Source: an uncultured Pseudomonadota bacterium (GTDB taxonomy: Bacteria > Oederibacteriota > Muellerivitia > Muellerivitales > Muellerivitaceae). From it: a stretch of DNA of 64,000 bases. Under the pieces are notes generated by a model. That model worked only from the letters and a program-made list of their open reading frames with translations. It did not search any database and had not been told where the DNA came from. Shown here piece by piece: positions 1-64,000 of the stretch. The DNA is taken from the NCBI GenBank assembly GCA_963770835.1, contig CAVYRH010000019.1, positions 192,001 to 256,000 of the forward strand, given 5' to 3'. Position 1 is the first letter of the stretch. Each line of letters starts with the position of its first letter. The position numbers and the translations under genes were made by a program.

Positions 1-257
1 ATTCCGTCGAGTTTCTTAAAATGCCCGGTTAAATAACGGTCCGTGATTCCCACGCCGCATCCCACGTCCAATATCTTCAAGCGGGTGGGATCTCCCACAT
101 AGCGGCGGGTCAGGTCCAGCAGACAGTTGACTTTGACCCGCGTAAAAAAATCCAGGTCCTGGCCGATGAAGGAAATGGATTTCTGGATCTCCTGCCGGTA
201 GGTTTCTTTATGACGCTCAAAATCCGCGCGGGGGGGTGCTGACGGGGTGGGTGGCAT
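1..257 (-). CDS. Class I SAM-dependent methyltransferase, 5' part (runs off the window start)
   Basis: Not in the ORF track. Manual translation from ATG at 257 gives MPPTPSAPPRADFERHKETYRQEIQKSISFIGQDLDFFTRVKVNCLLDLTRRYVGDPTRLKILDVGCGVGITDRYL..., containing SAM motif I (ILDVGCGVG). No stop before base 1. Confidence 0.8.
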   Translation of the reverse strand, partial: MPPTPSAPPRADFERHKETYRQEIQKSISFIGQDLDFFTRVKVNCLLDLTRRYVGDPTRLKILDVGCGVGITDRYLTGHFKKLDG

Positions 258-688
258 GGATATATTTCACTCCTGCGAAGGATTGGAACCGGCGGATCCG
301 CCGCCCGCAAGTGTACCATATTCGGTGTCTTTTCCACGCCCCGGAGCGGTTAAAGCCCCTTGGGATCTTCACCGCCGTGGCTGTTTCAAGGCAAAGGAGA
401 CTCCGAAATTTGGTCTGGTTTCCCAGAACCTTCCCAACCTTGCCGGACATTGGATTTTCTTGCGGATTAAAACCAAAGTTCCCCGTCCAAATAATCTTAG
501 GTGTCCGGTGGCATTGGCCCAACCTCTCCCCGGTGGGAGGGCTTAAAATTTTTATTCGCCGTTTTAACGGACAGGTATCCAACCGGCGGGATGCCAAAAA
601 AGGTGTTTCCTTGACGGGCGGAAAGCTTTGCAGTATATCTAGGCCGGTATTTCAAACGACTTCGGCTTCGAAAGCGGATTTTCAATCT

Positions 689-3130
689 ATGAAAAACTCC
701 GGCAGGTCATCCCCAGGAACCAAACGGAATAAAATTTCAACACCGGAAAAGCCAAGCTTCCCTCCCCCTTTGCAGCGGGCCATAGCGGTTGGAGCGGGGT
801 TGTTTCTGGGAGGTTATCTCGTCGTAACCCACCAGACGCTTTTCCACACCTTAGCCGGCTTCGCCTTATGGGCTGTCGCGATTTCCCTTTCTTTGGTTTG
901 GTTTCCCCAGGTGCCTGGGGCTGAAATTTTTTCCAGGTTGCTGGCTCCAGGATCGAAAGGAAACCACGAATGGAGTTTGGGGAAAATAACCCTCGTCGGG
1001 ACCGGCGTCCTGGCGGCTTTGGGCCTTTCAAATTACTTCCTGGGACAAACAAGGGTGTGGTTTTTTCTTCTTTCGCTACTCATCCTGGGATGGTGTTTAA
1101 CCCTCTTGGAGGACCACCTCCCCCGCCCTTTGGGTGACCAGGTTTCGGAACCATCCGTGCTCCATAGATTCAGCTTTCCTTGGTCGGCGGTCGCCATCCT
1201 TTTGTGCGGTTCCTTTTTTCTCTTTTACCGTTGGCACGCGCTTCACATAGGCTACGATACGGATGGTATCAAAAGCCTTGAACTGGCCGAAGCCTGCGTG
1301 TCGGAATTCACGACTCCCTACGTGGACGGCTGGGTTCCGGGCAACCCCATCTTTCCCTATTTCCTGATGGGTATTTTCTTTAAGTTGGTGGGCATTTCGT
1401 TTGACAAGGGAGTCCTTTTTATAGCCCTCCTCAACTTGGCGGGTTTTCTTTTCTTTTACGGATTTGCCCGTTTTTACCTCCCCAAGCTGCCCGCCCTGGC
1501 CGCGACCCTTTTTTTTTCCATGTCGCATTGGGTTATTTATCCCGCCCGGGAAATCACCGGAATAAGGGGAATGCTTGTTCCTTTTGAGTGCGCCGTTCTC
1601 TTCTTTTTCGCGCGCGCCTTGGAAAGCGGCAAAGCCCGGGATTATGCCCTTTTCGGGACTCTTCTGGCCGTTTCGGTGTTGATCGGCCTTCAAAACTGGA
1701 TTTTAGTGCTTTTATTCATTCTGGCCCTGTCGATCTTTTGGATATTCCGCCCTTCCCTTATTCAAAACCAAAAATGGTCCTGGGCACTGGCCCTGCTGGT
1801 TGCTCTTCTTTGGTATTTTCCGATCCTCCTTCATTTCAGCGAAGGCAACGCCTATGGCTTCTTCATGGACCAATTCAATACTAAAAGCGTTTGGCACGGG
1901 CCGAGGATTCCTTGGGACAGCGTCTACATGGGCCTGCGAATGTTCAATGTCGGTTCCCAGGAAAACTTGGTGAACTTTCTCCCGCTCTTGAGCCCCTGGG
2001 AAGGGATTTTCTTCCTGGCGGGCTTGGGTTTTTGTTTAAGGCGTTTTTTCCGGCTTTCCTCCCTTTTTGTCATCCTGGGCTTTTTAGGAGGCCTGGCCCC
2101 CGCCATTCTGACGATTGTCAATACCACTTTGAGGTCCTTGACGGCCGTCCCCTTCGTTTTTTTGCTGGTGGGCATCGGATTGGACCGACTGGGGATGGTG
2201 CTGACCGCCCCCCTGGGCCGCCGCGGAAGGGCCTGGGGTTTCCTCTTAGGAGGGGCAATCCTCGTCTTGGCGGCCGGGTGGCACTTCGACGCTTTTTTCA
2301 ACCAGATTCCCCGGTACAAGGATTCTTATTGGATCCCCAACGGGCGGGCTTATCTATTTGGAACCATCACCGCCAAGCACCTGCAGGGATGGGATACCTA
2401 CGTCGATTTGTGGGACGGGACCTACTTGCACCCCGAAAACAATTATTTCTATTCAAGAGCCGATATGGAGAAGGGTCGAAGAATCATTTTCCGCCCGGAT
2501 CAATCACCCCTGCCCTTAAAAAACATCCCTGAAAAGGGCGCCCTTATCCTCTTCCCCGACAAATTGGGAAAAACCTACCGGGATTCGATCAACTATTACT
2601 ACCCCGCGGCCCAGGAGAAGGAAATCCTCAACCCCTTTGGGGATGTGGAATTCCGGTCTTGGGAAATAAGCCCGGTCGAGATCCAGGAGGCCTTGAAACG
2701 GCCGGCGCCTTTGGAAGGCATGACGCTCGGTTATTTTGATGCCCAAGGTCGGAAGCTTGGCCAATGGCAGATCCCCACGCTTTCGGCGGAGCTGCTTAAC
2801 GAAGAATGGTTTGCTCCTTGTACGGATAAACCGCCTTTTCCCTCGGAAAAAATTGCCTATTTCGTGGTTCAGGGGAGTTTAGAGAATCCCGCCGGAAAAG
2901 TTTTGGCCTTTGAAACAAGCGGTCGGGCGGATGGATTCATCGGCAACCGGAAAATCCAACTCGATGGACAGGGTTCCTTAAAGCGCTTCGAGATTCCCCT
3001 ACATTCCAAGAAACCTGATCATTTTGAGATCCGTTATTTCCTTCCAAAAGAAGGAAGGTTCGATCTCAACCTTTGGGAGCGTACACCCTTGGGTTGGGAC
3101 ATGGTCCCTTCCTCGGAATTAAACCCCTAG
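689..3130 (+). CDS. GT-C fold (PMT_2/ArnT-like, GT39/83-like) membrane glycosyltransferase with degenerate C-terminal PA14-like domain
   Basis: Likely start ATG 689 (MKNSGRSS). Many hydrophobic helices, loop GYDTDG, and a soluble C-terminus ending FEIRY...LNLWERTPLGWDMVPSSEL like the PA14 ends of the paralogs. Confidence 0.75.
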   Translation: MKNSGRSSPGTKRNKISTPEKPSFPPPLQRAIAVGAGLFLGGYLVVTHQTLFHTLAGFALWAVAISLSLVWFPQVPGAEIFSRLLAPGSKGNHEWSLGKITLVGTGVLAALGLSNYFLGQTRVWFFLLSLLILGWCLTLLEDHLPRPLGDQVSEPSVLHRFSFPWSAVAILLCGSFFLFYRWHALHIGYDTDGIKSLELAEACVSEFTTPYVDGWVPGNPIFPYFLMGIFFKLVGISFDKGVLFIALLNLAGFLFFYGFARFYLPKLPALAATLFFSMSHWVIYPAREITGIRGMLVPFECAVLFFFARALESGKARDYALFGTLLAVSVLIGLQNWILVLLFILALSIFWIFRPSLIQNQKWSWALALLVALLWYFPILLHFSEGNAYGFFMDQFNTKSVWHGPRIPWDSVYMGLRMFNVGSQENLVNFLPLLSPWEGIFFLAGLGFCLRRFFRLSSLFVILGFLGGLAPAILTIVNTTLRSLTAVPFVFLLVGIGLDRLGMVLTAPLGRRGRAWGFLLGGAILVLAAGWHFDAFFNQIPRYKDSYWIPNGRAYLFGTITAKHLQGWDTYVDLWDGTYLHPENNYFYSRADMEKGRRIIFRPDQSPLPLKNIPEKGALILFPDKLGKTYRDSINYYYPAAQEKEILNPFGDVEFRSWEISPVEIQEALKRPAPLEGMTLGYFDAQGRKLGQWQIPTLSAELLNEEWFAPCTDKPPFPSEKIAYFVVQGSLENPAGKVLAFETSGRADGFIGNRKIQLDGQGSLKRFEIPLHSKKPDHFEIRYFLPKEGRFDLNLWERTPLGWDMVPSSELNP

Positions 3131-3193
3131 GAAAGGAACACTTTGCGCGGCCCCGGATTCTCAGGGTTTCAAGCCTAAAGTCGGGAGAAATTT

Positions 3194-3901
3194 ATGCCAA
3201 AAACAGCGAAATCATCCACAAAGCCGAAACGCCCTTTAACTGTGCGGCAAGAGGGCACCGCCCGGACTTTTCGATCGGCCACCAACAACACCCGCGCCCG
3301 CATTGCTTTTGTCTCTTTACTTTTTGCCTTGGCGTTTTTGCTCACTTTTCATTCCAACTTGCGGATGGCGCGGCTTTGGTTGAGCCATGATGTGTTTGAA
3401 AGGCACAGGCTGAACTTCAGTTTGGAGGGTGTTCCGGCTGAATGGGGATACGCGGCATGGCTGGGCCCGCCACAAGAAATCCCGGCCGGCTCTAGGTTTC
3501 CATGGGAGCAGCCGGCAAGCGAAACGCCGCGGAATATTCCACCTTTACTTAACCATAATATTGGCGGCGGCCCATTGGTGATTAACGGCGTCACCTTCCA
3601 GTCAGGGGTCGGCACCCATGCCCCGGGGAAAATCGCCTTCTCGCTTGACGGAAAATTCAGCCGTTTCTCCTGCGGGGTCGGTTTGGACGCAACCTCAGTC
3701 TTAAGCCGGGGCGTGATTTATACCGTGATCGCCGACGGACGGGAAATCCTCCGAAGCCCAAAATTGAATTCAGACGCCGATCCCTATCCGGTGGACGTCG
3801 AAGTGGGCGGGGTCCATGAGCTGGTTTTGAATGCCGTGCAAACTGATTTTGCCGACACCAGGAGCAATGTGGATTGGGTGAACCTGAAGTTCGAGAAGTA
3901 G
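3194..3901 (+). CDS. Membrane-anchored NPCBM/NEW2 carbohydrate-binding domain protein
   Basis: Basic N-terminus, one TM helix, then the NPCBM pattern PLVINGVTFQSGVGTHAPGKIAFSLDGKFSRFSCGVGLD...VDVEVGGVHELVL...DWVNLKF. Confidence 0.8.
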   Translation: MPKTAKSSTKPKRPLTVRQEGTARTFRSATNNTRARIAFVSLLFALAFLLTFHSNLRMARLWLSHDVFERHRLNFSLEGVPAEWGYAAWLGPPQEIPAGSRFPWEQPASETPRNIPPLLNHNIGGGPLVINGVTFQSGVGTHAPGKIAFSLDGKFSRFSCGVGLDATSVLSRGVIYTVIADGREILRSPKLNSDADPYPVDVEVGGVHELVLNAVQTDFADTRSNVDWVNLKFEK

Positions 3902-3946
3902 TCGGGTTTAGAGAAGGGGCGGCGCTCAAATGGCAAGGACATTCGG

Positions 3947-6900
3947 TCAGCGGATTTCACCAAAGGCTGAATTGGGCACTACTTCCGGCACCCCGTTGGG
4001 CTTCAACCAGATGAACGAGTAGCTCCCAAAGCCTCCTCCGTTATTAGCCGCGAAAGCTTCCACCGAATGGGGGCCTTTCTTTAAAACGAGGCCCTTCCTT
4101 CCGGACTCCGTCGCGTCCTTGCCGTCGATCTTGATTTGTCCCAAATTGGCAGGGGTGAATGAAACCCGGTAGTTTCCAGGTTCCTCGACCATGAGGGTTC
4201 CGCTCCAGCGGATCGAACCGATGGGTTGGGTGGCGAAGTCGTTCCCATTGGTGTAATTCAAAACGGGGTCCCACTCCTCCAAAAAGGGTTCTCCCTTCCC
4301 CTCCGGGTCACGGTAATAACGGCCTAACAAACCCCGGGGGGAGGGCAGGCTGTCAAAGGAACCGGCGTCCAGCATGATGGGAATCCCTGTTTTGGGCGTT
4401 TGTTGGACCGTTAACACCGGTGCCACCGCATCCGGTGCAGTCAGCTCCACTTCGATGGGGTGTTCGCCTTTTTCCAAGTGGAAATAGCCGCCCGGCGCGG
4501 CCTTTTGGTTTTTAACCTGCAATACCGCTTCCGCGTTGCCTTTGAATTCCCACTTGTAATCGCCCGTCTGCGGAACATAAAGGTTTCCGGATAAAACCGC
4601 GTGATAGGGGCCCTTCGGCAGCCCGGCCGGGAACTGGTTGACCTGCGTTTTCTCAACTCCCTCCACTGGCCTGTCGAAAAGGGCGGTCAAACCCCTGACT
4701 TTTGCCACCTCAGAGGGAGGCACCCGGTAAAAATACTCCGCGGTATTTCCCGCCGGATCCAGCAGATAGCCCGCCGTACCTCCGGGATAAAGGTTCGTGA
4801 GCATGTCCAGGACGCCCGTCCGGCCCTGCTCAATGGCGTAATAAATCCCGCGGGAAACGGTCGGGAAATGGGAAATTTGGCAATCGGGTAACAGCAGGGG
4901 ATGGAGCCGGTCCTGGTGGAAGTAACCGAAGAAGTCGATGGTGTAATAATTGAAATACACGGGCGAGATGTAATAGTCGTAATCATCGCCAAATTTGGCG
5001 ATCGCCTTGCCGATGGCCGTTTCCCGGGCCGAGTATTCGGACCAGCTGGAAATGCTCCTCGCCATGATCCGGAAATAAGCATCATAGTTCTGCAGGGCCA
5101 TGAAGAGCAGGGGCAAGGCAAACAACGCCGGGAAGGCCAAGTTCCCCTTCTCGCCAAAAAGGTTCCGGAATCGGCCCCAAAGGGCGGCCAGGGGCAGGGC
5201 CGCCAGCAGGGCGATGAAGGGCGTGGTTCCCAGCATGCGGTTGGCGTGGGCGGCGTCGATGGAAAGCACGCAAGGCACGGTCATCACCAAAAGGCCCACC
5301 AGGCCGTAGAACCAAGGCTTCTTGCGCAGGAAAACCATCGCGCCCACAATCCCAAAAAGGAAAAGGACTGCCGTAACGTCGTCCAACATGCGGTAATCCT
5401 GGATATTGTGGCGGGACATGGCATCCCCGTGCCAGTTGAACATAACAGCCGTGCGCCAGAGGTTGTAGATGAGTGGCTGGTAGTTAGTGACATTCTGATC
5501 GTGCATGCGGGAAAAGATCAGCAGATCCCCTTCCCGGCTTCCCCCCAGCTGCTGCCGAATGTCGTAAGTCCTTTGAATAAATGGATAAGCCAGCACCAGG
5601 AAGACGATGGAAAAGCCCAACAGGGATTTCCAACTGTCCCGGACCAGTTTCCAATGGGAGGCAATTTCGTAGGCGGCGAAGAGCAGAATGAGCAGGGGAA
5701 CGATCTTATAGGCCTGGTAGGTGTAAAGCCCGATGGCGAAGAAGGCACCCGCGATAAGCGCCGAAAGGTAGGATTCCCTGTTCTTATTGGCCTTCCAGAA
5801 ATAAACAACGCAGGCCACACCGGCCAAAAACAAAAGCACCGTCAAAACCACGACCGGTAAATGCATTACTTCCAAGACGGATTTATAGGCAAAGAAGAGG
5901 AAAGGCAGGCAACCTAAAAGGAAGAAAAGCACGAAAGCGATGGCCGCAGGGCGGAAAAACTTTTCTTTCGTGGGGCGCAGGGAATAGGTCAGGAAAGCCA
6001 GTGTGCCGAACAGGTAAAAAGGCACTTCGATGGTCGGGAAGCCGTTTCGGCTGAAATTGACGTTCCAGCGCATGACCGCCAGCACGAAAAGGCCCAAAAG
6101 CGCAACGCGCTGCCCGCCGATCTGCCGGAAGGTCCAATAAACCAGGGGGAAGGTGGCCAGGGACAAAAGGGCATAGAAAAGGTAAAACCCGAATTGGGAC
6201 GGAATGCAGTGGAAAGGCGAAAGGCAGAGGAACCACCCGGCCAATTGGTAAAGCAAAAGGGCGGGATTCTGCCAGACATCGAATTCCCAGACCGGCCAAT
6301 AGGAATGTTCGTGAAGGATGCGAAGAGCCGACCAGCCTTCCATTCCCTGGTCGATAAACATGCCCGAAGGCATGGAACCCAACCGGAAGATCCTAAAAAA
6401 GGCCGCCAGCAACAGAATGGCCCCGAAGGCAAAACACTCCACCCTTCCAGGGAGCGGCGCGGGTTCGGGTTCACCTTTAGTGCGAAGCAGGAAAAGGCCG
6501 GCAGTGAAAACCGCGCCAGCGAGGAAATAGAGGCCCCAAAGACCCCAACCAGGAACCTGGGAGGAATTCACCACTGCGGCCTGGCAAAGCCCGCCGATGA
6601 AAAATCCCAGTAGGACCAGGACCAGTCCGGCCCAAGTAAGCGGGGTGGGGCCGGTTCCTTTCCATCGCAGGGACAAAGAACGGCCCGAGGTGCTGCGGCG
6701 GGCCTTCCCCGCTTTGGGAGGCGGGGAGGGGCGGCCGGTCCCTTTCCGGGGCTTAGGCAAGCCTCCGAGCAGGACCAGCGCCAGCAGGGCCAGGGGTACG
6801 GCCAAGAGGGTAAACCCCAGGACCACGCTTCCTTTATGAATCAGCCAAACCCCCGCCGCCGACAATAGGAGGGCATAGGCGGTGACGGCATTTGGATGTA

Positions 6901-6994
6901 AAAGGGATAAAAGGAGGTTTTTAAGGTGTAAAAAAACCGGGGGACGGCGGAATGAAGTGGATTTCTTTATGCGGGATTTCTTCCGGGTTGCCAT
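3947..6994 (-). CDS. GT-C (PMT_2-like) glycosyltransferase with two C-terminal PA14 domains
   Basis: 1015 aa. FFRIFRLGSMPSGMFIDQG loop, multiple TMs, and PA14 motifs SGNLYVPQTGDYKWEF and RGLLGRYY...SIRWSGTLMVEEPGNYRV...KKGPHSVE. Confidence 0.85.
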   Translation of the reverse strand: MATRKKSRIKKSTSFRRPPVFLHLKNLLLSLLHPNAVTAYALLLSAAGVWLIHKGSVVLGFTLLAVPLALLALVLLGGLPKPRKGTGRPSPPPKAGKARRSTSGRSLSLRWKGTGPTPLTWAGLVLVLLGFFIGGLCQAAVVNSSQVPGWGLWGLYFLAGAVFTAGLFLLRTKGEPEPAPLPGRVECFAFGAILLLAAFFRIFRLGSMPSGMFIDQGMEGWSALRILHEHSYWPVWEFDVWQNPALLLYQLAGWFLCLSPFHCIPSQFGFYLFYALLSLATFPLVYWTFRQIGGQRVALLGLFVLAVMRWNVNFSRNGFPTIEVPFYLFGTLAFLTYSLRPTKEKFFRPAAIAFVLFFLLGCLPFLFFAYKSVLEVMHLPVVVLTVLLFLAGVACVVYFWKANKNRESYLSALIAGAFFAIGLYTYQAYKIVPLLILLFAAYEIASHWKLVRDSWKSLLGFSIVFLVLAYPFIQRTYDIRQQLGGSREGDLLIFSRMHDQNVTNYQPLIYNLWRTAVMFNWHGDAMSRHNIQDYRMLDDVTAVLFLFGIVGAMVFLRKKPWFYGLVGLLVMTVPCVLSIDAAHANRMLGTTPFIALLAALPLAALWGRFRNLFGEKGNLAFPALFALPLLFMALQNYDAYFRIMARSISSWSEYSARETAIGKAIAKFGDDYDYYISPVYFNYYTIDFFGYFHQDRLHPLLLPDCQISHFPTVSRGIYYAIEQGRTGVLDMLTNLYPGGTAGYLLDPAGNTAEYFYRVPPSEVAKVRGLTALFDRPVEGVEKTQVNQFPAGLPKGPYHAVLSGNLYVPQTGDYKWEFKGNAEAVLQVKNQKAAPGGYFHLEKGEHPIEVELTAPDAVAPVLTVQQTPKTGIPIMLDAGSFDSLPSPRGLLGRYYRDPEGKGEPFLEEWDPVLNYTNGNDFATQPIGSIRWSGTLMVEEPGNYRVSFTPANLGQIKIDGKDATESGRKGLVLKKGPHSVEAFAANNGGGFGSYSFIWLKPNGVPEVVPNSAFGEIR

Positions 6995-7176
6995 AAATTC
7001 CTTATGAAGTGAAATGTCGTCGGCGCCCTTGGCGGCTAAATTTTATCCTAGGAGTTTTGAATTGCCAACCTTCAACCCTTCCAGGAAGCCCTTTCTTTCT
7101 TCGCTTTTTCCCGCCTCGCTTCCCCCTTCCACTAGTAAAGTCAAGGATTGGAAATCGATGCGCCCGCACTTTAAAT

Positions 7177-9645
7177 TCAAGGGCCTGCAGGAGAAACCCC
7201 GCCGTCTTGGGCGAGGTCGTCCAGGGGCTCGGCCCATCCCTCCGGGTCGGAACGTACCAGGACTTGCGGAATTTGGTGTTCCTGGTTAAACGCGGTTAGG
7301 ATTTCGGCTTCATGCTTTCCCACAGCCAGGTTCAGCTTCACCGATTTGAGGAACAATCCCGTGGGCCGTTTGACCTCCAATATTTCCCGGCCATCCACCC
7401 AAAGCTGGCTGGTATTGAGGGTCTGGAGGATAAAAGTGTAGTCACCCGACTTGGGTGCGATCAAGGTTCCCGAAACGCGGGCCGTATTGCCGCCGCCCAT
7501 GTAGTCAAGGGAGTCGGCGTCGTTCCAGTGGGCCTGCCGGTCCTCGTAGCGCATCAGGCCGCGGCCTAGCCCCAGGTTCCCGTAAAACCTCCGCCACCAA
7601 AAGGAACCCGGCTTGTACTCGACGTAAAAAAGGTCCTTGGAGTTTTGGGTGATCTGGGCAAAGGGGATCACAACCCAACGCAGGACGATCTGGGGATAAT
7701 CCAGGGACTTTTCATGCCATGTGCCGCCCGGATAGGCCTGGCTTAATTTGGTTTGGCAGGCGGTATCCCCGCCGGCCATGATCACCGCCAAATCCTTTCC
7801 CTTTTCCCCTTCCTCTAGGTCGATGGGGTTGGAAGCGAGCATCTGATGAGCGTCCCGGCCCTCACTGATCAAATCGATGGCGGATTCGCCGAAATAACCC
7901 TGGGTCGAGGCCGTGTAGATACGATCCTGTGGAAGGGTGTTCATCACGTCCTGCGACAGGGTATCCGGCCAGCGCATGTCCATCCACTTTTTCAGTATCT
8001 GGATATTGGAGGCCAGCATCCAGAGGCCGAAGAGCAAAAGCAGGGCCGTACCCCAGGCCCCACCTTTCTTCACCGGGGAGAGGCGGAAAGCCTGCCACAA
8101 CCGGTAGGCGCCCCAGGCGGCGATCAGATACATGGGAAGAAGGGCGGCCATGAGCCGGTTGGAATGGGCGCCGTGGGTGACGAAGAACGAGGTATATCCG
8201 ATGAAGAAAAGGCCCAGGACCGAGGCTTGGATTAGGCGGGGCTTGGCGAAAAAGGAGGCCAGGGCCGCCGCCCCAAAGGCCGGGATGAAGAAATCCATGT
8301 AGGAATCCTCATGCATGGGGGGAATATTCCAAAAGGGATTCGTGTCGTCATAGCTGAACATCAGCCGGAAGCCGTTCCAAAATGTCGCGAAAAGGTATCT
8401 CCAGGCTTCAGCCAGGGCGAGCCCGTAACGCGGGTTGAAGATCACCGTCTCATTGGCATGGTCCGAGTAGACGGGTTGTGCCCAAAGCGGGCTTAAAAGC
8501 AGGGCTGTCAAAAGGGCGCCCGTGGCCCATTTCCAGGTCCAATCGTTCCCCCGGGTCTGCCAGCCGGCCCAAAGATAAAGCGCGGCCAGGACCAAAACGA
8601 TGGCCGGCAAACCCGCCCCTTCAGCGAAAAACCGCACGCCCGACCAGGAGTGGGAAAGCACGACCTGGTTGACATAGGCGAAGGCGAAAACCCAGCCGGC
8701 CATGACACCGAAGGCCAGGGCCCAGGTGGCCCGGCTCTTCGGCCGGGTTTCGGGGCGCCAAAGGATCCACAACCACAAAAAACCTATCACCGCGGGGGTC
8801 CATAAGCGGAAGGCCACGTAAATCCACGACCCCAGGGCCATGGCCAACCCCCATTGGATGAAATGGGACAGTTTCGGGTTTTTCAGGAGCCGGAAAAGGA
8901 AAAGCAGGGTCAAGGCGCAGGCCAGCACATCCGTGTGGAACCCAAAATTGATTTTGGAAATCTGGATAAGGGTCTTGCTGATGGTGCCCATGGCCATGAG
9001 GATCAATCCCCCGCGCCGGCCGCCAAATTCCTTGCCCAGCAGGTAAAAGGACCAAAGGATGAAAAGATCCACCAGGACCGAGGAGAGGGTCAGGGCGACG
9101 TTGGCCGTGGCCTGCGGTATGAGGGACCAGACCCCTGCGGAAAGATAGGCGAAAAAGGGCTCCCGCAGGCCGTAGGGCAGGAGGATGGGCCTGTCCCCGT
9201 ATTCCATGATATCAAGCGCCTCGTGGGCGCACATCCAGTGGTCATTATCGATGCAACCCGAAATACGGTTGATGTCATGTAGCCTTAAGGCGGCTCCCAG
9301 GACCAGCAAAGCGAAAAAAAGAGGCCGGGAAACCCGCGTGGGGAGGTCTTCGACCATGCCATTCTCCGGAAGGCGGCGGAAAAAATAAACCAGCCCCACG
9401 AAGCCGGCCAAAAGGAGGAAATAGAAAACCGTGGTCGGAAAAGGACGCCAAAGGGGAAGCACGAATTTGGCGTTGGGAAGGGTGAAGAGCGCTAGCAACA
9501 CCAGGACCCAGGAGGCGATCAGGCCGGCAAAGCCTCGGGCCGGAAGGGTCTCCGGTGCGGGGGCCTTGACTACGGCCGGTTTCCCGCCCCTCTTGGGCTT
9601 CAACCCTTTGGGCGCAGGACGCTTTTTCCCGGGACGGGAGGCCAT
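7177..9645 (-). CDS. GT-C (PMT_2-like) glycosyltransferase with C-terminal PA14 domain
   Basis: ALRLHDINRISGCIDNDH loop, GLREPFFAYL, many TMs, PA14 VSGTLIAPKSGDYTFIL...LWVDGREIL...GKHEAEI. Confidence 0.85.
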   Translation of the reverse strand: MASRPGKKRPAPKGLKPKRGGKPAVVKAPAPETLPARGFAGLIASWVLVLLALFTLPNAKFVLPLWRPFPTTVFYFLLLAGFVGLVYFFRRLPENGMVEDLPTRVSRPLFFALLVLGAALRLHDINRISGCIDNDHWMCAHEALDIMEYGDRPILLPYGLREPFFAYLSAGVWSLIPQATANVALTLSSVLVDLFILWSFYLLGKEFGGRRGGLILMAMGTISKTLIQISKINFGFHTDVLACALTLLFLFRLLKNPKLSHFIQWGLAMALGSWIYVAFRLWTPAVIGFLWLWILWRPETRPKSRATWALAFGVMAGWVFAFAYVNQVVLSHSWSGVRFFAEGAGLPAIVLVLAALYLWAGWQTRGNDWTWKWATGALLTALLLSPLWAQPVYSDHANETVIFNPRYGLALAEAWRYLFATFWNGFRLMFSYDDTNPFWNIPPMHEDSYMDFFIPAFGAAALASFFAKPRLIQASVLGLFFIGYTSFFVTHGAHSNRLMAALLPMYLIAAWGAYRLWQAFRLSPVKKGGAWGTALLLLFGLWMLASNIQILKKWMDMRWPDTLSQDVMNTLPQDRIYTASTQGYFGESAIDLISEGRDAHQMLASNPIDLEEGEKGKDLAVIMAGGDTACQTKLSQAYPGGTWHEKSLDYPQIVLRWVVIPFAQITQNSKDLFYVEYKPGSFWWRRFYGNLGLGRGLMRYEDRQAHWNDADSLDYMGGGNTARVSGTLIAPKSGDYTFILQTLNTSQLWVDGREILEVKRPTGLFLKSVKLNLAVGKHEAEILTAFNQEHQIPQVLVRSDPEGWAEPLDDLAQDGGVSPAGP

Positions 9646-9648
9646 GGA

Positions 9649-12204
9649 TTACTTTCCGCCGGCGGAGGCCGTAGGTGCCGTTGCGGCCTGGGGAGGCAGG
9701 TTCAGCCCATCCAGCGGGGTTTCGGCCGCTAGGCCGGGCCCTGTCACCATCACCGGGGGCACTTGGTGCTCGGCGGTGAAAGCGGTCAGGTATTCCACGT
9801 GGTGGAGGCCGGGGCTCAATGTCACGTGGGCCGTGGGGTGGGTATCGCCGGACCCCGCCGCCACCTCCAGCACCTTGTGGCCGTCCAGGTAAAAACGGCA
9901 CACGTTGCCGGTACGGAGGCTCAAGGTGTAGTCGCCCCCGTCCCTGACGTTCCAGTCCCCTTCCACCCGCATGGAATTGTTCCAATCAATGTATTCGCGC
10001 GGGGGCAGGTTGTCGTTCCAACGCGCAACCCGGTCCTCATAAATCACCAGGCCCCGCGCCAAACCGTAGTGGCCGTAGCAGCGGCGGCGCCAGGAAGGGC
10101 CTTCCATGCGCCGGGTGTGGAACCAGGCCTTTTCATCCGTGGGGATCCGGTCGTAGGGGATCTCGGTCCACCAAAGATAGGGCACCTCGCTGGGGCCCTG
10201 CCAATAGATGAGGCGCTTGTTCCACTGGATCCCGGGGAATTCCTGCTCGATTCTTTGAATGTTGGCTGTATCCCCGCCACAGACCAGGATGGCCAGGTCC
10301 TTAGGCTTTTCGTCCGGCGCCAGGTCGATGCTATTGCCCTCCGGAGCCGCCTGGTGCAGGTCGGACTGGTCCGCCAAAATGTCCAGCCCGCAGGTGTAAA
10401 AACCCGAATAGTACGCGGCATAAACATCGTGATCCGGCATTTCCTTCTGGGCTTGGTCCCAAGTGATGGAACTGGGCCCTTTTTGGCTCATCCATTGCCA
10501 TAGCAGCCAATGGTTGCGGTTCGTTTCCCAGGCCAGGCCCGCCAGCAGCAGCAAGCCGCAAGCGATATTGACGGCCTTGGTGGGCTTCACCTGCAGGGCC
10601 GCCAGCCAGAGGCGGTTCACCCCCCAGGCGCAAACCAAAAGCAGGGGCACGTCGCAAAGCACGTAACGGAATGAGTGGGGGCCGTTGGAAAGGACGCCGG
10701 GGATCGAGCTCACCAGGAAAAGGGAGGCCAGGAAGGTGGAAAGCCAGCGGGGCCGGGCAATGAGGTAGGAAAGACCCAGGAGGACGCAGGCCGCCACCAT
10801 GTATTCGTAAAGCGAATCGCCGATGGCGGGCATCCGCGATACATGCACCACCTGCCCGAAAAGGAGCTGGTAGGTGAAAACGGTGTTTTCCCAGACCTTC
10901 GCCCAACCCTGCCCCTTTGCGGTGTAGATGGGGCTGAAAGCGGAGATGTCGGAGACGTGGGAAGAATAGTGGTCCTGCATGTACATCGGGACCATGACCA
11001 GGGCGGTGACGAAGGCCCCCGTGGCCCAACCAAAGAGCTTGCTGAATCCTTTTTTCTTCTCAGCCCTGAAAAGTTGGACGTAGCTCCAGCCGAAAACCAG
11101 GCCGACGAGGATGGAGCCCGGCCAGACGAGGAATTTGATGACCCCGCTGTTCTCAGGCAGGAAGGAATTCTTATAAAGGAAGAGGAAGGCCCAGGCGGCC
11201 AACAACCCGGGCCCCAGCAGGACCCGGTGGACGTTTATTCGCCTTTCCTTAGGGTCGTTAAAGACCCACAACCAGGCCGCTCCCAGGAAGACGGGCACCC
11301 AAGGCCTGAACGGAACGTAGGTATAGCCGCCGAAGCCGAGCGCCAGGCCCCATTCCACGAAATGTTTCCAGTCGGGCTTTTTCAGGAGCCGCAGGAAGAA
11401 CAGGATGGCCAGGGCGCCGCCCAAAACACAGGTGTCGTTGCCGTATTCAAATTTGCTCACCATAACCATGGTCTTGCAGATGGAGCCCATGGCCAAAAGA
11501 ATGATGCCCATGCGGCGTCCGCCGATCTCTTTGCCCACCAGGTAAAAAATCCAGAGCGCGGCCAGGTCAATGAGCGTGTTACTGATGAGCATGATGATCA
11601 AGCCTGTTGTGTGCGGCAGAAGGGTCCAGAGGAGAACCGTGAAATAAGGGAAAAGGGGCTCGCGGTAGCCCGAGGGGAAGAGGAAGAAATACTGGTGGAA
11701 GTCCAGGACGTTGCGGATGTCGCTGGTATGGATGTAATGGTCGTCCCAGAAAAAGCCCACCGGTTCATGGGGATTCTCAAATCGCAGATAGGCCCCCAGC
11801 CCCATGAAGAACCAGAAAAAGAGTCGGGCTGTCCAGGGGGAGATGTCCTGCCGGTCCTCAGGCACCACGGGCACCAGGCGCCACAGGAAAATCAGGGCCC
11901 CAAAACCCAGCCAAACGATCGCGGGAGAAAGATGCAGGAAAAGGTTGTCGTTCGTCAGGGGTGGAATGTCGTTGTGGATGAGCGGGGTGCCGGGTTGGAG
12001 AAGATAATTGTAGTTATGAAGGGCCAAGAGGCCCGCCAAGATGACCAGCCAAGCAGCCATTAGGTAGCCTAATTGCTCCAGGCCGAGGGAGGCCGGACCA
12101 GCGGCGCTCAAACGGGAAGGCGTCTTTTTTTGGCCGCGTAGGGGGGAGGTGAACTTGGACGTCCGGGTTTTGGGCTTGGATCGGTTCTTTCGGGATGGCA
12201 TCAT
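9649..12204 (-). CDS. GT-C (PMT_2-like) glycosyltransferase with C-terminal PA14 domain
   Basis: LRFENPHEPVGFFWDDH, GYREPLFPYF, many TMs, PA14 VEGDWNVRDGGDYTLSL...FYLDGHKVL...GLHHVEY. GGAG RBS upstream. Confidence 0.85.
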   Translation of the reverse strand: MMPSRKNRSKPKTRTSKFTSPLRGQKKTPSRLSAAGPASLGLEQLGYLMAAWLVILAGLLALHNYNYLLQPGTPLIHNDIPPLTNDNLFLHLSPAIVWLGFGALIFLWRLVPVVPEDRQDISPWTARLFFWFFMGLGAYLRFENPHEPVGFFWDDHYIHTSDIRNVLDFHQYFFLFPSGYREPLFPYFTVLLWTLLPHTTGLIIMLISNTLIDLAALWIFYLVGKEIGGRRMGIILLAMGSICKTMVMVSKFEYGNDTCVLGGALAILFFLRLLKKPDWKHFVEWGLALGFGGYTYVPFRPWVPVFLGAAWLWVFNDPKERRINVHRVLLGPGLLAAWAFLFLYKNSFLPENSGVIKFLVWPGSILVGLVFGWSYVQLFRAEKKKGFSKLFGWATGAFVTALVMVPMYMQDHYSSHVSDISAFSPIYTAKGQGWAKVWENTVFTYQLLFGQVVHVSRMPAIGDSLYEYMVAACVLLGLSYLIARPRWLSTFLASLFLVSSIPGVLSNGPHSFRYVLCDVPLLLVCAWGVNRLWLAALQVKPTKAVNIACGLLLLAGLAWETNRNHWLLWQWMSQKGPSSITWDQAQKEMPDHDVYAAYYSGFYTCGLDILADQSDLHQAAPEGNSIDLAPDEKPKDLAILVCGGDTANIQRIEQEFPGIQWNKRLIYWQGPSEVPYLWWTEIPYDRIPTDEKAWFHTRRMEGPSWRRRCYGHYGLARGLVIYEDRVARWNDNLPPREYIDWNNSMRVEGDWNVRDGGDYTLSLRTGNVCRFYLDGHKVLEVAAGSGDTHPTAHVTLSPGLHHVEYLTAFTAEHQVPPVMVTGPGLAAETPLDGLNLPPQAATAPTASAGGK

Positions 12205-12227
12205 TTCTCCTTTTGGATTTGGACGGC

Positions 12228-14843
12228 CTAGCCGCCTAAAGTTTCCTTATAACCCGCTTGAGAATTTTCGATCATGACCCGCTCAAACGATGCATCAGCC
12301 CTTAAATAAGTCATGTAACGCAGGTGATGGACGCCTTTCTTAAAATAAAGGGTATGGACCACCTTTTGGGGTTGGAACCATCCCGACGTAATGGAGGAAA
12401 GGGCCTTTTCCCCGTCCACCCAGATTTGGATGGGATTGGGGCTGTTGACGGAAAAGGTGTAATCCCCGTCGGCGGGGGCTTCCCAATCCCCCTCGGCCGA
12501 GACCGACAAGGCGCCGCCTCCGGCTGGAGCGGGATTCAGGACGGGGCTCAAATCCTCGTATTTGATCGTGCCGCGGCACAATCCGAAATAAGTCGTGTAA
12601 ATGCGCCGGCGCCACTTGCAGTCCGGAACCACCCGGTACATAAACATCTTGCCTTCCTTTTCAGGAATGTCCGACGCGGGGATCACCACACTATAGAGAA
12701 AAGGAATGTCGCTCTGGGTCTGATAATATTGCCATTGGGGGATCCACTGGGCATGGGGAAACTCTTTTTTCAGGAGGGGTGTCCATTCTTTATCCTGCCC
12801 TGCAATGACCACCGCCAGGTCCTTGCGTGGTTCGCCCGGCGCCACGTCGATCACGTTCGTGTTGTCGAGAAGATAAAGGGGCTCCCCGTCGTGAATGACG
12901 CCCTCGACGGCGGGGGAGGCGAAGCCCATTCCGTTGTAAAGCCCCAAATAAACGCGCTTGGTTGGCATCTGCCGGGAAATCTCGTAGGAGACGCAGACGT
13001 CGGACGCCGTAATGCTCCACCATTTGTCGTAAATCCGGGTGAAGGAACTGCGCCCTTCCCAAACCCAGAAAAACGCCAGGAAAGCAACCAGCAAAAGGCC
13101 GAACCAGCGGTTTTTTCTCCAAGACCCCGTAAACGAGGCCGAAATCCAGGACTCCAATCCCCAGGAAGAAAGTAAAAGAAGGGGCGGCAGGGCACCCAGG
13201 AGCTTGGCGCTGGTGGGATCGTTGGTCAGGACCCGGCCGACCATTCCTGTGAAGGCACAAAGGATTAAAAAGAGGCGCGTCCAAGAAAAACGCGTGACCG
13301 CAAACACAAGCCCCCCAAAGGCCAAAACCGCGGCCTGGAAACCAAAGAAGGGGTCCCCGACGACGTTCATGTCCGCCCGGTCCTCCCCGGTGTCGAAAAG
13401 GGCCTTGACGGCCACGGCAAACCTGTCCCAAACGGAATGGAGGAAACCGCCCCCAAGCCAATTCAGAGGGTTATTCGGCAGGATGGAGATATCGCGGATT
13501 TTTATGCCAATCTCCTCGTTCATAGCCAGGGGATAAACCATGAAACCGGCCAGGACCACGCCCAAGCACCAGCCTGCCAACACCCTGGCTTTTCCCCGGG
13601 TAGCGGCGTAGAGATATCCCAAAATCCCGAAAAGCACGGCTTGAATAAGGAGCCAAACCCAGACGTTGGTGCTCCAAATTTTCGACAGGGAATTTCCTGA
13701 AAAAACCACAAAGAGACGGTCCAACAGGAAAAAGAAAAGTCCGAAAAGGCCCAGAACCACAACAAGTAATAAAAACCAATGAAGCCCCGCGAGAGCAGGG
13801 GAGGGATTCGTGAGTTCCCCCATGCCGAGGAACCGTAAGATGCCTTTCGGGGCCGGTCTGGCCGGCTTCCGGATCTTTTTCCTCCCTCCGGGTTCAGGTT
13901 CCCCCGAAACTGGGGATAAACGCGGTGCCACAAAAGCCTGCCAGGCAATCCAGGCCAGCGTGGAAGCAGCCAGGAAAAGCATCCAGGGGCGATAGGCGAT
14001 ATAAGTGTAAAAACCGAAGCCCAGGATGAAGCCCCATTGAAGGAAGTGCGGCAAATCGGGTTTCCGGAACAAGCGGAATTGGAACCAGAGGATTAAAGAA
14101 ACGATAAAAGGAAGGGTTAACCCGGGCATCCCCCCCAGGTTTTGGAGAATCATGGGTTTGCTGACCGCCCCAAGGGCGGCAAGGATCAGCCCGGTGAGCC
14201 TTTTGCCGGTTACCTCCCGTCCCAGCCGGTAAAAAAGCCACACAGCCGCCACGTCGAAAAGCGCGGAAGTCAGCCTTTCCACCACCAATGCTTTCATTTG
14301 GGGGAAAAGCCACCAAACCCCCGCCGCAATATAGGGATAAAGGGGCTCCCGGTGTCCGATGGCGAAGTCAATCCGGAATACGTGAAGCTCCACAATATTG
14401 CAGGGGTCGATGATGCAGATGGCGGGATCATCCCAATAGCGGCCGATAGGGTCGCTGGCACGGTAAAGCCGGAAAAAGGCCGTCACCCCCAAAAGGGCTA
14501 AGAGAAGGGGATAAACCGCCCATCGGGGTAACTCCGTGGGAAGAGGATGCCCGGGAAGGCCCCGAAACCCCAGGAACAAAAGAACCGCCGAAACGAGCAA
14601 CAGGAAATTCAGGTGATTTACCGGAAGGTGGATCGGAACGCCCAGCCACTGAAAGGGCGCATATTGCAGGAAAACGGCCCCTACCAACAGGAAACCCAAC
14701 ATCAGCAATAAATGCGTTTCTAAAGGCGGTGGCACGCTAGGAAGTACGGAAAACGCCATTGGAGGCCGGACTTTTATTCCCGGCCCCTTTACTGACGCCA
14801 GCCGCCGTCGGGCTTTTAGAGAGGTTCGTTTAGGCTTGGCCAA
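12228..14843 (-). CDS. GT-C (PMT_2-like) glycosyltransferase with C-terminal PA14 domain
   Basis: FFRLYRASDPIGRYWDDP, GHREPLYPYI, many TMs, PA14 AEGDWEAPADGDYTFSV...IWVDGEKAL...GVHHLRY. TTG start. Confidence 0.85.
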   Translation of the reverse strand: MAKPKRTSLKARRRLASVKGPGIKVRPPMAFSVLPSVPPPLETHLLLMLGFLLVGAVFLQYAPFQWLGVPIHLPVNHLNFLLLVSAVLLFLGFRGLPGHPLPTELPRWAVYPLLLALLGVTAFFRLYRASDPIGRYWDDPAICIIDPCNIVELHVFRIDFAIGHREPLYPYIAAGVWWLFPQMKALVVERLTSALFDVAAVWLFYRLGREVTGKRLTGLILAALGAVSKPMILQNLGGMPGLTLPFIVSLILWFQFRLFRKPDLPHFLQWGFILGFGFYTYIAYRPWMLFLAASTLAWIAWQAFVAPRLSPVSGEPEPGGRKKIRKPARPAPKGILRFLGMGELTNPSPALAGLHWFLLLVVVLGLFGLFFFLLDRLFVVFSGNSLSKIWSTNVWVWLLIQAVLFGILGYLYAATRGKARVLAGWCLGVVLAGFMVYPLAMNEEIGIKIRDISILPNNPLNWLGGGFLHSVWDRFAVAVKALFDTGEDRADMNVVGDPFFGFQAAVLAFGGLVFAVTRFSWTRLFLILCAFTGMVGRVLTNDPTSAKLLGALPPLLLLSSWGLESWISASFTGSWRKNRWFGLLLVAFLAFFWVWEGRSSFTRIYDKWWSITASDVCVSYEISRQMPTKRVYLGLYNGMGFASPAVEGVIHDGEPLYLLDNTNVIDVAPGEPRKDLAVVIAGQDKEWTPLLKKEFPHAQWIPQWQYYQTQSDIPFLYSVVIPASDIPEKEGKMFMYRVVPDCKWRRRIYTTYFGLCRGTIKYEDLSPVLNPAPAGGGALSVSAEGDWEAPADGDYTFSVNSPNPIQIWVDGEKALSSITSGWFQPQKVVHTLYFKKGVHHLRYMTYLRADASFERVMIENSQAGYKETLGG

Positions 14844-14870
14844 GTTGGCGGACCACCTTTGGGGCTTTTT

Positions 14871-15881
14871 TCAGGGAGTGGCGGCAGGCAATTGATATAA
14901 AGCGATCTGATCGCCACCCGAGATCATCAAGACATCACCCGGGCCCACGGCCAAACCATAATCGCCTGGAATAGTTGATCCCTTTTCGTCCACAAGGTCG
15001 CCCAAATACCCTTCTTTCATGCTGTAGGCTTTGATGCAGCCGTTCCCATCGTTATTGGCGGTGGAGACAAAAAAACGGCCTTCCTTGTCAACGGCCACGG
15101 ACTGCACACCGAACTTGTACTTGAAGACCTTCACAACCTTTCCATCTTGGTTCAACCATTGAAGGCGGTCATTCTCGGAGTCGGCTACGAAATAATTTCC
15201 CTTTTCGTCGGTCGCGATGTCCAAAGGCGCTTTGAATTTACCCGGCTCCTTTCCCCCCCCTCCCCAAAAAGTCTCCACTTTCCCATCCACGGAAACAATC
15301 CCTATCCGTTGGCTGCCCGTATCCGCGATGGCGAAATCATGCCCGTCAAAAGCAATGCCCCGCGGCCCATAAAAGCTTCCGCTGGTGGGAAGGGTGGTAT
15401 TCAAAATTTCCTTTCCATATTGGTCGAACCCTTTGATCGAGCCGTTCCAGGAATCAATTACGTAAGCGTTGCCTTTGTCGTCCGAGGTCATCCCGGAGGG
15501 TTCGTGGAATTCCATGGCTCCACTCCCCGCCTTCCCCCAGCTCTTGATACATTTTCCTTCCCGGTTGAACAGGAGAATTCGGTTGTTCCCATGGTCTGCG
15601 ACCATGATTTTATCCTTCCCGACCGGTGCCACCCCCCAGGCGCTAAATGAACCGCACTTTTGAATGCTTCCCTTGATCATAAGGAGGGATTGGACTTTGT
15701 AGCTCTTGGGGGTTTCACTTTTGGTAAGGTTCAACCCTTCTACCACACAAACGGCTATCACTACCGCGATCAGCCCCCTCACAATCCATTTGTTCTGGCC
15801 CGAAGGAGCCGGCTGGGAGGGTGGCATCCCGCTGTTGGGGGATTTAAGTACTTTCCTGCTTTTTGTTTTACGCGGCGACAT
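14871..15881 (-). CDS. Membrane-anchored NHL-repeat beta-propeller protein
   Basis: ATG 15881 follows GGAGGA. Basic tail, one TM, then NHL repeats (FHEPSGMTSDDKGNAYVIDSWN; FKAPLDIATDEKGNYFVADSENDRLQ). Confidence 0.85.
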   Translation of the reverse strand: MSPRKTKSRKVLKSPNSGMPPSQPAPSGQNKWIVRGLIAVVIAVCVVEGLNLTKSETPKSYKVQSLLMIKGSIQKCGSFSAWGVAPVGKDKIMVADHGNNRILLFNREGKCIKSWGKAGSGAMEFHEPSGMTSDDKGNAYVIDSWNGSIKGFDQYGKEILNTTLPTSGSFYGPRGIAFDGHDFAIADTGSQRIGIVSVDGKVETFWGGGGKEPGKFKAPLDIATDEKGNYFVADSENDRLQWLNQDGKVVKVFKYKFGVQSVAVDKEGRFFVSTANNDGNGCIKAYSMKEGYLGDLVDEKGSTIPGDYGLAVGPGDVLMISGGDQIALYQLPAATP

Positions 15882-16258
15882 GATTCCTCCCAAAAATGCT
15901 GGATTTAACGGATGAGCCCTTTCCCCGTCCATGGAACAACCTGGAACTGGGGAAACCGCCGGACAATACGGCTTCCGGGCTTAAACTTTCGCGCTCACGG
16001 TTTTCTTTTTAGCGATTTTAATACCGCCAAAGCTAGATAATCTTCATAATTCAGACCCTGCCACAAAGTTCAAAACATCCGCATTAGGTCGTGCGGAAAG
16101 TTCAAAGAGCCATTAACATTTTCAAAACCGACTTTTGAGGCAGTAGCATATCGCAAAATCCGCCCCTTGGCTTAAAGTTTTTATGACGAAGGGAGTCCCG
16201 CCAAATAAAAACAAGGGAACAGCGCCTTGTCATCCACAGCCCTATAACAAATCCAGGA

Positions 16259-18511
16259 TTAACCGATTTTAACCAAGTTTAAGGGATGTTTTGGCGCTCC
16301 CAAGAGCGGGGAAACCCATTGATCCAATCGATTGCGGAACATCCACCCGGCGGCAAGTGCCAGCCAGGCAAACAACGAATAAAAAAAACTATAGATGAGA
16401 ATGGGAGGGTAATAGGACATTTTTACTCGATGGTGTCCAACGCTTAAAAGAGGGACCGCCCGGAAAGTCCCATCCGCCAGGTAAATGGGCGTCTCCACCC
16501 CATCCACCCAGGCTTTCCAACCCGGATAAAAAGCGTCGGAAAGGAAAAGAAAACAGGGTTTGTCGTTCGAACATTCGATCTCGACATCATTGTAATCATA
16601 ACGGGTGATTTGAGCTTCCCCCACCCAGCCTTTCGGTCCCTCCGGCTTTTCCACCGGTTCTTGGTTTAAAACCACTTCCTGGCGGGGGTCCACCTTGCCA
16701 TCGCGGATGTTGTCGATAACCCGGCTGTAATCCGGATCAACTTCGTAGCCGCCCACCAGGAAAGACCGGGGAAAACCCTGGGAGTTCTCCCAGATGGATG
16801 CCCCCGGACTGGCCATCGTCCGCCAACGATCGGTTTTTGGGGCGCCGGCCGGCCGGTGATTGTATTTGAGGTCGATCAAGTCCGAGAGGGTAGAGTCCGG
16901 GTGATTGTATTGCTCGTCCATGTATTTTTGCGCCGTCCCGACGAAGAAGCTGCCGCAACCGGTCACAACAGAGCTGATGTTTTGGAGAAGCTGGTACTCA
17001 CAGTAAGTACTGGCGGGCTGGATTCTTGGGTGGGTGGGATCCTCTTTAACCTTCTTGAGCAAGTCCGGTGGAAGTAAATCAGTAAAGAAGGCGTTGGATC
17101 CGCTACCCATATCATGTTTCACGTCGAACCGGTAAAGGTCAATGGCCGTGCCCATTAGGATCAAGGCCGGGACACCAACCACCAGTAAAGTCCTTAAAGG
17201 GGTGGGATTCCGGATTTTATTCCGCCAATACGCGGCCCAAGCGTCCAAGGAAAGGCCGGCCAAACAGGCCAAGGCGAAGGTCGTCAGGACCATCATGCGG
17301 CTTGGAACCCGGTTATGTGAAAGCCCTGGAACGGCTTTGGACATGAACAGGTAAATATAATGGGTAACCGTCGTGTTATCCGCCATGGCATAGGCCATGC
17401 TCAAAGCCGCAACGATTCCAAGCCACCCGACCAGGGGCTTCCTCCAAAGCGTGGCCAATCCCAAAAGGGCCAGGAAAATGGGAGCCAGCCCTATGTAAAA
17501 GATGACCTCCGCGTAGCCGCCCGTTCCTCCGTGGTAATTGTCCGGCGTCCCCATGAAAAAAGGGTCGATCAAGAAGCGGAAATTGGCGGGCACGAACGAA
17601 TCCCGCAACAGGTCGGTCGAGTTCCAAGACCAGCGGTTGCTCAAAAGGGCGAACTGGGCCGTCGGGGCGATCTGGCACAAACCCAGGGAAAAACCCACAA
17701 CGACGAATGTCGCTTCAGCGGCCAGGAATTCCTTCCAATGGATCCGCCCCCCCAGCCAAGCCCAAACCAGGTAAAAACCCGTGATCATTAAGGCGTAAAC
17801 GTCGATTTGGGGCGTTCCGTCAAGAATGCAAAGGCCGAAGGCCGCGGACGAAATCAACAAGGCGGAAACCTTCCGTAAGTCCGTAAACCGCTGGAGTCCA
17901 TACAGCATCAGGGGCAGCCATGCGGCTCCCGTGATGACATTGAGGCCCCCCATGCAAAACTTTCCCATGAAATAACCGGAAAAAGCGAAGGCCAATCCAC
18001 TCAAACAGGCCCCGGCCCAACCAGCCCCCAGGCTGCGGATGAAAAGATAGGTTCCGAAAGCCGCGATCAGGAAATGAAAAAAATAAGACAAGGTAAAGGC
18101 GAAGCTTGTGGGAAAAACGAAAAACAAGAAATTAAAAGGCGCGTAGGGACCGGGGCTGCAACTGGCCACGAAAGGAATGCCCAGGCTGCTATAGGGGTTC
18201 CATAGCGCCGGATAACCCCTTTTCAGGCTTTCGATCCAGACATACTTGTAAGGCCAAGCGCAGATCATGTCCCCGCTGCCGGGAATCCAATCCCGGTGGC
18301 TTAAGAAAGGCCAAAGGAAAAAAGCGGTAAACAAGGCAAAAAAAGCACAGGCAAGCAAGGATTCTTTCCGAAAAATGTGCCCGTGATTTTCCCCGCCCGA
18401 AGCCGCCATTTTCTCACCGGCGAACCCGGAAGATTGGCGCGCTTGTGAAACGGACTTTAAAGGGAGCTTGGACTTGTTTCTTCCTTTTTTAATCTTGGAA
18501 CTCTTTTTCAA
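16259..18511 (-). CDS. YfhO-family membrane glycosyltransferase (GT-C)
   Basis: GYPALWNPYSSLGIPF, GLAFAFSGY, AAWLPL, and the C-terminal LFLSDAFYPGWKAWVDG...GHHRVKMSYYP typical of YfhO. Confidence 0.85.
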   Translation of the reverse strand: MKKSSKIKKGRNKSKLPLKSVSQARQSSGFAGEKMAASGGENHGHIFRKESLLACAFFALFTAFFLWPFLSHRDWIPGSGDMICAWPYKYVWIESLKRGYPALWNPYSSLGIPFVASCSPGPYAPFNFLFFVFPTSFAFTLSYFFHFLIAAFGTYLFIRSLGAGWAGACLSGLAFAFSGYFMGKFCMGGLNVITGAAWLPLMLYGLQRFTDLRKVSALLISSAAFGLCILDGTPQIDVYALMITGFYLVWAWLGGRIHWKEFLAAEATFVVVGFSLGLCQIAPTAQFALLSNRWSWNSTDLLRDSFVPANFRFLIDPFFMGTPDNYHGGTGGYAEVIFYIGLAPIFLALLGLATLWRKPLVGWLGIVAALSMAYAMADNTTVTHYIYLFMSKAVPGLSHNRVPSRMMVLTTFALACLAGLSLDAWAAYWRNKIRNPTPLRTLLVVGVPALILMGTAIDLYRFDVKHDMGSGSNAFFTDLLPPDLLKKVKEDPTHPRIQPASTYCEYQLLQNISSVVTGCGSFFVGTAQKYMDEQYNHPDSTLSDLIDLKYNHRPAGAPKTDRWRTMASPGASIWENSQGFPRSFLVGGYEVDPDYSRVIDNIRDGKVDPRQEVVLNQEPVEKPEGPKGWVGEAQITRYDYNDVEIECSNDKPCFLFLSDAFYPGWKAWVDGVETPIYLADGTFRAVPLLSVGHHRVKMSYYPPILIYSFFYSLFAWLALAAGWMFRNRLDQWVSPLLGAPKHPLNLVKIG

Positions 18512-18766
18512 AAGCGGAACCTCTTTGGTTCAAGTGCAAGGCAAACCAGCCCCAACATTCCCCAAAAGAGCTGTATTCACTAGCCCAGGGATACCCGCTT
18601 ATTATTAGGGGTTCTGTAGGACTGTCCAGAAAAACCATATATAATGCCCATCAAAGATTCAAAAATTATGTTTTCGCCGTCCATATTTTAGGCCTTGGGA
18701 TGGAGGGCGGCTCCAGGTCAAAAGCTCAAAAAGTCGAACACATAATAAAAATTCGGAAATAAAACA

Positions 18767-19540
18767 ATGGATTCCCTCGCTCAACAAATCCAAAAAGCCA
18801 AAAAACGGCTCCTCCAAATGCACTTCGAAAGTGGCGTGGGGCATATCGGAGGAAACCTCTCTTGCCTTGATTCGCTTATGGTTTTATACCACAAAATTTT
18901 GGGAAAGGATGACTTGTTCGTCCTTTCCAAAGGCCATTCGGCGGGCGCCCTTTACGTCACCCTGTGGTCCATGGGCCGCCTAAGTGACGGGGATTTGAAA
19001 CTTTTTCACAAGGAACACACCAAATTGAGCGGGCATCCGGCGCCGGATTGGCTGAGGGAAATTACTTTCGCCACTGGCAGTTTGGGCCATGGGTTTCCCC
19101 TTGCGGCCGGGCTGGCGCTGGGGAAAAAGCTCAAGGGAGAACCCGGGCGGATTTTTTGCCTGACTTCGGACGGCGAATGGGAGGAAGGTTCCAATTGGGA
19201 GGCGTTGATCTTTGCCCTGCACCATCAGCTCGAATCCTTGACGGTTATGGTCGACTGGAACGGGCTTCAGGGTTTCGGGACCACGAAGGAAGTTGCGGGC
19301 CTGGAGGATTTAAAGAAGAAGTTTGAATCCTTCGGCATGTCCACCGAGGAAATCAACGGGCATGACTTGAAAGCCCTGGAAGAAGCCTGGAGGGGAAAAG
19401 CCAAGGGGCCTCGTGCCGTCATCGCTCATACCGAAAAAGGCCGTGGCGTTTCCTTCATGCGCAATAAAATGGAATGGCACTACCTACCCTTGACGGAGGC
19501 CCAATACCATCAAGCCTTGGAGGAGATCGGCCCGGTATGA
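18767..19540 (+). CDS. Transketolase-like enzyme, N-terminal (TPP-binding) subunit
   Basis: GHIGGNLS, FVLSKGHSAGALY, LSGHP, TGSLGHG, TPP motif SDGEWEEGSNWEA...DWNG. Confidence 0.93.
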   Translation: MDSLAQQIQKAKKRLLQMHFESGVGHIGGNLSCLDSLMVLYHKILGKDDLFVLSKGHSAGALYVTLWSMGRLSDGDLKLFHKEHTKLSGHPAPDWLREITFATGSLGHGFPLAAGLALGKKLKGEPGRIFCLTSDGEWEEGSNWEALIFALHHQLESLTVMVDWNGLQGFGTTKEVAGLEDLKKKFESFGMSTEEINGHDLKALEEAWRGKAKGPRAVIAHTEKGRGVSFMRNKMEWHYLPLTEAQYHQALEEIGPV

Positions 19541-20439
19541 GGAATGAATTTTGCAATTCCCTTGTAAAAGAGGCTTCCCGGCCCGATTTCGTCTTTCTCA
19601 CCGGGGATTTAGGCTTCAACGCCTTGGAACCCTTGCAGAAAGCGGCGGGCGATCGGTTCATCAACGCGGGGGTAGCGGAACAAAACATGGTTTCGGTGGC
19701 CGCGGGGTTGGCCCGAACGGGTTTGAAACCCTGGGTTTACAGCATCGCCCCCTTCGTTTTCGCCCGCCCCCTGGAACAGGTCCGCAACGACATTTGCCTT
19801 CACGACTTGCCCGTGAAGCTCGTGGGGAACGGCGGGGGATATGCTTATGGTGTGATGGGTGCCAGCCACCACGCCATCGAGGATTACGGTATCCTGCTTT
19901 CCCTCCTGAACATGCGCGTTTTCATCCCGGCTTTCGGTTCGGACATCGCCCCCATGGTGGAAAAGCTCATGGCCTTGGACCATCCGGCCTATTTCCGGCT
20001 GGGCCGGGATGAAAGACCCAAGGATTTGGATGTTCCGACTTATGCTCCCTGGCGTAGAATCCTCAAGGGCAAAGGTCCGGCGCTTTTGATGGCGGGCCCC
20101 CTGGCAGGTGGGATTTTGGGGGGTTTAAAAAACCTCCCCGAGCCTAAACGCCCCAATGCCTGGGTCCTGACCGAACTGCCCTTGGAGGAGCACGCCATCC
20201 CCCCCGATTTTCTGGACGATTTAAGCCAATCCGGTCATCTCATGGTTGTGGAAGAGCATGTCGCCCATGGGGGCCTGGGCGAGGCCCTCAGCCGGTGCCT
20301 CCTGCTCCTGGGAAAAACGCCCCGGCGCTTCTCCCATTATTTCGCCAAGGGTTACCTCTCGGGCTTTTACGGTTCCCAGCAATTCCACCGGGAGGAATGC
20401 GGTTTGACCGCAGATCAAATATTGAAAGACCTGGAATGA
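19537..20439 (+). CDS. Transketolase-like enzyme, C-terminal (pyrimidine-binding) subunit
   Basis: ATGA overlap with the upstream gene. FLTGDLG, FINAGVAEQNMVSVAAGLA, EQVRND, SHHAIED, PAYFRLG, VEEHVAHGGLG. Confidence 0.93.
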   Translation: MRNEFCNSLVKEASRPDFVFLTGDLGFNALEPLQKAAGDRFINAGVAEQNMVSVAAGLARTGLKPWVYSIAPFVFARPLEQVRNDICLHDLPVKLVGNGGGYAYGVMGASHHAIEDYGILLSLLNMRVFIPAFGSDIAPMVEKLMALDHPAYFRLGRDERPKDLDVPTYAPWRRILKGKGPALLMAGPLAGGILGGLKNLPEPKRPNAWVLTELPLEEHAIPPDFLDDLSQSGHLMVVEEHVAHGGLGEALSRCLLLLGKTPRRFSHYFAKGYLSGFYGSQQFHREECGLTADQILKDLE

Positions 20440-22397
20440 CGGAAATTTTCGAGGAAAAAATTAAACCCATCCCCGGACCCATCCTGGTTTTGGGGGCCAG
20501 CGGATTTATTGGGGCCAATTTGCTGGGACGGATCCTCCAGTACCGGGAGGATGCTTACGGGACCTTCTTTCACACCCCCGCTTGGCGGCTGGAAGGCCTT
20601 CCCTCCAAGAATCTTTCCCAAGTGGACCTGCTGGTCGATTCCAACCTGGATTTCCTCCTGGACAGCCTCCGTCCCAAAACGGTTTTCAATTGTGTCGCTT
20701 ATGGGGCTTATTCCTTTGAAACCGACAACGACCTGATTTACCAAACAAACTTCATGCTGACCGAAAAGCTGCTCCATCGCTTGGCGGCCAGGGAGATCGC
20801 CTATTATGTGCACGCGGGCAGTTCTTCCGAGTACGGTGAAAACGCCTCCGGGCCCCTCGAGACCGTCCTGCCGTCCCCCAACAGTGATTACGCCGTTTCC
20901 AAAGTAGCGGTCGCCAACCTGCTGTTTTTCTATGGGAAGCAAAAGAAACTTCCTTGTGCCAACCTGAGGCTTTATTCCGTCTACGGCCCTTTGGAAGACT
21001 CCTCCCGGCTGATCCCCAATATCGTTCGCGCGGGGCTGGAGGGAAGATATCCCGAATTGGTGAGCCCCGATATATCCCGGGATTTTGTTTATATCGACGA
21101 TGTTTGCGAGGCCTTCTTGGACACGGCATTGAACCTGAAGCCGGCCCACTACGGCGATTCCTTTAATATCGGGAGCGGGCGCAAAACCACGATCGGCGAC
21201 GTGGTTAAAACCGCCGCGGGGATTTTCGGAATCCAGGGCCAGCCTTCGTTCAATTCCATGCCGAACCGGAAATGGGATGTCAGCGACTGGTTCGCCGATA
21301 CCGGGAAGACAAAAAAAATACTCGGTTGGGAAGCCCGTACCCCCTTCGGCGACGGGCTCCGCTCGACCGCCGAATGGTACAAAACCCTGGAGGACAAGGA
21401 AAAATACCGGAAATCCTCCAAACAATTCGAGCTGGACACCAAGCACAGCGTCTCCGCCGTTATCGCCTGCTACAAGGACGGCCAGGCCATTCCCATCATG
21501 TACGAGCGGCTCAAACAAACCTTCGGCAAGCTCAAAGTCGATTACGAGATCATCTTCGTCAACGATAACAGCCCGGACAACAGTGAGGAAATTATTTTGG
21601 ACCTCTCCCGGAAGGACCGCAGGGTGATCGGCGTCTCTCATTCCAGGAATTTTGGGTCCCAGGCAGCCTTCCGCAGCGGCCTGGAACTGGCCACCAAGAA
21701 CGCCTGCGTTCTCCTGGACGGCGACCTTCAGGACCCGCCCGAAATCATCGAACAATTCGTCGGGAAATGGCGCGAGGGATACGATGTGGTTTACGGGCGG
21801 CGGGTCAAACGGGACGCCCCTTTTTACATGCAGTTGGCCTATAAGCTCTTTTACCGTATTTTCCAGTATTTTTCCTATCTTCCCATCCCCCGGGACGCGG
21901 GCGATTTCTCCCTACTGGACCGCCGGGTGGTCCGCGCCATCCTGAGGTTCCCGGAACGGGATTTCTTCTTAAGGGGAATCCGGGCCTATGTGGGCTATAA
22001 GCAAACCGGGGTGGATTATGTGCGCCCCGAGCGGCTTTTCGGAAAGTCCACGAACAACCTTTTCAAGAACCTGGATTGGGCCAAAAAGGGGATTCTGTCC
22101 TACAGTTACACGCCCTTAACCATCGTCAGTTTTGCCGGTTCCATGTTATTTTTGGCGAGCGTAGTGCTGGCGGTCCTGCAGATCGTCCTGCGGATTCTTT
22201 TCCCTGATTTGGCGCCCAAGGGGGCGACCACGGTCATCCTGGCCGTTCTTTTCTTCGGCTCCATCAACTTGTTCGCCCTCGCCATCCTGGGAGAGTACAT
22301 CGCGAAAATATTCGAGGAAGTCAAACAACGGCCGCCCTTCGTGCGCCGGAACATCATCCGGGACGGCGAAGCCCGGTCGGTCGTCGAGCATTCTTAG
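20436..22397 (+). CDS. Fusion: NAD-dependent sugar epimerase/reductase plus GT2 polyprenyl-phosphate glycosyltransferase (GtrB/ArnC-like)
   Basis: ATGA overlap. GASGFIG, GSSSEYG and YAVSK (YxxxK) are followed by VSAVIACY, IFVNDNSPD, SRNFGSQAA, LDGDLQDPPE, GDFSLLDR, two TMs and GEYIAKIFEEVKQRP. Confidence 0.92.
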   Translation: MTEIFEEKIKPIPGPILVLGASGFIGANLLGRILQYREDAYGTFFHTPAWRLEGLPSKNLSQVDLLVDSNLDFLLDSLRPKTVFNCVAYGAYSFETDNDLIYQTNFMLTEKLLHRLAAREIAYYVHAGSSSEYGENASGPLETVLPSPNSDYAVSKVAVANLLFFYGKQKKLPCANLRLYSVYGPLEDSSRLIPNIVRAGLEGRYPELVSPDISRDFVYIDDVCEAFLDTALNLKPAHYGDSFNIGSGRKTTIGDVVKTAAGIFGIQGQPSFNSMPNRKWDVSDWFADTGKTKKILGWEARTPFGDGLRSTAEWYKTLEDKEKYRKSSKQFELDTKHSVSAVIACYKDGQAIPIMYERLKQTFGKLKVDYEIIFVNDNSPDNSEEIILDLSRKDRRVIGVSHSRNFGSQAAFRSGLELATKNACVLLDGDLQDPPEIIEQFVGKWREGYDVVYGRRVKRDAPFYMQLAYKLFYRIFQYFSYLPIPRDAGDFSLLDRRVVRAILRFPERDFFLRGIRAYVGYKQTGVDYVRPERLFGKSTNNLFKNLDWAKKGILSYSYTPLTIVSFAGSMLFLASVVLAVLQIVLRILFPDLAPKGATTVILAVLFFGSINLFALAILGEYIAKIFEEVKQRPPFVRRNIIRDGEARSVVEHS

Positions 22398-22451
22398 GGC
22401 TCTGGTTGAGTTTCGGAAGTTTCCGGTGGTTCAGGTTCTGATTCCAAAGAG

Positions 22452-23279
22452 GTGAAGATGCCCAGTTCCATCCACGAGCGTAAAAACCTTCTTCACGTGG
22501 AGAAAGAACACTGGAAGCCGCCCGTTTATTCAAGCGACGGGGGTCCGGTTCAGCGGCTTAAAATTCACCTCTTCCGTTTTCTCGATTTGCAATCGGGGAC
22601 CATATGGAGTGATCTTTCCAAGATATTGCCCGGGGTGAGGGGGGCGGTTTTGGACGTGGGTTGCGGCATCCAACCCTTCCGGCACATGTTTTCACCGGAA
22701 GTCCGTTATACCGGTGTCGATACGGTGGATTCCAAGGCTCATTTCGGGTACGAGGCTCCCGATACGCTTTATTATTCCGGGGACATTTGGCCCGTTTCGA
22801 ACCAATCGGCGGATTTCATCCTTTGCACCGAAACCCTGGAACATATCCCGGAACCTTCCGTCTTTTTAGGGGAGGCTTTACGCGCCCTCAAGCCGGGGGG
22901 CCGGATCCTCTTAACCGTGCCCTTCGCGGCCCGCTGGCATTTCATCCCTTACGATTATTGGCGCTACACTCCCTCGGGGTTGGACCGTCTCCTCCAAAAG
23001 GCGGGTTTTACCCGGACCCAGGTTTTCGCCCGGGGCAACCAAATGACCGTTGCTTGTTACAAAATCATGGCTTTCCTGTTCGCCCTCTTATTGCCGGTTC
23101 ATCCCAGCATTTTCGTAAGGGGAGTTTCCAGGTTCCTGGGTTTCCTTTCCCTTCCCCTGCTTTTCGTCACGGCTCTCGCGGCGAATCTCACGAGGGGGAT
23201 TGATGGATCGGTGGATTGCCTGGGCTACACAGTTTTGTCCGAGCGCCCCGCGGCTCCCGCCCCCGGCGGAAAACCATGA
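22452..23279 (+). CDS. Class I SAM-dependent methyltransferase (Methyltransf_11-like)
   Basis: VLDVGCG, LCTETLEHIPEP, LKPGGRILLTVPF, HFIPYDYWRYTPSGL. Start is GTG 22452 or ATG 22458. Confidence 0.88.
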   Translation: MKMPSSIHERKNLLHVEKEHWKPPVYSSDGGPVQRLKIHLFRFLDLQSGTIWSDLSKILPGVRGAVLDVGCGIQPFRHMFSPEVRYTGVDTVDSKAHFGYEAPDTLYYSGDIWPVSNQSADFILCTETLEHIPEPSVFLGEALRALKPGGRILLTVPFAARWHFIPYDYWRYTPSGLDRLLQKAGFTRTQVFARGNQMTVACYKIMAFLFALLLPVHPSIFVRGVSRFLGFLSLPLLFVTALAANLTRGIDGSVDCLGYTVLSERPAAPAPGGKP

Positions 23280-24193
23280 AAAAAAAGGTCCAAATGGTGC
23301 GCCGGGCCTGTCCTCTTTGTTCCTCCCGGGACGATTCCAAAGTCTTCGCCGAGGAAAATTTCGACCCTCAAAAGCTGGATGCTTTTGCCTTTTCTTCCCG
23401 GAAAATACCTGAACACATGTATTACCGAATGGTCATTTGCCCCGTTTGCGACCTTCTTTATTCCAGTCCCCTGCCCACCCCAGGCTCCATTTCCAGGGGA
23501 TACGAGGAAGCGGCTTTTGACGCTTCCGAGGAGTCCCAGTACGCGGCCCGCACCTACGGCCGATTCTTAAAGGGCATCGTGGAAAATATACCCTCAACCA
23601 TGGGGGCCCTGGATATCGGCACGGGCGACGGGGCATTCCTGGGCGAGCTTTTAAGCAAAGGATTCACCGGGGTCGTGGGGGTAGAGCCTTCGAAGGCCCC
23701 GGTCAGGTCCGCCCAAAAAAACATCCGGCCCCTGATCTGGAACAAGCCGTTCAAGGCCGTCGACTTTAAAAAAAGCAGCTTGAACCTGGTTTCCTGTTTC
23801 CAGACCTTTGAGCATCTTGACGACCCCCTGGAGTTGAGCCGGAGCGCCCACCGCCTGTTGAAAAAAGGGGGAGCTTTCCTCGTTGTTTCCCACAACCGGG
23901 AATCCCTCTCCGCCAGGTTGCTGGGGATGAAATCCCCTATCTATGACATCCAACACCTTCAGCTTTTTTCACCCCGAAGCATTAAATACCTGTTCGAGAA
24001 ATCCGGGTTTGTTCGGGTGGAGGTTAAAGTCATCCTCAATCGCTATCCCCTCCACTATTGGGTGAAGCTGTTACCTTTCCCCAAAAAAATGAAATTGGCC
24101 CTCATTCCTATCTTGAAAAAGACAGGACTGGGTTACATTCCCATCCCCCTGCCCGCCGGTAATATGCTGGTGGTTGGATATAAGGAAGGCTGA
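23276..24193 (+). CDS. Class I SAM-dependent methyltransferase with N-terminal Cys4 zinc motif (sugar methyltransferase-like)
   Basis: ATG 23276 overlaps the previous stop. CPLC...CPVC, LDIGTGDG, GVEPS, FQTFEHLDDP, QHLQLFS. Confidence 0.85.
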   Translation: MKKKVQMVRRACPLCSSRDDSKVFAEENFDPQKLDAFAFSSRKIPEHMYYRMVICPVCDLLYSSPLPTPGSISRGYEEAAFDASEESQYAARTYGRFLKGIVENIPSTMGALDIGTGDGAFLGELLSKGFTGVVGVEPSKAPVRSAQKNIRPLIWNKPFKAVDFKKSSLNLVSCFQTFEHLDDPLELSRSAHRLLKKGGAFLVVSHNRESLSARLLGMKSPIYDIQHLQLFSPRSIKYLFEKSGFVRVEVKVILNRYPLHYWVKLLPFPKKMKLALIPILKKTGLGYIPIPLPAGNMLVVGYKEG

Positions 24194-24524
24194 TCCCCGC
24201 CTTCCTCCAATGGCTCCGCTTGTCCCAGAGGAGCTGGACCGGCGGGCAATCGGCGCTGGAATTGCCGTCGGAGAGCGATATAATCAAGCGGGCACTGTCT
24301 CCCGGGTCCGGGGGAATTTGCGACTGGATTTTCTTTTATTTCCTTTAGTTTCAAGACATTTCGCCTCATACCCGTTCCGGAGCTTTAGGGCCTGGAGTTG
24401 GGCCTTTCGAAACCCCGCCTGGGGAAAAATAGGCCCCAGGCCGTTTCATGGGTTGGGTTTATCTCCTGTCTTCGTTTTGGGATGCCGGGCTTGGCCGTTT
24501 ATATTTTTCGACCGGAGGTTTCTT

Positions 24525-26744
24525 TTGCTAAAAAACAAGGTTCTTTTCCCCTTTATGTTCCTGACGTTCTTCTTCTCCGGATTTTGCGGCCTGCTTTACC
24601 AAATCGTCTGGGTGCGCCTGGCTTACGCCACCTACGGGGTCAACACCCCCGTCCTTTCCGTCGTCATTTCCATCTTCATGGCGGGCCTGGCCGTCGGATC
24701 CTGGTTGGCGGGAATCACCGTCTCCCGGATCGTCGGAAGGTTCAAACTGTCGGCGATCTTTCTCTACGCCCTGGCCGAATTCCTGATCGGGGTGGGCGCT
24801 TTTGTGGTTCCAAGGCTTTTCACCTTCGGCGGGAACGCCCTCTTGAAGCTGGGCGAAATGAATTCGTTGGGCTACCTGCTGGCTTCCGCGGCCTGCATCG
24901 TGGTTTCTATTCTTCCCTTTTGCGTCTTCATGGGTGCCACCTTCCCCCTCATGATGGCCTTTGTGAAGGAAAACTTCCCCTCCAACACCACCAGTTTCAG
25001 CTTTCTTTACGTGGCCAATGTTTTAGGGGCCCTGGCCGGGACTTTCCTGACCGTCATGTGCCTTATCGAGTTTTTCGGTTTTTCGGGGACACTCGTCATC
25101 GGCGCCGGGATCAATTTTATGGTGGCCTTGCTGGGCGTCCTCTTGGGCTTGGGTTCCCCGGCACTGAAAACCTCCTCCAAAACGGCAAAAAAGAGCAAGG
25201 CAGCAGTGAAAACCCCGGCCTTTTGGACGCCGGCCACCCAATCGGTGGTTTCCCTGCTTTTCCTCACGGGTTTCAGCTCCATGGCCATGGAAGTGGTTTG
25301 GACCAGGGCTTTCATCCCCATCATCAAGAACGAGGTTTATTCCTTCGGCATGATCCTTTTCGTGTATCTTTTGTCGACCTGGCTGGGTTCCCTGGTTTAC
25401 CGTGGTAAATTGGCCTTCGGCGGGAAATACACCAACGAAATTCTCCTGGCTTGGGTGGCCGTTTCTTCGCTTTTTCCCGTTGTATTCAGCGACCCGCGTT
25501 TCAATAAATCAGTCATCGGTATACTCCTTACGATCGTCCCTTTTTGCGCCCTGTTAGGGTTCCTGACCCCAAAACTAGTGGATGATATCTCACGTGGAAA
25601 CCCTGAGAATGCCGGAAAAGCCTATGCGGTCAATGTGATCGGGTGCATTTTTGGACCCCTTTTCGCTTCCTACTGCCTTCTTCCCTGGCTCGGCGTGAGG
25701 CTGTCCTTGGTGCTCTTGGCGCTGCCTTTCCTCGTCTTGGTCCTAAGGCGGCGGAAGGCTCTTTCCCCCCGGGGCCTGGCCGTGCCGGCGGCAGCGGTTG
25801 TCCTGATGCTCGTTTCCACCTTCATCAGCCAAAGCTATGAGACACTGGAAGATGGGATCGTGAGGCGGGATTACACGGCCACCGTGATCAACAACGGCTC
25901 GGGCCAAGATCGCATGCTCTTCGTCAACGGCATCCGCATGACGGCCCTCATAACCACCACCAAGTTCATGGCTCATATCCCCTTAGCCCTGCTGGACCAC
26001 AAGCCGGAAAACGCCCTGACCATTTGCCTGGGCATGGGCGGGACTTTCCGATCCTTGTTGAGTTGGGGCATCCCGGCAACGGCGGTTGAACTGACCCCCA
26101 GCGTGAGGGATTCCTTCGGCTTCTTTTTCAGCGACGCGGATACCCTGTTGAAGGAACCGGGGGCCAAGATCGTCGTCGATGACGGGCGACGGTACCTCAA
26201 GCGCACGAACGAGCTTTATGACGTCATCACCGTGGACCCTCCCCCGCCGCCCCAAGCCGCGGGTTGCAGCCTTCTTTTGTCCAAGGAATTCTTCAGCGCC
26301 GTGAAGACCCACCTAAAGAAGGGCGGGCTCTTCCAGATCTGGTACTACGGAGATCCCTACTTCACCGAAGGGGCCTTTTACCGGTCCATCCTGGAGTCCT
26401 TCCCCTACGTCAAAATCTTCCCCACCAAGCAGGGTGTGGGGGGGTTGTATTTCGTGGCTTCCATGGACCCCATCCAGGTGCCTTCGCCGGAGGATCTGGT
26501 CGCGAAAATTCCGCCGGCCGCCAGGGCGGACATCATGGAGTGGGCCGCGCCCGGACAGTCTTTCGAGGACTACACCGAGCCCTATTTCATGAATTCCTAT
26601 GATGCCCATTTCCCCAACCCGGACAAGCGCATCGTCATCACCGACGACTGCCCCTACAACGAGTATTACTACATGCGTTTTTATTATCCGAACTTGACGA
26701 ATTGGGTGATGGACCACACCAAGTGGAGAACAGCTTCGCAATAA
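24525..26744 (+). CDS. Fused membrane (MFS-like) / spermidine synthase-like SAM-binding protein
   Basis: TTG 24525 after GGAGG. FFSGFCGLLYQIVWVR, MGATFPLM, FLYVANVLGALAG and a second repeat GFSSMAMEVVWTR, then ICLGMGGT, AVEL, VDDGRRYL, YDVITVDPPPP. Confidence 0.85.
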   Translation: MLKNKVLFPFMFLTFFFSGFCGLLYQIVWVRLAYATYGVNTPVLSVVISIFMAGLAVGSWLAGITVSRIVGRFKLSAIFLYALAEFLIGVGAFVVPRLFTFGGNALLKLGEMNSLGYLLASAACIVVSILPFCVFMGATFPLMMAFVKENFPSNTTSFSFLYVANVLGALAGTFLTVMCLIEFFGFSGTLVIGAGINFMVALLGVLLGLGSPALKTSSKTAKKSKAAVKTPAFWTPATQSVVSLLFLTGFSSMAMEVVWTRAFIPIIKNEVYSFGMILFVYLLSTWLGSLVYRGKLAFGGKYTNEILLAWVAVSSLFPVVFSDPRFNKSVIGILLTIVPFCALLGFLTPKLVDDISRGNPENAGKAYAVNVIGCIFGPLFASYCLLPWLGVRLSLVLLALPFLVLVLRRRKALSPRGLAVPAAAVVLMLVSTFISQSYETLEDGIVRRDYTATVINNGSGQDRMLFVNGIRMTALITTTKFMAHIPLALLDHKPENALTICLGMGGTFRSLLSWGIPATAVELTPSVRDSFGFFFSDADTLLKEPGAKIVVDDGRRYLKRTNELYDVITVDPPPPPQAAGCSLLLSKEFFSAVKTHLKKGGLFQIWYYGDPYFTEGAFYRSILESFPYVKIFPTKQGVGGLYFVASMDPIQVPSPEDLVAKIPPAARADIMEWAAPGQSFEDYTEPYFMNSYDAHFPNPDKRIVITDDCPYNEYYYMRFYYPNLTNWVMDHTKWRTASQ

Positions 26745-26821
26745 GGGCGGGGACTCCGGGGAAAGTTACGGAAACTTCGGGGGAAAACAGGTTTAGCGGC
26801 TATCAAAACCGGCGGGGCCCC

Positions 26822-27910
26822 TCAAGCAGCCTTGCCGGAGCTGGCCTTCCAATCCGGATTCTTTTTGGCAGTGGCGTAAAGAAGCAGGCCATTCACTACA
26901 AATACCCTGTTTAGGATAAAGCCGTTTTCCGCCAGTGTATTTTTTAGGCGCGTCTTGGTGAAATGGTGGATATGGCCACAGCGGTATTTATGGTAGACAC
27001 TCCCTTTGACATAGCCCATCCAAAGGCAGTTCAGATTGTAAAGGACGAAAAAGGGGCCCAAGAAGAAATCGTAGGGGACTGTGATGAGGAAGGTGCCATT
27101 GTCCTTGAGGATACGCCTCACTTCCCCCAGGGTTTCGGCGTGGTTGAAGACGTGTTCCAGCACCTCGGACATCAGCACCACATCGAAGCTCTTGGCCTTC
27201 AGCCCCGTCTTGGAGAGGTCCGCCGCCGCCTTGAAATCGGCCAGGCGCTTGTTCTTCTTGGCCCAGGCGAGCATCTTCCGGTTGATATCCACCCCGAAAA
27301 CGGGGAGGTGGTGGATGTTCCAACGGCAGTTGCCGCACCCCAGGTCCGCCATCCTCATGCCCTTCTTGAACGACTCGGACACGAACTTCGTCAGGCGCTC
27401 ATAGCGGGAACGGTGGTACCAGGCCCGGAATTTGCTCACCTTGGTCTCGTCCGACATGTCGTCGTAATATTCCCCCTTCAGTTCGATGTACTCTACCTCG
27501 GCCATCTTGGCCGAGCTGAAGGTGGAGATGCGGTTCAAAAGCGCGTTGGAGGCGGCCAGGATGAAAAGGCAGGTCACCACGGCCAACCGCAGTTCGAGAT
27601 GGAGCTGGGATTGGAAGAACCAGAGCATGACCGCAGCGCCCAGGGACACCCAGAAGCTCATGAAAAGATGCAGACCCCAGGAGGTGCGCATGCGGATCTC
27701 CTGGTTCACGTAAACGACGTTGTAATAGAAGTAATGGAAGACCTGGTTAAGCAGGGTGCCCATGAAAAAGGCAAGATAAGGGTTCCAATCCATCCGGGCA
27801 GCCAGGACCCAGGTTACCCCCAGGTTGACAATGGCTCCCAGCGAACCGCCCAGGAGGAAAATCAGGATGGCCGGATGGCGCCATCTTTGAATGACCGCGT
27901 GCTCGTGCAT
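26822..27910 (-). CDS. Fusion: GtrA-like flippase domain plus class I SAM methyltransferase
   Basis: N-terminal ~125 aa has four hydrophobic helices with a GtrA-like pattern (FLLGGSLGAIVNLGV...GTLLNQVFHY). C-terminal ADLGCGN, GVDIN, FDVVLMSEVLEHV, ILKDNGTFLITVP. Confidence 0.75.
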   Translation of the reverse strand: MHEHAVIQRWRHPAILIFLLGGSLGAIVNLGVTWVLAARMDWNPYLAFFMGTLLNQVFHYFYYNVVYVNQEIRMRTSWGLHLFMSFWVSLGAAVMLWFFQSQLHLELRLAVVTCLFILAASNALLNRISTFSSAKMAEVEYIELKGEYYDDMSDETKVSKFRAWYHRSRYERLTKFVSESFKKGMRMADLGCGNCRWNIHHLPVFGVDINRKMLAWAKKNKRLADFKAAADLSKTGLKAKSFDVVLMSEVLEHVFNHAETLGEVRRILKDNGTFLITVPYDFFLGPFFVLYNLNCLWMGYVKGSVYHKYRCGHIHHFTKTRLKNTLAENGFILNRVFVVNGLLLYATAKKNPDWKASSGKAA

Positions 27911-27913
27911 GGC

Positions 27914-28711
27914 CTAGCCTTTTCGGGCGATGATGAAGTAGCAGGCCCCGGGCCCGCCGTCGGCGTTCAGGGGCTTGCGCAGCCAGTTGGCGGCGAACCA
28001 TTTCACCGGCCCCCGGGGGCCGAAAACCCAGCGGCCGAAGAGTTTTTTCAGGATCTTGGAGGGGAAGGCCAGGATCATCCACCGTTCATAGGTATGGAAG
28101 GTCCTCAAGGGGATGATGTAGTCCGCCGTTTCCAACTTGAGTCCGGCCTTTTTGAGCCGTTTTTCCCAAGTCTTGCGGTCGTCCACGTGGAAATGCTTGA
28201 AGGTCTTGTTGAGCTTGTCCACGTACCACTTGCCCAAGCCCGAAAGGCCAATAGCGGAAAGCACGGTGCGGAAGAAGGAATTGTTGGTGAAGCACTCGCT
28301 GGGCACGGTGATCATCAGCCGGCCCTTGGGCTTGAGGACCCGGTGGATTTCTTTCAAGGCGCCGTCGATGTCGGGGATATGCTCCAGAACGCAGTTGCTG
28401 ATGACCGTCTTGAAGCTCTTGGCGGCAAAGGGCAGTTCGGTGGCGCTGGCGCAAATGGCCTTCTTGTAGCTTTCGCTGGCTACCGCCCTTTTCACCTCAT
28501 CCGGGTCCAGGTCGATGCCCGCTTCCAAGTGGCCGCCAAAAGCCACCCGGGCCAAAAACCCGTCGCCACAGCCGACGTCCAAAACCGGGTGGTCCAGCTT
28601 TTCCTTGGAAAACCTGTGGCATTCCATGGAGCGCCAAAAAGCCATGGCAATGGGCGTCTTTTCCAGGTATTCCCGGAAAAAATCCTCTCGGCTTCTTGAG
28701 CCTGGCTTCAC
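27914..28711 (-). CDS. Class I SAM-dependent methyltransferase
   Basis: GTG 28711 after GGAGG. VLDVGCGDG, GIDLD, LPFAAKSFKTVISNCVLEHIPD, VLKPKGRLMITVP. Confidence 0.88.
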   Translation of the reverse strand: MKPGSRSREDFFREYLEKTPIAMAFWRSMECHRFSKEKLDHPVLDVGCGDGFLARVAFGGHLEAGIDLDPDEVKRAVASESYKKAICASATELPFAAKSFKTVISNCVLEHIPDIDGALKEIHRVLKPKGRLMITVPSECFTNNSFFRTVLSAIGLSGLGKWYVDKLNKTFKHFHVDDRKTWEKRLKKAGLKLETADYIIPLRTFHTYERWMILAFPSKILKKLFGRWVFGPRGPVKWFAANWLRKPLNADGGPGACYFIIARKG

Positions 28712-28847
28712 GGAAACCTCCCTTTTGGACTTGGTGTTGTCCCGAAAACTTGCATAGTTTACCAGCAAATGTTTCTTTGAGCAGCTTTCAGGTAAAAAAT
28801 CACGCCGGATCCACCCAGCGGCGCCTTCTATCAGAGGAAAAATAGGG

Positions 28848-29792
28848 CTAGGGGCCGAACTTTTCAACACGGTCGTTTCCCCAATCGGTCACGAAAACCT
28901 TTCCGGTTCCGTCCAACGCGATCCCGGCCGGGTCGTTGAACTGTCCTTTACCTTTGCCTGCTCCCCCCCATTGAGACAGGTAGGAGCCGGAGGAAGTGAA
29001 CATCTGGATACGGTTATTTCCTGAATCCACCACGAAAACCCTGCCCTGGCCGTCCACCGCCATGCCCTCCGGGGTATCGAACTCGCCTTTCCCTACGCCC
29101 GGCTTCCCCCATTTCCCCACAAAATTGCCAGTAGAGCCGAATTTTTCAACGCAGTTATGGTTGGTGTCGGAAACGTAGATATTTCCCTTCGAATCAACGG
29201 CCGTGCCGATGGGCATGGCCAATTGGCCGGGGCCCTCGCCCCCTTCTCCCGCCAGGGCCACAAAGCCCCCGTCGGGGGTGAACTTTTCCACCCGGTTGTT
29301 GCTGCAATCCGCCACCACCAACATCCCCTTGGAGTCCAGCGCTAGAAGGACGGGGTCAAAGAGCTGTCCCTTGCCATCGCCCCGTTCCCCCCATTGGGTC
29401 ACATAGTCACCGGAAGAAGTGTATTTTTTGATGCGGCTGTTGAGGGTGTCCGCCACATAGACATACCCCTGTTGGTCCACTGCCACACCGAGGGCGTGGT
29501 GGAGCTGGTCCCGGCCGCTCCCTTTGGTCCCCCATTGGTTCACATAGTTTCCGTTGGAATCGAAAACCTCGATGCGGTCATTGGCGCAATCCGCGACATA
29601 GACGTTTCCTTTCCCGTCTACGGCGATGCCGTAGGGGTTCCATAACTCGCCTTTTCCAGGGCCTGAACCGCCCCATTGGGCTAAAAAGGAAGGATGAGCC
29701 TCCGAAGGCCCGTCCCCCAGGGCGACCGAAACCGATGCCAAGGCGGCGAGGAACAGGCAGCCGGATATCGAAAAACTTGATTTCAAATCCAC
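28848..29792 (-). CDS. Secreted six-bladed NHL-repeat beta-propeller
   Basis: GTG after AGGAGG, signal peptide, then six WGxxGxGxGQ(L/F)xxPxGxAVDxxGNVYVAD-type repeats. Confidence 0.9.
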   Translation of the reverse strand: MDLKSSFSISGCLFLAALASVSVALGDGPSEAHPSFLAQWGGSGPGKGELWNPYGIAVDGKGNVYVADCANDRIEVFDSNGNYVNQWGTKGSGRDQLHHALGVAVDQQGYVYVADTLNSRIKKYTSSGDYVTQWGERGDGKGQLFDPVLLALDSKGMLVVADCSNNRVEKFTPDGGFVALAGEGGEGPGQLAMPIGTAVDSKGNIYVSDTNHNCVEKFGSTGNFVGKWGKPGVGKGEFDTPEGMAVDGQGRVFVVDSGNNRIQMFTSSGSYLSQWGGAGKGKGQFNDPAGIALDGTGKVFVTDWGNDRVEKFGP

Positions 29793-29818
29793 CCTCCTGG
29801 GCTCAACCAGACCCTAGT

Positions 29819-31969
29819 TTAGCGAAGAGCCCCAAAAGTTTCGGCGGGAATGACTTCCCAATCACTTCCATCCGGTTTCTTCCAGACCAAATGCAAGGCG
29901 GCGTAGTATCCGCTGTCTTTTTCATACTCAAGGCGCAATGAATGTGATCCTTTGGAAAGGACCAGCGGTTTTTCCACCGCAACTCTCTTCCCGTCCAGCC
30001 AAAGTTGTGCCGAATCAGGGCCGAGGACGTTGAATTCATAGCCGCCCGGAACCTTTACTTCAAGGCGGCCCAACCAACGGGCCCGGTAGGGTGGGGGACC
30101 TTGAAATGGAAAATCTTCCCGGGACGCAAAATTAAGGAGGGGATCAAATCGCCGGGCAGTAGGCGGATCGGTCCAATGGGCTGATTGGATGTAGTTCCCT
30201 TCCAAGCCCCTGTTCCACCGGTTCACCTTACGGAGTTCCGAAAGCGGCACCAAGTCCAGGTAAAGCCCGATTTGGTTGTCGGGGTTCCTGAAAATCCCCG
30301 ATTGCCCGGCCGGGAAAAGGGCCCTTAAAAAAAGCCATGTGCCGGACTTGCCTTCCGCCAGGAAAACTGCCGAATCCTTGTCGCGCGGCATTTTTTCCTG
30401 GGCCCAATCGGAAGCCTCGAAAGGAACAATACGGTCATGGGCTTGGTAGCCCAAAAAAGCCACGGTTGGATTGTGCTGGAAAAAGGGATCAACAAAATAC
30501 CGGTACCGGCCGGGTGATTCTTTTTCCATCCGGTTGATTTCATTCCCGATAAAAGTTTGCTCCAACCCGGCGGCTTCCTGGCACCTCAGGTCCTTGGCTT
30601 CCAAACCGAAATAGGCCCATGAGTTTTGGATGACCACTGTGCAAAGAAAAACCGCACTTAAAGGCAAAAGAATCCACCTTTGGTTATTCAGCCTGGAAGC
30701 TGCGGCCTTCCACAAACCGACAGCCCCCACCGCCGCGAAATAAGCGACAAAAGGAAGGATCCCCGTATAGCGCTGGGAAGCCCACCACTCGGTAGTTAAA
30801 ATCCCGGGCAGGGCCATGACCGCCAGGCCGATGAGGGGATAGGCCCCTTGTCTTTCCTTGCACCATCGCCATGTCATTGCCAGGCCGATCCAGAACAGGA
30901 TTCCAGTGAAGTCGTCCAGCATCCGGTGGCCGGGCAGGTTGTGGAAGGGGTCCATGTCCCCCCGGCGGTTCAACATCAGGGCCGTCCCTGCGATTGAATG
31001 CAGGAGGGGTATTGGGCTCTTCTGGGCAAGCAGGGCCGGGAGGATGAAAACCTCCGATTCCCTCCTTCCAAAACTGTTTTGGGTCCAAATCAAGTGGAAC
31101 AGGGGCAATGCCATCACTAGCAAGAGAAGGCCCGATCCTAATAAAGCCCTTTGGTGATACTTTCGTTCTTGGGGGAAGCGGAAATATTCGAACAAGGCCA
31201 ACGCCAATAACAACAGCGGAAGGGCCTTCAAAGATTGATAGGCGTAAAGCCCGAGTCCGGCCACTAGCGCCGCGCTGGCCAAGTAAAGGGGTTTCCGGTT
31301 TTGGAACCCTACTAATAAAAACGTTGCCACTGCGAGCACGTAAAGGGGAGCCTCACAGCTGGGGTGGGGATTACGGGCCTCGATCCATTGCCACCGCATC
31401 ACTGCCATGAACAACAGGGCCGTCAGGGCCGTCGTGGAACCCGCCAGCTTCCGAAAAAAAAGATAGAGGAGAGGAAGTGCCACCAGGGACATCAGGAGGA
31501 AAAACAGATTAATCGAGAAGAGAGAGGCCCCGGCGATGGAAAACCAAGCGGCCAGTTGGTAAAAATCGGTCAGGAAGGGAGTTTGATACTGTAAGGCCTC
31601 TTCCAGTGGCCTCCAACCCTCATGCAATATCCGAAGGGCGCACCACCCCATCTCGCCCAGGTCCATGGAAAGCCCAGCCGGGAAAACATCGAGACGCCAG
31701 AAATGGGCGCCTGCGGCGAGGAGAAAAACAAGGGTGAAAATCGCCAGTTCCTTCTTTAAAGAAATGCCAGAATCGGACAAAGGGGCTGGTATTTGCCTGG
31801 ATTGCCAAAGAGCGGCCGCCGCCAAGAGCAGCCCTACCCAAAGGGTCCAGGGAACTTGGGATTGGGCCAAAAAAAATTGGCCGGCGGTGCCGAAGGCCGC
31901 GACGCTCAAAATCGATACCATTGAAACGGGTTGGGAAGGTCGCCTAGAGTGGGGATCGAAAAATTTCAC
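29819..31969 (-). CDS. GT-C (PMT_2-like) glycosyltransferase with C-terminal PA14 domain
   Basis: HFWRLDVFPAGLSMDLG, GWCALRILHE (shared with the 3947-6994 gene), many TMs, PA14 RGLEGNY...YRARWLGRLEV...GSHSLRLEY...LVWKKPDGSDWEVIP. Confidence 0.85.
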   Translation of the reverse strand: MKFFDPHSRRPSQPVSMVSILSVAAFGTAGQFFLAQSQVPWTLWVGLLLAAAALWQSRQIPAPLSDSGISLKKELAIFTLVFLLAAGAHFWRLDVFPAGLSMDLGEMGWCALRILHEGWRPLEEALQYQTPFLTDFYQLAAWFSIAGASLFSINLFFLLMSLVALPLLYLFFRKLAGSTTALTALLFMAVMRWQWIEARNPHPSCEAPLYVLAVATFLLVGFQNRKPLYLASAALVAGLGLYAYQSLKALPLLLLALALFEYFRFPQERKYHQRALLGSGLLLLVMALPLFHLIWTQNSFGRRESEVFILPALLAQKSPIPLLHSIAGTALMLNRRGDMDPFHNLPGHRMLDDFTGILFWIGLAMTWRWCKERQGAYPLIGLAVMALPGILTTEWWASQRYTGILPFVAYFAAVGAVGLWKAAASRLNNQRWILLPLSAVFLCTVVIQNSWAYFGLEAKDLRCQEAAGLEQTFIGNEINRMEKESPGRYRYFVDPFFQHNPTVAFLGYQAHDRIVPFEASDWAQEKMPRDKDSAVFLAEGKSGTWLFLRALFPAGQSGIFRNPDNQIGLYLDLVPLSELRKVNRWNRGLEGNYIQSAHWTDPPTARRFDPLLNFASREDFPFQGPPPYRARWLGRLEVKVPGGYEFNVLGPDSAQLWLDGKRVAVEKPLVLSKGSHSLRLEYEKDSGYYAALHLVWKKPDGSDWEVIPAETFGALR

Positions 31970-32064
31970 CGGCGAATGACTCCTGTTAAACCCAAGTTGA
32001 AATTATTGTACACTCTCACCTGGAACCTGTCTTTGAAGCCGGTTCCCGATCAAGGATCCCCCTG

Positions 32065-32760
32065 TTGACCCAAACCAACGAAATCAAAACCGACCTGAAT
32101 CGGTTGATTGAGGCTTTCATCGGCCGGTCGCCCTTCTTTCTCTTTTGGAAGGAGGAGAACATTGATCCCACCCTTTCCAAACGCTTCTTGGCTTCTTTTG
32201 ACGCCTTGGTGAAAAGCTTTCCATCCCTGATCGCCGCCGGGGCCTCGCGCATGAAGGACGAGGCAAGCCGCACCACGCTGGCCGTCAACTTATACCAAGA
32301 ATGCGGGGAAGGCGACGTCAGCCGGACCCATTACGCCATTTACCGGAAATTCCTCGCCACAGCGGGGATCGACCTTTCCGCGATCACAGAAAACACTTTC
32401 GCCGCCAAATGGCGGGACCGATTGGCCGAATATCTTCAAAGCGCTTCTACCGGCGCCGTCTTAGGTGCCTTGGCCGCCGGGGAATTCCTGGCCCAGCCTG
32501 CTTTGGGGCGCATTTACCTCGTTTTGAAAAACCATTATCCCCAAGCCGACCAGGAGTATTTCACGAAGCATTTAGCCTTGGAAACCGAGCATGTCGAGGA
32601 AATCACGGCGATCATTGCCCGGCAGGCCGAAGCCGATGGTGGATTTGCGGAAGTTGTTAAGGGTTTTAAATTTGGGTTATCAGTGTGGGAAACCTACTTC
32701 AACCATCTGGCCGAACACCTCGACCAAAAGACATCTTTTGCCACGGATGCACACGGATAA
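32065..32760 (+). CDS. Heme-oxygenase-like diiron enzyme (iron-containing redox enzyme; CADD/TenA/PqqC superfamily)
   Basis: NLYQECG...THYAIYRKFL, GEF, YFTKHLALETEH matches the E..H / E / H..E..H ligand pattern of this fold. Confidence 0.75.
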   Translation: MTQTNEIKTDLNRLIEAFIGRSPFFLFWKEENIDPTLSKRFLASFDALVKSFPSLIAAGASRMKDEASRTTLAVNLYQECGEGDVSRTHYAIYRKFLATAGIDLSAITENTFAAKWRDRLAEYLQSASTGAVLGALAAGEFLAQPALGRIYLVLKNHYPQADQEYFTKHLALETEHVEEITAIIARQAEADGGFAEVVKGFKFGLSVWETYFNHLAEHLDQKTSFATDAHG

Positions 32761-32831
32761 ACACGGATGAAAAATCAGTCTTAAGTTTTCGGCTTAAATT
32801 CTTATCCGCGTTAATCCGTGTGCATCCGTGG
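32741..32831. repeat. Long palindrome built of decamer (ACACGGAT-core) repeats
   Basis: Arm 32741-32768 CCACGGATGCACACGGATAAACACGGAT versus reverse complement of 32804-32831: 26/28 identical. Lies between convergent genes. Confidence 0.9.
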
Positions 32832-32848
32832 TTGAATAGCCTTTGTCT

Positions 32849-33631
32849 TTATTCGAAAATCGGCAATGGCTTCACCCGGCGGCATCCCAGCTTGACGATT
32901 TCCGTGACATGCAGCTGCATCATGTAACCCAGGTATTTTTCCTGGGCTACCGCCAACTTCTTGCGTTCCTCATAAGTCGCACAATTCAGCAGGATTAAAT
33001 CCCTGCCATTGGCGATGTGGGGCGGCTCGTCCTTCTCGATGTCGTAGATGGCATCCATGAGTTCCTTATCGAACAACCGCTTGAAGATACTGGTTTCCAG
33101 GTCCGTCATGGACGAGAGCACGATCTCCCCGGCGAACTGGTTGGCGGCGGCGATTTCCGAGGCCGTCTCCGCTTCCACTTGGACTTTCTGCATTTGAACG
33201 AGGATGGGGGGCAGCTCGAACTCGGAGATTCTCGGTTCTGCCCCAAAGCGGAGCAACTGCTGGGCGAAAACATCGTAATGCCGCATTTCATCCTGGATTT
33301 GCCGGGCCAGCCTCAGCTTCAAGTTGACCTGGTCTTCTGGTAAAAGCGTGATTTCCCTGGCCTGGGCCACCGTGCCGAAATACCACTCCGACCATGCCCG
33401 ACGGCGCATGTATTGCACCAGGGCTTCCTTGTAGGCTTCCGGCTCCAGGGTAATGAACTCATATCCCCGGTCGTCGTAAAGGTCGTTCCCGATATTCTTG
33501 GCCCGGTGGTAAAGCTTTTGCATGTATTCATTCGAGCTCCACTGCATGAGCTGCCCTATTTCCCACTTGGAATAGGCAGGCTCGATTAGGGATTTTGCCG
33601 GAGCCTCAACCCGATGATCCGTTTTTGCCAT
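32849..33631 (-). CDS. Ferritin-like diiron-carboxylate domain protein
   Basis: Two ExxH motifs, RQIQDEMRHY and IEKDEPPHI, plus upstream Glu residues (WSEW, AGEI). Helical pattern. Confidence 0.75.
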   Translation of the reverse strand: MAKTDHRVEAPAKSLIEPAYSKWEIGQLMQWSSNEYMQKLYHRAKNIGNDLYDDRGYEFITLEPEAYKEALVQYMRRRAWSEWYFGTVAQAREITLLPEDQVNLKLRLARQIQDEMRHYDVFAQQLLRFGAEPRISEFELPPILVQMQKVQVEAETASEIAAANQFAGEIVLSSMTDLETSIFKRLFDKELMDAIYDIEKDEPPHIANGRDLILLNCATYEERKKLAVAQEKYLGYMMQLHVTEIVKLGCRRVKPLPIFE

Positions 33632-33632
33632 A

Positions 33633-33659
33633 CTCTGTGTCCTCTGTGAACTCTGTGGT
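33633..33659. repeat. 3 x 9-bp CTCTGTG repeat abutting the ferritin-like start codon
   Basis: ctctgtgtc ctctgtgaa ctctgtggt. The minus strand reads AACCACAGAGTTCACAGAGGACACAGAGT-ATG. Confidence 0.8.
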
Positions 33660-33669
33660 TCAAGCTTGT

Positions 33670-34332
33670 TTAGAAGATTCCTTCTTCTATATTGATCCCG
33701 TACCAGATTTCCAAGCCTACCACACCGGTGGCCTCCATTTCGCCGTTCATGGGGTCCGAAATCATGAAAACGGGGGCCGTGGTAACGTCGGAAGCCTCAT
33801 GCACCACGATAGCCACCGCTGGGTCTCCCGGCAGGTGGTGGATGCTGTAATTGCTATTCTTATACTTCCGCCCAGGGTGGTTATGGCTCTCGGATTTAAA
33901 GCATTTCAGCCAAAAGTCGTAGTCCCGCACCTGGTTGATGGCAATCACGATTCCACCTGTCATCTTGGGTTGGTTGGTGTATTTCCTTTGGTCGGTGTCC
34001 AAACCGTACCAAATCATGGGAATCCGGGCCCCTGATTTATCCATAGCCGCCATGAATTCGGGTGACCGGACAAAGGACACTCCTTTTTGGAGGTCAGAAC
34101 ATTTCAGGGTCAGGATGAAGGTTTTAGGATCTTTCAGATCGCGGTGAAGGCTGTAAGCGGAAAAACCATGGGCTTTAAGGTTGTCCTTTTGTCCCAAGAA
34201 CGCTTGCCGGAAGGATTTAAGGTCGGCAGCCTTCTGAAGGATAAAAACATTACCCGGCGAGTCTAAAGAAGATGCGATTGCCGTATTTAAAATGCTCCCG
34301 ATCAAGATTAAAAAAAATATTCGAATTTTCAT
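33670..34332 (-). CDS. Secreted protein with two tandem dimeric alpha/beta-barrel (cyclase/DUF3764-like) repeats
   Basis: Signal peptide MKIRIFFLILIGSILNTAIA. Two related halves: AADLKSFRQAF..YSLHRDLKDP..FVRSPEFMAAMDKSG..IWYG and VRDYDFWLKCF..YSIHHLPGDP..FMISDPMNGEMEATG..IWYG. Confidence 0.6.
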   Translation of the reverse strand: MKIRIFFLILIGSILNTAIASSLDSPGNVFILQKAADLKSFRQAFLGQKDNLKAHGFSAYSLHRDLKDPKTFILTLKCSDLQKGVSFVRSPEFMAAMDKSGARIPMIWYGLDTDQRKYTNQPKMTGGIVIAINQVRDYDFWLKCFKSESHNHPGRKYKNSNYSIHHLPGDPAVAIVVHEASDVTTAPVFMISDPMNGEMEATGVVGLEIWYGINIEEGIF

Positions 34333-34348
34333 GACCACCAACTGTTTT

Positions 34349-34880
34349 TTATTTTTCTTCAGGGTCATAATATATGGGTGCCAATTTCAGAAGTGGATAT
34401 TTCAGAGTAATCTCTTTAATATTTTCATAATGCATTTTTTGAATTGGCATAGCATGTGTCATCCGATATTGGCCATCAGCAACAATGTTCCAATTGAATC
34501 TATTTCCCGTATCTGACTTTTTCGCAATGAGATTTACCTCTCCTCCATCAATAGCTTGAAATTTACACCTAAGTAATTTCCCCTTTATCCAATTAATAGG
34601 TCCTGCTGGATCTGCTTCAAGTGTTATTTCATCAACCATAACCATTGTTTCTTTCCAATTATCATCCGTTACAAAACACTCTTGCGTACCTTTATATTGG
34701 GTGAGTCCATATTGGTCTTTATAAAGAAAAAGGTGAATATGAATATAATTTCCAGTTTTCTGTCCGTCTTTATACTCGACCAAAAAGGCACTAATCTCAT
34801 CACCATAAGTTTCAATACCAAAGGAACACAGAGGCGATAACAAGGAAATCAAAAAAAATTAATAAAGTACATTTCTTCAT
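34349..34880 (-). pseudogene. Low-GC hypothetical secreted protein, frameshifted in a T8 tract within its signal peptide
   Basis: ATG 34880 gives MKKCTLLIFF and then leaves the frame. Removing one T from the T8 run (A8 at 34851-34858 on +) yields MKKCTLLIFLISLLSPLCSFG-IETY..., continuous with the 167-aa ORF. Confidence 0.55.
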
Positions 34881-34913
34881 TTAAAATCCAATCTGAACCA
34901 AATTTAATATTAA

Positions 34914-36806
34914 TTACCTTTTCTTATTCTTAACTTTCGGTTTCTTCCCCAGCACATGCCACAACCCGTAAGCCAGGAATCCCGCACAGGTGGCGAAAGC
35001 CGCACCCGTAGCAACTTCGCCGGTGTTCTCGTCCACCGATTCACAGGCGATGCCGTTGTCCATCTTGGCGCTCTTCAGGAACTTCAAGGCCCGGTCCTTC
35101 TGTCCCGCCAGGAGGCTGTTCACCGAAGCCAAGACCCAGGGGTGAGGCGCGTGGCCGCAACCCACTTCCTCAAAGGGTTTGCCCGCGAAGGAATAGGGGT
35201 AGTCGGCCGAGTAAATCCAATCTCGGCATCTCTTCCAAAGGGGATAGGTGGGTTTGCAAAAGCCGTAATGGGGCAATAGGAGTAGGCTTCCTGGGGGTTC
35301 ATCGTAAAGCATGTGGCTTTGCTTCGTGTCCAGGTCCACCGACCAGGCAAACATGCGTCCCTTGGGCCCCTTGGTCACGCAATAACGGATGATGGCGGCT
35401 TTCACCAAGTTCGCCTGCCGTTGGAGCAGGCCGATCTTACGGGTCAAAAGCTTGTTCTTTTCCATGCGGTAAATCTGGGCCAGATCCGATAGGGCCCGCC
35501 AGGCCAGAACGTTATCGTAAGTCACATAACGCTGGGGCCAGGGGTCATCGGAAGGCAGGAGCCAGGTCTGGTAGAGGTCCTTTTTCGGGTGTTTTTTCTC
35601 AGCTAATTCCTTCTCGAACCGGTCTAGGCTTTCCCGCACCCCCGGGTGGTTCAAGAAACCCAGGTCCCGGGTGGCTTCCAGGTAGGCCCGAAGGGCGATG
35701 ATGGGGGCGCAAAACTCGTCCAGCTCAAACCCGGGCTCCAGCACCGCGCCCGAAAGGTAGCGGCTATGCACCCCGAAATTAGCGGACTGCCGCCCAAAGA
35801 CGTAACCGAGGACTTTTTTGGCCCATTCCGGGTCCAGGGCTAAAATCGAAGGGAAAGACCAAAGCAGGGTGTCGCGGTCCCAATAGGCCCCACTTACGTA
35901 ATACCGGGGGCTTCGGGAGGTGAGGCAGACCACCTCTTCGGTGTCGATGGTCACGCCGGTGGCGTAAAAGCGGTTGAAGAAGGCGTTGGTGTTCATCATG
36001 GAATCCAACTGGGGGTCCTTGGTCTTGGTGATCCGCCGTTTCCCCTCCAGCCATTTCACTGTTTCCTGTCGCAGGGCGCGGCCACCCTTACGCTGGAGCT
36101 CCCTTGCCGCCGCGAAGGCGCCGATCTCATCCAGGCTCAGCCCGAAATAGAAGTGGGTTTGCCAGGTTTCCCCGGGCTTCAAATCCTTCGATTGGAGCCA
36201 ATGCAACAATAGGTTCTCCTGGGGGTCCACCAGGGTTTCACGGCCCGTCGGGTTGAGGGCCTGTAACCCTTTTCGGAAAAAGATGCGGCTGCTTTTATCC
36301 GGCGGATAGGGAGCGAGGGATAACAAAGGGGCCGGGGAACGAAATTCCAAAGCCGGCATATTCTCCCAGGTCTTGGACACTAGGACCCGGTCGCCCCGCA
36401 AGGGCTTGGTCACGTTGATGCTGTGAAGAAGCGCGGCCCAGGACAACTCCACGGTAAAGCCGCAATAAAGGGTTTCGAGGGAAACATTGGTGGCTTTCAT
36501 GGAAAGCACGAAGCCCCGCGCCCCCGGCGGGCAAAAATAAACCCCCTCCAACTCGAGGGGTTCTTCTTTCACCGAGAACTTCGGCAGCCAGTCCGATTGT
36601 CTTTCCCAGGCCAGGCGGCCTTCCAACAGGAACTCTCCGTCGTTCACCATGACCCGGGGGGTTAAAAAGGGCATGGAGCCGCCCGAGAAGGCCAAGAGGC
36701 CGTTCACCCCCATGTGAATCACGTTCACCTGCTCCACCGCGCCGTCTTTGGCGCGGATAGTGGGCAGGGCCACATATTCATTGCCGGTCGGGAAATAGGA
36801 TTCCAT
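34914..36806 (-). CDS. Glycoside hydrolase, GH125-like (metal-independent alpha-mannosidase, (alpha/alpha)6 barrel)
   Basis: AYWDRDTLLW, FELDEFCAP, PSDDP, YVTYDNVL, YDEPPGSLLLLPHYGF, HPWVL, GIACESVD, FATCAGFL. Confidence 0.75.
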   Translation of the reverse strand: MESYFPTGNEYVALPTIRAKDGAVEQVNVIHMGVNGLLAFSGGSMPFLTPRVMVNDGEFLLEGRLAWERQSDWLPKFSVKEEPLELEGVYFCPPGARGFVLSMKATNVSLETLYCGFTVELSWAALLHSINVTKPLRGDRVLVSKTWENMPALEFRSPAPLLSLAPYPPDKSSRIFFRKGLQALNPTGRETLVDPQENLLLHWLQSKDLKPGETWQTHFYFGLSLDEIGAFAAARELQRKGGRALRQETVKWLEGKRRITKTKDPQLDSMMNTNAFFNRFYATGVTIDTEEVVCLTSRSPRYYVSGAYWDRDTLLWSFPSILALDPEWAKKVLGYVFGRQSANFGVHSRYLSGAVLEPGFELDEFCAPIIALRAYLEATRDLGFLNHPGVRESLDRFEKELAEKKHPKKDLYQTWLLPSDDPWPQRYVTYDNVLAWRALSDLAQIYRMEKNKLLTRKIGLLQRQANLVKAAIIRYCVTKGPKGRMFAWSVDLDTKQSHMLYDEPPGSLLLLPHYGFCKPTYPLWKRCRDWIYSADYPYSFAGKPFEEVGCGHAPHPWVLASVNSLLAGQKDRALKFLKSAKMDNGIACESVDENTGEVATGAAFATCAGFLAYGLWHVLGKKPKVKNKKR

Positions 36807-36825
36807 TAAAAGGTCCTTTTAACCT

Positions 36826-36879
36826 GTCATTGCGAGGAATGCCCGCCGAATAGGCGGGCGTTTATGACGAAGCAACTCC
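36826..36879. repeat. REP-like palindromic element (GTCATTGCGAG...GACGAAGCAA type)
   Basis: gtcattgcgaggaat-gcccgcc-gaata-ggcgggc-gtttatgacgaagcaactcc, with a perfect 7-bp internal stem. Confidence 0.6.
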
Positions 36880-37001
36880 AGTTTAAATACGCCTTTGGGA
36901 AGTGTCAGCAACCAAGGTCAAAAACCAAAAAGGCCCCTGAAACCCCGCGATTCGAACTTGTTATAGACTTTCGACGGCGAACTGCCAACTGCGAACTGAC
37001 G

Positions 37002-39068
37002 TTAGTGGCTCATTTTACTTAATAAACCCAACCCCCGCTTGGCTTCGGCATTTTCGGGTTGAAGTTCCAGGACCTTCCCAAAAAGCTCACGCGCTTTGTC
37101 GAAGTTGCCCGTTTGAAGGGCCGTTATCGCCCAATTGAAATAGGCGACGGTATACCGGGGATTCAGCCGGGTCGCCTTTTCGTACCATCCCATGGCTTCC
37201 GTGAGGCGGCCCAAATGGAAATTGGCGTTGCCCAGGTTGTAATTGAATTGGGCGTTTTCCGGCTCCCATCGCTCGGCCCACTGGAAATTTGCGAAACAAT
37301 TCTCGTAAAAATGATCCATCCTTAAAAGGTCCGCAGCCTTGGACCTCGGGGAAATCTTGGCCTTGGCATCGTCTCCCTGGTCTTCGTAATAGATGCCTAG
37401 GTTGTTGCGGAAGGCGCCGTAGTCCCCCACGATCACGCTTTGGGTCCGTTCATCCATTGGAAACCCCGGCTCCTTCAGGTGCCGCAGCCGCAGGCCGCCC
37501 CAAATAAAATCAGCCAGTGCCTCATCCAGCACCGGCTCCTGGCCTTCCAAATAGCCTTTGCTGGTCAAACCGTAGGGGACTTTTTTCATGCCAGGAAAAA
37601 GCCCGTCCTCGACCTCGTTATAGCTGAAATAAACCTCCCGCGAGGGGTTTTGATCCACCATCCATTTGGCCATGGGAGCAATCGACTCGGTACCCACTGG
37701 ATAGGAGGTCCGGGGCACCTTGAGCCCGGGGTGGAATAGGGCGAGGTTTCTCCGGACCCATTCCATCGGAAAGCCGTTCAAGCCGATGACGGCCACATCC
37801 GGCCGTTTTTGCCCGATCCATTGTAAATACCAACAGGGGAAGACGACCGAATCACCCTTGCAGAAGTAAAGGCTGTTTTGCGGCAGTGATTTAAACCCGT
37901 TCAAGACATAGTCGTAATCATAGGTATAGTCGGTCTGCCGGTCCCGATGGATGCGCCAGTCCCCAAGGCCCGCCAGCAACAGGACTAAAGCCCCTGCTAA
38001 AATCTTCCCGGCTCTTTCCCGCCAAACTCCTTCCCTTTCCGCCAGGGCGGTTTGCAAGCCCCAGGCCGAAAACAAGAGTGTGAAGGCTTGCGACGGAATG
38101 ACATAATTCTGGATCAAGTAAAATTGGTCAGTGGGCAACCCCAGGTAAAAAACAACGCTGGCGGATAAACCCAGCCAGAGCACTCCCAATGCCAGGGTCC
38201 AAGGTTTATTCTTGGCGTAAACCTTGGCCATCCCCCAAAGGGCTGCCACGAAAAGCCCCGCAAACTCCAGGAAGCTCGACTTCAGGAAGATCCAGCCCTG
38301 TTCGAACCGTCTTCCCAGCCCTCCCCCGCCACCCGTATTGGCGTATTGGCCCCTCAGGAAATCAAAGACGAAGTTATGCCATGTGGAAGGGTTTCCCCAG
38401 TTCAGCCAGGGATTCTGGAGCGCCCTGACCGGCAAAAAGAGGTAAACCGAAAGGCCGATCAGGAAAAGAACGAGGGATTGGTAAATCCGGCGCCTTTCAA
38501 TGCCTTCTTCCTTACCCCGGAAGTAAAGCAGGACTCCCAACCCCGGCAAAAAGGCCAGCATGGTCATCCAATGGTTGGTGAAGGAAAGCCCCAGCAGGAA
38601 AGCCGCCAACAAAAGCCGGTTTTCAAAAAGGGCCCAGAGGATCGCGGTCAGGAAAAGCGTCGTGAATTGGTAGATGCCCGTTTTGGCGCTCAAGGCTGCC
38701 GGATAAGTGGTGGCGCCCACCGCCCACAAGAGGGCGAAGGGAGCGGCCAACCGGGGTGAAACTTTAAGGGAGTGTTTTAGGAAGCCGTACATCAGGGCGC
38801 AAACCGAGGCCGCCAGGAAAGCGGAGAAAAGATTGACCCGGAATGGGAACTGGGCGAGGGGCAGCGCCGAAAAGAAATGACCCAGGAGGGTATAAAGCGG
38901 ATAACCCGGCGGGTGGGGGATGCCCAGGAGGACGCAGGCCGTAATGGTTTCGGGGCTGTCATCGGTATAAAAGGTTGGGTTGAGGCCTACAAGGCCAAAG
39001 GCAAAAGCCGTCAAAAAAACGAAGGGGTAGCTATAGCTTTCTAGTCGGCGGGAAGTGGAATTTTCCAT
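37002..39068 (-). CDS. DUF2723 / TMEM260-like protein O-mannosyltransferase-family GT-C with C-terminal TPRs
   Basis: ATG 39068. DDSPETITACVLLGIPHPPGYPLYTLLGH signature, GLSFTNHW, YLFLPVRA, WGNPSTW, GDSVVFPCWYLQ, RPDV, and TPRs YNLGNANFHLG...AYFNWA. Confidence 0.88.
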   Translation of the reverse strand: MENSTSRRLESYSYPFVFLTAFAFGLVGLNPTFYTDDSPETITACVLLGIPHPPGYPLYTLLGHFFSALPLAQFPFRVNLFSAFLAASVCALMYGFLKHSLKVSPRLAAPFALLWAVGATTYPAALSAKTGIYQFTTLFLTAILWALFENRLLLAAFLLGLSFTNHWMTMLAFLPGLGVLLYFRGKEEGIERRRIYQSLVLFLIGLSVYLFLPVRALQNPWLNWGNPSTWHNFVFDFLRGQYANTGGGGGLGRRFEQGWIFLKSSFLEFAGLFVAALWGMAKVYAKNKPWTLALGVLWLGLSASVVFYLGLPTDQFYLIQNYVIPSQAFTLLFSAWGLQTALAEREGVWRERAGKILAGALVLLLAGLGDWRIHRDRQTDYTYDYDYVLNGFKSLPQNSLYFCKGDSVVFPCWYLQWIGQKRPDVAVIGLNGFPMEWVRRNLALFHPGLKVPRTSYPVGTESIAPMAKWMVDQNPSREVYFSYNEVEDGLFPGMKKVPYGLTSKGYLEGQEPVLDEALADFIWGGLRLRHLKEPGFPMDERTQSVIVGDYGAFRNNLGIYYEDQGDDAKAKISPRSKAADLLRMDHFYENCFANFQWAERWEPENAQFNYNLGNANFHLGRLTEAMGWYEKATRLNPRYTVAYFNWAITALQTGNFDKARELFGKVLELQPENAEAKRGLGLLSKMSH

Positions 39069-39094
39069 GGCGTGGCATTTTATCGCCATTTCCC

Positions 39095-40549
39095 CTAGTG
39101 AATTAAAATGATTCTCTTGGATTTGGTGCTGAAGGGCTCCACCAGGTAAAAAACGTAAACTCCGCTGGCGCAGGTGTCCCCATAGCGGTTGGTCCCGTCC
39201 CATTGGTAGGACTGGCGGAACGGAGTGGTGATCTGCCGGGAATCGAGCGTCTTGATATATTCCCCCGCCGAATTGTAGATCACCAATTCGTAATTCCCCG
39301 ATCCGGCGTTGTATTCAACATAGAGGGAAACCGGGGACGCGGGGGTGAAGACGTTTTTGGAGACGTAAAAGATGTCGGTGGTGGAGAAGGTGGAAGTGGG
39401 CGTGGGCGAGGGGGTGAAAGTGCAGGTGTCGCCAGGCCAGCCGCAGGGGGTGAAGGTGGGGGTGGGCGTCGGGGTATTGGTCGCGGTGTTGGTGGGGGTG
39501 AAGCTGGCGGTCATAGTGGCCGTGGAGGTGGGCCGCACGTCCTCGGTCGGGGTATTGGTGGGCGGGATCGTGGGGGTGTAGGTGGGAGTATTCACCACCG
39601 GAGTGAAAGTGCAGGTATTGCCCGGCCAGCCGCAAGGCGTCCAGGTGGAGGTAAAGGTGGTGGTGGGGATCGGGGTCCACGTCCAGGTGGGAGTGCAGGT
39701 ATTGCCCGGGTAACCGCAGGGGGTTCCAGTGGGAGTGGAGGTGAGGACGCTCGTGAAACTGTTGGCGGCGATAAGAACGTTCGAATCCATCAAGCAGTCC
39801 CCCACGTCGGAGATGGCCAATTTGATGTGGTTGATGACCCCCGGATTCACGGCCGCGGTGGCGGTCAAGACCGTGGTCAGCCCGTTCATGGCGGTGGCAA
39901 GCCCCGCCGGGGACCGGACCACGGCACAGGTTCCCCCCTCGGGGGACCCGATGTTGTCGATGAAATAAACGGGGTTGACGCAGTCGTTGACGTTGTTGAT
40001 GGAGACGTTGGTCGTGGTTCCCGGAATCAGGGCCACGTTGGTCCCGTTCACGAAAAAGCCGAAGACGTCGTTGTAGTCGGACCCTACCCAGCCGTTGTAT
40101 TCCTCCGAGGCGAACACATATTGGAAGGAAACGGTGTTGTAGGTCGGGATGAAATCGAAGGAAAGGACCGTGGCGTCATACAGGTCGCTGACCGGAAGGC
40201 CTTCCAAGGCGGCCAGGTCCGTGTCCCCCGGAAGATTGTTGCAGGTGCTGCTGGTATCCGTGGCGACGCCCTCGACCCCCGAGGCCAGCCCGGTGCTCAG
40301 GATGATCCCCGAGTTGATGCCGAAGGCCTGTCCCCCGCCGGCGAAAGTGCCGGAGGATTGGCCGGTGCCCGCGTAGGTGATATTGCTTGCGGAAACCCCT
40401 GTTCCCATGAGGACGTTCACCAGGACGGAGGGGCTTTGGGTGCCCAGGTCGATTTCGACGATCTGGCCCCAAGCCGTCCGGCTTCCTAAAAGAAAAAGCA
40501 AAACCAGTGCCCACTGGGAACCACGTGGAAAAGATGAGCCTTTTTTCAT
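39095..40549 (-). CDS. Secreted choice-of-anchor L domain protein with Thr/Pro linker and FlgD/T9SS-like C-terminal domain
   Basis: Signal peptide, GIILSTG, DATVLSFDFIP, FQYVFASEEY, YNDVFGFFVNG, IKLAISDVGD..DSNV, TPT repeats, and C-terminal NVFTP...IYNSAGE...WDGTN..G...SGVY. Confidence 0.85.
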   Translation of the reverse strand: MKKGSSFPRGSQWALVLLFLLGSRTAWGQIVEIDLGTQSPSVLVNVLMGTGVSASNITYAGTGQSSGTFAGGGQAFGINSGIILSTGLASGVEGVATDTSSTCNNLPGDTDLAALEGLPVSDLYDATVLSFDFIPTYNTVSFQYVFASEEYNGWVGSDYNDVFGFFVNGTNVALIPGTTTNVSINNVNDCVNPVYFIDNIGSPEGGTCAVVRSPAGLATAMNGLTTVLTATAAVNPGVINHIKLAISDVGDCLMDSNVLIAANSFTSVLTSTPTGTPCGYPGNTCTPTWTWTPIPTTTFTSTWTPCGWPGNTCTFTPVVNTPTYTPTIPPTNTPTEDVRPTSTATMTASFTPTNTATNTPTPTPTFTPCGWPGDTCTFTPSPTPTSTFSTTDIFYVSKNVFTPASPVSLYVEYNAGSGNYELVIYNSAGEYIKTLDSRQITTPFRQSYQWDGTNRYGDTCASGVYVFYLVEPFSTKSKRIILIH

Positions 40550-42749
40550 TCCATACCGTTCTGGATCATTTGGGGAAACTTATTATTTTAAATAATACCG
40601 CCGAAATAAGCGCTTTCATTTATAGCGATATTCCGGCCTACCACTGAATACCTAACGGCGCGGTTTAAAAAAGGTACTGAAAAAGGAAAACAAATTTAGT
40701 GGGGAGGTTCAGCGTAAAACCAACAACTTAAGGATAGACTTTCCGCCCTGGGGGGTGGCCACTACCACATAGTAAAGCCCGTTCGCCAGTGGGACTCCGT
40801 GCTTATCCACCAATTGAAGCGTCACGGAGGTTCCGGGGATGACATTGCTGAATGTTTCCTCCAAAACCTTCCGGCGGGACACGGTATAGAACCGAACAGT
40901 CAAGTCGTATGGATTTGAACCGTCCACCGACGGGACCGTGATGTTGACTTGGGAACCTCTTGCCGGGTTCGGGTATAGCATCGGATTGGTGGAAATAGCC
41001 GGGGCGGTAAAGGTCGGTGTAGGCGTAAGCATCCCAACCGTTGGGGTGAAAGTAGGCGTAAAGGTTAAAGTAGCCGTTGGCGTATTAGTTGGAATAGGAG
41101 TACCGGTATTAGTAATAGTTATCGTCAAGGTGGAGGTCGGAGTAGAGGTGGGGGTATTTGTGAAAGTAAAAGTCGGAGAACTAGTTTTTGTGAATGTCGG
41201 AGTTATAGTAGGTGTAGAACTTATAGTATTTGTTGGTGTAGATGTCAAAGTGTTGGTTGGCGTTGGAGTATTGCCATTGTAGGGAGAATACCAAACATCA
41301 TTTCCGTTGTTCCCAAAACCGCCTATCACCCACATTTGGTTATTAAAAACAACACCTGATGGCCCAAATCTGGGGCTGAATTGGGCGGAGGTAGTCTGTT
41401 CGGTCCAATTTATCCCGTCAGGGGAAGACCAAACATCATTAACATCACTCGGCGTGCTATAACCGCCCATAACCCACATCTGTCCTCCATAACTTAATCC
41501 AACAAAGTTTTTCCTTGGCGTGAATGGAGCGGAGGAAGTAGCCTGCATCCAATTTGTCCCATCTGAAGAATACCAAACATCATTTTTCAAATTATTGTTA
41601 ACTACTCCACCTATTACCCACATTAAATTGTTAAAAACGAAACTTGCATGACCATATCGATTCCCAAATGCAGGAGATGATGTAGCTTGATACCAAGTAA
41701 TTCCATCTGATGAATACCATACATCACCGACCGGATTACCACCTATTATCCACATCAATCCTTTGTAAACTAAACATTGATGATAAGCTCTTGCTGGAAA
41801 ATTTCCAGGAACTGTCATTACAGTCCAATTGATTCCATCGACCGAAGACAGAACATCACAAGTAGGCCCTGAATATCCCACGGCAGGAATTGCGAATCCT
41901 CCGATAATCCAAATCTTGTTATTGTAAACAAGACTTGCCAATCCAGCTCTCGGGCTAAATCCACCATAACCCATAAGATTCCAGTTTGTTCCGTCTGGCG
42001 AACTCCAAACATCATTTAAATAAGTAACCACTCCTTCTCCACCCAGAACCCACATCGAGTTATTGAAAACCACACTTGTATGCAAAGCTCTACCGGGAAA
42101 CGAAGCATTCCCATTGGTTAAATACCAATTCATTCCAGGATTCGGAAGAGGAGTAAGCGTGATCGTTGGAGTTAGGGTAATAGTCGGCGTAAGAGTAGCC
42201 GTCAAAGTAGGCGTGTAAGTTGTAGTATTGGATGGTGAAAGAGTAGGCGAATTCGTTGGTGAATTTGTCACCGTATAAGTGGCTGTATTCGTAGGTGTAT
42301 CTGTCGGGGTGGGTGTGTACCAGGTTCCAGTGAAGGTCGGAGTAAAGGAAGGTGTGTTAGTTACAGAAACCGTTACGGTACTGGTTGGAGTATTTGTGGT
42401 CGAATTTATCGGGGTATTAGTCGGAGTATTCGTTGGTGTAATTGAAGCTGTCGGAGTAACAGTAGGCGAACACATCACACCAATCTTGCGGATACGATTA
42501 TTATTGGTATCTGCGAAAAATAGATTGCCCAATCCATCCAGGACTAGACCACTAGGAGAACTTAAGCAAGCCAGGGTTGCCGGCCCACCATCCCCACTAT
42601 ATCCCCCGAACCCTTGGCCAGCATAAGTTTGAATCGTTTCATTGGAATTCACCATGCGGATACGATTGTTGGAGGAATCTGTTATAAACAAGTCACCAAT
42701 ACCGTCAACGGCAACACCACTGGGAATACCTATTTGGGCTAAAGTAGCC

Positions 42750-44107
42750 GGCCGCGTAAAATTTAAGGGTGTAAAAAGAAACGGGCGTAACATGGTGTTT
42801 GTTCACGACACCATATCCTTTTTGTGAAAGGACGTTACGCCCATGAAGAATATACACCTAGCCTTGCAGGCCTTGGCAAGAGAGAAAACTCAAGCCATGG
42901 TCAAGTCGGCGGTAGGAAGTCGACAGATCGGCCAATGGGTCGGGGAGGCTCTCAACCAGCAGCTTTCCGAGGCTTTCAATACCCAGTTGGAAAAGGAACG
43001 AGACGAATTCTTGGGTAGCCAACCCTACGAAAGGCAGGAAAAACCCCGTTACCGTAATGGTTTCAAACAGATTTTCGTGCCTGGATTTCTAGGCCGGTTG
43101 GAATTGAGAAAGCCGGTTTTGAGGAAGGGTAAAGGGTTCGTTTCCGAGACTTTGAAGGCCTTGAGGGACGGTAGCCAAGCCCTGATGGGTTATCTGGGAA
43201 TGAATTTCTGGCTGAAAGGTGCTTCCACCCGCTCAGTAGCGGCAGGGATGAACGAGGCCTTTGGAACGAAATGGTCGGCCAGCCACATCAGTGAGATGAC
43301 CAACGCCTTGGAACCCACGTTGCGGGAATGGGAGAAGCGACCCTTACCCGGAGGGATCCGATACCTGTATCTGGATGCGCTTTACCTGACAATCAGGCGT
43401 CAAGAGGCTGGTGTGAAACAGGCGTTGCTGGTGGCTATCGGGGTGGATGGGAACCTGAAACGACATTTTCTCGGGTACTTAGTGGGAGACAGGGAGAGTG
43501 AGGCTTCTTGGGAAGCCATGCTGGAAGACCTATTGAATCGAGGCTTGGACAGAAAAAGTTTGAGGATGGTGGTGTCCGACGCCCATGGCGGGATCATCGC
43601 GGCGGTGGAAAAACGCTTAGGGATCACCCACCAACTTTGCGTAGTACACAAAATGCGCAACGTCCGTTTCCGGGTGGCTTGGAAGGATCAAAAGGCTTTC
43701 ATGGCGGATTTCAAGGCTGTGTATTGGGCCAAGAACCGGGAAGAAGCCTTAGTAGCTTTGGGAAGTCTCAAAGCCAAGTGGTCCAGGACGTATCCCAAAG
43801 CGGTGGAGATGACGGAGAATAAATTTGAGTCCTACACCCTATTTTTCCGGGAAGACCCAAAATTCTGGATGCTTACTCGTTCCAGCAACATCATCGAAAG
43901 ATTCAATCTAGAACTCAGGAGAAGACTGAGGCCGGCAGGGATGATGCAGAATGAACTGGAATTAACTAAATTGGTCTGGGCAGTGGCCGAAGCCCAACAA
44001 GAAAGATGGGATAGGCTTAAAGTCCACACCTCAAGGAAGGAGACAGAAGCTCAAGCCGCTTGATTAAGACGCCCGTGAAAATTTACACCCAAAATCTTGA
44101 CGCGGGC
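42750..44107 (+). mobile_element. IS256-family insertion sequence (1358 bp)
   Basis: 26-bp imperfect terminal inverted repeats (42750-42775 and 44082-44107, 20/26 match). Perfect 8-bp target duplication AAGTAGCC at 42742-42749 and 44108-44115. Confidence 0.93.
42843..44063 (+). CDS. IS256-family (Mutator-like) DDE transposase
   Basis: 406 aa. YRNGF, GASTR, YLYLDALY (D), VVSDAHGG (D), QLCVVHKMRN, SNIIERFNLELRRR (E). Intact ORF. Confidence 0.95.
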   Translation: MKNIHLALQALAREKTQAMVKSAVGSRQIGQWVGEALNQQLSEAFNTQLEKERDEFLGSQPYERQEKPRYRNGFKQIFVPGFLGRLELRKPVLRKGKGFVSETLKALRDGSQALMGYLGMNFWLKGASTRSVAAGMNEAFGTKWSASHISEMTNALEPTLREWEKRPLPGGIRYLYLDALYLTIRRQEAGVKQALLVAIGVDGNLKRHFLGYLVGDRESEASWEAMLEDLLNRGLDRKSLRMVVSDAHGGIIAAVEKRLGITHQLCVVHKMRNVRFRVAWKDQKAFMADFKAVYWAKNREEALVALGSLKAKWSRTYPKAVEMTENKFESYTLFFREDPKFWMLTRSSNIIERFNLELRRRLRPAGMMQNELELTKLVWAVAEAQQERWDRLKVHTSRKETEAQAA

Positions 44108-46687
44108 AAGTAGCCGGTCCTCCGTCTCCCCCGTTTCCGGCAGTACCATTTCCAGCGACAGTGCTAATCGTCCCTCCTGGTGTAACTTTGCGGACGCGGT
44201 TATTTTTGGAGTCAGCAATATAAACATTGCCCGCGCTATCAACAGCCATATCACTAGGACCGCTTAACCTGGCTAACGTAGCCGGTCCTCCATCTCCTCC
44301 ATATCCACTGGTCGTACCACATATGCCCGCGTACGTATTGATTATTCCGCCAGGCATCACTTTGCGGATACAATTATTGGAATAATCCGCAATATATAAA
44401 TTACCTAAACTATCAAGAGCAACATCGGCAGGAGCATTTAAACCAGCCGCTGTGGCTGGCCCTCCATCACCGAGAAATCCGGCAACACCTGTTCCCGCAT
44501 AAGTGCTGATTATTCCTCCGGACGTTACTTTGCGAATAACATTGTTTTTAGAATCCGCAATGTAAAGGTTACTTGATCCATCAAGGGCAACACCTTCGGG
44601 CTGGGCTATTTGGGCCAATGTAGCCGGGCCTCCGTCTCCACTGTATCCAGGCGTACCTGTCCCAACAACGGTATTGATCATTCCACCAGGGCTCACCATG
44701 CGGATTCGGTTGTAATTTGTATCCGCAATATAAACATTGCCCATATTGTCTATAACAGCATTACTAGGAAGGTTTAATACCGCTGAGGTAGCCGCCCCCC
44801 CATCTCCTGGATAGCTGGTTCCTCCCCCTGCAAAAGTACTAATAACACTACAAGGTAATGGTGTAAGCGTCGGCGGAATAGGCGTAAAAGTGTTAGTTAT
44901 AGTTGCGGTCGACAAAGTTCCTGTTGGAGTTGTTGTAGGAGTCGCTGTCGTCGAGGAGGTTGGGGTGCTGGTAAGAGGACACGCTGCTCCAATCTTGCGA
45001 ATACGTTGATTATGCGTATCCGCGATAAACATATTGCCCGAACTGTCAATAGCCACGCCAGAGGGATAGTTTAAACTGGCCTGGGTAGCTGGACCGCCAT
45101 CCACGTATCCAGACATCCAGTCGCCAGCATAAGTATTAATAATTCCGAACGAGTTCACTATACGGATACGGCTATTATTAGTATCGGCGATGTAGAGGTT
45201 GCCTAAACCGTCAAGAACGACATCGTTCGGATAAGTTAAATTAGCTAAAGTGGCTGGCCCTCCGTCCCCTCCGTATCCCCCTCGATTTGATTGGCCAGCG
45301 TAAGTGTTGATTGTTCCCGCTGGATCTACTACACGGATACATTGATCTGAAGTGTCTGCGATAAAAACATCGCCAAACCTATCTACTGCTACACCGCCGG
45401 GATAATTTAATCCAGCCAATGTGGCCGGTCCTGCGTCTCCTCCGTATCCGGCAGAACCACTTCCAGCGATTGTGCTAATAATTCCGCCTGGGATCACTTT
45501 ACGGATGCGCTGATTCGAAGTATCCGCAATATAGAGATTGCCCGATCCGTCTAAGACTATACCCTGCGGCTGATTCAATTTTGCTAAAGTAGCCGGACCC
45601 CCATCCCCACTGAATCCATTCCCACCATTGCCTGCGACAGTACTGATTATTCCACTCGTATTAACCATGCGGATTCGATTGTAACCCGTGTCCGCAATAT
45701 AAATATTACCTAAACCATCCGCTACTACACCGAAAGGACGATTTAATTGGGCCAAGGTGGCCGGCCCACCGTCTCCAAGTCCTTGGAAATTACCCCCTGC
45801 GTAAGTGAAAATTATTCCGGCCGGTGTAACCTCACGGATACTGGAGTTATTTATATCTGCGATATAAACATTGCCCGAACCATCTACAGCTACACCCCCA
45901 GGATCGTCAAAACTAGCCGAAACAGCAGGTCCTCCGTCTCCACTAAACCCTTCCGTTCCATTCCCCGCATAGGTGCCAATGACCCCGCAAGGCAAAGGTG
46001 TGCACGTCGGCGAAACCACCGTAGCCGTCGGTGTATTGGTTATGGTAGGTGTATCGGTGATCGTCGGTGAATAAGTCGCTGTTGGCGTGTCGGTGATGGT
46101 TGGCGTTTCGGTAAATGTGGAGGAAGGGGTTAAAGTCGGTGTATCCGTGGCGGTCGGCAAGGTTCCGGTGGATGTAGGGGTATCAGTTGGAATATCTGTT
46201 GCCGTCAGTGAAGGGGTGCTGGTGGCCGTGTTGGAACAAGTATTCGTTGGAGTATCGGTAGAAGTATTGGTCGGGGTGAGAGTCGCGGTATCAGTGGGAG
46301 TGTCGGTCGGTGTGTCCGTTTGGGCAAAAACCGGGGATAAACCGCAAACTGCCGCAACGCAAAAGAAGAAAACAATAGCAAGGAATGACAGTTTTGAATT
46401 TCTTGTGTTATTCAAATATCCATTCACTTGGCACATTTCACATCTCACATAAGACGTTAAGACTTAAGTTTCTTTTTAAAACTTTCGAATTCCCGACAAC
46501 TTTTAAAAGATTTCGAGTTTTGAATGGATCAAAGACAGCGATCCTGGCTTGGATAAAGGGTTGATAATGCATTCTATCGCCTGACTTAACCCAGCCCAAT
46601 ATAAAGATGTGTTAATTAAAAAAGCCCCTGATTTCGCCACATTTCACCTCTCCACCTACCCCTTCTAGAAACTTTAGCTTTTGAAAT

Positions 46688-46723
46688 AAAAAAAGCCAGA
46701 GTCAATTCGACACCGGCTTTTTT
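46688..46723 (-). terminator. Rho-independent terminator after ptsI
   Basis: Minus strand GCCGGTGTC-GAATT-GACTCTGGC stem followed by a T run, about 20 bp after the ptsI stop. A/T runs on both sides. Confidence 0.7.
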
Positions 46724-46743
46724 CATCTGGAATCAGTTTTAAT

Positions 46744-48492
46744 TTAAAACAAAATCGCCTTCAGCTCCGAAGGGACATTGTCGCGGATGAGCTTTAAGAC
46801 TTCCTCGGAGGTCTTCATTTGGAGGGCGGCCTGGGCGATTTCCTTCGACTTGGCGAAGGGCATCATGCGGATGACCTTCTTGACCTCGGGGATGACCGAT
46901 ACGCTCACTGAAAATTCGTCCAGTTCCATCCCCAAGAGAAGGGGGATGAACTGGGGGTCCCCAGCCATTTCCCCGCACATGCCCACCCACTTGCCGGCCT
47001 TGTGGCAGGCGTCCACCGTCATTTGAATGAGCCTCAGGATCGCGGGATGGAGGGGGTCGTAAAGATAGGCCACCGCTTCGTTCACCCGGTCCACCGCCAG
47101 TGTGTACTGGATGAGGTCGTTGGTGCCGATGGAAAGGAAGTCCAGTTCCTGGATCAGGAGGTCCGCTATCACTGCGGCCGAGGGAATTTCGATCATGGCC
47201 CCCACCTCGATGCCCGATCGGAAAACCTGGCCCTCTTTTTTCAGCTGCTGGACGCACTGATTCAGGAGCACCTTGGCTTCCCGGACCTCGGCCAGGGTGG
47301 AGATCATCGGGAACATAATCTTGATGGGCCCGTGGACCGCCGCCCGCAGGATGGCCCGGAGCTGGGCCTTGAAAATATCGGGGCGTTTGAGGCAGAGCCG
47401 GATGGCCCGCAGGCCCAGGAAGGGATTGCTTTCATTGAGGGGGTTTAGGTGGGACAGGAACTTGTCGCCCCCCAGGTCCAGGGTCCGGATAATAGCGGGG
47501 CTGACGCCGGTCTTGGTGGCCAGTTCTTTGTAAGCGGTGAACTGCTCCTCCTCGGTGGGAATTTCCTCCCGGTTGAGGAAAAGGAACTCGGTTCGGAAAA
47601 GGCCGATACCCTCCGCGCCGTGGCGGAAAATCTCGTCCAATTCCTGGGGCATCTCGATGTTGGCGGCCAGGGTCACCTGGTGCCCGTCGGGCGTGGAGGC
47701 TGGAAGATTCCGCAACTCCTCCAGGCTCTTCTGGAAGGCCTCGTAGCTTTCCTTGAGGCGCTGATACTGTTTGAGGGTTTGAGGCAGGGGGTTGACCACC
47801 ACCAGCCCCTTGTTGCCGTCCAAGACGATCATGTCCCCGTCCTGCACCTCGGAGGTGAGGGATTGCATGCCCACCACCGCCGGGAGCCCCAGGGACCGCG
47901 CCACGATAGCCACGTGGGAGGTCCTTCCCCCCACGTCGGTGCAAAAGCCCTTGATGGTGTCGGTGGGCATGCTGACGGTGTCCGAGGGCGCCAGGTCAAC
48001 GGCGATTACCACGACTTCCCGGTCGAGCTTCTTGAGCACGTCCTTCTCGACGCCGGTCAGGTTTTTGATGAGCCGGTTGCCCACATCCTGGATGTCCCCG
48101 CCCCTCTCCCGGAAATAGCTGTCGTCCAAGGTGGCCATGACGGCCTTGAACTTTTCCAAAGCTTCCTGCAAAAGGAATTCGGCGTTGAGACGGCGGGTTT
48201 GGATGGCCCCGGGGATTTCCTCCATAAAGAGGGGGTCGTCCAGGACCACCTGGTGGGCCTGGAAGATGGCCGCATGTTCCTCCCCCAGCTTGTCCTTCAT
48301 CTTGGTTTCGAGTTCGGAAATTTGGACCCGGGTTTTCTTAAGGGCGTCCTGGTAACGGTCCACTTCCCCCTTGATCTCCTCGGCCCTTAATATGCGGCGG
48401 GTCGCGGCCATACCCTGGGGATGGTAAAGAAAGGCCGGTCCGATGGCGATACCGCCGGACGCCGGGATGCCGTTATAGATTTTCTCGCTCAC
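46744..48492 (-). CDS. ptsI: PTS enzyme I (PEP-protein phosphotransferase)
   Basis: GIPASGGIAIG, GGRTSHVAIVARSLGLPAVVG (phospho-His), GIGLFRTEFLF, RTLDLGGDK, NPFLGLRAIR, SIGTNDLIQY, GMCGEMAGDP. Confidence 0.97.
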   Translation of the reverse strand: MSEKIYNGIPASGGIAIGPAFLYHPQGMAATRRILRAEEIKGEVDRYQDALKKTRVQISELETKMKDKLGEEHAAIFQAHQVVLDDPLFMEEIPGAIQTRRLNAEFLLQEALEKFKAVMATLDDSYFRERGGDIQDVGNRLIKNLTGVEKDVLKKLDREVVVIAVDLAPSDTVSMPTDTIKGFCTDVGGRTSHVAIVARSLGLPAVVGMQSLTSEVQDGDMIVLDGNKGLVVVNPLPQTLKQYQRLKESYEAFQKSLEELRNLPASTPDGHQVTLAANIEMPQELDEIFRHGAEGIGLFRTEFLFLNREEIPTEEEQFTAYKELATKTGVSPAIIRTLDLGGDKFLSHLNPLNESNPFLGLRAIRLCLKRPDIFKAQLRAILRAAVHGPIKIMFPMISTLAEVREAKVLLNQCVQQLKKEGQVFRSGIEVGAMIEIPSAAVIADLLIQELDFLSIGTNDLIQYTLAVDRVNEAVAYLYDPLHPAILRLIQMTVDACHKAGKWVGMCGEMAGDPQFIPLLLGMELDEFSVSVSVIPEVKKVIRMMPFAKSKEIAQAALQMKTSEEVLKLIRDNVPSELKAILF

Positions 48493-48502
48493 GCTGAACC
48501 TC

Positions 48503-48559
48503 TTAGCTATTAGCTGTTAGGTGTTAGCTTAAACCTAACACCTAAAGACTAATGGCTGA
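48503..48559. repeat. Heptamer-periodic palindrome (TTAGCTA/TTAGCTG/TTAGGTG) between ptsH and ptsI
   Basis: Arm 48503-48527 versus reverse complement of 48535-48559: 20/25 match. Confidence 0.75.
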
Positions 48560-48561
48560 TT

Positions 48562-48834
48562 TTATTCCTTTTCGCCGAACTTATTGGCCAACAACTGCCG
48601 GAGGGCAGCCATGGCCTCTTTGGCGTCGTCGCCCTCGATGGCAAATTCCAATTCCGTCCCCTTGGCGGCGGCCAGGGTCATCAGCCCCATCAGGCTCTTG
48701 GAATTCACGTTTTGTACACCATGGTGAATGAAGATCTGGCTTTTGAACTTGTTAGCGGTCTTGACCAATTCGGCGGCCGCCCTCAAATGAAGCCCCAACT
48801 TGTTGATGATCGGCAATTTTTCGGTCAATTTCAT
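48562..48834 (-). CDS. ptsH: Phosphocarrier protein HPr
   Basis: INKLGLHLRAA (His15), NSKSLMGLMTL (Ser46), 90 aa. Confidence 0.95.
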   Translation of the reverse strand: MKLTEKLPIINKLGLHLRAAAELVKTANKFKSQIFIHHGVQNVNSKSLMGLMTLAAAKGTELEFAIEGDDAKEAMAALRQLLANKFGEKE

Positions 48835-48859
48835 ACGTCTCCCCCTGAATGTGTCTTTT

Positions 48860-49009
48860 TCCCCGGTTTCATTACTGACCTCCTGATGTGAGAACTGGGG
48901 GCGCCCTTTTCTCTATTGAACACAGGACGGGCCTCACGGCCCGTCCTAAAGGAAAAAGGGCATGTCCCCAGTCTCATTATTGGCCTCCTGATGTAAGAAC
49001 TGGGGGCGC
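48860..49009. repeat. Two 45-bp direct repeats flanking a perfect 10-bp hairpin
   Basis: 48860-48904 versus 48965-49009: 40/45 identical. Spacer contains AGGACGGGCC-TCAC-GGCCCGTCCT (48924-48947). Confidence 0.85.
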
Positions 49010-49831
49010 ACTCAATGTCGGCCAAAAGGCCAGCATGAGGGCGAACAAAAGCACCGCGTAAAACATCTGGCTCGGGCTGATCTTGCGGTGCAAGGCGAAA
49101 GTGAAAAGCCCCACGATAGCGGTGAAAAAAGTCAGCTTTAGGACGAAAAGGCCCACTTCCTTTTCCAGGATGGACAGGTTCACGAAAACGATCAGCACTC
49201 CCAAAAGCAGGATTGAGGCCAGCCGCAGGCCCCGGATGGCCTGCTGGAAGCCGTACTTGCGCAGGGCTAGCACCACCTGGTCGCTCTGGCGGTAGCCCTG
49301 GAGGAAACCCATCAGGCGGATGCCAACATGAGCGATGTTGTAGACTACCAGGAAAAACAGCGGGATCACCCAGTATTGGCCCGTGATCTGGAAGGCGTGG
49401 GAAAGGACCAAGGTCACGGCGATGAGGCCGCAGTAAGGCCGGATGGTGGCCCAAAAAAGATTGTCCCCCATGGCGGCGATGGGGCCCATCATTCCCACCT
49501 TCAAGGCGCTGATCTCCTCTTCCTTCTGCTTTTGCCGGGATTTGGGCTGTTGTTGTTTTTCCTCTTCCATGCGGATCACCGCGCCCAGGATGAAGGAAGC
49601 CATGTAGGGGTGGCTGTTGAAATATTCCATGTGCCGGGTCATGGCCTGGGCCCTTTCCTCTTGGTTGGGATAGATTTTTTTCAGCACCGGCATCAGCACG
49701 AAGGTGACGCCATAGCTCAGGTAGCGCTCGAAATTCCACAACACCTGGAGGAAAAAAATCCTCCAGAAGCACTGGGCCAGGTCCAGCCAGGTGACTCGTT
49801 TTTCCACCGCTACGGTTTTTTCGGCGGTCAT
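48977..49831 (-). CDS. PTS mannose/fructose/sorbose family EIID
   Basis: ATG 49831. LQVLWNFER, PVLKKIY, RHMEYFNSHPY, KVGMMGPIAAMGDNLFW. Confidence 0.93.
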   Translation of the reverse strand: MTAEKTVAVEKRVTWLDLAQCFWRIFFLQVLWNFERYLSYGVTFVLMPVLKKIYPNQEERAQAMTRHMEYFNSHPYMASFILGAVIRMEEEKQQQPKSRQKQKEEEISALKVGMMGPIAAMGDNLFWATIRPYCGLIAVTLVLSHAFQITGQYWVIPLFFLVVYNIAHVGIRLMGFLQGYRQSDQVVLALRKYGFQQAIRGLRLASILLLGVLIVFVNLSILEKEVGLFVLKLTFFTAIVGLFTFALHRKISPSQMFYAVLLFALMLAFWPTLSAPPVLTSGGQ

Positions 49832-50610
49832 CCGGCGGCCTCCCCCTTGCCTACGAAGAAAAGGGCCAGCACGAACCCGCCGATGAGGGCGATGGCCACT
49901 AAGTGCACCCCCTGCAGGGGGGTGAAAACAGCGAGGCCCATCATGGCCACGATCGTCAGGACCAGGTAAATGACCGTCTTTTTCTCCACCAAAAGGTCGA
50001 TGACCGCCGAGCATCCCAGGGCCAGGAGAAGCCAATGGGCGTAATAGAAGCCCTCGATGACCTTGCCGTCCAAGATGCCGCCCAGGAGGTAGAACAATCC
50101 CACGCTCAGGTGGGCGAGGGTCAGGCAAGCCGCGGCCGCTAGGAAGCCTTTCAACCATTGCTCCCCGAGGACGAGGTAATTCAGCCACTCGAAGGTCTTG
50201 ATGTGGCCGCTGAAGGCCATCCGCTGGGCGAAATGGAGCCACCGGATATGGAACTTGCGCAGGGCGATCTCGATTTCGGTGCTCAAGGCCGCCAGGGGAA
50301 TGGCCACCCCGAGGGCATAGGTCATGGCCGCCTCCGGGTTGGAGTTTTTGACCAGTTCACAGGAAAGGGCCACCGCAGTGCCGGAGAGCATCATGAGGTC
50401 CAGGGGCAGGTGGGCTCCCACCGGAACGTCCCCGATCCAAATCAGCTCGATCAAGGCCCCCATTTCAAGGCCGATATCGGCCCGCCCGATCAGCCACCCC
50501 ACCAGGGGGCCCACCACGATGGGCCGTGAAACCATGAATTGCCCAACGGCCGTCTCATCCAGGCTTAAAAAAGCCATCAAAAGGGCGATGGGGAACCAAT
50601 GAGGCATCAT
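49828..50610 (-). CDS. PTS mannose/fructose/sorbose family EIIC
   Basis: GQFMVSRPIVVGPLVGWLIG, GALIELIWIG, PVGAHLP, ALGVAIPLA. Overlaps the EIID start. Confidence 0.9.
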   Translation of the reverse strand: MMPHWFPIALLMAFLSLDETAVGQFMVSRPIVVGPLVGWLIGRADIGLEMGALIELIWIGDVPVGAHLPLDLMMLSGTAVALSCELVKNSNPEAAMTYALGVAIPLAALSTEIEIALRKFHIRWLHFAQRMAFSGHIKTFEWLNYLVLGEQWLKGFLAAAACLTLAHLSVGLFYLLGGILDGKVIEGFYYAHWLLLALGCSAVIDLLVEKKTVIYLVLTIVAMMGLAVFTPLQGVHLVAIALIGGFVLALFFVGKGEAAG

Positions 50611-50676
50611 CTTTTACTGTCTCCTTCACTAAAGCGTCTTATTTTTCTTTATCCGTAAAAACGCCCTGTGTTCAAC

Positions 50677-50751
50677 AATTTTAAATTTTGAGTTTTGAAT
50701 TCTTAATTAAATTCAAAACCTTCCGCAATTTAAAATTCAAAATTAAGAATT
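50677..50751. repeat. AT-rich heptamer-periodic palindrome (AATTTTR) at the 3' end of the GH57 gene
   Basis: 50677-50701 versus reverse complement of 50727-50751: 21/25 match. Confidence 0.7.
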
Positions 50752-52921
50752 ACTTCTTTGTTTTTAATTCCACCAGCTTTGTCGACACGGCCGTCTTGAA
50801 GGTCTCCTTGGGTTTGAGGGACACTTCCCAACCCAGCAGGAGGCAGGAACCCTGGTAAACCCGCTCGAAGCCCCCCTCGGACTGGGAAATGGTCTCTACG
50901 GGATAACGCCAGAACTTGGCGGGACGGCTCGTTTTAAAGTTGATTTCCAATTCCAGCCATCCGTCCCGCATTCCCATTTCGGTCACTCCATCTTGCTCGC
51001 CCACGCTGTTCAATGAGGTTGGGGAAAGATGCCGGCCTGCCACGAAATAATTCCTATCCGGCGCGTTTCCCGCCAAAAGAGTGAGGTTCCACTCCACCAG
51101 GAAAAGGAAATTTTGACCGTGGGCGTCTTCGTTCTTCAGCTCATAGGCCGTCTCCAGGTCGAAATCCCCTGCCTTCAATTGCAGGTTTTTCGATAGCCGC
51201 AGGGCATGTCCACCAACTTGGCCAAGTCGGGAAAGCTGAATTTGGGCTTTTTGCCCTTTTTTCTTGGGTGATTGGATTTTCGACTCGAAAACCCCCGTTC
51301 GGAAGTCCCCCATTTCCTGGTAGCGGCTAGTCATCATTTGCTCAACCGTGGTCAAATCAGGAACGAAATGCTCCGTCAAGCTGACCCGCCGCGCGGAATC
51401 GTAAAAAAGCTTTTGCTCCAGCCCCGGCTCTTTCATGCGGACCATGTCATGGATGCTGGCCACGGCGCCCTGGGATTGGTTCCCCTGGGCCGCGGCCAGG
51501 AGCTTTTCATGGTAGGCCTCTTTGCGGCGGGTCAAGGTGTCGGTAAGGTTGATGAGTTTCTTTAAATAGTCCAGTTCGGTTAGGACGCCCCCTGAGGAAG
51601 GTTCCAGCACGGCGTGGTAATTGGCGCTCTCCACCACGATTTCGGGACGGCCGTCCTTGTTGAAATCCGTTTCTCGAATGCCGATCCCCCCGGGAGGGTC
51701 GGGCAAAATGGCTTCCGCCAGTTTTTCCGCCTCGATCAATTCGCGGTACACGGCGAAACGCAAGTGGTTCAGGTAAAGGCCCCCGAAAACGCCATGCCAG
51801 TAGGGGCAATTGCACTCGCCCCGGTAAAGGGCGCGTATTGCTTGGTCCAATGCGGCTTTTTGCTTGGGCGAGGCCTTTTTGGTAAGGCGCTTTTTGGCCT
51901 CCTCCACCTTGGCCGAAACCCAAAGCATTTTCTTATGCAGGTGGTTGCTTTCGGCGTATTTGGATAGGAAATTTCGCCAAAAACCACCCTTGAGGTAGCG
52001 GTCGTACCGTGGCATTTCGCCGCGGTCCCGGACTTCGTGGCGGATGTGTTCGTAGTCCATCGCGGCTTCGGCGGGAAGGGACCATTCCCCCATTTCGGTG
52101 TAGGAACCCGTCGGCAGGCTGAGAAGGCCTTTGGGGGCCCTTTGGGCCGCGAACTCCGAGAAAGTGGCCGTCTTCAGCCAGGAGGAGTTTTCCTCCAGGG
52201 CGGTGAAGAACCGCTCCAACCAGCCTTCCTCGTAGACCCATTTATAGGTGTCGGGCCAGCCCCCGAATTTTTCCCCATCGTCCATCAGGACCACGCAGCG
52301 GTCGCCCTCCTCGGTGGCCACGGACTGGAGGTATTGGAGGGACTCCTCCACGGCCCGGAACGGCACCATATAGCGCATCTTTTCGGAGATGGGAAAGACA
52401 CCGACCGTTTCCCCCTGCTCCTCCATGAAGTAGTAACCGAAAGTTTCGTCCTCTTTCAGGCCCGACGCCTTGAAATGGGCGTCGTCCATCACCAGGTACT
52501 TCACGCCCGCCTCGGCCAGGTTCTTGGTCAGGTGGGGTTCCCAGACCCGTTCCGCGGTCCACATTCCCTGCGGCTCCACCTTGAACCGCCGCTTCAGGTA
52601 GTCGGTCATCATGTGGATCTGCCCCGCCTTATCCCGGTCCGGCAGGACCGCCAGGATCGGCTCATACATGGCCCCCGTGAAAAGTTCGACCTGTTCCCTT
52701 TTCGTCATTTCCCCCAAGAGGCGGAAATAATCGGGGCGGTACTGTTCCAGCCATTCCAGGAGGGGCCCGGTGACGTGGAAGGTGCATTTCACCTTGGGGT
52801 GGCGGTGGAGGATGTGCAGGAAGGGCTCGTAGGACTGCTTGTAAAGGTCCTCGAAAACCTTGCTGAAATTGCCCACCGGCTGGTGGTTATGGACGCCGAA
52901 GATGAAGGTGAGGGTTTTCAT
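50750..52921 (-). CDS. GH57 alpha-amylase / 4-alpha-glucanotransferase (with DUF1925/DUF1926-like domains)
   Basis: HNHQPVGN, GMWTAERVWEP (nucleophile E), DDAHF, MDDGEKFGGWP (acid D), SYTEMGEW, CNCPYWHGVFGGLYLNHLR, SQSEGGFERVYQG. Confidence 0.93.
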   Translation of the reverse strand: MKTLTFIFGVHNHQPVGNFSKVFEDLYKQSYEPFLHILHRHPKVKCTFHVTGPLLEWLEQYRPDYFRLLGEMTKREQVELFTGAMYEPILAVLPDRDKAGQIHMMTDYLKRRFKVEPQGMWTAERVWEPHLTKNLAEAGVKYLVMDDAHFKASGLKEDETFGYYFMEEQGETVGVFPISEKMRYMVPFRAVEESLQYLQSVATEEGDRCVVLMDDGEKFGGWPDTYKWVYEEGWLERFFTALEENSSWLKTATFSEFAAQRAPKGLLSLPTGSYTEMGEWSLPAEAAMDYEHIRHEVRDRGEMPRYDRYLKGGFWRNFLSKYAESNHLHKKMLWVSAKVEEAKKRLTKKASPKQKAALDQAIRALYRGECNCPYWHGVFGGLYLNHLRFAVYRELIEAEKLAEAILPDPPGGIGIRETDFNKDGRPEIVVESANYHAVLEPSSGGVLTELDYLKKLINLTDTLTRRKEAYHEKLLAAAQGNQSQGAVASIHDMVRMKEPGLEQKLFYDSARRVSLTEHFVPDLTTVEQMMTSRYQEMGDFRTGVFESKIQSPKKKGQKAQIQLSRLGQVGGHALRLSKNLQLKAGDFDLETAYELKNEDAHGQNFLFLVEWNLTLLAGNAPDRNYFVAGRHLSPTSLNSVGEQDGVTEMGMRDGWLELEINFKTSRPAKFWRYPVETISQSEGGFERVYQGSCLLLGWEVSLKPKETFKTAVSTKLVELKTKK

Positions 52922-52996
52922 TTCAGTTCTCTCAAACCGGAGGTTCGCCGGAACCGGGATTTTCAATCCCCGGCCCGTCTTTTTCGAACTATCCCA

Positions 52997-53485
52997 TTAA
53001 TTGGTTTTTAGCTGCGTGATGTACTTGTCCAGGGATTCCCGGAGGTCGCCGGGCACCGCGCGGACTTCCAGCTCAATTCCCTGTTTCTTCAGCTCCCGGA
53101 AGGCGCCGATATCGCCTTCATTGACGCAAACCGTCTTGCTGACCTGCTGCTTTCCCTCGCAATAATGCATCCCGCCCACGTTGACGGAAGTGAGGACCCC
53201 GCCCTGGCGGCCGAATTCCAGCACGTCCACCGGGTTGGAAAACAAAAGGAGGCTTTTCTCGTGCGTTTCGCCGGGGTGGCAATTCCGGGCCGCTTCCTCC
53301 ACCGTATAGAAGCTCACCTTGAGCCCCGAGGGAACGGCCATTTCCATCAGGGTTTTCTGCATCGAATTGCGGGCGATGGCGTCATTGACCACCACCAGGC
53401 GTTCGATGCCCAGGGCCTTGACCCAGCCCACCACCACTTGCCCGTGGATCAGCCGGTCGTCGATTCGAATCAGTTGGATATCCAT
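52997..53485 (-). CDS. PTS mannose family EIIB
   Basis: RIDDRLIHGQVVVGW, VNVGGMH. Confidence 0.95.
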   Translation of the reverse strand: MDIQLIRIDDRLIHGQVVVGWVKALGIERLVVVNDAIARNSMQKTLMEMAVPSGLKVSFYTVEEAARNCHPGETHEKSLLLFSNPVDVLEFGRQGGVLTSVNVGGMHYCEGKQQVSKTVCVNEGDIGAFRELKKQGIELEVRAVPGDLRESLDKYITQLKTN

Positions 53486-53505
53486 TCCGCTTCCGAACCT
53501 CCGCC

Positions 53506-53913
53506 TTAATCGTTTTTTTTGAGAAGCTCAACCGACGTGACAATGCTTTCCCGCGTGGCCTTTTTGACTTCCTGCAGGAACCCGTCCATGTCCGTTTCGT
53601 CCCGGTGGGAGGCGATCTTGATCAGCATGGGCAGGTTCACCCCCGTGATCACCCGCAAGGGGCGTTCTTGGGCCATGCGCAGCGCCACGTTAAAGGGAGT
53701 GCCCCCCAGCATGTCGACCAGGACCAGGGTCCCCGACCCCTTCGGGTCCACTTCCTTGAGGGCCCGGGACATCTTTTCCTCAAAGGTTTCAACAGCATCT
53801 TCAGGTGCCAGGGCGACGGCAGTGACGCCTTCCGTCTCCCCCAGGACCATTTTCAGGGTGGAAAGAAGGTGTTTGCCGAATTCCCCGTGGGTGGCCACAA
53901 TGACGCCGATCAT
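53506..53913 (-). CDS. PTS mannose family EIIA
   Basis: MIGVIVATHG, LVDMLGGTPFN, VITGVNLPML. Confidence 0.95.
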   Translation of the reverse strand: MIGVIVATHGEFGKHLLSTLKMVLGETEGVTAVALAPEDAVETFEEKMSRALKEVDPKGSGTLVLVDMLGGTPFNVALRMAQERPLRVITGVNLPMLIKIASHRDETDMDGFLQEVKKATRESIVTSVELLKKND

Positions 53914-54053
53914 GGGTGAAGTTTCCTCCAAAAAAAGGCGGATGGGACGTTCCCCATCACGAAAAATCGCCTTGTTTTATCCCCAAGAGGTTAAAGGGAG
54001 CGGGTTGCTTTATCAATGCTTAAAAAGGCCCGGCCGGGATCATCCGAATGGGC

Positions 54054-55337
54054 TTAAACCCGGAAAGGGTACCCCACCAGCAACCGAATGATGGCTTTTC
54101 CCAATTTCTCCGGGCTGTGGCGGACATAGTCCTCTTGGTGGAGCAAATTCGTTTTGACCAACTGAACGCCTTGTTGCTTGACGGCTGCTTCGTCCACGGG
54201 TACGGGCTCCTGCCCATTGGCTTCGTAACGGGCCAGGAGCCTTTGGGGGACTTTTTCCTTGTTGGCGATCACGAAATGGATGAAATTGGGGCCGGTATGT
54301 TTCAAAAGGGCCCCCACGTGGTCCGAAACGGTGAAATGGTCCGTCTCGCCGGGCTGGGTCATGACGTTGCAGACGTAAATCTTGACGGCGCGCGACAAGG
54401 CGATGGTTTCCGCCACCTGGGGGATCAACAGGTTCGGAATGACACTGGTGTAAAGGCTCCCCGGCCCCAGGACGATGGCGTCCGCCTCCAGGATGGCTTT
54501 CAGGACTTCCTTGTTGGGACGAATCTTTTTTTCCTTAAGTAAAAGCCGGTCGATGGGGGACTTGCCCAGGGGAATGAGGGATTCGCCGGTGACGGTCTTG
54601 CCGTTTTTCAGTTTCGCTTGAAGCGTCATGTCGTCGAAGGTCACCGGCATTACCGTGCCCCGGGTGGCCAGCACCTTGCTGGATTCCTCCACCGCCTTGC
54701 CGAAATCTCCCGTGATTTCCTTCATCACCGTGATGAAAAGGTTGCCGAAGCTGTGGCCCTTCAGGTCCCCGTGGCCCTTGAAGCGGTACTGGAACAAATC
54801 TTTCAAGAGGGTTTCCTGGTCGGACAGGGCCACGATGCAATTGCGGATGTCGCCCGGCGGGGGTGTGCCGAAATCCCGCCTCAAGCGGCCCGAGCTGCCG
54901 CCGTCGTCGGCCACTGTCACCACAGCCACCAGGTTGCTGGTGTAAAGCTTCAGGCTGGAAAGGACGTTGGGTAGGCCCGTTCCCCCTCCCACAGCCACGA
55001 TCCGGGGACCGCGCTTCAAGCGCATCCGCTGGTAGGCCATGTTGATGAATTCTTTTTCACGGGCGGGGGCGTAAACGGTTAGGACAGAGAAGATCAGACG
55101 CCGCAGGCCCATCCAGATACCCCAGCAGGCCAAAAGCATGAAAAGGAAATCCACGAATTTCAGGTGTTTCAGGTGGTCTTCCAGTTCGACGATAACGGGG
55201 GGGCGCAGGTGGATGCCCCCGGTATGCTGGCTCATGACGCCAGAAAATCCGACGTATAAAACCACCATGGAAAGGACAATAAGGAAAATCCAACGCTTCA
55301 GGCGCAAGCCGGGATAAAGCCAACGGAATGCCGGCAT
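54054..55337 (-). CDS. yvcK: YvcK/GlmR (UPF0052) UDP-sugar-binding protein with N-terminal TM segments
   Basis: ATG 55337 overlaps the hprK stop. WLYPGLRLKRW, VAVGGGTGL, VTVADDGGSSGRLR, PPGDIRNC, GHSFGNL, GPGSLYTS, NVMTQPGET. Confidence 0.92.
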   Translation of the reverse strand: MPAFRWLYPGLRLKRWIFLIVLSMVVLYVGFSGVMSQHTGGIHLRPPVIVELEDHLKHLKFVDFLFMLLACWGIWMGLRRLIFSVLTVYAPAREKEFINMAYQRMRLKRGPRIVAVGGGTGLPNVLSSLKLYTSNLVAVVTVADDGGSSGRLRRDFGTPPPGDIRNCIVALSDQETLLKDLFQYRFKGHGDLKGHSFGNLFITVMKEITGDFGKAVEESSKVLATRGTVMPVTFDDMTLQAKLKNGKTVTGESLIPLGKSPIDRLLLKEKKIRPNKEVLKAILEADAIVLGPGSLYTSVIPNLLIPQVAETIALSRAVKIYVCNVMTQPGETDHFTVSDHVGALLKHTGPNFIHFVIANKEKVPQRLLARYEANGQEPVPVDEAAVKQQGVQLVKTNLLHQEDYVRHSPEKLGKAIIRLLVGYPFRV

Positions 55338-56308
55338 TATTTTTTGCCCTTGGACCGGGTGGGTTGGGGGCGGGCCGATTCCTCGGCCATCATGCGGGAA
55401 ACGCGGTCGGCGAACTCCTGGGCCGTGAAATAACCCAGTTTCATGAGCCGGTGGTTCATGGCTGCCACCTCGATGATGACCGCCAGGTTCCTTCCGGGCC
55501 GCACGGGGATGAGGAACATGGGGATTTCCACGTCGAAGATCTGGTGGGTGGAGGGCGTTAGGCCCAGCCGGTCGTATTCCTTCTGGTTGTCCCATTCCTC
55601 CAGCCGGATGACCAGCTCGATACGCTTCTTGTCCCGGATTGCGCCCACTCCGAAAAGGCTTTCGATGTTGATGATCCCCAGGCCCCGGATTTCCATGTGG
55701 TGCTTGATGATTTCCGAGCGCGAGCCCATCAGGATGCGGTTGGCCAGCCGTTTGATGTAGACCAGGTCATCCGCCACCAGCCGGTGGCTTCGCTCCACCA
55801 GATCCAGGGCACATTCGCTCTTGCCGATTCCGGAATTGCCCAGGATGAGAATCCCCACGCCGTAGACGTCCATCAGGGTGCCATGGATGGTGGTCTCAGG
55901 GGCGAATTCCTCCTCCAGATAAACCGATATCTCCGAAACGAACTTGGTGGTGGGGGTGGGCGTGGTGAAAAGGGGAATTTGTCGCCGCTTGGCTTCCACC
56001 GTCAAATCGGCGGGGGGCTTCATCTTGTGGGTTACGACGATGCAGGGCAAGCGGTAGGACAAAAGGGCTTGGAGGATTTTTTTTCGTTGGGCGGGCTTCA
56101 GGGTACGAAGGTAATGGATTTCGGTCTTTCCCAGGATCTGGAGGCGCTCATAGGGGAACCACTTGAGGTATCCGGTCAGGGCCATCCCCATGCGGTTGAT
56201 GTCCACGCTGACGATAAACCGGTTCGACATGCCTTCTTCGACCAAGGGGGAAAGACGGAGCCTTTCCTTGGCCTGCTGAAAAAAGGACTCCACGGAAATT
56301 TTCTTCAT
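55337..56308 (-). CDS. hprK: HPr(Ser) kinase/phosphorylase
   Basis: RLQILGKTE, HGTLMDVYGVGILILGNSGIGKSECALDLVERSHRLVADD, MEIRGLGII, PVRPGRNLAVIIEVAAMN. Confidence 0.97.
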   Translation of the reverse strand: MKKISVESFFQQAKERLRLSPLVEEGMSNRFIVSVDINRMGMALTGYLKWFPYERLQILGKTEIHYLRTLKPAQRKKILQALLSYRLPCIVVTHKMKPPADLTVEAKRRQIPLFTTPTPTTKFVSEISVYLEEEFAPETTIHGTLMDVYGVGILILGNSGIGKSECALDLVERSHRLVADDLVYIKRLANRILMGSRSEIIKHHMEIRGLGIINIESLFGVGAIRDKKRIELVIRLEEWDNQKEYDRLGLTPSTHQIFDVEIPMFLIPVRPGRNLAVIIEVAAMNHRLMKLGYFTAQEFADRVSRMMAEESARPQPTRSKGKK

Positions 56309-56346
56309 GGTCTTCGCCTTACCGCCCCCTCCGGGGAAAAACCCCG

Positions 56347-56811
56347 TCAATGCTTCAGTTTTTCTTCTTCCTGGATGATCTTCACGACGTCTTCCGGCGT
56401 CTTAGCCGAAAGCAGGGACTTGCGGAAGTACTTGTCCTTCAGGAGGCTGGAGATGCGAGCCAAGGCCTTCAAATGGGCTCCCGCGGCGCCTTCCGGGGCT
56501 ACTAAAAGGAAAAAAATATTGACCGGCTCGCCGTCAAGGGAATCGAAGCTGATGCCGTCGGCCGAGAGGCCGAAAGCCGCCGCAAGATCCGAAACCGTGT
56601 CCGACTTCCCGTGGGGAATGGCAATGCCCTGGCCGATGCCGGTGGAGCCCAATTCTTCCCGCTCCATCAGGGTCTGAATCATTTTCTTCTTATCCTTCAC
56701 TTTGCCCGACTTGACTAGCAGTTCCACCAATTCCTTGATGGCGTCCTTCTTGGTCTTGGACTCCAATGACATTTTGATGGCTTCAACGGTCAGAAAATCC
56801 ATGATCTGCAT
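56347..56811 (-). CDS. ptsN: PTS EIIA (nitrogen-regulatory PtsN / fructose-type)
   Basis: EREELGSTGIGQGIAIPHGK, FDSLDGEPV, HLKALARISSLL. Located downstream of rpoN-hpf. Confidence 0.88.
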   Translation of the reverse strand: MQIMDFLTVEAIKMSLESKTKKDAIKELVELLVKSGKVKDKKKMIQTLMEREELGSTGIGQGIAIPHGKSDTVSDLAAAFGLSADGISFDSLDGEPVNIFFLLVAPEGAAGAHLKALARISSLLKDKYFRKSLLSAKTPEDVVKIIQEEEKLKH

Positions 56812-56898
56812 AAACCAACCCCCTTTTTTAAACGGCAATTTCGACGAATTCTAATTTTCAATGATGAAGGATAAGAATTCGAAGTTTCCTTTGGATCG

Positions 56899-57438
56899 TC
56901 AATAACCGGGCTCAATGAGCCCAATGTGATTGTCCTTCCGCTTATAAACGACGCTCGTACGATCGGTCTCGGCGTTGGAGAAAACAAGGAATTCGTCCCT
57001 GGAGACGGCCAATTGGAGTGCCGCTTCCTCAACGGTCATGGGCTTGACGGCGTATTTTTTTGAGCGGACTACCGTCACACTTTCGCCTTCCGTCGGCGGG
57101 GCGATCAAGCCATGCATAACCGAGCCCAGCGTCTTGGGGCTTTCCACGCGGTGGCGTCCGACCCTTTTGTCCTTTTGCTTGTGGGCCTGTTTTTCCAGCC
57201 GCTGCAAGGCCGCGTCAATGGATTGGTACATGTCGTGAGAGGAAGCCTTAGCGCTTAATTTCAGAGACTTGGCGGTGAGGGTCACCTCGCAAATGTGCAG
57301 TTTCCTCTCAAAATTCAAAACCACGTGGGCTTCCTTGATTTTCCCCAGGTATCTTTCCACGCGCTTGATCTTGTCTTCAATGTGGGTCTTTAACCCTTCC
57401 GTTAAAAGTTCGTGACGGCTGGTGATATGGACCTTCAT
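56899..57438 (-). CDS. hpf: Ribosome hibernation promoting factor (long HPF)
   Basis: ITSRH..LTEGLKTHIEDK, DMYQSID, and the long-HPF tail KPMTVEEAALQL...FLVF...VVYKRKDNHIGLIEP. Confidence 0.93.
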   Translation of the reverse strand: MKVHITSRHELLTEGLKTHIEDKIKRVERYLGKIKEAHVVLNFERKLHICEVTLTAKSLKLSAKASSHDMYQSIDAALQRLEKQAHKQKDKRVGRHRVESPKTLGSVMHGLIAPPTEGESVTVVRSKKYAVKPMTVEEAALQLAVSRDEFLVFSNAETDRTSVVYKRKDNHIGLIEPGY

Positions 57439-57661
57439 GGCGGCGTTGGTTGTAACGGGAGTAAACAAGGATGGGCTCCTTTTTTTATGAAACGGCCAAG
57501 AAACGTCAAAAGAGGTGTTATTTTAACATTCGAAAGTGGGAAGTCAATTGACGGCTTGGCTTTCCCCGAAACCCGGGCCCGGATTTCAAAAGTCTTTTCC
57601 CCTTGCTTGAGCCGGTTTAGGTAAAAATATTCACCCTGACAGCCCGTGCTTTTAGGGGGGG

Positions 57662-59191
57662 TTACAACTTCCTCCTTTGGGAAGCGGAAGGAATTTTGAG
57701 TTCCTCGCGGTATTTGGCAATCGTGCGGCGGGCGATGTTGAGCCCCTGGCCGTTCAGGAGTTGCATGATCTTTTGGTCCGAGTGGGGTTTTTGCGGTGGT
57801 TCCTGGGCGACCAGCTCCTTGATTTGTTCCTTGACGGAGAGTGAGGAAACGTCCATGCCGTCCACCGATTCCAGGCCGCTGGTGAAGAAAAATTTGAGCT
57901 CAAAAAGCCCGCGGGGCGTCTGCACGTACTTATGGGTGGTCACCCGGCTGACCGTGGATTCGTGCATTCCGATCATGTCGGCGACTTGTTTCAAGGTGAG
58001 GGGCTTCAGGGCGCTGATACCGACCTCCAAAAAATCCCTTTGGATTCGGAAAATCGCTTCAGTCACCCGGAAAATGGTTTTTCGCCTCTGTTCGATGTTC
58101 TTGATGAGCCAGAGGGCCGACTGGATTTTGTTATCAAGGAATTTTTTTGTTTCCTTCCCGTCCAGGGCCTTGGGATCCTTCAAGAGCCGCCGGTAATAAG
58201 AGGAAATCCGGAGTTTCGGAACCGGTTCGTCGTTCAAGACCACCACGTATTCCCCCTCGATTTTGCGAACGTAAACGTCGGGGGTGATGTATTTGGTATC
58301 GTTTTCTTGGAAAGAACGGCCGGGCTTGGGCTCGAGCCCCGCGATAAAGGTCAAAACCTCACGCAGTTGGTCGTCTGTGCACTCCAAGGCCTTGGTGATG
58401 ACGGGATACCTTCTTTTTTCCATGTCCTCGAAGTAGTCGTGCACCAGCTGGTAGGCTTTCCGGGCGACCTCTCCCGTTTTGTTTTCCAACTGAAGAAGCA
58501 GGCATTCCCTTAAGTTGCGGGCGCCCACACCCGTAGGTTCGAAGGTTTGGATTAGTTGCAGGACTTTTTCCAGTTCCTCATGTGGGACGGTCTGGGAGGC
58601 GGCGATTTCCTCGAGGGGGTCAATCAAGTACCCGTTCTCGTCCAGGTTGCCAATCAGGATCTTGCCGAGGCTCTTTTCCCGCTCATCCTTGGCCAGCATC
58701 AACAACTGCCACTCCAAGCTTTCAGCGAGGGTTTGGGCCCTGGTAATGGAGGCTTCCATGAAATCCCGTTTTTCCTGGTCGGCGTCTGAGCTCTCCCGGC
58801 CGCCGTAAGCCGCCTCGCCAGACTCCCCGTATTCCTCCGACTCGCGGTAAAGGTTCCAAGTCTCGGAATCGAACCGGTCCCCTTCCTTCATATGCTCCAC
58901 CAGGTCGGTTTGGTGACGTTCCTTGGCCAGTTCCAACAGCTTGTCGCTGTCGGGTTGGGACTGTTCCTCCAGGGTGGGCACCGCCGTTTCGGTGGTAGAT
59001 GTCTTATCGGCGGTTTCGGCGGGGGCTTCTTCGTTTTCTTCTTCGAGGACCGGGTTTTCCTCGATCTCTTTTTCCACCCATTCCTTCAACTCCAGGGTGG
59101 AAAGCTGGAGGATCTTCATGGCTTGCTGCAGCATCGGCGTCATGATCATCCGCTGCTGCATCTTTTGATTCATTCCAAACTGCTGGCGCAT
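57662..59191 (-). CDS. rpoN: RNA polymerase sigma-54 factor
   Basis: Gln-rich region I (MTPMLQQAMKILQL), EPTGVGARNLRECL, LKPLTLKQVADMIGMHESTVSRVT, RpoN box ARRTIAKYRE. Confidence 0.97.
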   Translation of the reverse strand: MRQQFGMNQKMQQRMIMTPMLQQAMKILQLSTLELKEWVEKEIEENPVLEEENEEAPAETADKTSTTETAVPTLEEQSQPDSDKLLELAKERHQTDLVEHMKEGDRFDSETWNLYRESEEYGESGEAAYGGRESSDADQEKRDFMEASITRAQTLAESLEWQLLMLAKDEREKSLGKILIGNLDENGYLIDPLEEIAASQTVPHEELEKVLQLIQTFEPTGVGARNLRECLLLQLENKTGEVARKAYQLVHDYFEDMEKRRYPVITKALECTDDQLREVLTFIAGLEPKPGRSFQENDTKYITPDVYVRKIEGEYVVVLNDEPVPKLRISSYYRRLLKDPKALDGKETKKFLDNKIQSALWLIKNIEQRRKTIFRVTEAIFRIQRDFLEVGISALKPLTLKQVADMIGMHESTVSRVTTHKYVQTPRGLFELKFFFTSGLESVDGMDVSSLSVKEQIKELVAQEPPQKPHSDQKIMQLLNGQGLNIARRTIAKYREELKIPSASQRRKL

Positions 59192-59316
59192 GGCTTGGGC
59201 CGTCCCCGGTGAATTCTTCCTCTAGCAAGAATTATACCTTTTTAGACTTTAGAGGTAATCCATTAAAAAACATAGGGTAAATAGGATTTAAAAGTCGAGG
59301 AGGAGTGAAGCAAAAT

Positions 59317-59640
59317 CTAGCCGTGCAGCCACCAAAAATAAACCAGGAGGTTCACCCCTAGGACCGACACAGCCCCCCAAAGGAGTCCCTTTAAGTGATG
59401 GGACATCTTCTTGATGACGAAAAAGATGATGCAGGGAATGATATAAACCAGTTGGCTCAAGCCACAAAAAGTCAGCATGTACATGGGGATATTGGTCCAT
59501 TCGTCAATGGGGCCATTGGGCCCCCAATCGGCCCAAGTGACGAAAGCCGCGTAGGCCACCAGGAAACAGGCGAAGAGAAGGGCCCAGGCCAAGCCGAAAC
59601 CTTCCCAAAACGGCTGCTGACGGGCGGATGCTTCATTCAT
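59317..59640 (-). CDS. Small hypothetical membrane protein (3 TM)
   Basis: 107 aa with three hydrophobic stretches. Overlaps the amidohydrolase stop by 8 bp. Confidence 0.55.
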   Translation of the reverse strand: MNEASARQQPFWEGFGLAWALLFACFLVAYAAFVTWADWGPNGPIDEWTNIPMYMLTFCGLSQLVYIIPCIIFFVIKKMSHHLKGLLWGAVSVLGVNLLVYFWWLHG

Positions 59641-60883
59641 TTTTTCTAGCTCCCGCGCTTTCCTGCCACCCCGGCTTGAACTTCGTTTTATCCCACTGGT
59701 GGATCCAAAAATCGAGGTCGAAGGGTTGGGGAAATTCCAGTGGACCCGGCGGATAGGCCCTTCCCCCTTTAAAGACCAGCTTGAGGGTCCTGAAATTTTG
59801 GGCGTCCTTCAGGGGATCGTGCTGATAAAGCCCCAGATCAGCGAACTTTCCTTTTTCCAGGGTTCCTAATTTTTCTTCCACCCCTAAAACCTTGGCCGCG
59901 GCCCGGGTGGCCATCTCTAGGCACTGGCCCGGGGTCAGCCCCACGCTTTGGAGGTCTTTCCACTCCTTCACCGAAACCCCAAAGGGCATATGGGGATTGC
60001 CAGCGTCCGTCCCATAAGCCACCCGGCCCCCAAGGCTGAGGAACCGTTCCAGGTTTTTTTGGCTTTGGTGGTGGCCCGCCTTGAAACCATGCTGGCAGAA
60101 TTGGCCGAAGGGGTGATCGGCCCGGCGCTTCCATTCCTCCGCCCAGCCCGCGTGGGCATGAAGGGTGGGAAGGACCAGGATGTTTTTCTTGACGGCCTCC
60201 TCCCAAAGCTCGTCCGAAACGGGGCGGGAAGGCATATGGGCCACTTCATCCACCCCGCCCTTGATGCAAGCCTCGAAGTCCTCCTCGTTGGTAATGTGGG
60301 CCGTGACCCGTTTGGAAAGGGCGTGGGCGGCGGAAACAATGCTGGCCACTTCGGTCTCCGACAGGCAAGGCCCCAGTTCGTGCTCCATCCCCAGCTTGAT
60401 GACGTCCATGCCAAGCCCGGCCAATCGTTTCACCTTATCCTGGGCCTGGTACCGCCCCTGGATGGGCGCCGCCACCTTGGGACCCCAGACGTTTTCGGGA
60501 TAGCCCTTGTGGCAAGTCAGGATGGGGCCCGAGATAAAGATGCGGGGGGAAGCGATCAGCCCCGACTGTTCCTTGGCTTTCCATGCCAGGGCCTCGAAAA
60601 CATCGCTGGCCAGGTCCCGGATGGTGGTAATGCCGTTCTGGAGAAAACTAAAAAGAGTGCTTTCGTCCACAAGGCCGTGGACATGCAGGTCGATCAGCCC
60701 GGGTAAAGCGAAATGGCCCCTCCCATCCAGCGTTTTTTCCGCCATGTAAGCGGGGGCCTTCGAATGGGCTCCGGCGTAGGTGATCTTTTCGCCGGAAATA
60801 AGGATGGTCGCGTCTTGGACCGCCTTATAGCGGGCTCCGTCATAAAGGGTTACTTTTTCAATCGCGGTATTAATTTGGAGCAT
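59633..60883 (-). CDS. Metal-dependent amidohydrolase family protein
   Basis: LPGLIDLHVHG, GITTIRDL, VTAH, VAHMP, YGTDAG, GTLEKGKFADL. Confidence 0.9.
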   Translation of the reverse strand: MLQINTAIEKVTLYDGARYKAVQDATILISGEKITYAGAHSKAPAYMAEKTLDGRGHFALPGLIDLHVHGLVDESTLFSFLQNGITTIRDLASDVFEALAWKAKEQSGLIASPRIFISGPILTCHKGYPENVWGPKVAAPIQGRYQAQDKVKRLAGLGMDVIKLGMEHELGPCLSETEVASIVSAAHALSKRVTAHITNEEDFEACIKGGVDEVAHMPSRPVSDELWEEAVKKNILVLPTLHAHAGWAEEWKRRADHPFGQFCQHGFKAGHHQSQKNLERFLSLGGRVAYGTDAGNPHMPFGVSVKEWKDLQSVGLTPGQCLEMATRAAAKVLGVEEKLGTLEKGKFADLGLYQHDPLKDAQNFRTLKLVFKGGRAYPPGPLEFPQPFDLDFWIHQWDKTKFKPGWQESAGARKNE

Positions 60884-61096
60884 GCCGACCTTCCATAAAG
60901 ATTTTACTCTCATTTTTCTTAAGCAACCTTTCGGGCAAAGCCCGAACAAGGTAATGAGGATTACACAGTTTTCATTTCGGGGCCGGAGGCCCTATTCTGA
61001 AAAGAAAAACCGTGAAAGGAGGTCGGTATAACACTGATCTCCCTAAGCATTTAAAAAAATGAAAATCAGCGCATGGCACCTCGGGCAAACACGGCC

Positions 61097-61957
61097 CTAT
61101 TTTGGAAAAAGATGGTTTAAGAGGTAGGCTAACCGGACACCGGCTTTCTCCAACTGGCGGTCGGCAACCTCACGCATCTTACTGGAATAATAATCTTCCG
61201 GCAGGTCCCTTCCCCACCGGTTTTTCTCTAAAAGCGGCCCTTCGGGAAGTTCCTTATATATTTCGTTTTGGGCGATTAAAAAGCTCTCATAAGCCCAATC
61301 CGAGGCTTTTCCCCGGGCCCAGGCCTTTTCATCCTCGGGGCTTATCTCTTTTTCCAACTGGAAAGCCAGCCGACGGGGGTTTTCCTTGGCCTTGGGCTCC
61401 AAAAGATTGTCCCAGAACCCGTGGAGATCCACCCAGGTGTAATGCTCCGAATGGCCGGTAGGGCCGTAATACCGGAACCATTTCTCGTTTCCGCCCCGGT
61501 CCTTGTCATCGGCGCAGTGGAGGGGTTGGTGGACATCGCCCAGAAAATGAACAAGGAATTTCAATGCCTCCCTTTTGTCCCTTATGGAGGCAAACCGCTG
61601 GTCCAGGATGTCGCAGTCCTTCTCGATCTGGTCCACCACGCAGTCATGGTTCCGGCACACGTCCGCGATGTCGTACTCGCTTTGATCCTGGCGCACGTTC
61701 AAGTTGAAGAAATGCCAGGGAGCCGTTTCCGGGCGCATCCTCACGATGGCGTCAGCCCATGTGGAAACGGAAGCCAGATCCTGGTCCTGCCCCAGGATCT
61801 CCTCGACTGCCTTCCAGGCGCTTGGTTTTAACCGGTCCTGGGCGATGTACCCTACGGTTTGATGGCCCACATGGCCCCAGGCGCCTGACGGGGAGGGGGT
61901 GGCGAAAAAGCCGGTTCCCAAGAAGGCCCACAAGCCGATTCTTAAATAAATTTTCAT
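61097..61957 (-). CDS. Secreted S1/P1 nuclease
   Basis: Signal peptide, then WGHVGH, STWAD, PWHF, LVHFLGDVHQPLH, GGN, LHGFWDN, QLEKAGVRLAYLLN. Confidence 0.93.
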   Translation of the reverse strand: MKIYLRIGLWAFLGTGFFATPSPSGAWGHVGHQTVGYIAQDRLKPSAWKAVEEILGQDQDLASVSTWADAIVRMRPETAPWHFFNLNVRQDQSEYDIADVCRNHDCVVDQIEKDCDILDQRFASIRDKREALKFLVHFLGDVHQPLHCADDKDRGGNEKWFRYYGPTGHSEHYTWVDLHGFWDNLLEPKAKENPRRLAFQLEKEISPEDEKAWARGKASDWAYESFLIAQNEIYKELPEGPLLEKNRWGRDLPEDYYSSKMREVADRQLEKAGVRLAYLLNHLFPK

Positions 61958-62196
61958 GAGGGTTGCACCTATCCGATTCATGGGTTGGCACATCGAATTA
62001 TAGCCATTCCTCTTCGGGCAAAACTGCCGAAATCCGGAATGAAAAGAAACGGCAAGTCAGGGGAATCGGAAGGATGAAGAATCAAATGGAAGGAACCGGC
62101 CTTTAAAACCCTAGACTTTGTTCTCTAGTTTTTTCCAAAAGGAGGATCAGCTCACCTATACCGAGGCCATAAGCCTTGTAGTTGCACCTTTAGGCA

Positions 62197-64000
62197 TTAG
62201 CGCAGTAAGAGGAGTTTTGCGATGGAACGTTGGTGGCTGTTAACGGTGATGACGACGTAGTAAAGGCCGCTGGCCAAGGGGGTTCCCCAATCATCTTGCA
62301 TGTAAATCTTGATCGGGCCGTAGGGCAGTGAGGGATATGGCTTCTCCTGCACCTTCCGGAAGGCCGTGGTGAATATCTGGACCTTAACGTCCGCCGTGCC
62401 CGTGTAAGCCGTCGGCATGACATTGACCGGTCCCCCGCTGGAGGGGTTGGGGAAAACAATCGGTGTCGTAACCGCCTGGGGCGTCGAAGTGATCGTCAGT
62501 GTCGGGCTGGACGTGGGGGTGACAGTCGGATGCGTCACTGTGACCGTGGCTCCCGCCACCGGCAACCCGCTGAACTGCGCCGCCTGGCCGTTAGTTCCAC
62601 TTGCCCCTGTCATGCTGAAGCCATAGGTTCCGTTGGCGTTCGACCCAAAATTAGCCGTCGCCGTATAAGTCACTCCCGCAGAGGGCAGGAGAGTCTCGTT
62701 GAAGACGAAAGTCGCCATCGTTCCTGCGAAGGTCGCTGAAGTAATCGACACCCCGTTCGCCCATAACGTCACTCCCGTGATGTCTGCCGGGTTCCCCGTT
62801 CCTGTCACCGTGAGGCTTAATCCCGTCATGTTGATCGTCGAAGTGCTGCTGGTGTTTGTCATGAGAACCTGTTGAACCGCCACATTGGTGGACCCGGACA
62901 GTTGGTTCGAGTTGCCCGGCGGGTTGGATCCTTGGGATGCCGCCACTGTTACCGCAGTGGGTGTCGAGGAAGGCGTAGTGGTCGGGGTGGCTGTATTCAC
63001 AAGGGTATTCGTCGGGGTGGCGGTTGCCGTGGAAGTCGTGGTTTGGGTGTTCGTGGGGGTAAGCGTGGCGGTAGCGGTTGTGGTCTGGGTGGGTGTGCCC
63101 GTGTTGATCAAAGTGTTCGTCGGAGTGCCGGTCGGTGTATTGGATGGGGTTCGGGTGGATGTCAATGTGGCGGTGTAAGTGGCGCTGTTGGTTGTGGTGA
63201 GGGTGGCGGTGGATGTGGCCGTCCGGGTTGGGGTGAAGGTCGGCGTAAGGGTGGCGGTCGAGGTGGGAGTTCCCGTATTGACCAAAGTAGCGGTCGGGGT
63301 CGAGGTTGCGGTAGAGGTGGCCGTATTCGCCAAGGTGTTTGTGGGGGTTGATGTCGCCGTAAACGTCGGGGTGGCAGTCGTGGAGGAAGTCGGCGTATTC
63401 GTAGTGGTCAAGGTCGCCGTGCGGGTGGCCGTCGAAGTGGCCGAATCGGTAGGCGTTTCGGTGGACGTGGAGGTGGAGGTTTTGGTGGCCGTCAAGGTCG
63501 GCGTGGAACTCGGGGTAAGGGTGGCGGTATCGGTGGCCGTGGGAAGGGTACCGGTGGGACTCGGCGTCGACGTGCCGGTATCGGTGGGGGTACTCGTGAT
63601 GGTGGCCGTGGGTGTTTTGGTGGTGGTCGAGCTCGGGGTAAAGCTGGGCGTCAAGGTGGGGGTGTAGGTTGCGGTAAAGGTCGCGGTAGACGTTGTGGTA
63701 TTGGTGGCCGTGTTGGCCAGTGTGTTCGTGGTCGTCGCGGTCGCGGTAAAAGTTGCGGTGCGGGTGGGGCTATTGGTTACGGTGTTGGTAGTGGTCGAGG
63801 TGGTTGTCAGAGTGGCCGTCTTGCTGGCGGTAGAGGTGGGTGTGCCCGTATTGACCAGCGTATTAGTGGCCGTTGCCGTGGGGGTCGAAGTAGTGGTTTG
63901 AGAGGGGCTATTGGTGACGGTGTTGGTAGCCGTCAAAGTGGCGGTTTTTGTCGTTGTAGAGCTGAGTGTGGAAGTTGGGGTGAAAGTGTTCTGAGCTGTG
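62197..64000 (-). CDS. Mucin-like Thr/Pro-rich surface protein with T9SS-like C-terminal domain (5' end outside the window)
   Basis: Frame stays open to the window end. More than 330 aa of T-x-T-x-T repeats, a beta-rich domain, then PIVFPNP...[13 protein letters not shown]...AKLLLLR. Confidence 0.85.

Follow-up and report, generated by a model that had tools for sequence, protein, structure and literature searches.

The window, that is, the whole 64,000-nt stretch of DNA analysed here, carries an array of membrane glycosyltransferases that is conserved within its family and combined with interchangeable cassettes for sugar donors. The system is likely one of protein O-glycosylation and a variant of known GT2/GT-C systems. 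We give about even chances to a more specific reading, in which the PA14-tailed GT-Cs transfer sugars from lipid-phosphate donors onto the Thr-rich linkers of about 90 tail-sorted secreted proteins, or onto glycans already there. Decoration of LPS or another polysaccharide is a real rival.

The window holds eight GT-C-type transferases

We scanned 44 ORFs of the window with Pfam and, together with alignment, found eight GT-C-type transferases in the cluster. The gene list of the original prediction was essentially right: the eight GT-Cs, the split transketolase and the NHL, NPCBM and GH125 genes stood, while details of the GT2, the GtrA domain and the SAM-binding enzymes did not. The array and its edges are as follows.

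236 to 3130, plus strand: GT-C (PMT_2) with divergent PA14-like tail (Pfam, alignment; orthologs in G055 and G059)
3194 to 3901, plus: membrane-anchored NPCBM/NEW2 carbohydrate-binding module (Pfam E 8e-25), accompanying the ortholog of 236
3947 to 6994, minus: type-A GT-C with two PA14 domains (A1 profile E 1.6e-230)
7177 to 9645, minus: type-B GT-C with PA14, of a family-specific tandem clade (Pfam, alignment)
9649 to 12204, minus: type-B GT-C with PA14, structure modelled (pLDDT 80)
12228 to 14843, minus: type-B GT-C with PA14 (Pfam, alignment)
14871 to 15932, minus: membrane-anchored NHL beta-propeller (Pfam, synteny)
16259 to 18511, minus: YfhO-family GT-C (37.9 bits against a cut-off of 28.5, C-terminal part only)
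28848 to 29792, minus: exported NHL beta-propeller (Pfam), adjoining the ortholog of 29819 in G055
29819 to 31969, minus: type-A GT-C with PA14, modelled (pLDDT 91.4), seed of alignment A1
32065 to 32760, plus: haem-oxygenase-like iron enzyme at the locus edge (orthologs in G043 and G055)
32849 to 33631, minus: 260-aa protein conserved at the locus edge (orthologs in G043 and G055)
34914 to 36806, minus: GH125-like glycoside hydrolase (E 1e-19), adjoining the TMEM260-like gene in G021 and G051
37002 to 39203, minus: TMEM260-like GT-C (DUF2723/PF11028, GT117-like) with TPR tail (69.3 bits against 24.2)

In Pfam, PMT_2 matched 236 (37 bits), 9649 (26.4) and 29819 (34.6), and 3947 under the cut-off (20.1 versus 26.1); PA14 matched 7177 (24.9) and 29819 (29.6), and 12228 slightly under the cut-off (23.3). 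The actual start of 236 is probably near 689, and its tail, predicted to be of PA14 type, is PA14-like by alignment only, as no other PA14 was matched in jackhmmer. The first-loop DDSPE motif of 37002 is common to its paralogs, and a D-S-x-E-T first-loop motif is conserved in five TMEM260-like paralogs, as compared with one another. In distant homologs, the NHL counterpart of 14871 is fused to a GT-C-PA14 protein. Type B is strong only in family f1, in 11/11 genomes. The cluster continues about 12 kb upstream of the window with a GT9, three GT2s, WecE, PhyH, a hexapeptide transferase and WbqC. An Rfam scan of the window gave 0 matches.

Folds and motifs of the PA14-tailed enzymes

The models of 29819 and 9649 each consist of a GT-C core, a periplasmic domain and PA14; both are GT-C folds as modelled, and the other six transferases are assigned to GT-C from sequence. 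The 29819 model matched STT3 with Z 28.6 (rmsd 5.9, 437 aligned), ArnT with Z 25.4 and Pmt4 with Z 23.9, and its PA14 part matched 6QE7 with Z 17.0. For 9649 the values were 22.1 (STT3), 21.0 (Pmt4), 20.6 (ArnT) and 14.4 (PA14, 6QDI). Naming the acceptor, protein or lipid A, from the folds was given up because the STT3, Pmt and ArnT matches are near ties.

A first-loop DE motif is the hallmark of PMT/POMT enzymes. The first-loop Asp (D103) is invariant in 31/31 A1 rows and is present in all six PMT_2-like window paralogs, where it is followed by Q, L, H, H, P or G, so that no PMT-type DE is formed. The DE motif is invariant in the Chloroflexota-type set. PF02366, the PMT domain, matched no window protein in Pfam.

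In the original prediction, the PA14-bearing paralogs would build an extended, methylated glycan on Thr-rich linkers. Adjacent Asp-Asp is the calcium/sugar-binding motif of PA14 lectins and is visible in the aligned 6QE7 row, but it is absent from 9/9 readable tails among the 10 paralogs of this genome; D-D/N occurs in 3/21 A1 matches and 8/25 A3 matches. With the sugar-binding motif missing from the readable tails, a classic lectin extender role for PA14 was rejected.

The donor cassette also occurs apart from the array

Between the two groups of GT-C genes lie the donor cassette and neighbouring genes, listed here with the methyltransferase at the window start.

1 to 257, minus: start of a class I SAM methyltransferase whose gene extends upstream of the window (translated motif; orthologs in the same place in G021, G043 and G059)
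18767 to 20439, plus: split transketolase, N chain 18767-19540 and C chain 19474-20439 (Pfam; best match 6YAK, E 1e-47)
20295 to 22397, plus: NAD-dependent epimerase/reductase fused to a GtrB-like polyprenyl-phosphate GT2 (Pfam, structure-database matches)
22452 to 24193, plus: two class I SAM methyltransferases (Pfam), moving with the transketolase and epimerase-GT2
24174 to 26744, plus: fused MFS/spermidine-synthase-type membrane protein (NF037959, 62.7 bits, cut-off 40; orthologs in G021 and G055)
26822 to 27910, minus: weak GtrA-like domain fused to a methyltransferase (orthologs 71-80% identical)
27914 to 28870, minus: class I SAM methyltransferase conserved beside the previous gene (Pfam, synteny)

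The best match of the split transketolase, 6YAK, is itself a split-chain transketolase. Because a separate one-chain transketolase exists elsewhere in the genome, a housekeeping role is unlikely, and the enzyme is likely dedicated to a branched-sugar donor. The predicted polyprenyl-phosphate GT2 is present and GtrB-like (E 4.7e-67 to GtrB sll0501), although it is fused to the epimerase/reductase domain instead of standing alone; its scores for PgfS (217 bits, cut-off 500) and ArnC (154) are both under cut-off. The predicted GtrA domain is the best GtrA match of the genome (profile positions 2-117), but it scores under the cut-off (17.7 versus 26.1 bits) and is fused to a methyltransferase. All six SAM-binding enzymes were found; one is the fused MFS/spermidine-synthase-type protein, and another is cut by the window start and recognised by its motif only.

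In line with the original prediction, no Wzx or Wzy match occurs in the window (Pfam, 44 ORFs); 3 Wzx-type and 10 Wzy_C matches lie elsewhere in the genome. In G021 the array and the donor cassette lie apart; there and in G059 the transketolase/epimerase-GT2/methyltransferase cassette is embedded in Wzx/wecBC-like clusters (Wzx/wecBC genes named from sequence starts), and it also occurs on a Methylobacterium plasmid. The idea of one self-contained assembly line was thus not borne out. Since the readable PA14 tails lack the Asp-Asp motif and the cassette also sits in Wzx-type clusters, a line making an extended, methylated glycan stays hypothetical.

Threonine-rich tailed proteins are scattered over the genome

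Three Thr/Pro-rich secreted proteins had been noticed in the window, and all are real, although the second is one gene split by an insertion element and the third is the end of a larger GH5 protein.

39095 to 40549, minus: secreted protein with choice-of-anchor L, Thr/Pro linker and FlgD-Ig/T9SS-like tail, outside the conserved locus
40709 to 46448, minus: NHL/Kelch secreted protein gene with Thr/Pro linker, split by IS256 (Pfam, repeat analysis)
42752 to 44107, plus: IS256-family element, present in 4 identical genome copies; it has inverted repeats, and its target duplication measures 10 nt
62197 to 64000, minus: C-terminal end of a GH5 protein of 1340 aa with long Thr/Pro linker and tail (24% Thr)

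The genome encodes 131 Thr/Pro-rich ORFs, so three in the window are no enrichment. Its sorting tail occurs in 109 secreted proteins, 39095 among them, and is C-terminal in 108; S/T linkers are present in 92/109. Only 160 of 1440 linker Asn residues lie within N-glycosylation sequons. Twenty tails match the CTD of the PorU profile (best E 4e-10), and Por_Secre_tail matched none of the three window tail proteins in an NCBIfam scan. A SprA-like protein of 1994 aa scored 116.6 bits, under the cut-off of 200, and the PorV family gave 32 matches, many above cut-off; a PorU protease domain was not found in this 96% complete genome, its matches being of CTD length only.

The genome holds 48 GT-Cs. 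CTD genes lie near GT-C genes at chance level, with 7 observed versus 8.9 expected within 5 kb and 26 versus 26.4 within 20 kb, and in relatives the array is retained with no TPT genes beside it. With 48 GT-Cs and 109 tail proteins genome-wide and no positional link between them, the adjacency of the array to TPT genes is meaningless. Local linkage was therefore rejected on these counts, on synteny and on the occurrence of a TP-rich ORF in only 5/79 Chloroflexota-type loci. Synteny with the array extends to a GT9 and a DPM-like GT2 in G008, G021, G027, G033 and G051. A fixed-copy locus elsewhere (G000:C2:29415-43582) holds an Agl23-like gene, a DPM-like GT2, two NHL genes and two DUF2298 genes, and in G015 and G027 the PA14-GT-C/DUF2298-type toolkit is united in one locus.

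PA14-tailed GT-Cs and TPT linkers co-occur across the phylum

Among 61 phylum genomes, 44 have both TPT linkers and a PA14-tailed GT-C, 17 have neither, and 0 are discordant, with positives defined by at least 20 TPTxTPT sites and a best A1 E-value no higher than 1e-50, thresholds set after the data were seen. The A1 best E of negatives reaches 4.9e-42 and that of positives starts at 9.8e-54; TPT counts in G001, G009, G034 and G039 differ from the reversed-pattern control by no more than about a factor of two. The predicted co-occurrence thus held for the PA14 type (44/44 TPT-rich, 0/17 TPT-poor), and three controls do not follow it. The TMEM260-like family is in 57/61 genomes, with 2-16 matches in each of the 17 TPT-poor ones; YfhO is in 17/17 TPT-poor genomes but in 1/9 of family f10; the sorting tail is in 61/61. 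S/T linkers appeared in only 1 of 30 tail-protein loci read in TPT-poor genomes. Since YfhO and DUF2723 are both retained where TPT is absent, the predicted action of these two families on TPT linkers is not supported, and neither, tracking TPT as poorly as it does, is favoured as a TPT enzyme. LpxC was found in 4/5 TPT-poor genomes tried. Because the PA14-type GT-Cs are, within this phylum, found only in genomes with long Thr-rich stalks on secreted proteins, they likely sugar-coat these stalks.

A family lying outside the window, TIGR03662 (DUF2298), scored above its curated cut-off in exactly the 44 TPT-rich genomes. On an RpoB tree of 25/61 genomes (f15, without an RpoB match, left out), the 44/17 pattern takes about 2 changes, giving 1-2 independent pairs, so that the co-occurrence is suggestive and not statistical; the TPT-poor genomes as one clade were not rejected (p-AU 0.216). 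Copy numbers are uncorrelated among the 44 (rho 0.19, p 0.21), and with at most 17 candidates scored per genome in the A1 search, match numbers are not copy numbers.

Distant homologs and the DUF2298 family

Distant homolog loci were titled Chloroflexota in 77/79 cases, a census biased towards long-hit architecture by alignment A4, which was built from long hits; 44/79 have a TIGR03662-cluster neighbour, and some of the PA14-GT-C homologs match Pfam STT3 weakly. Acidobacteriota-dominated PMT_2+PA14 clusters are also listed in the Atlas. LpxC was not found in 4/4 Chloroflexota homolog genomes tried, for which completeness figures are not given. By these searches the PA14 GT-C family is not confined to lipid A producers, and its relatives in genomes without an LpxC match speak against a role restricted to lipid A.

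Across 121 Chloroflexota genomes, GT-C positives had a median of 8.3 TPT sites/Mb versus 3.3 in negatives (57 versus 43, with 21 ambiguous positives set aside; all 78 gave a similar result), where the A3 search scored only 5 candidates per genome and included NHL-only matches. Exceptions were 12/57 positives near background and 11/43 TPT-rich negatives. The TIGR03662-TPT link vanishes within size classes (p 0.78 and 0.56), and 13/86 TIGR03662-positive Chloroflexota have fewer than 10 TPT sites. The TPT link in Chloroflexota is thus weak. Of 14 control genomes, TIGR03662 occurs in Haloferax volcanii and Methanosarcina acetivorans only.

DUF2298, a putative member of the GT-C clan, had a profile-profile probability of 1.8% against A3 and no PDB sequence match. 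One paper names the DUF2298/TIGR03662-TIGR03663 group in a table entry only, beside a PMT2/PA14 gene. In the mostly non-subscription literature searched, we found no published DUF2298 function and no report of a GT-C + PA14 glycosyltransferase combination in bacteria.

A putative route to glycosylated linkers and its rivals

GtrB/DPM-type GT2s load one sugar onto undecaprenyl phosphate, GtrA-type proteins flip the loaded lipid, and GT-Cs transfer the sugar in the periplasm. In keeping with the prediction, the array would use such lipid-phosphate-sugar chemistry. Each cassette would supply one modified sugar: the split transketolase with the reductase/epimerase-GT2 may yield a hydroxyethyl-type branched sugar, and an N-acylated amino sugar may come from the upstream WecE/WbqC genes. 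The NHL propellers may be accessory partners. The fixed-copy locus would perform the first step, and the variable paralogs of the window would decorate; the YfhO and TMEM260-like members probably act on other acceptors. A wider version, in which DUF2298/TIGR03662, Agl23-like, PA14-GT-C and NHL proteins form one O-glycosylation pathway for Thr-rich stalks in this phylum, Chloroflexota and halo-/methanoarchaea, with DUF2298 initiating and the arrays adding strain-variable branched, methylated sugars to a mucin-like coat, appears rather doubtful.

Alternatively, the array could be a set of hypervariable GtrABC/ArnT-like side-chain modules for an LPS core, O-antigen or other polysaccharide made elsewhere, the TPT pattern reflecting shared ancestry; we consider this possible, if somewhat unlikely. 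The genome has LpxC besides its Wzx-type and Wzy_C matches, a GT9 and a DPM-like GT2 travel with the array in five genomes, the ArnT fold matches at Z 25.4 and 20.6, and the cassette's presence in Wzx/wecBC-like clusters and on a plasmid fits as well. Acyl-branched sugars described so far are components of LPS (PMC9306805). Against this stand the abundance of PA14-type relatives in Chloroflexota with LpxC not found in the four genomes tried, the four TPT-poor phylum members that have LpxC yet are without the PA14 GT-C family, and the partner family TIGR03662 in two archaea.

It is unlikely, in our judgement, that the acceptors are proteins or a glycolipid but not mainly TPT linkers (e.g. folded domains of membrane or S-layer proteins), with PA14 and NHL selecting them. 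Such acceptors would suit the TMEM260-like and YfhO expansions, which are independent of TPT, and the TPT-poor fraction of TIGR03662-positive Chloroflexota; beta-strand Thr in IPT domains is the target of human TMEM260, according to PMC10214176. They would leave unexplained the 44/17 split of two families, with tail proteins persisting without linkers. An oligosaccharyltransferase-like role of the PA14-tailed enzymes in N-linked glycosylation seems highly improbable: STT3/AglB gave the top Z values and some homologs match Pfam STT3 weakly, but the structural matches are at about 10% identity and rmsd of about 6 A in near ties with Pmt and ArnT, no window protein has an STT3 Pfam match, the donors here are GtrB/DPM-type monosaccharide loaders, and linker sequons are few.

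If O-glycosylation of the linkers is indeed the function, it would account for the protection or extension of about 90 surface enzymes on stalks in a lineage that degrades polysaccharides. An array serving envelope decoration would instead be an ordinary locus of that kind, if an unusually large one. PMT_2+PA14 is a large unstudied family without an assigned acceptor, comprising 6,906 clusters at 50% identity (E up to 1e-30, PA14-only matches counted in). The natural 44/17 split of the phylum points to Thr/Pro linkers and draws in DUF2298, which occurs in a genetically tractable archaeon. Should the single wider pathway be true, the mucin-like coat would have about 15,000 encoded Ser/Thr sites, and DUF2298 would be a candidate enzyme for archaeal S-layer O-glycosylation.

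Comparison with known systems

GtrABC and ArnCEFT are three-component modification systems. Like them, the locus combines a GtrB-like GT2, a weak GtrA-like domain and a GT-C, and has mobile cassettes; unlike them, it has many paralogous GT-Cs with PA14 and NHL and a sub-cut-off GtrA fused to a methyltransferase, and its family also occurs in genomes where LpxC was not found. With PMT/POMT (GT39) it shares the GT-C core (Pmt4 Z 21-24, rmsd 3.9 A), the first-loop Asp and a DPM-like synthase nearby (5MLZ, E 2e-27), but it has neither the DE motif nor PF02366, and adds an ArnT/STT3-like periplasmic domain and PA14. As in Bacteroidota T9SS cargo, the tails are Ig-like and match the CTD profile of PorU, and the genome has many PorV-family genes and a SprA-like protein; differences are the PorU protease domain, which was not found, the sub-cut-off SprA and the very long Thr/Pro linkers. 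The PF11028 domain and TPR of 37002 resemble TMEM260 (GT117; PMC10214176).

In streptococci, S/T-rich disordered regions are O-glycosylated by pairs of a GT2 and a GT-C (PMC12041528): in Pgf (PgfS/PgfE/PgfM1/PgfM2) and GtrB/PgtC2, a GT2 loads undecaprenyl phosphate and a GT-C transfers the sugar outside the cytoplasm, as proposed here. S/T-rich regions, an epimerase beside the GT2 and a YfhO-family member are likewise shared, the acceptor role of the regions here being predicted. The system proposed here differs in its diderm host, 48 GT-Cs, exotic donor cassettes and T9SS-like cargo tails; its TPT-tracking family is PMT_2-like with PA14 and not YfhO, and its GT2 stays under the PgfS cut-off (217/500 bits).

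In Haloarcula, the donors of N- and O-glycans are provided by Agl23 (PMC11182771). In the Chloroflexota/archaeal TIGR03662 (DUF2298) and TIGR03663 (Agl23) clusters, PA14-GT-C, NHL, DUF2298, Agl23-like and GT2 genes come together in Chloroflexota as in this phylum; the fusion of GT-C, PA14 and NHL seen in Chloroflexota is split in this phylum, and the type-B tandem clade is private to family f1.

GT-C enzymes of the window

Pfam and NCBIfam scans of proteins of the window (G000:C19:192001-256000) bore out, with corrections, the gene list of the original prediction. Alignment of the six PMT_2-like proteins, named here by start coordinate, showed that the first-loop Asp is invariant. Proteins 3947 and 29819 belong to type A, which has four further paralogs elsewhere in the genome; 7177, 9649, and 12228 belong to type B, and 236 is divergent and falls outside both types. 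In the AlphaFold models of 29819 (pLDDT 91) and 9649 (pLDDT 80), the GT-C core is accompanied by a periplasmic domain resembling that of ArnT/STT3 and by a PA14 domain. Both match STT3, AglB, ArnT, and Pmt structures alike strongly, at about 10% identity, and the fold therefore does not identify the acceptor. PA14 lectins carry an adjacent Asp pair; on sequence inspection, this pair was absent from the PA14 tails of the window-type GT-Cs. A YfhO-like GT-C paralog (L014:3334-6294, G000:C26:729331-732294) is fused to an FkbM methyltransferase, which links methylation and transfer within one gene.

Adjacency to surface-protein genes and export

The genome encodes 48 GT-C-like proteins by jackhmmer, a count that omits two DUF2298 genes; 21 of 26 paralogs scanned with Pfam matched PMT_2, YfhO, TMEM260-like, PA14, or TPR. 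Ig-like C-terminal tails occur in 109 proteins, 88 of which are Thr/Pro-rich. The tail genes observed near GT-C genes numbered 7 within 5 kb (8.9 expected), 17 within 10 kb (15.6 expected), and 26 within 20 kb (26.4 expected). The adjacency of GT-C genes and genes for Thr/Pro-linker (TPT) proteins in the window is chance. With proximity no higher than expected and 131 Thr/Pro-rich ORFs genome-wide, it no longer serves as a sign of a shared system, as had originally been read into it.

The tails resemble T9SS sorting domains. The genome has an SprA-like gene and many genes for PorV; of 24 PorV genes, 14 have a tail gene no more than 2.5 kb away. A profile search of this genome (4.58 Mb, 96% complete) did not find PorU. 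The SprA-like gene and 32 PorV-family matches without PorU suggest that T9SS-like export exists outside Bacteroidota in a reduced or variant form.

G000:C5:192794-203454 (L258): 1994-aa SprA-like gene, then a 1557-aa tail protein, near lpxC

A surface-protein gene of the window is interrupted by IS256 (42752-44107, with a 10-nt target duplication), which was recently active, because the genome holds four identical copies and one at 91%. Further window genes are as follows.

32065-33631: haem-oxygenase-like enzyme (CADD/BesC-like, below cut-offs) facing a 260-aa protein without a match in Pfam and NCBIfam scans; G043 and G055 keep both genes, well conserved (67-87%), at the edge of the locus
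46744-59191: ordinary genes (rpoN, hpf, ptsN, hprK, CofD/YvcK-like, mannose-type PTS IIA/IIB/IIC, HPr, PtsI), with a GH57 alpha-amylase/glucanotransferase inserted
59633-61993: ordinary amidohydrolase and S1/P1 nuclease genes

Co-occurrence within the phylum

Across 61 phylum genomes, we scored linkers by the TPTxTPT DNA pattern (886 sites in the genome under study vs 20 for the reversed control) and GT-Cs by the type-A profile. Both were present in 44 genomes and neither in 17, with thresholds set after inspecting the data and four positives near their own control counts. TIGR03662 (DUF2298), a family chosen for its recurrence in gene neighbourhoods, passed its curated cut-off in the identical 44. 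TMEM260-like, YfhO, and tail domains were retained in all 17 TPT-poor genomes (Ig-tail in 61/61), as was LpxC in four of five tried, while S/T linkers were found in 1/30 of their tail proteins vs 92/109 in the genome under study; the loss is therefore specific and not general streamlining. On an RpoB tree of 25 genomes, the pattern amounts to two changes, or 1-2 independent pairs, and a single TPT-poor clade was not rejected.

TMEM260-like (GT117-like) genes are expanded, with up to 16 matches per phylum genome; among 14 control genomes, only Bacteroides thetaiotaomicron matched, and no function of the bacterial genes was found in the literature searched.

Chloroflexota and the DUF2298/Agl23 core

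In longer homologs, GT-C, PA14, and NHL are fused in one protein, which ties the NHL genes of the window to the transferases. A search with the fused type gave 79 loci, 77 of them titled Chloroflexota; 44 of the 79 had a neighbour from a cluster with a TIGR03662 representative, and 13 an Agl23-like neighbour, below cut-off. LpxC was not found in four Chloroflexota-titled genomes tried; the single deltaproteobacterial record tried did contain it. A stretch titled Borreliella garinii (L094) also carries a Chloroflexota-type GT-C-PA14 gene and is probably a mislabelled metagenome bin. TIGR03662 matched only H. volcanii and M. acetivorans among the 14 controls. In two phylum genomes (G015, G027), a single locus holds TIGR03662, NHL, GT2, PA14-GT-C, and Agl23-like genes. 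In the genome under study, this core is found in a fixed-copy locus, which is probably a better target than the window.

G000:C2:29415-43582 (L256:5415-19582): Agl23-like/PMT protein, DPM-like GT2, two NHL propellers, and DUF2298 proteins of 837 aa and 2050 aa

In 121 Chloroflexota, TPT density was 8.3 sites/Mb with the GT-C vs 3.3 without (p 0.005 in genomes of at least 3.5 Mb, p 0.077 at 2.2-3.5 Mb; kin are not independent). TIGR03662 was positive in 86, and its link to TPT was absent in these genomes once genome size was fixed. The modest GT-C link and the absent TIGR03662 link tell against a strict rule. The anticipated co-occurrence of GT-C+PA14 and TPT proteins held as a 44/17 split within the phylum, but it was modest in Chloroflexota, and copy numbers among the phylum genomes do not scale with TPT.

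Locus variation and sugar donors

An epimerase-GT2 query matched in 14 of 31 genomes. Comparison with stretches from 12 relatives showed that the GT-C/NHL/YfhO/GtrA-MT array recurs in one family (f1), to which strong type B matches are confined (11/11 genomes). It is flanked by GT9-GT2 and often also by TMEM260-like, GH125, and PTS genes. Donor cassettes vary among the relatives sharing the array; in G021, array and split-transketolase (TK) cassette lie on separate contigs. Among the relatives compared, G038 and G047 alone have TPT genes next to the locus; in G008 and G051 the locus continues to PtsI without them. G047 has 4,967 TPTxTPT sites in 5 Mb, more than five times the count of the genome under study.

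The GT2 half of 20295, the epimerase-GT2 fusion, is nearest to GtrB (E 4.7e-67). The split transketolase comes on top of a one-chain transketolase elsewhere in the genome. A review (PMC12247030) presents the attachment of a hydroxyacetyl branch to keto-sugars as a proposed role of split-gene transketolases that has yet to be demonstrated in vitro. We infer that the TK cassette makes a branched-sugar donor. It also occurs on a Methylobacterium megaplasmid (NZ_AP014705.1, L259:7215-13300; about 54% identity). Upstream lies another cassette, with WecE (above its cut-off), WbqC, a hexapeptide transferase, PhyH, and GT2; its content points to a putative N-acylated amino sugar.

9-11 kb upstream of the window: DPM-synthase-like GT2 and GT9

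Possible acceptors

The data do not show the assembly line for mucin-like proteins first envisaged. The likeliest reading, which we put at about an even chance, is that the PA14-type enzymes and the DUF2298/Agl23 core sugar Thr-rich linkers or their glycans. The core would act with the PA14-type enzymes on the linkers or on glycans already there, and the window array would be a node for variable decoration. Alternatively, the array may decorate polysaccharide or LPS, which we consider less likely but a real rival. The TK cassette lies inside a Wzx-type polysaccharide cluster in G021 and G059, LPS is a known source of acyl-branched sugars (PMC9306805), and the presence of LpxC makes this organism a lipid A-making diderm. 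Against this reading, PA14-type relatives are common in Chloroflexota, where LpxC was not found in the four genomes tried, and four of five TPT-poor genomes tried have LpxC but not the PA14-type family. Acceptors other than Thr-rich linkers appear still less probable; they would not explain the 44/17 split. Goldbacteria/FCPU426 are described as cellulase-rich (PMC7031533).

Comparison with known systems

Chemistry of the kind proposed here is known from streptococci, where S/T-rich regions receive their sugars through GtrB/PgtC2 and PgfS/PgfM1; homologs of YfhO act on teichoic acids as well (PMC12041528). TMEM260 is an O-mannosyltransferase with distant homologs in bacteria (PMC10214176), and Agl23 is a putative flippase for donors of N- and O-glycans (PMC11182771). 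No description of the PA14-GT-C and DUF2298 families was found in the literature searched. On the features tested, the window system falls outside PMT, ArnT, and Pgf, yet works like a known kind; judged from its sequences, it is likely a variant of known GT2/GT-C chemistry, built on a PA14-GT-C family for which we found no description.
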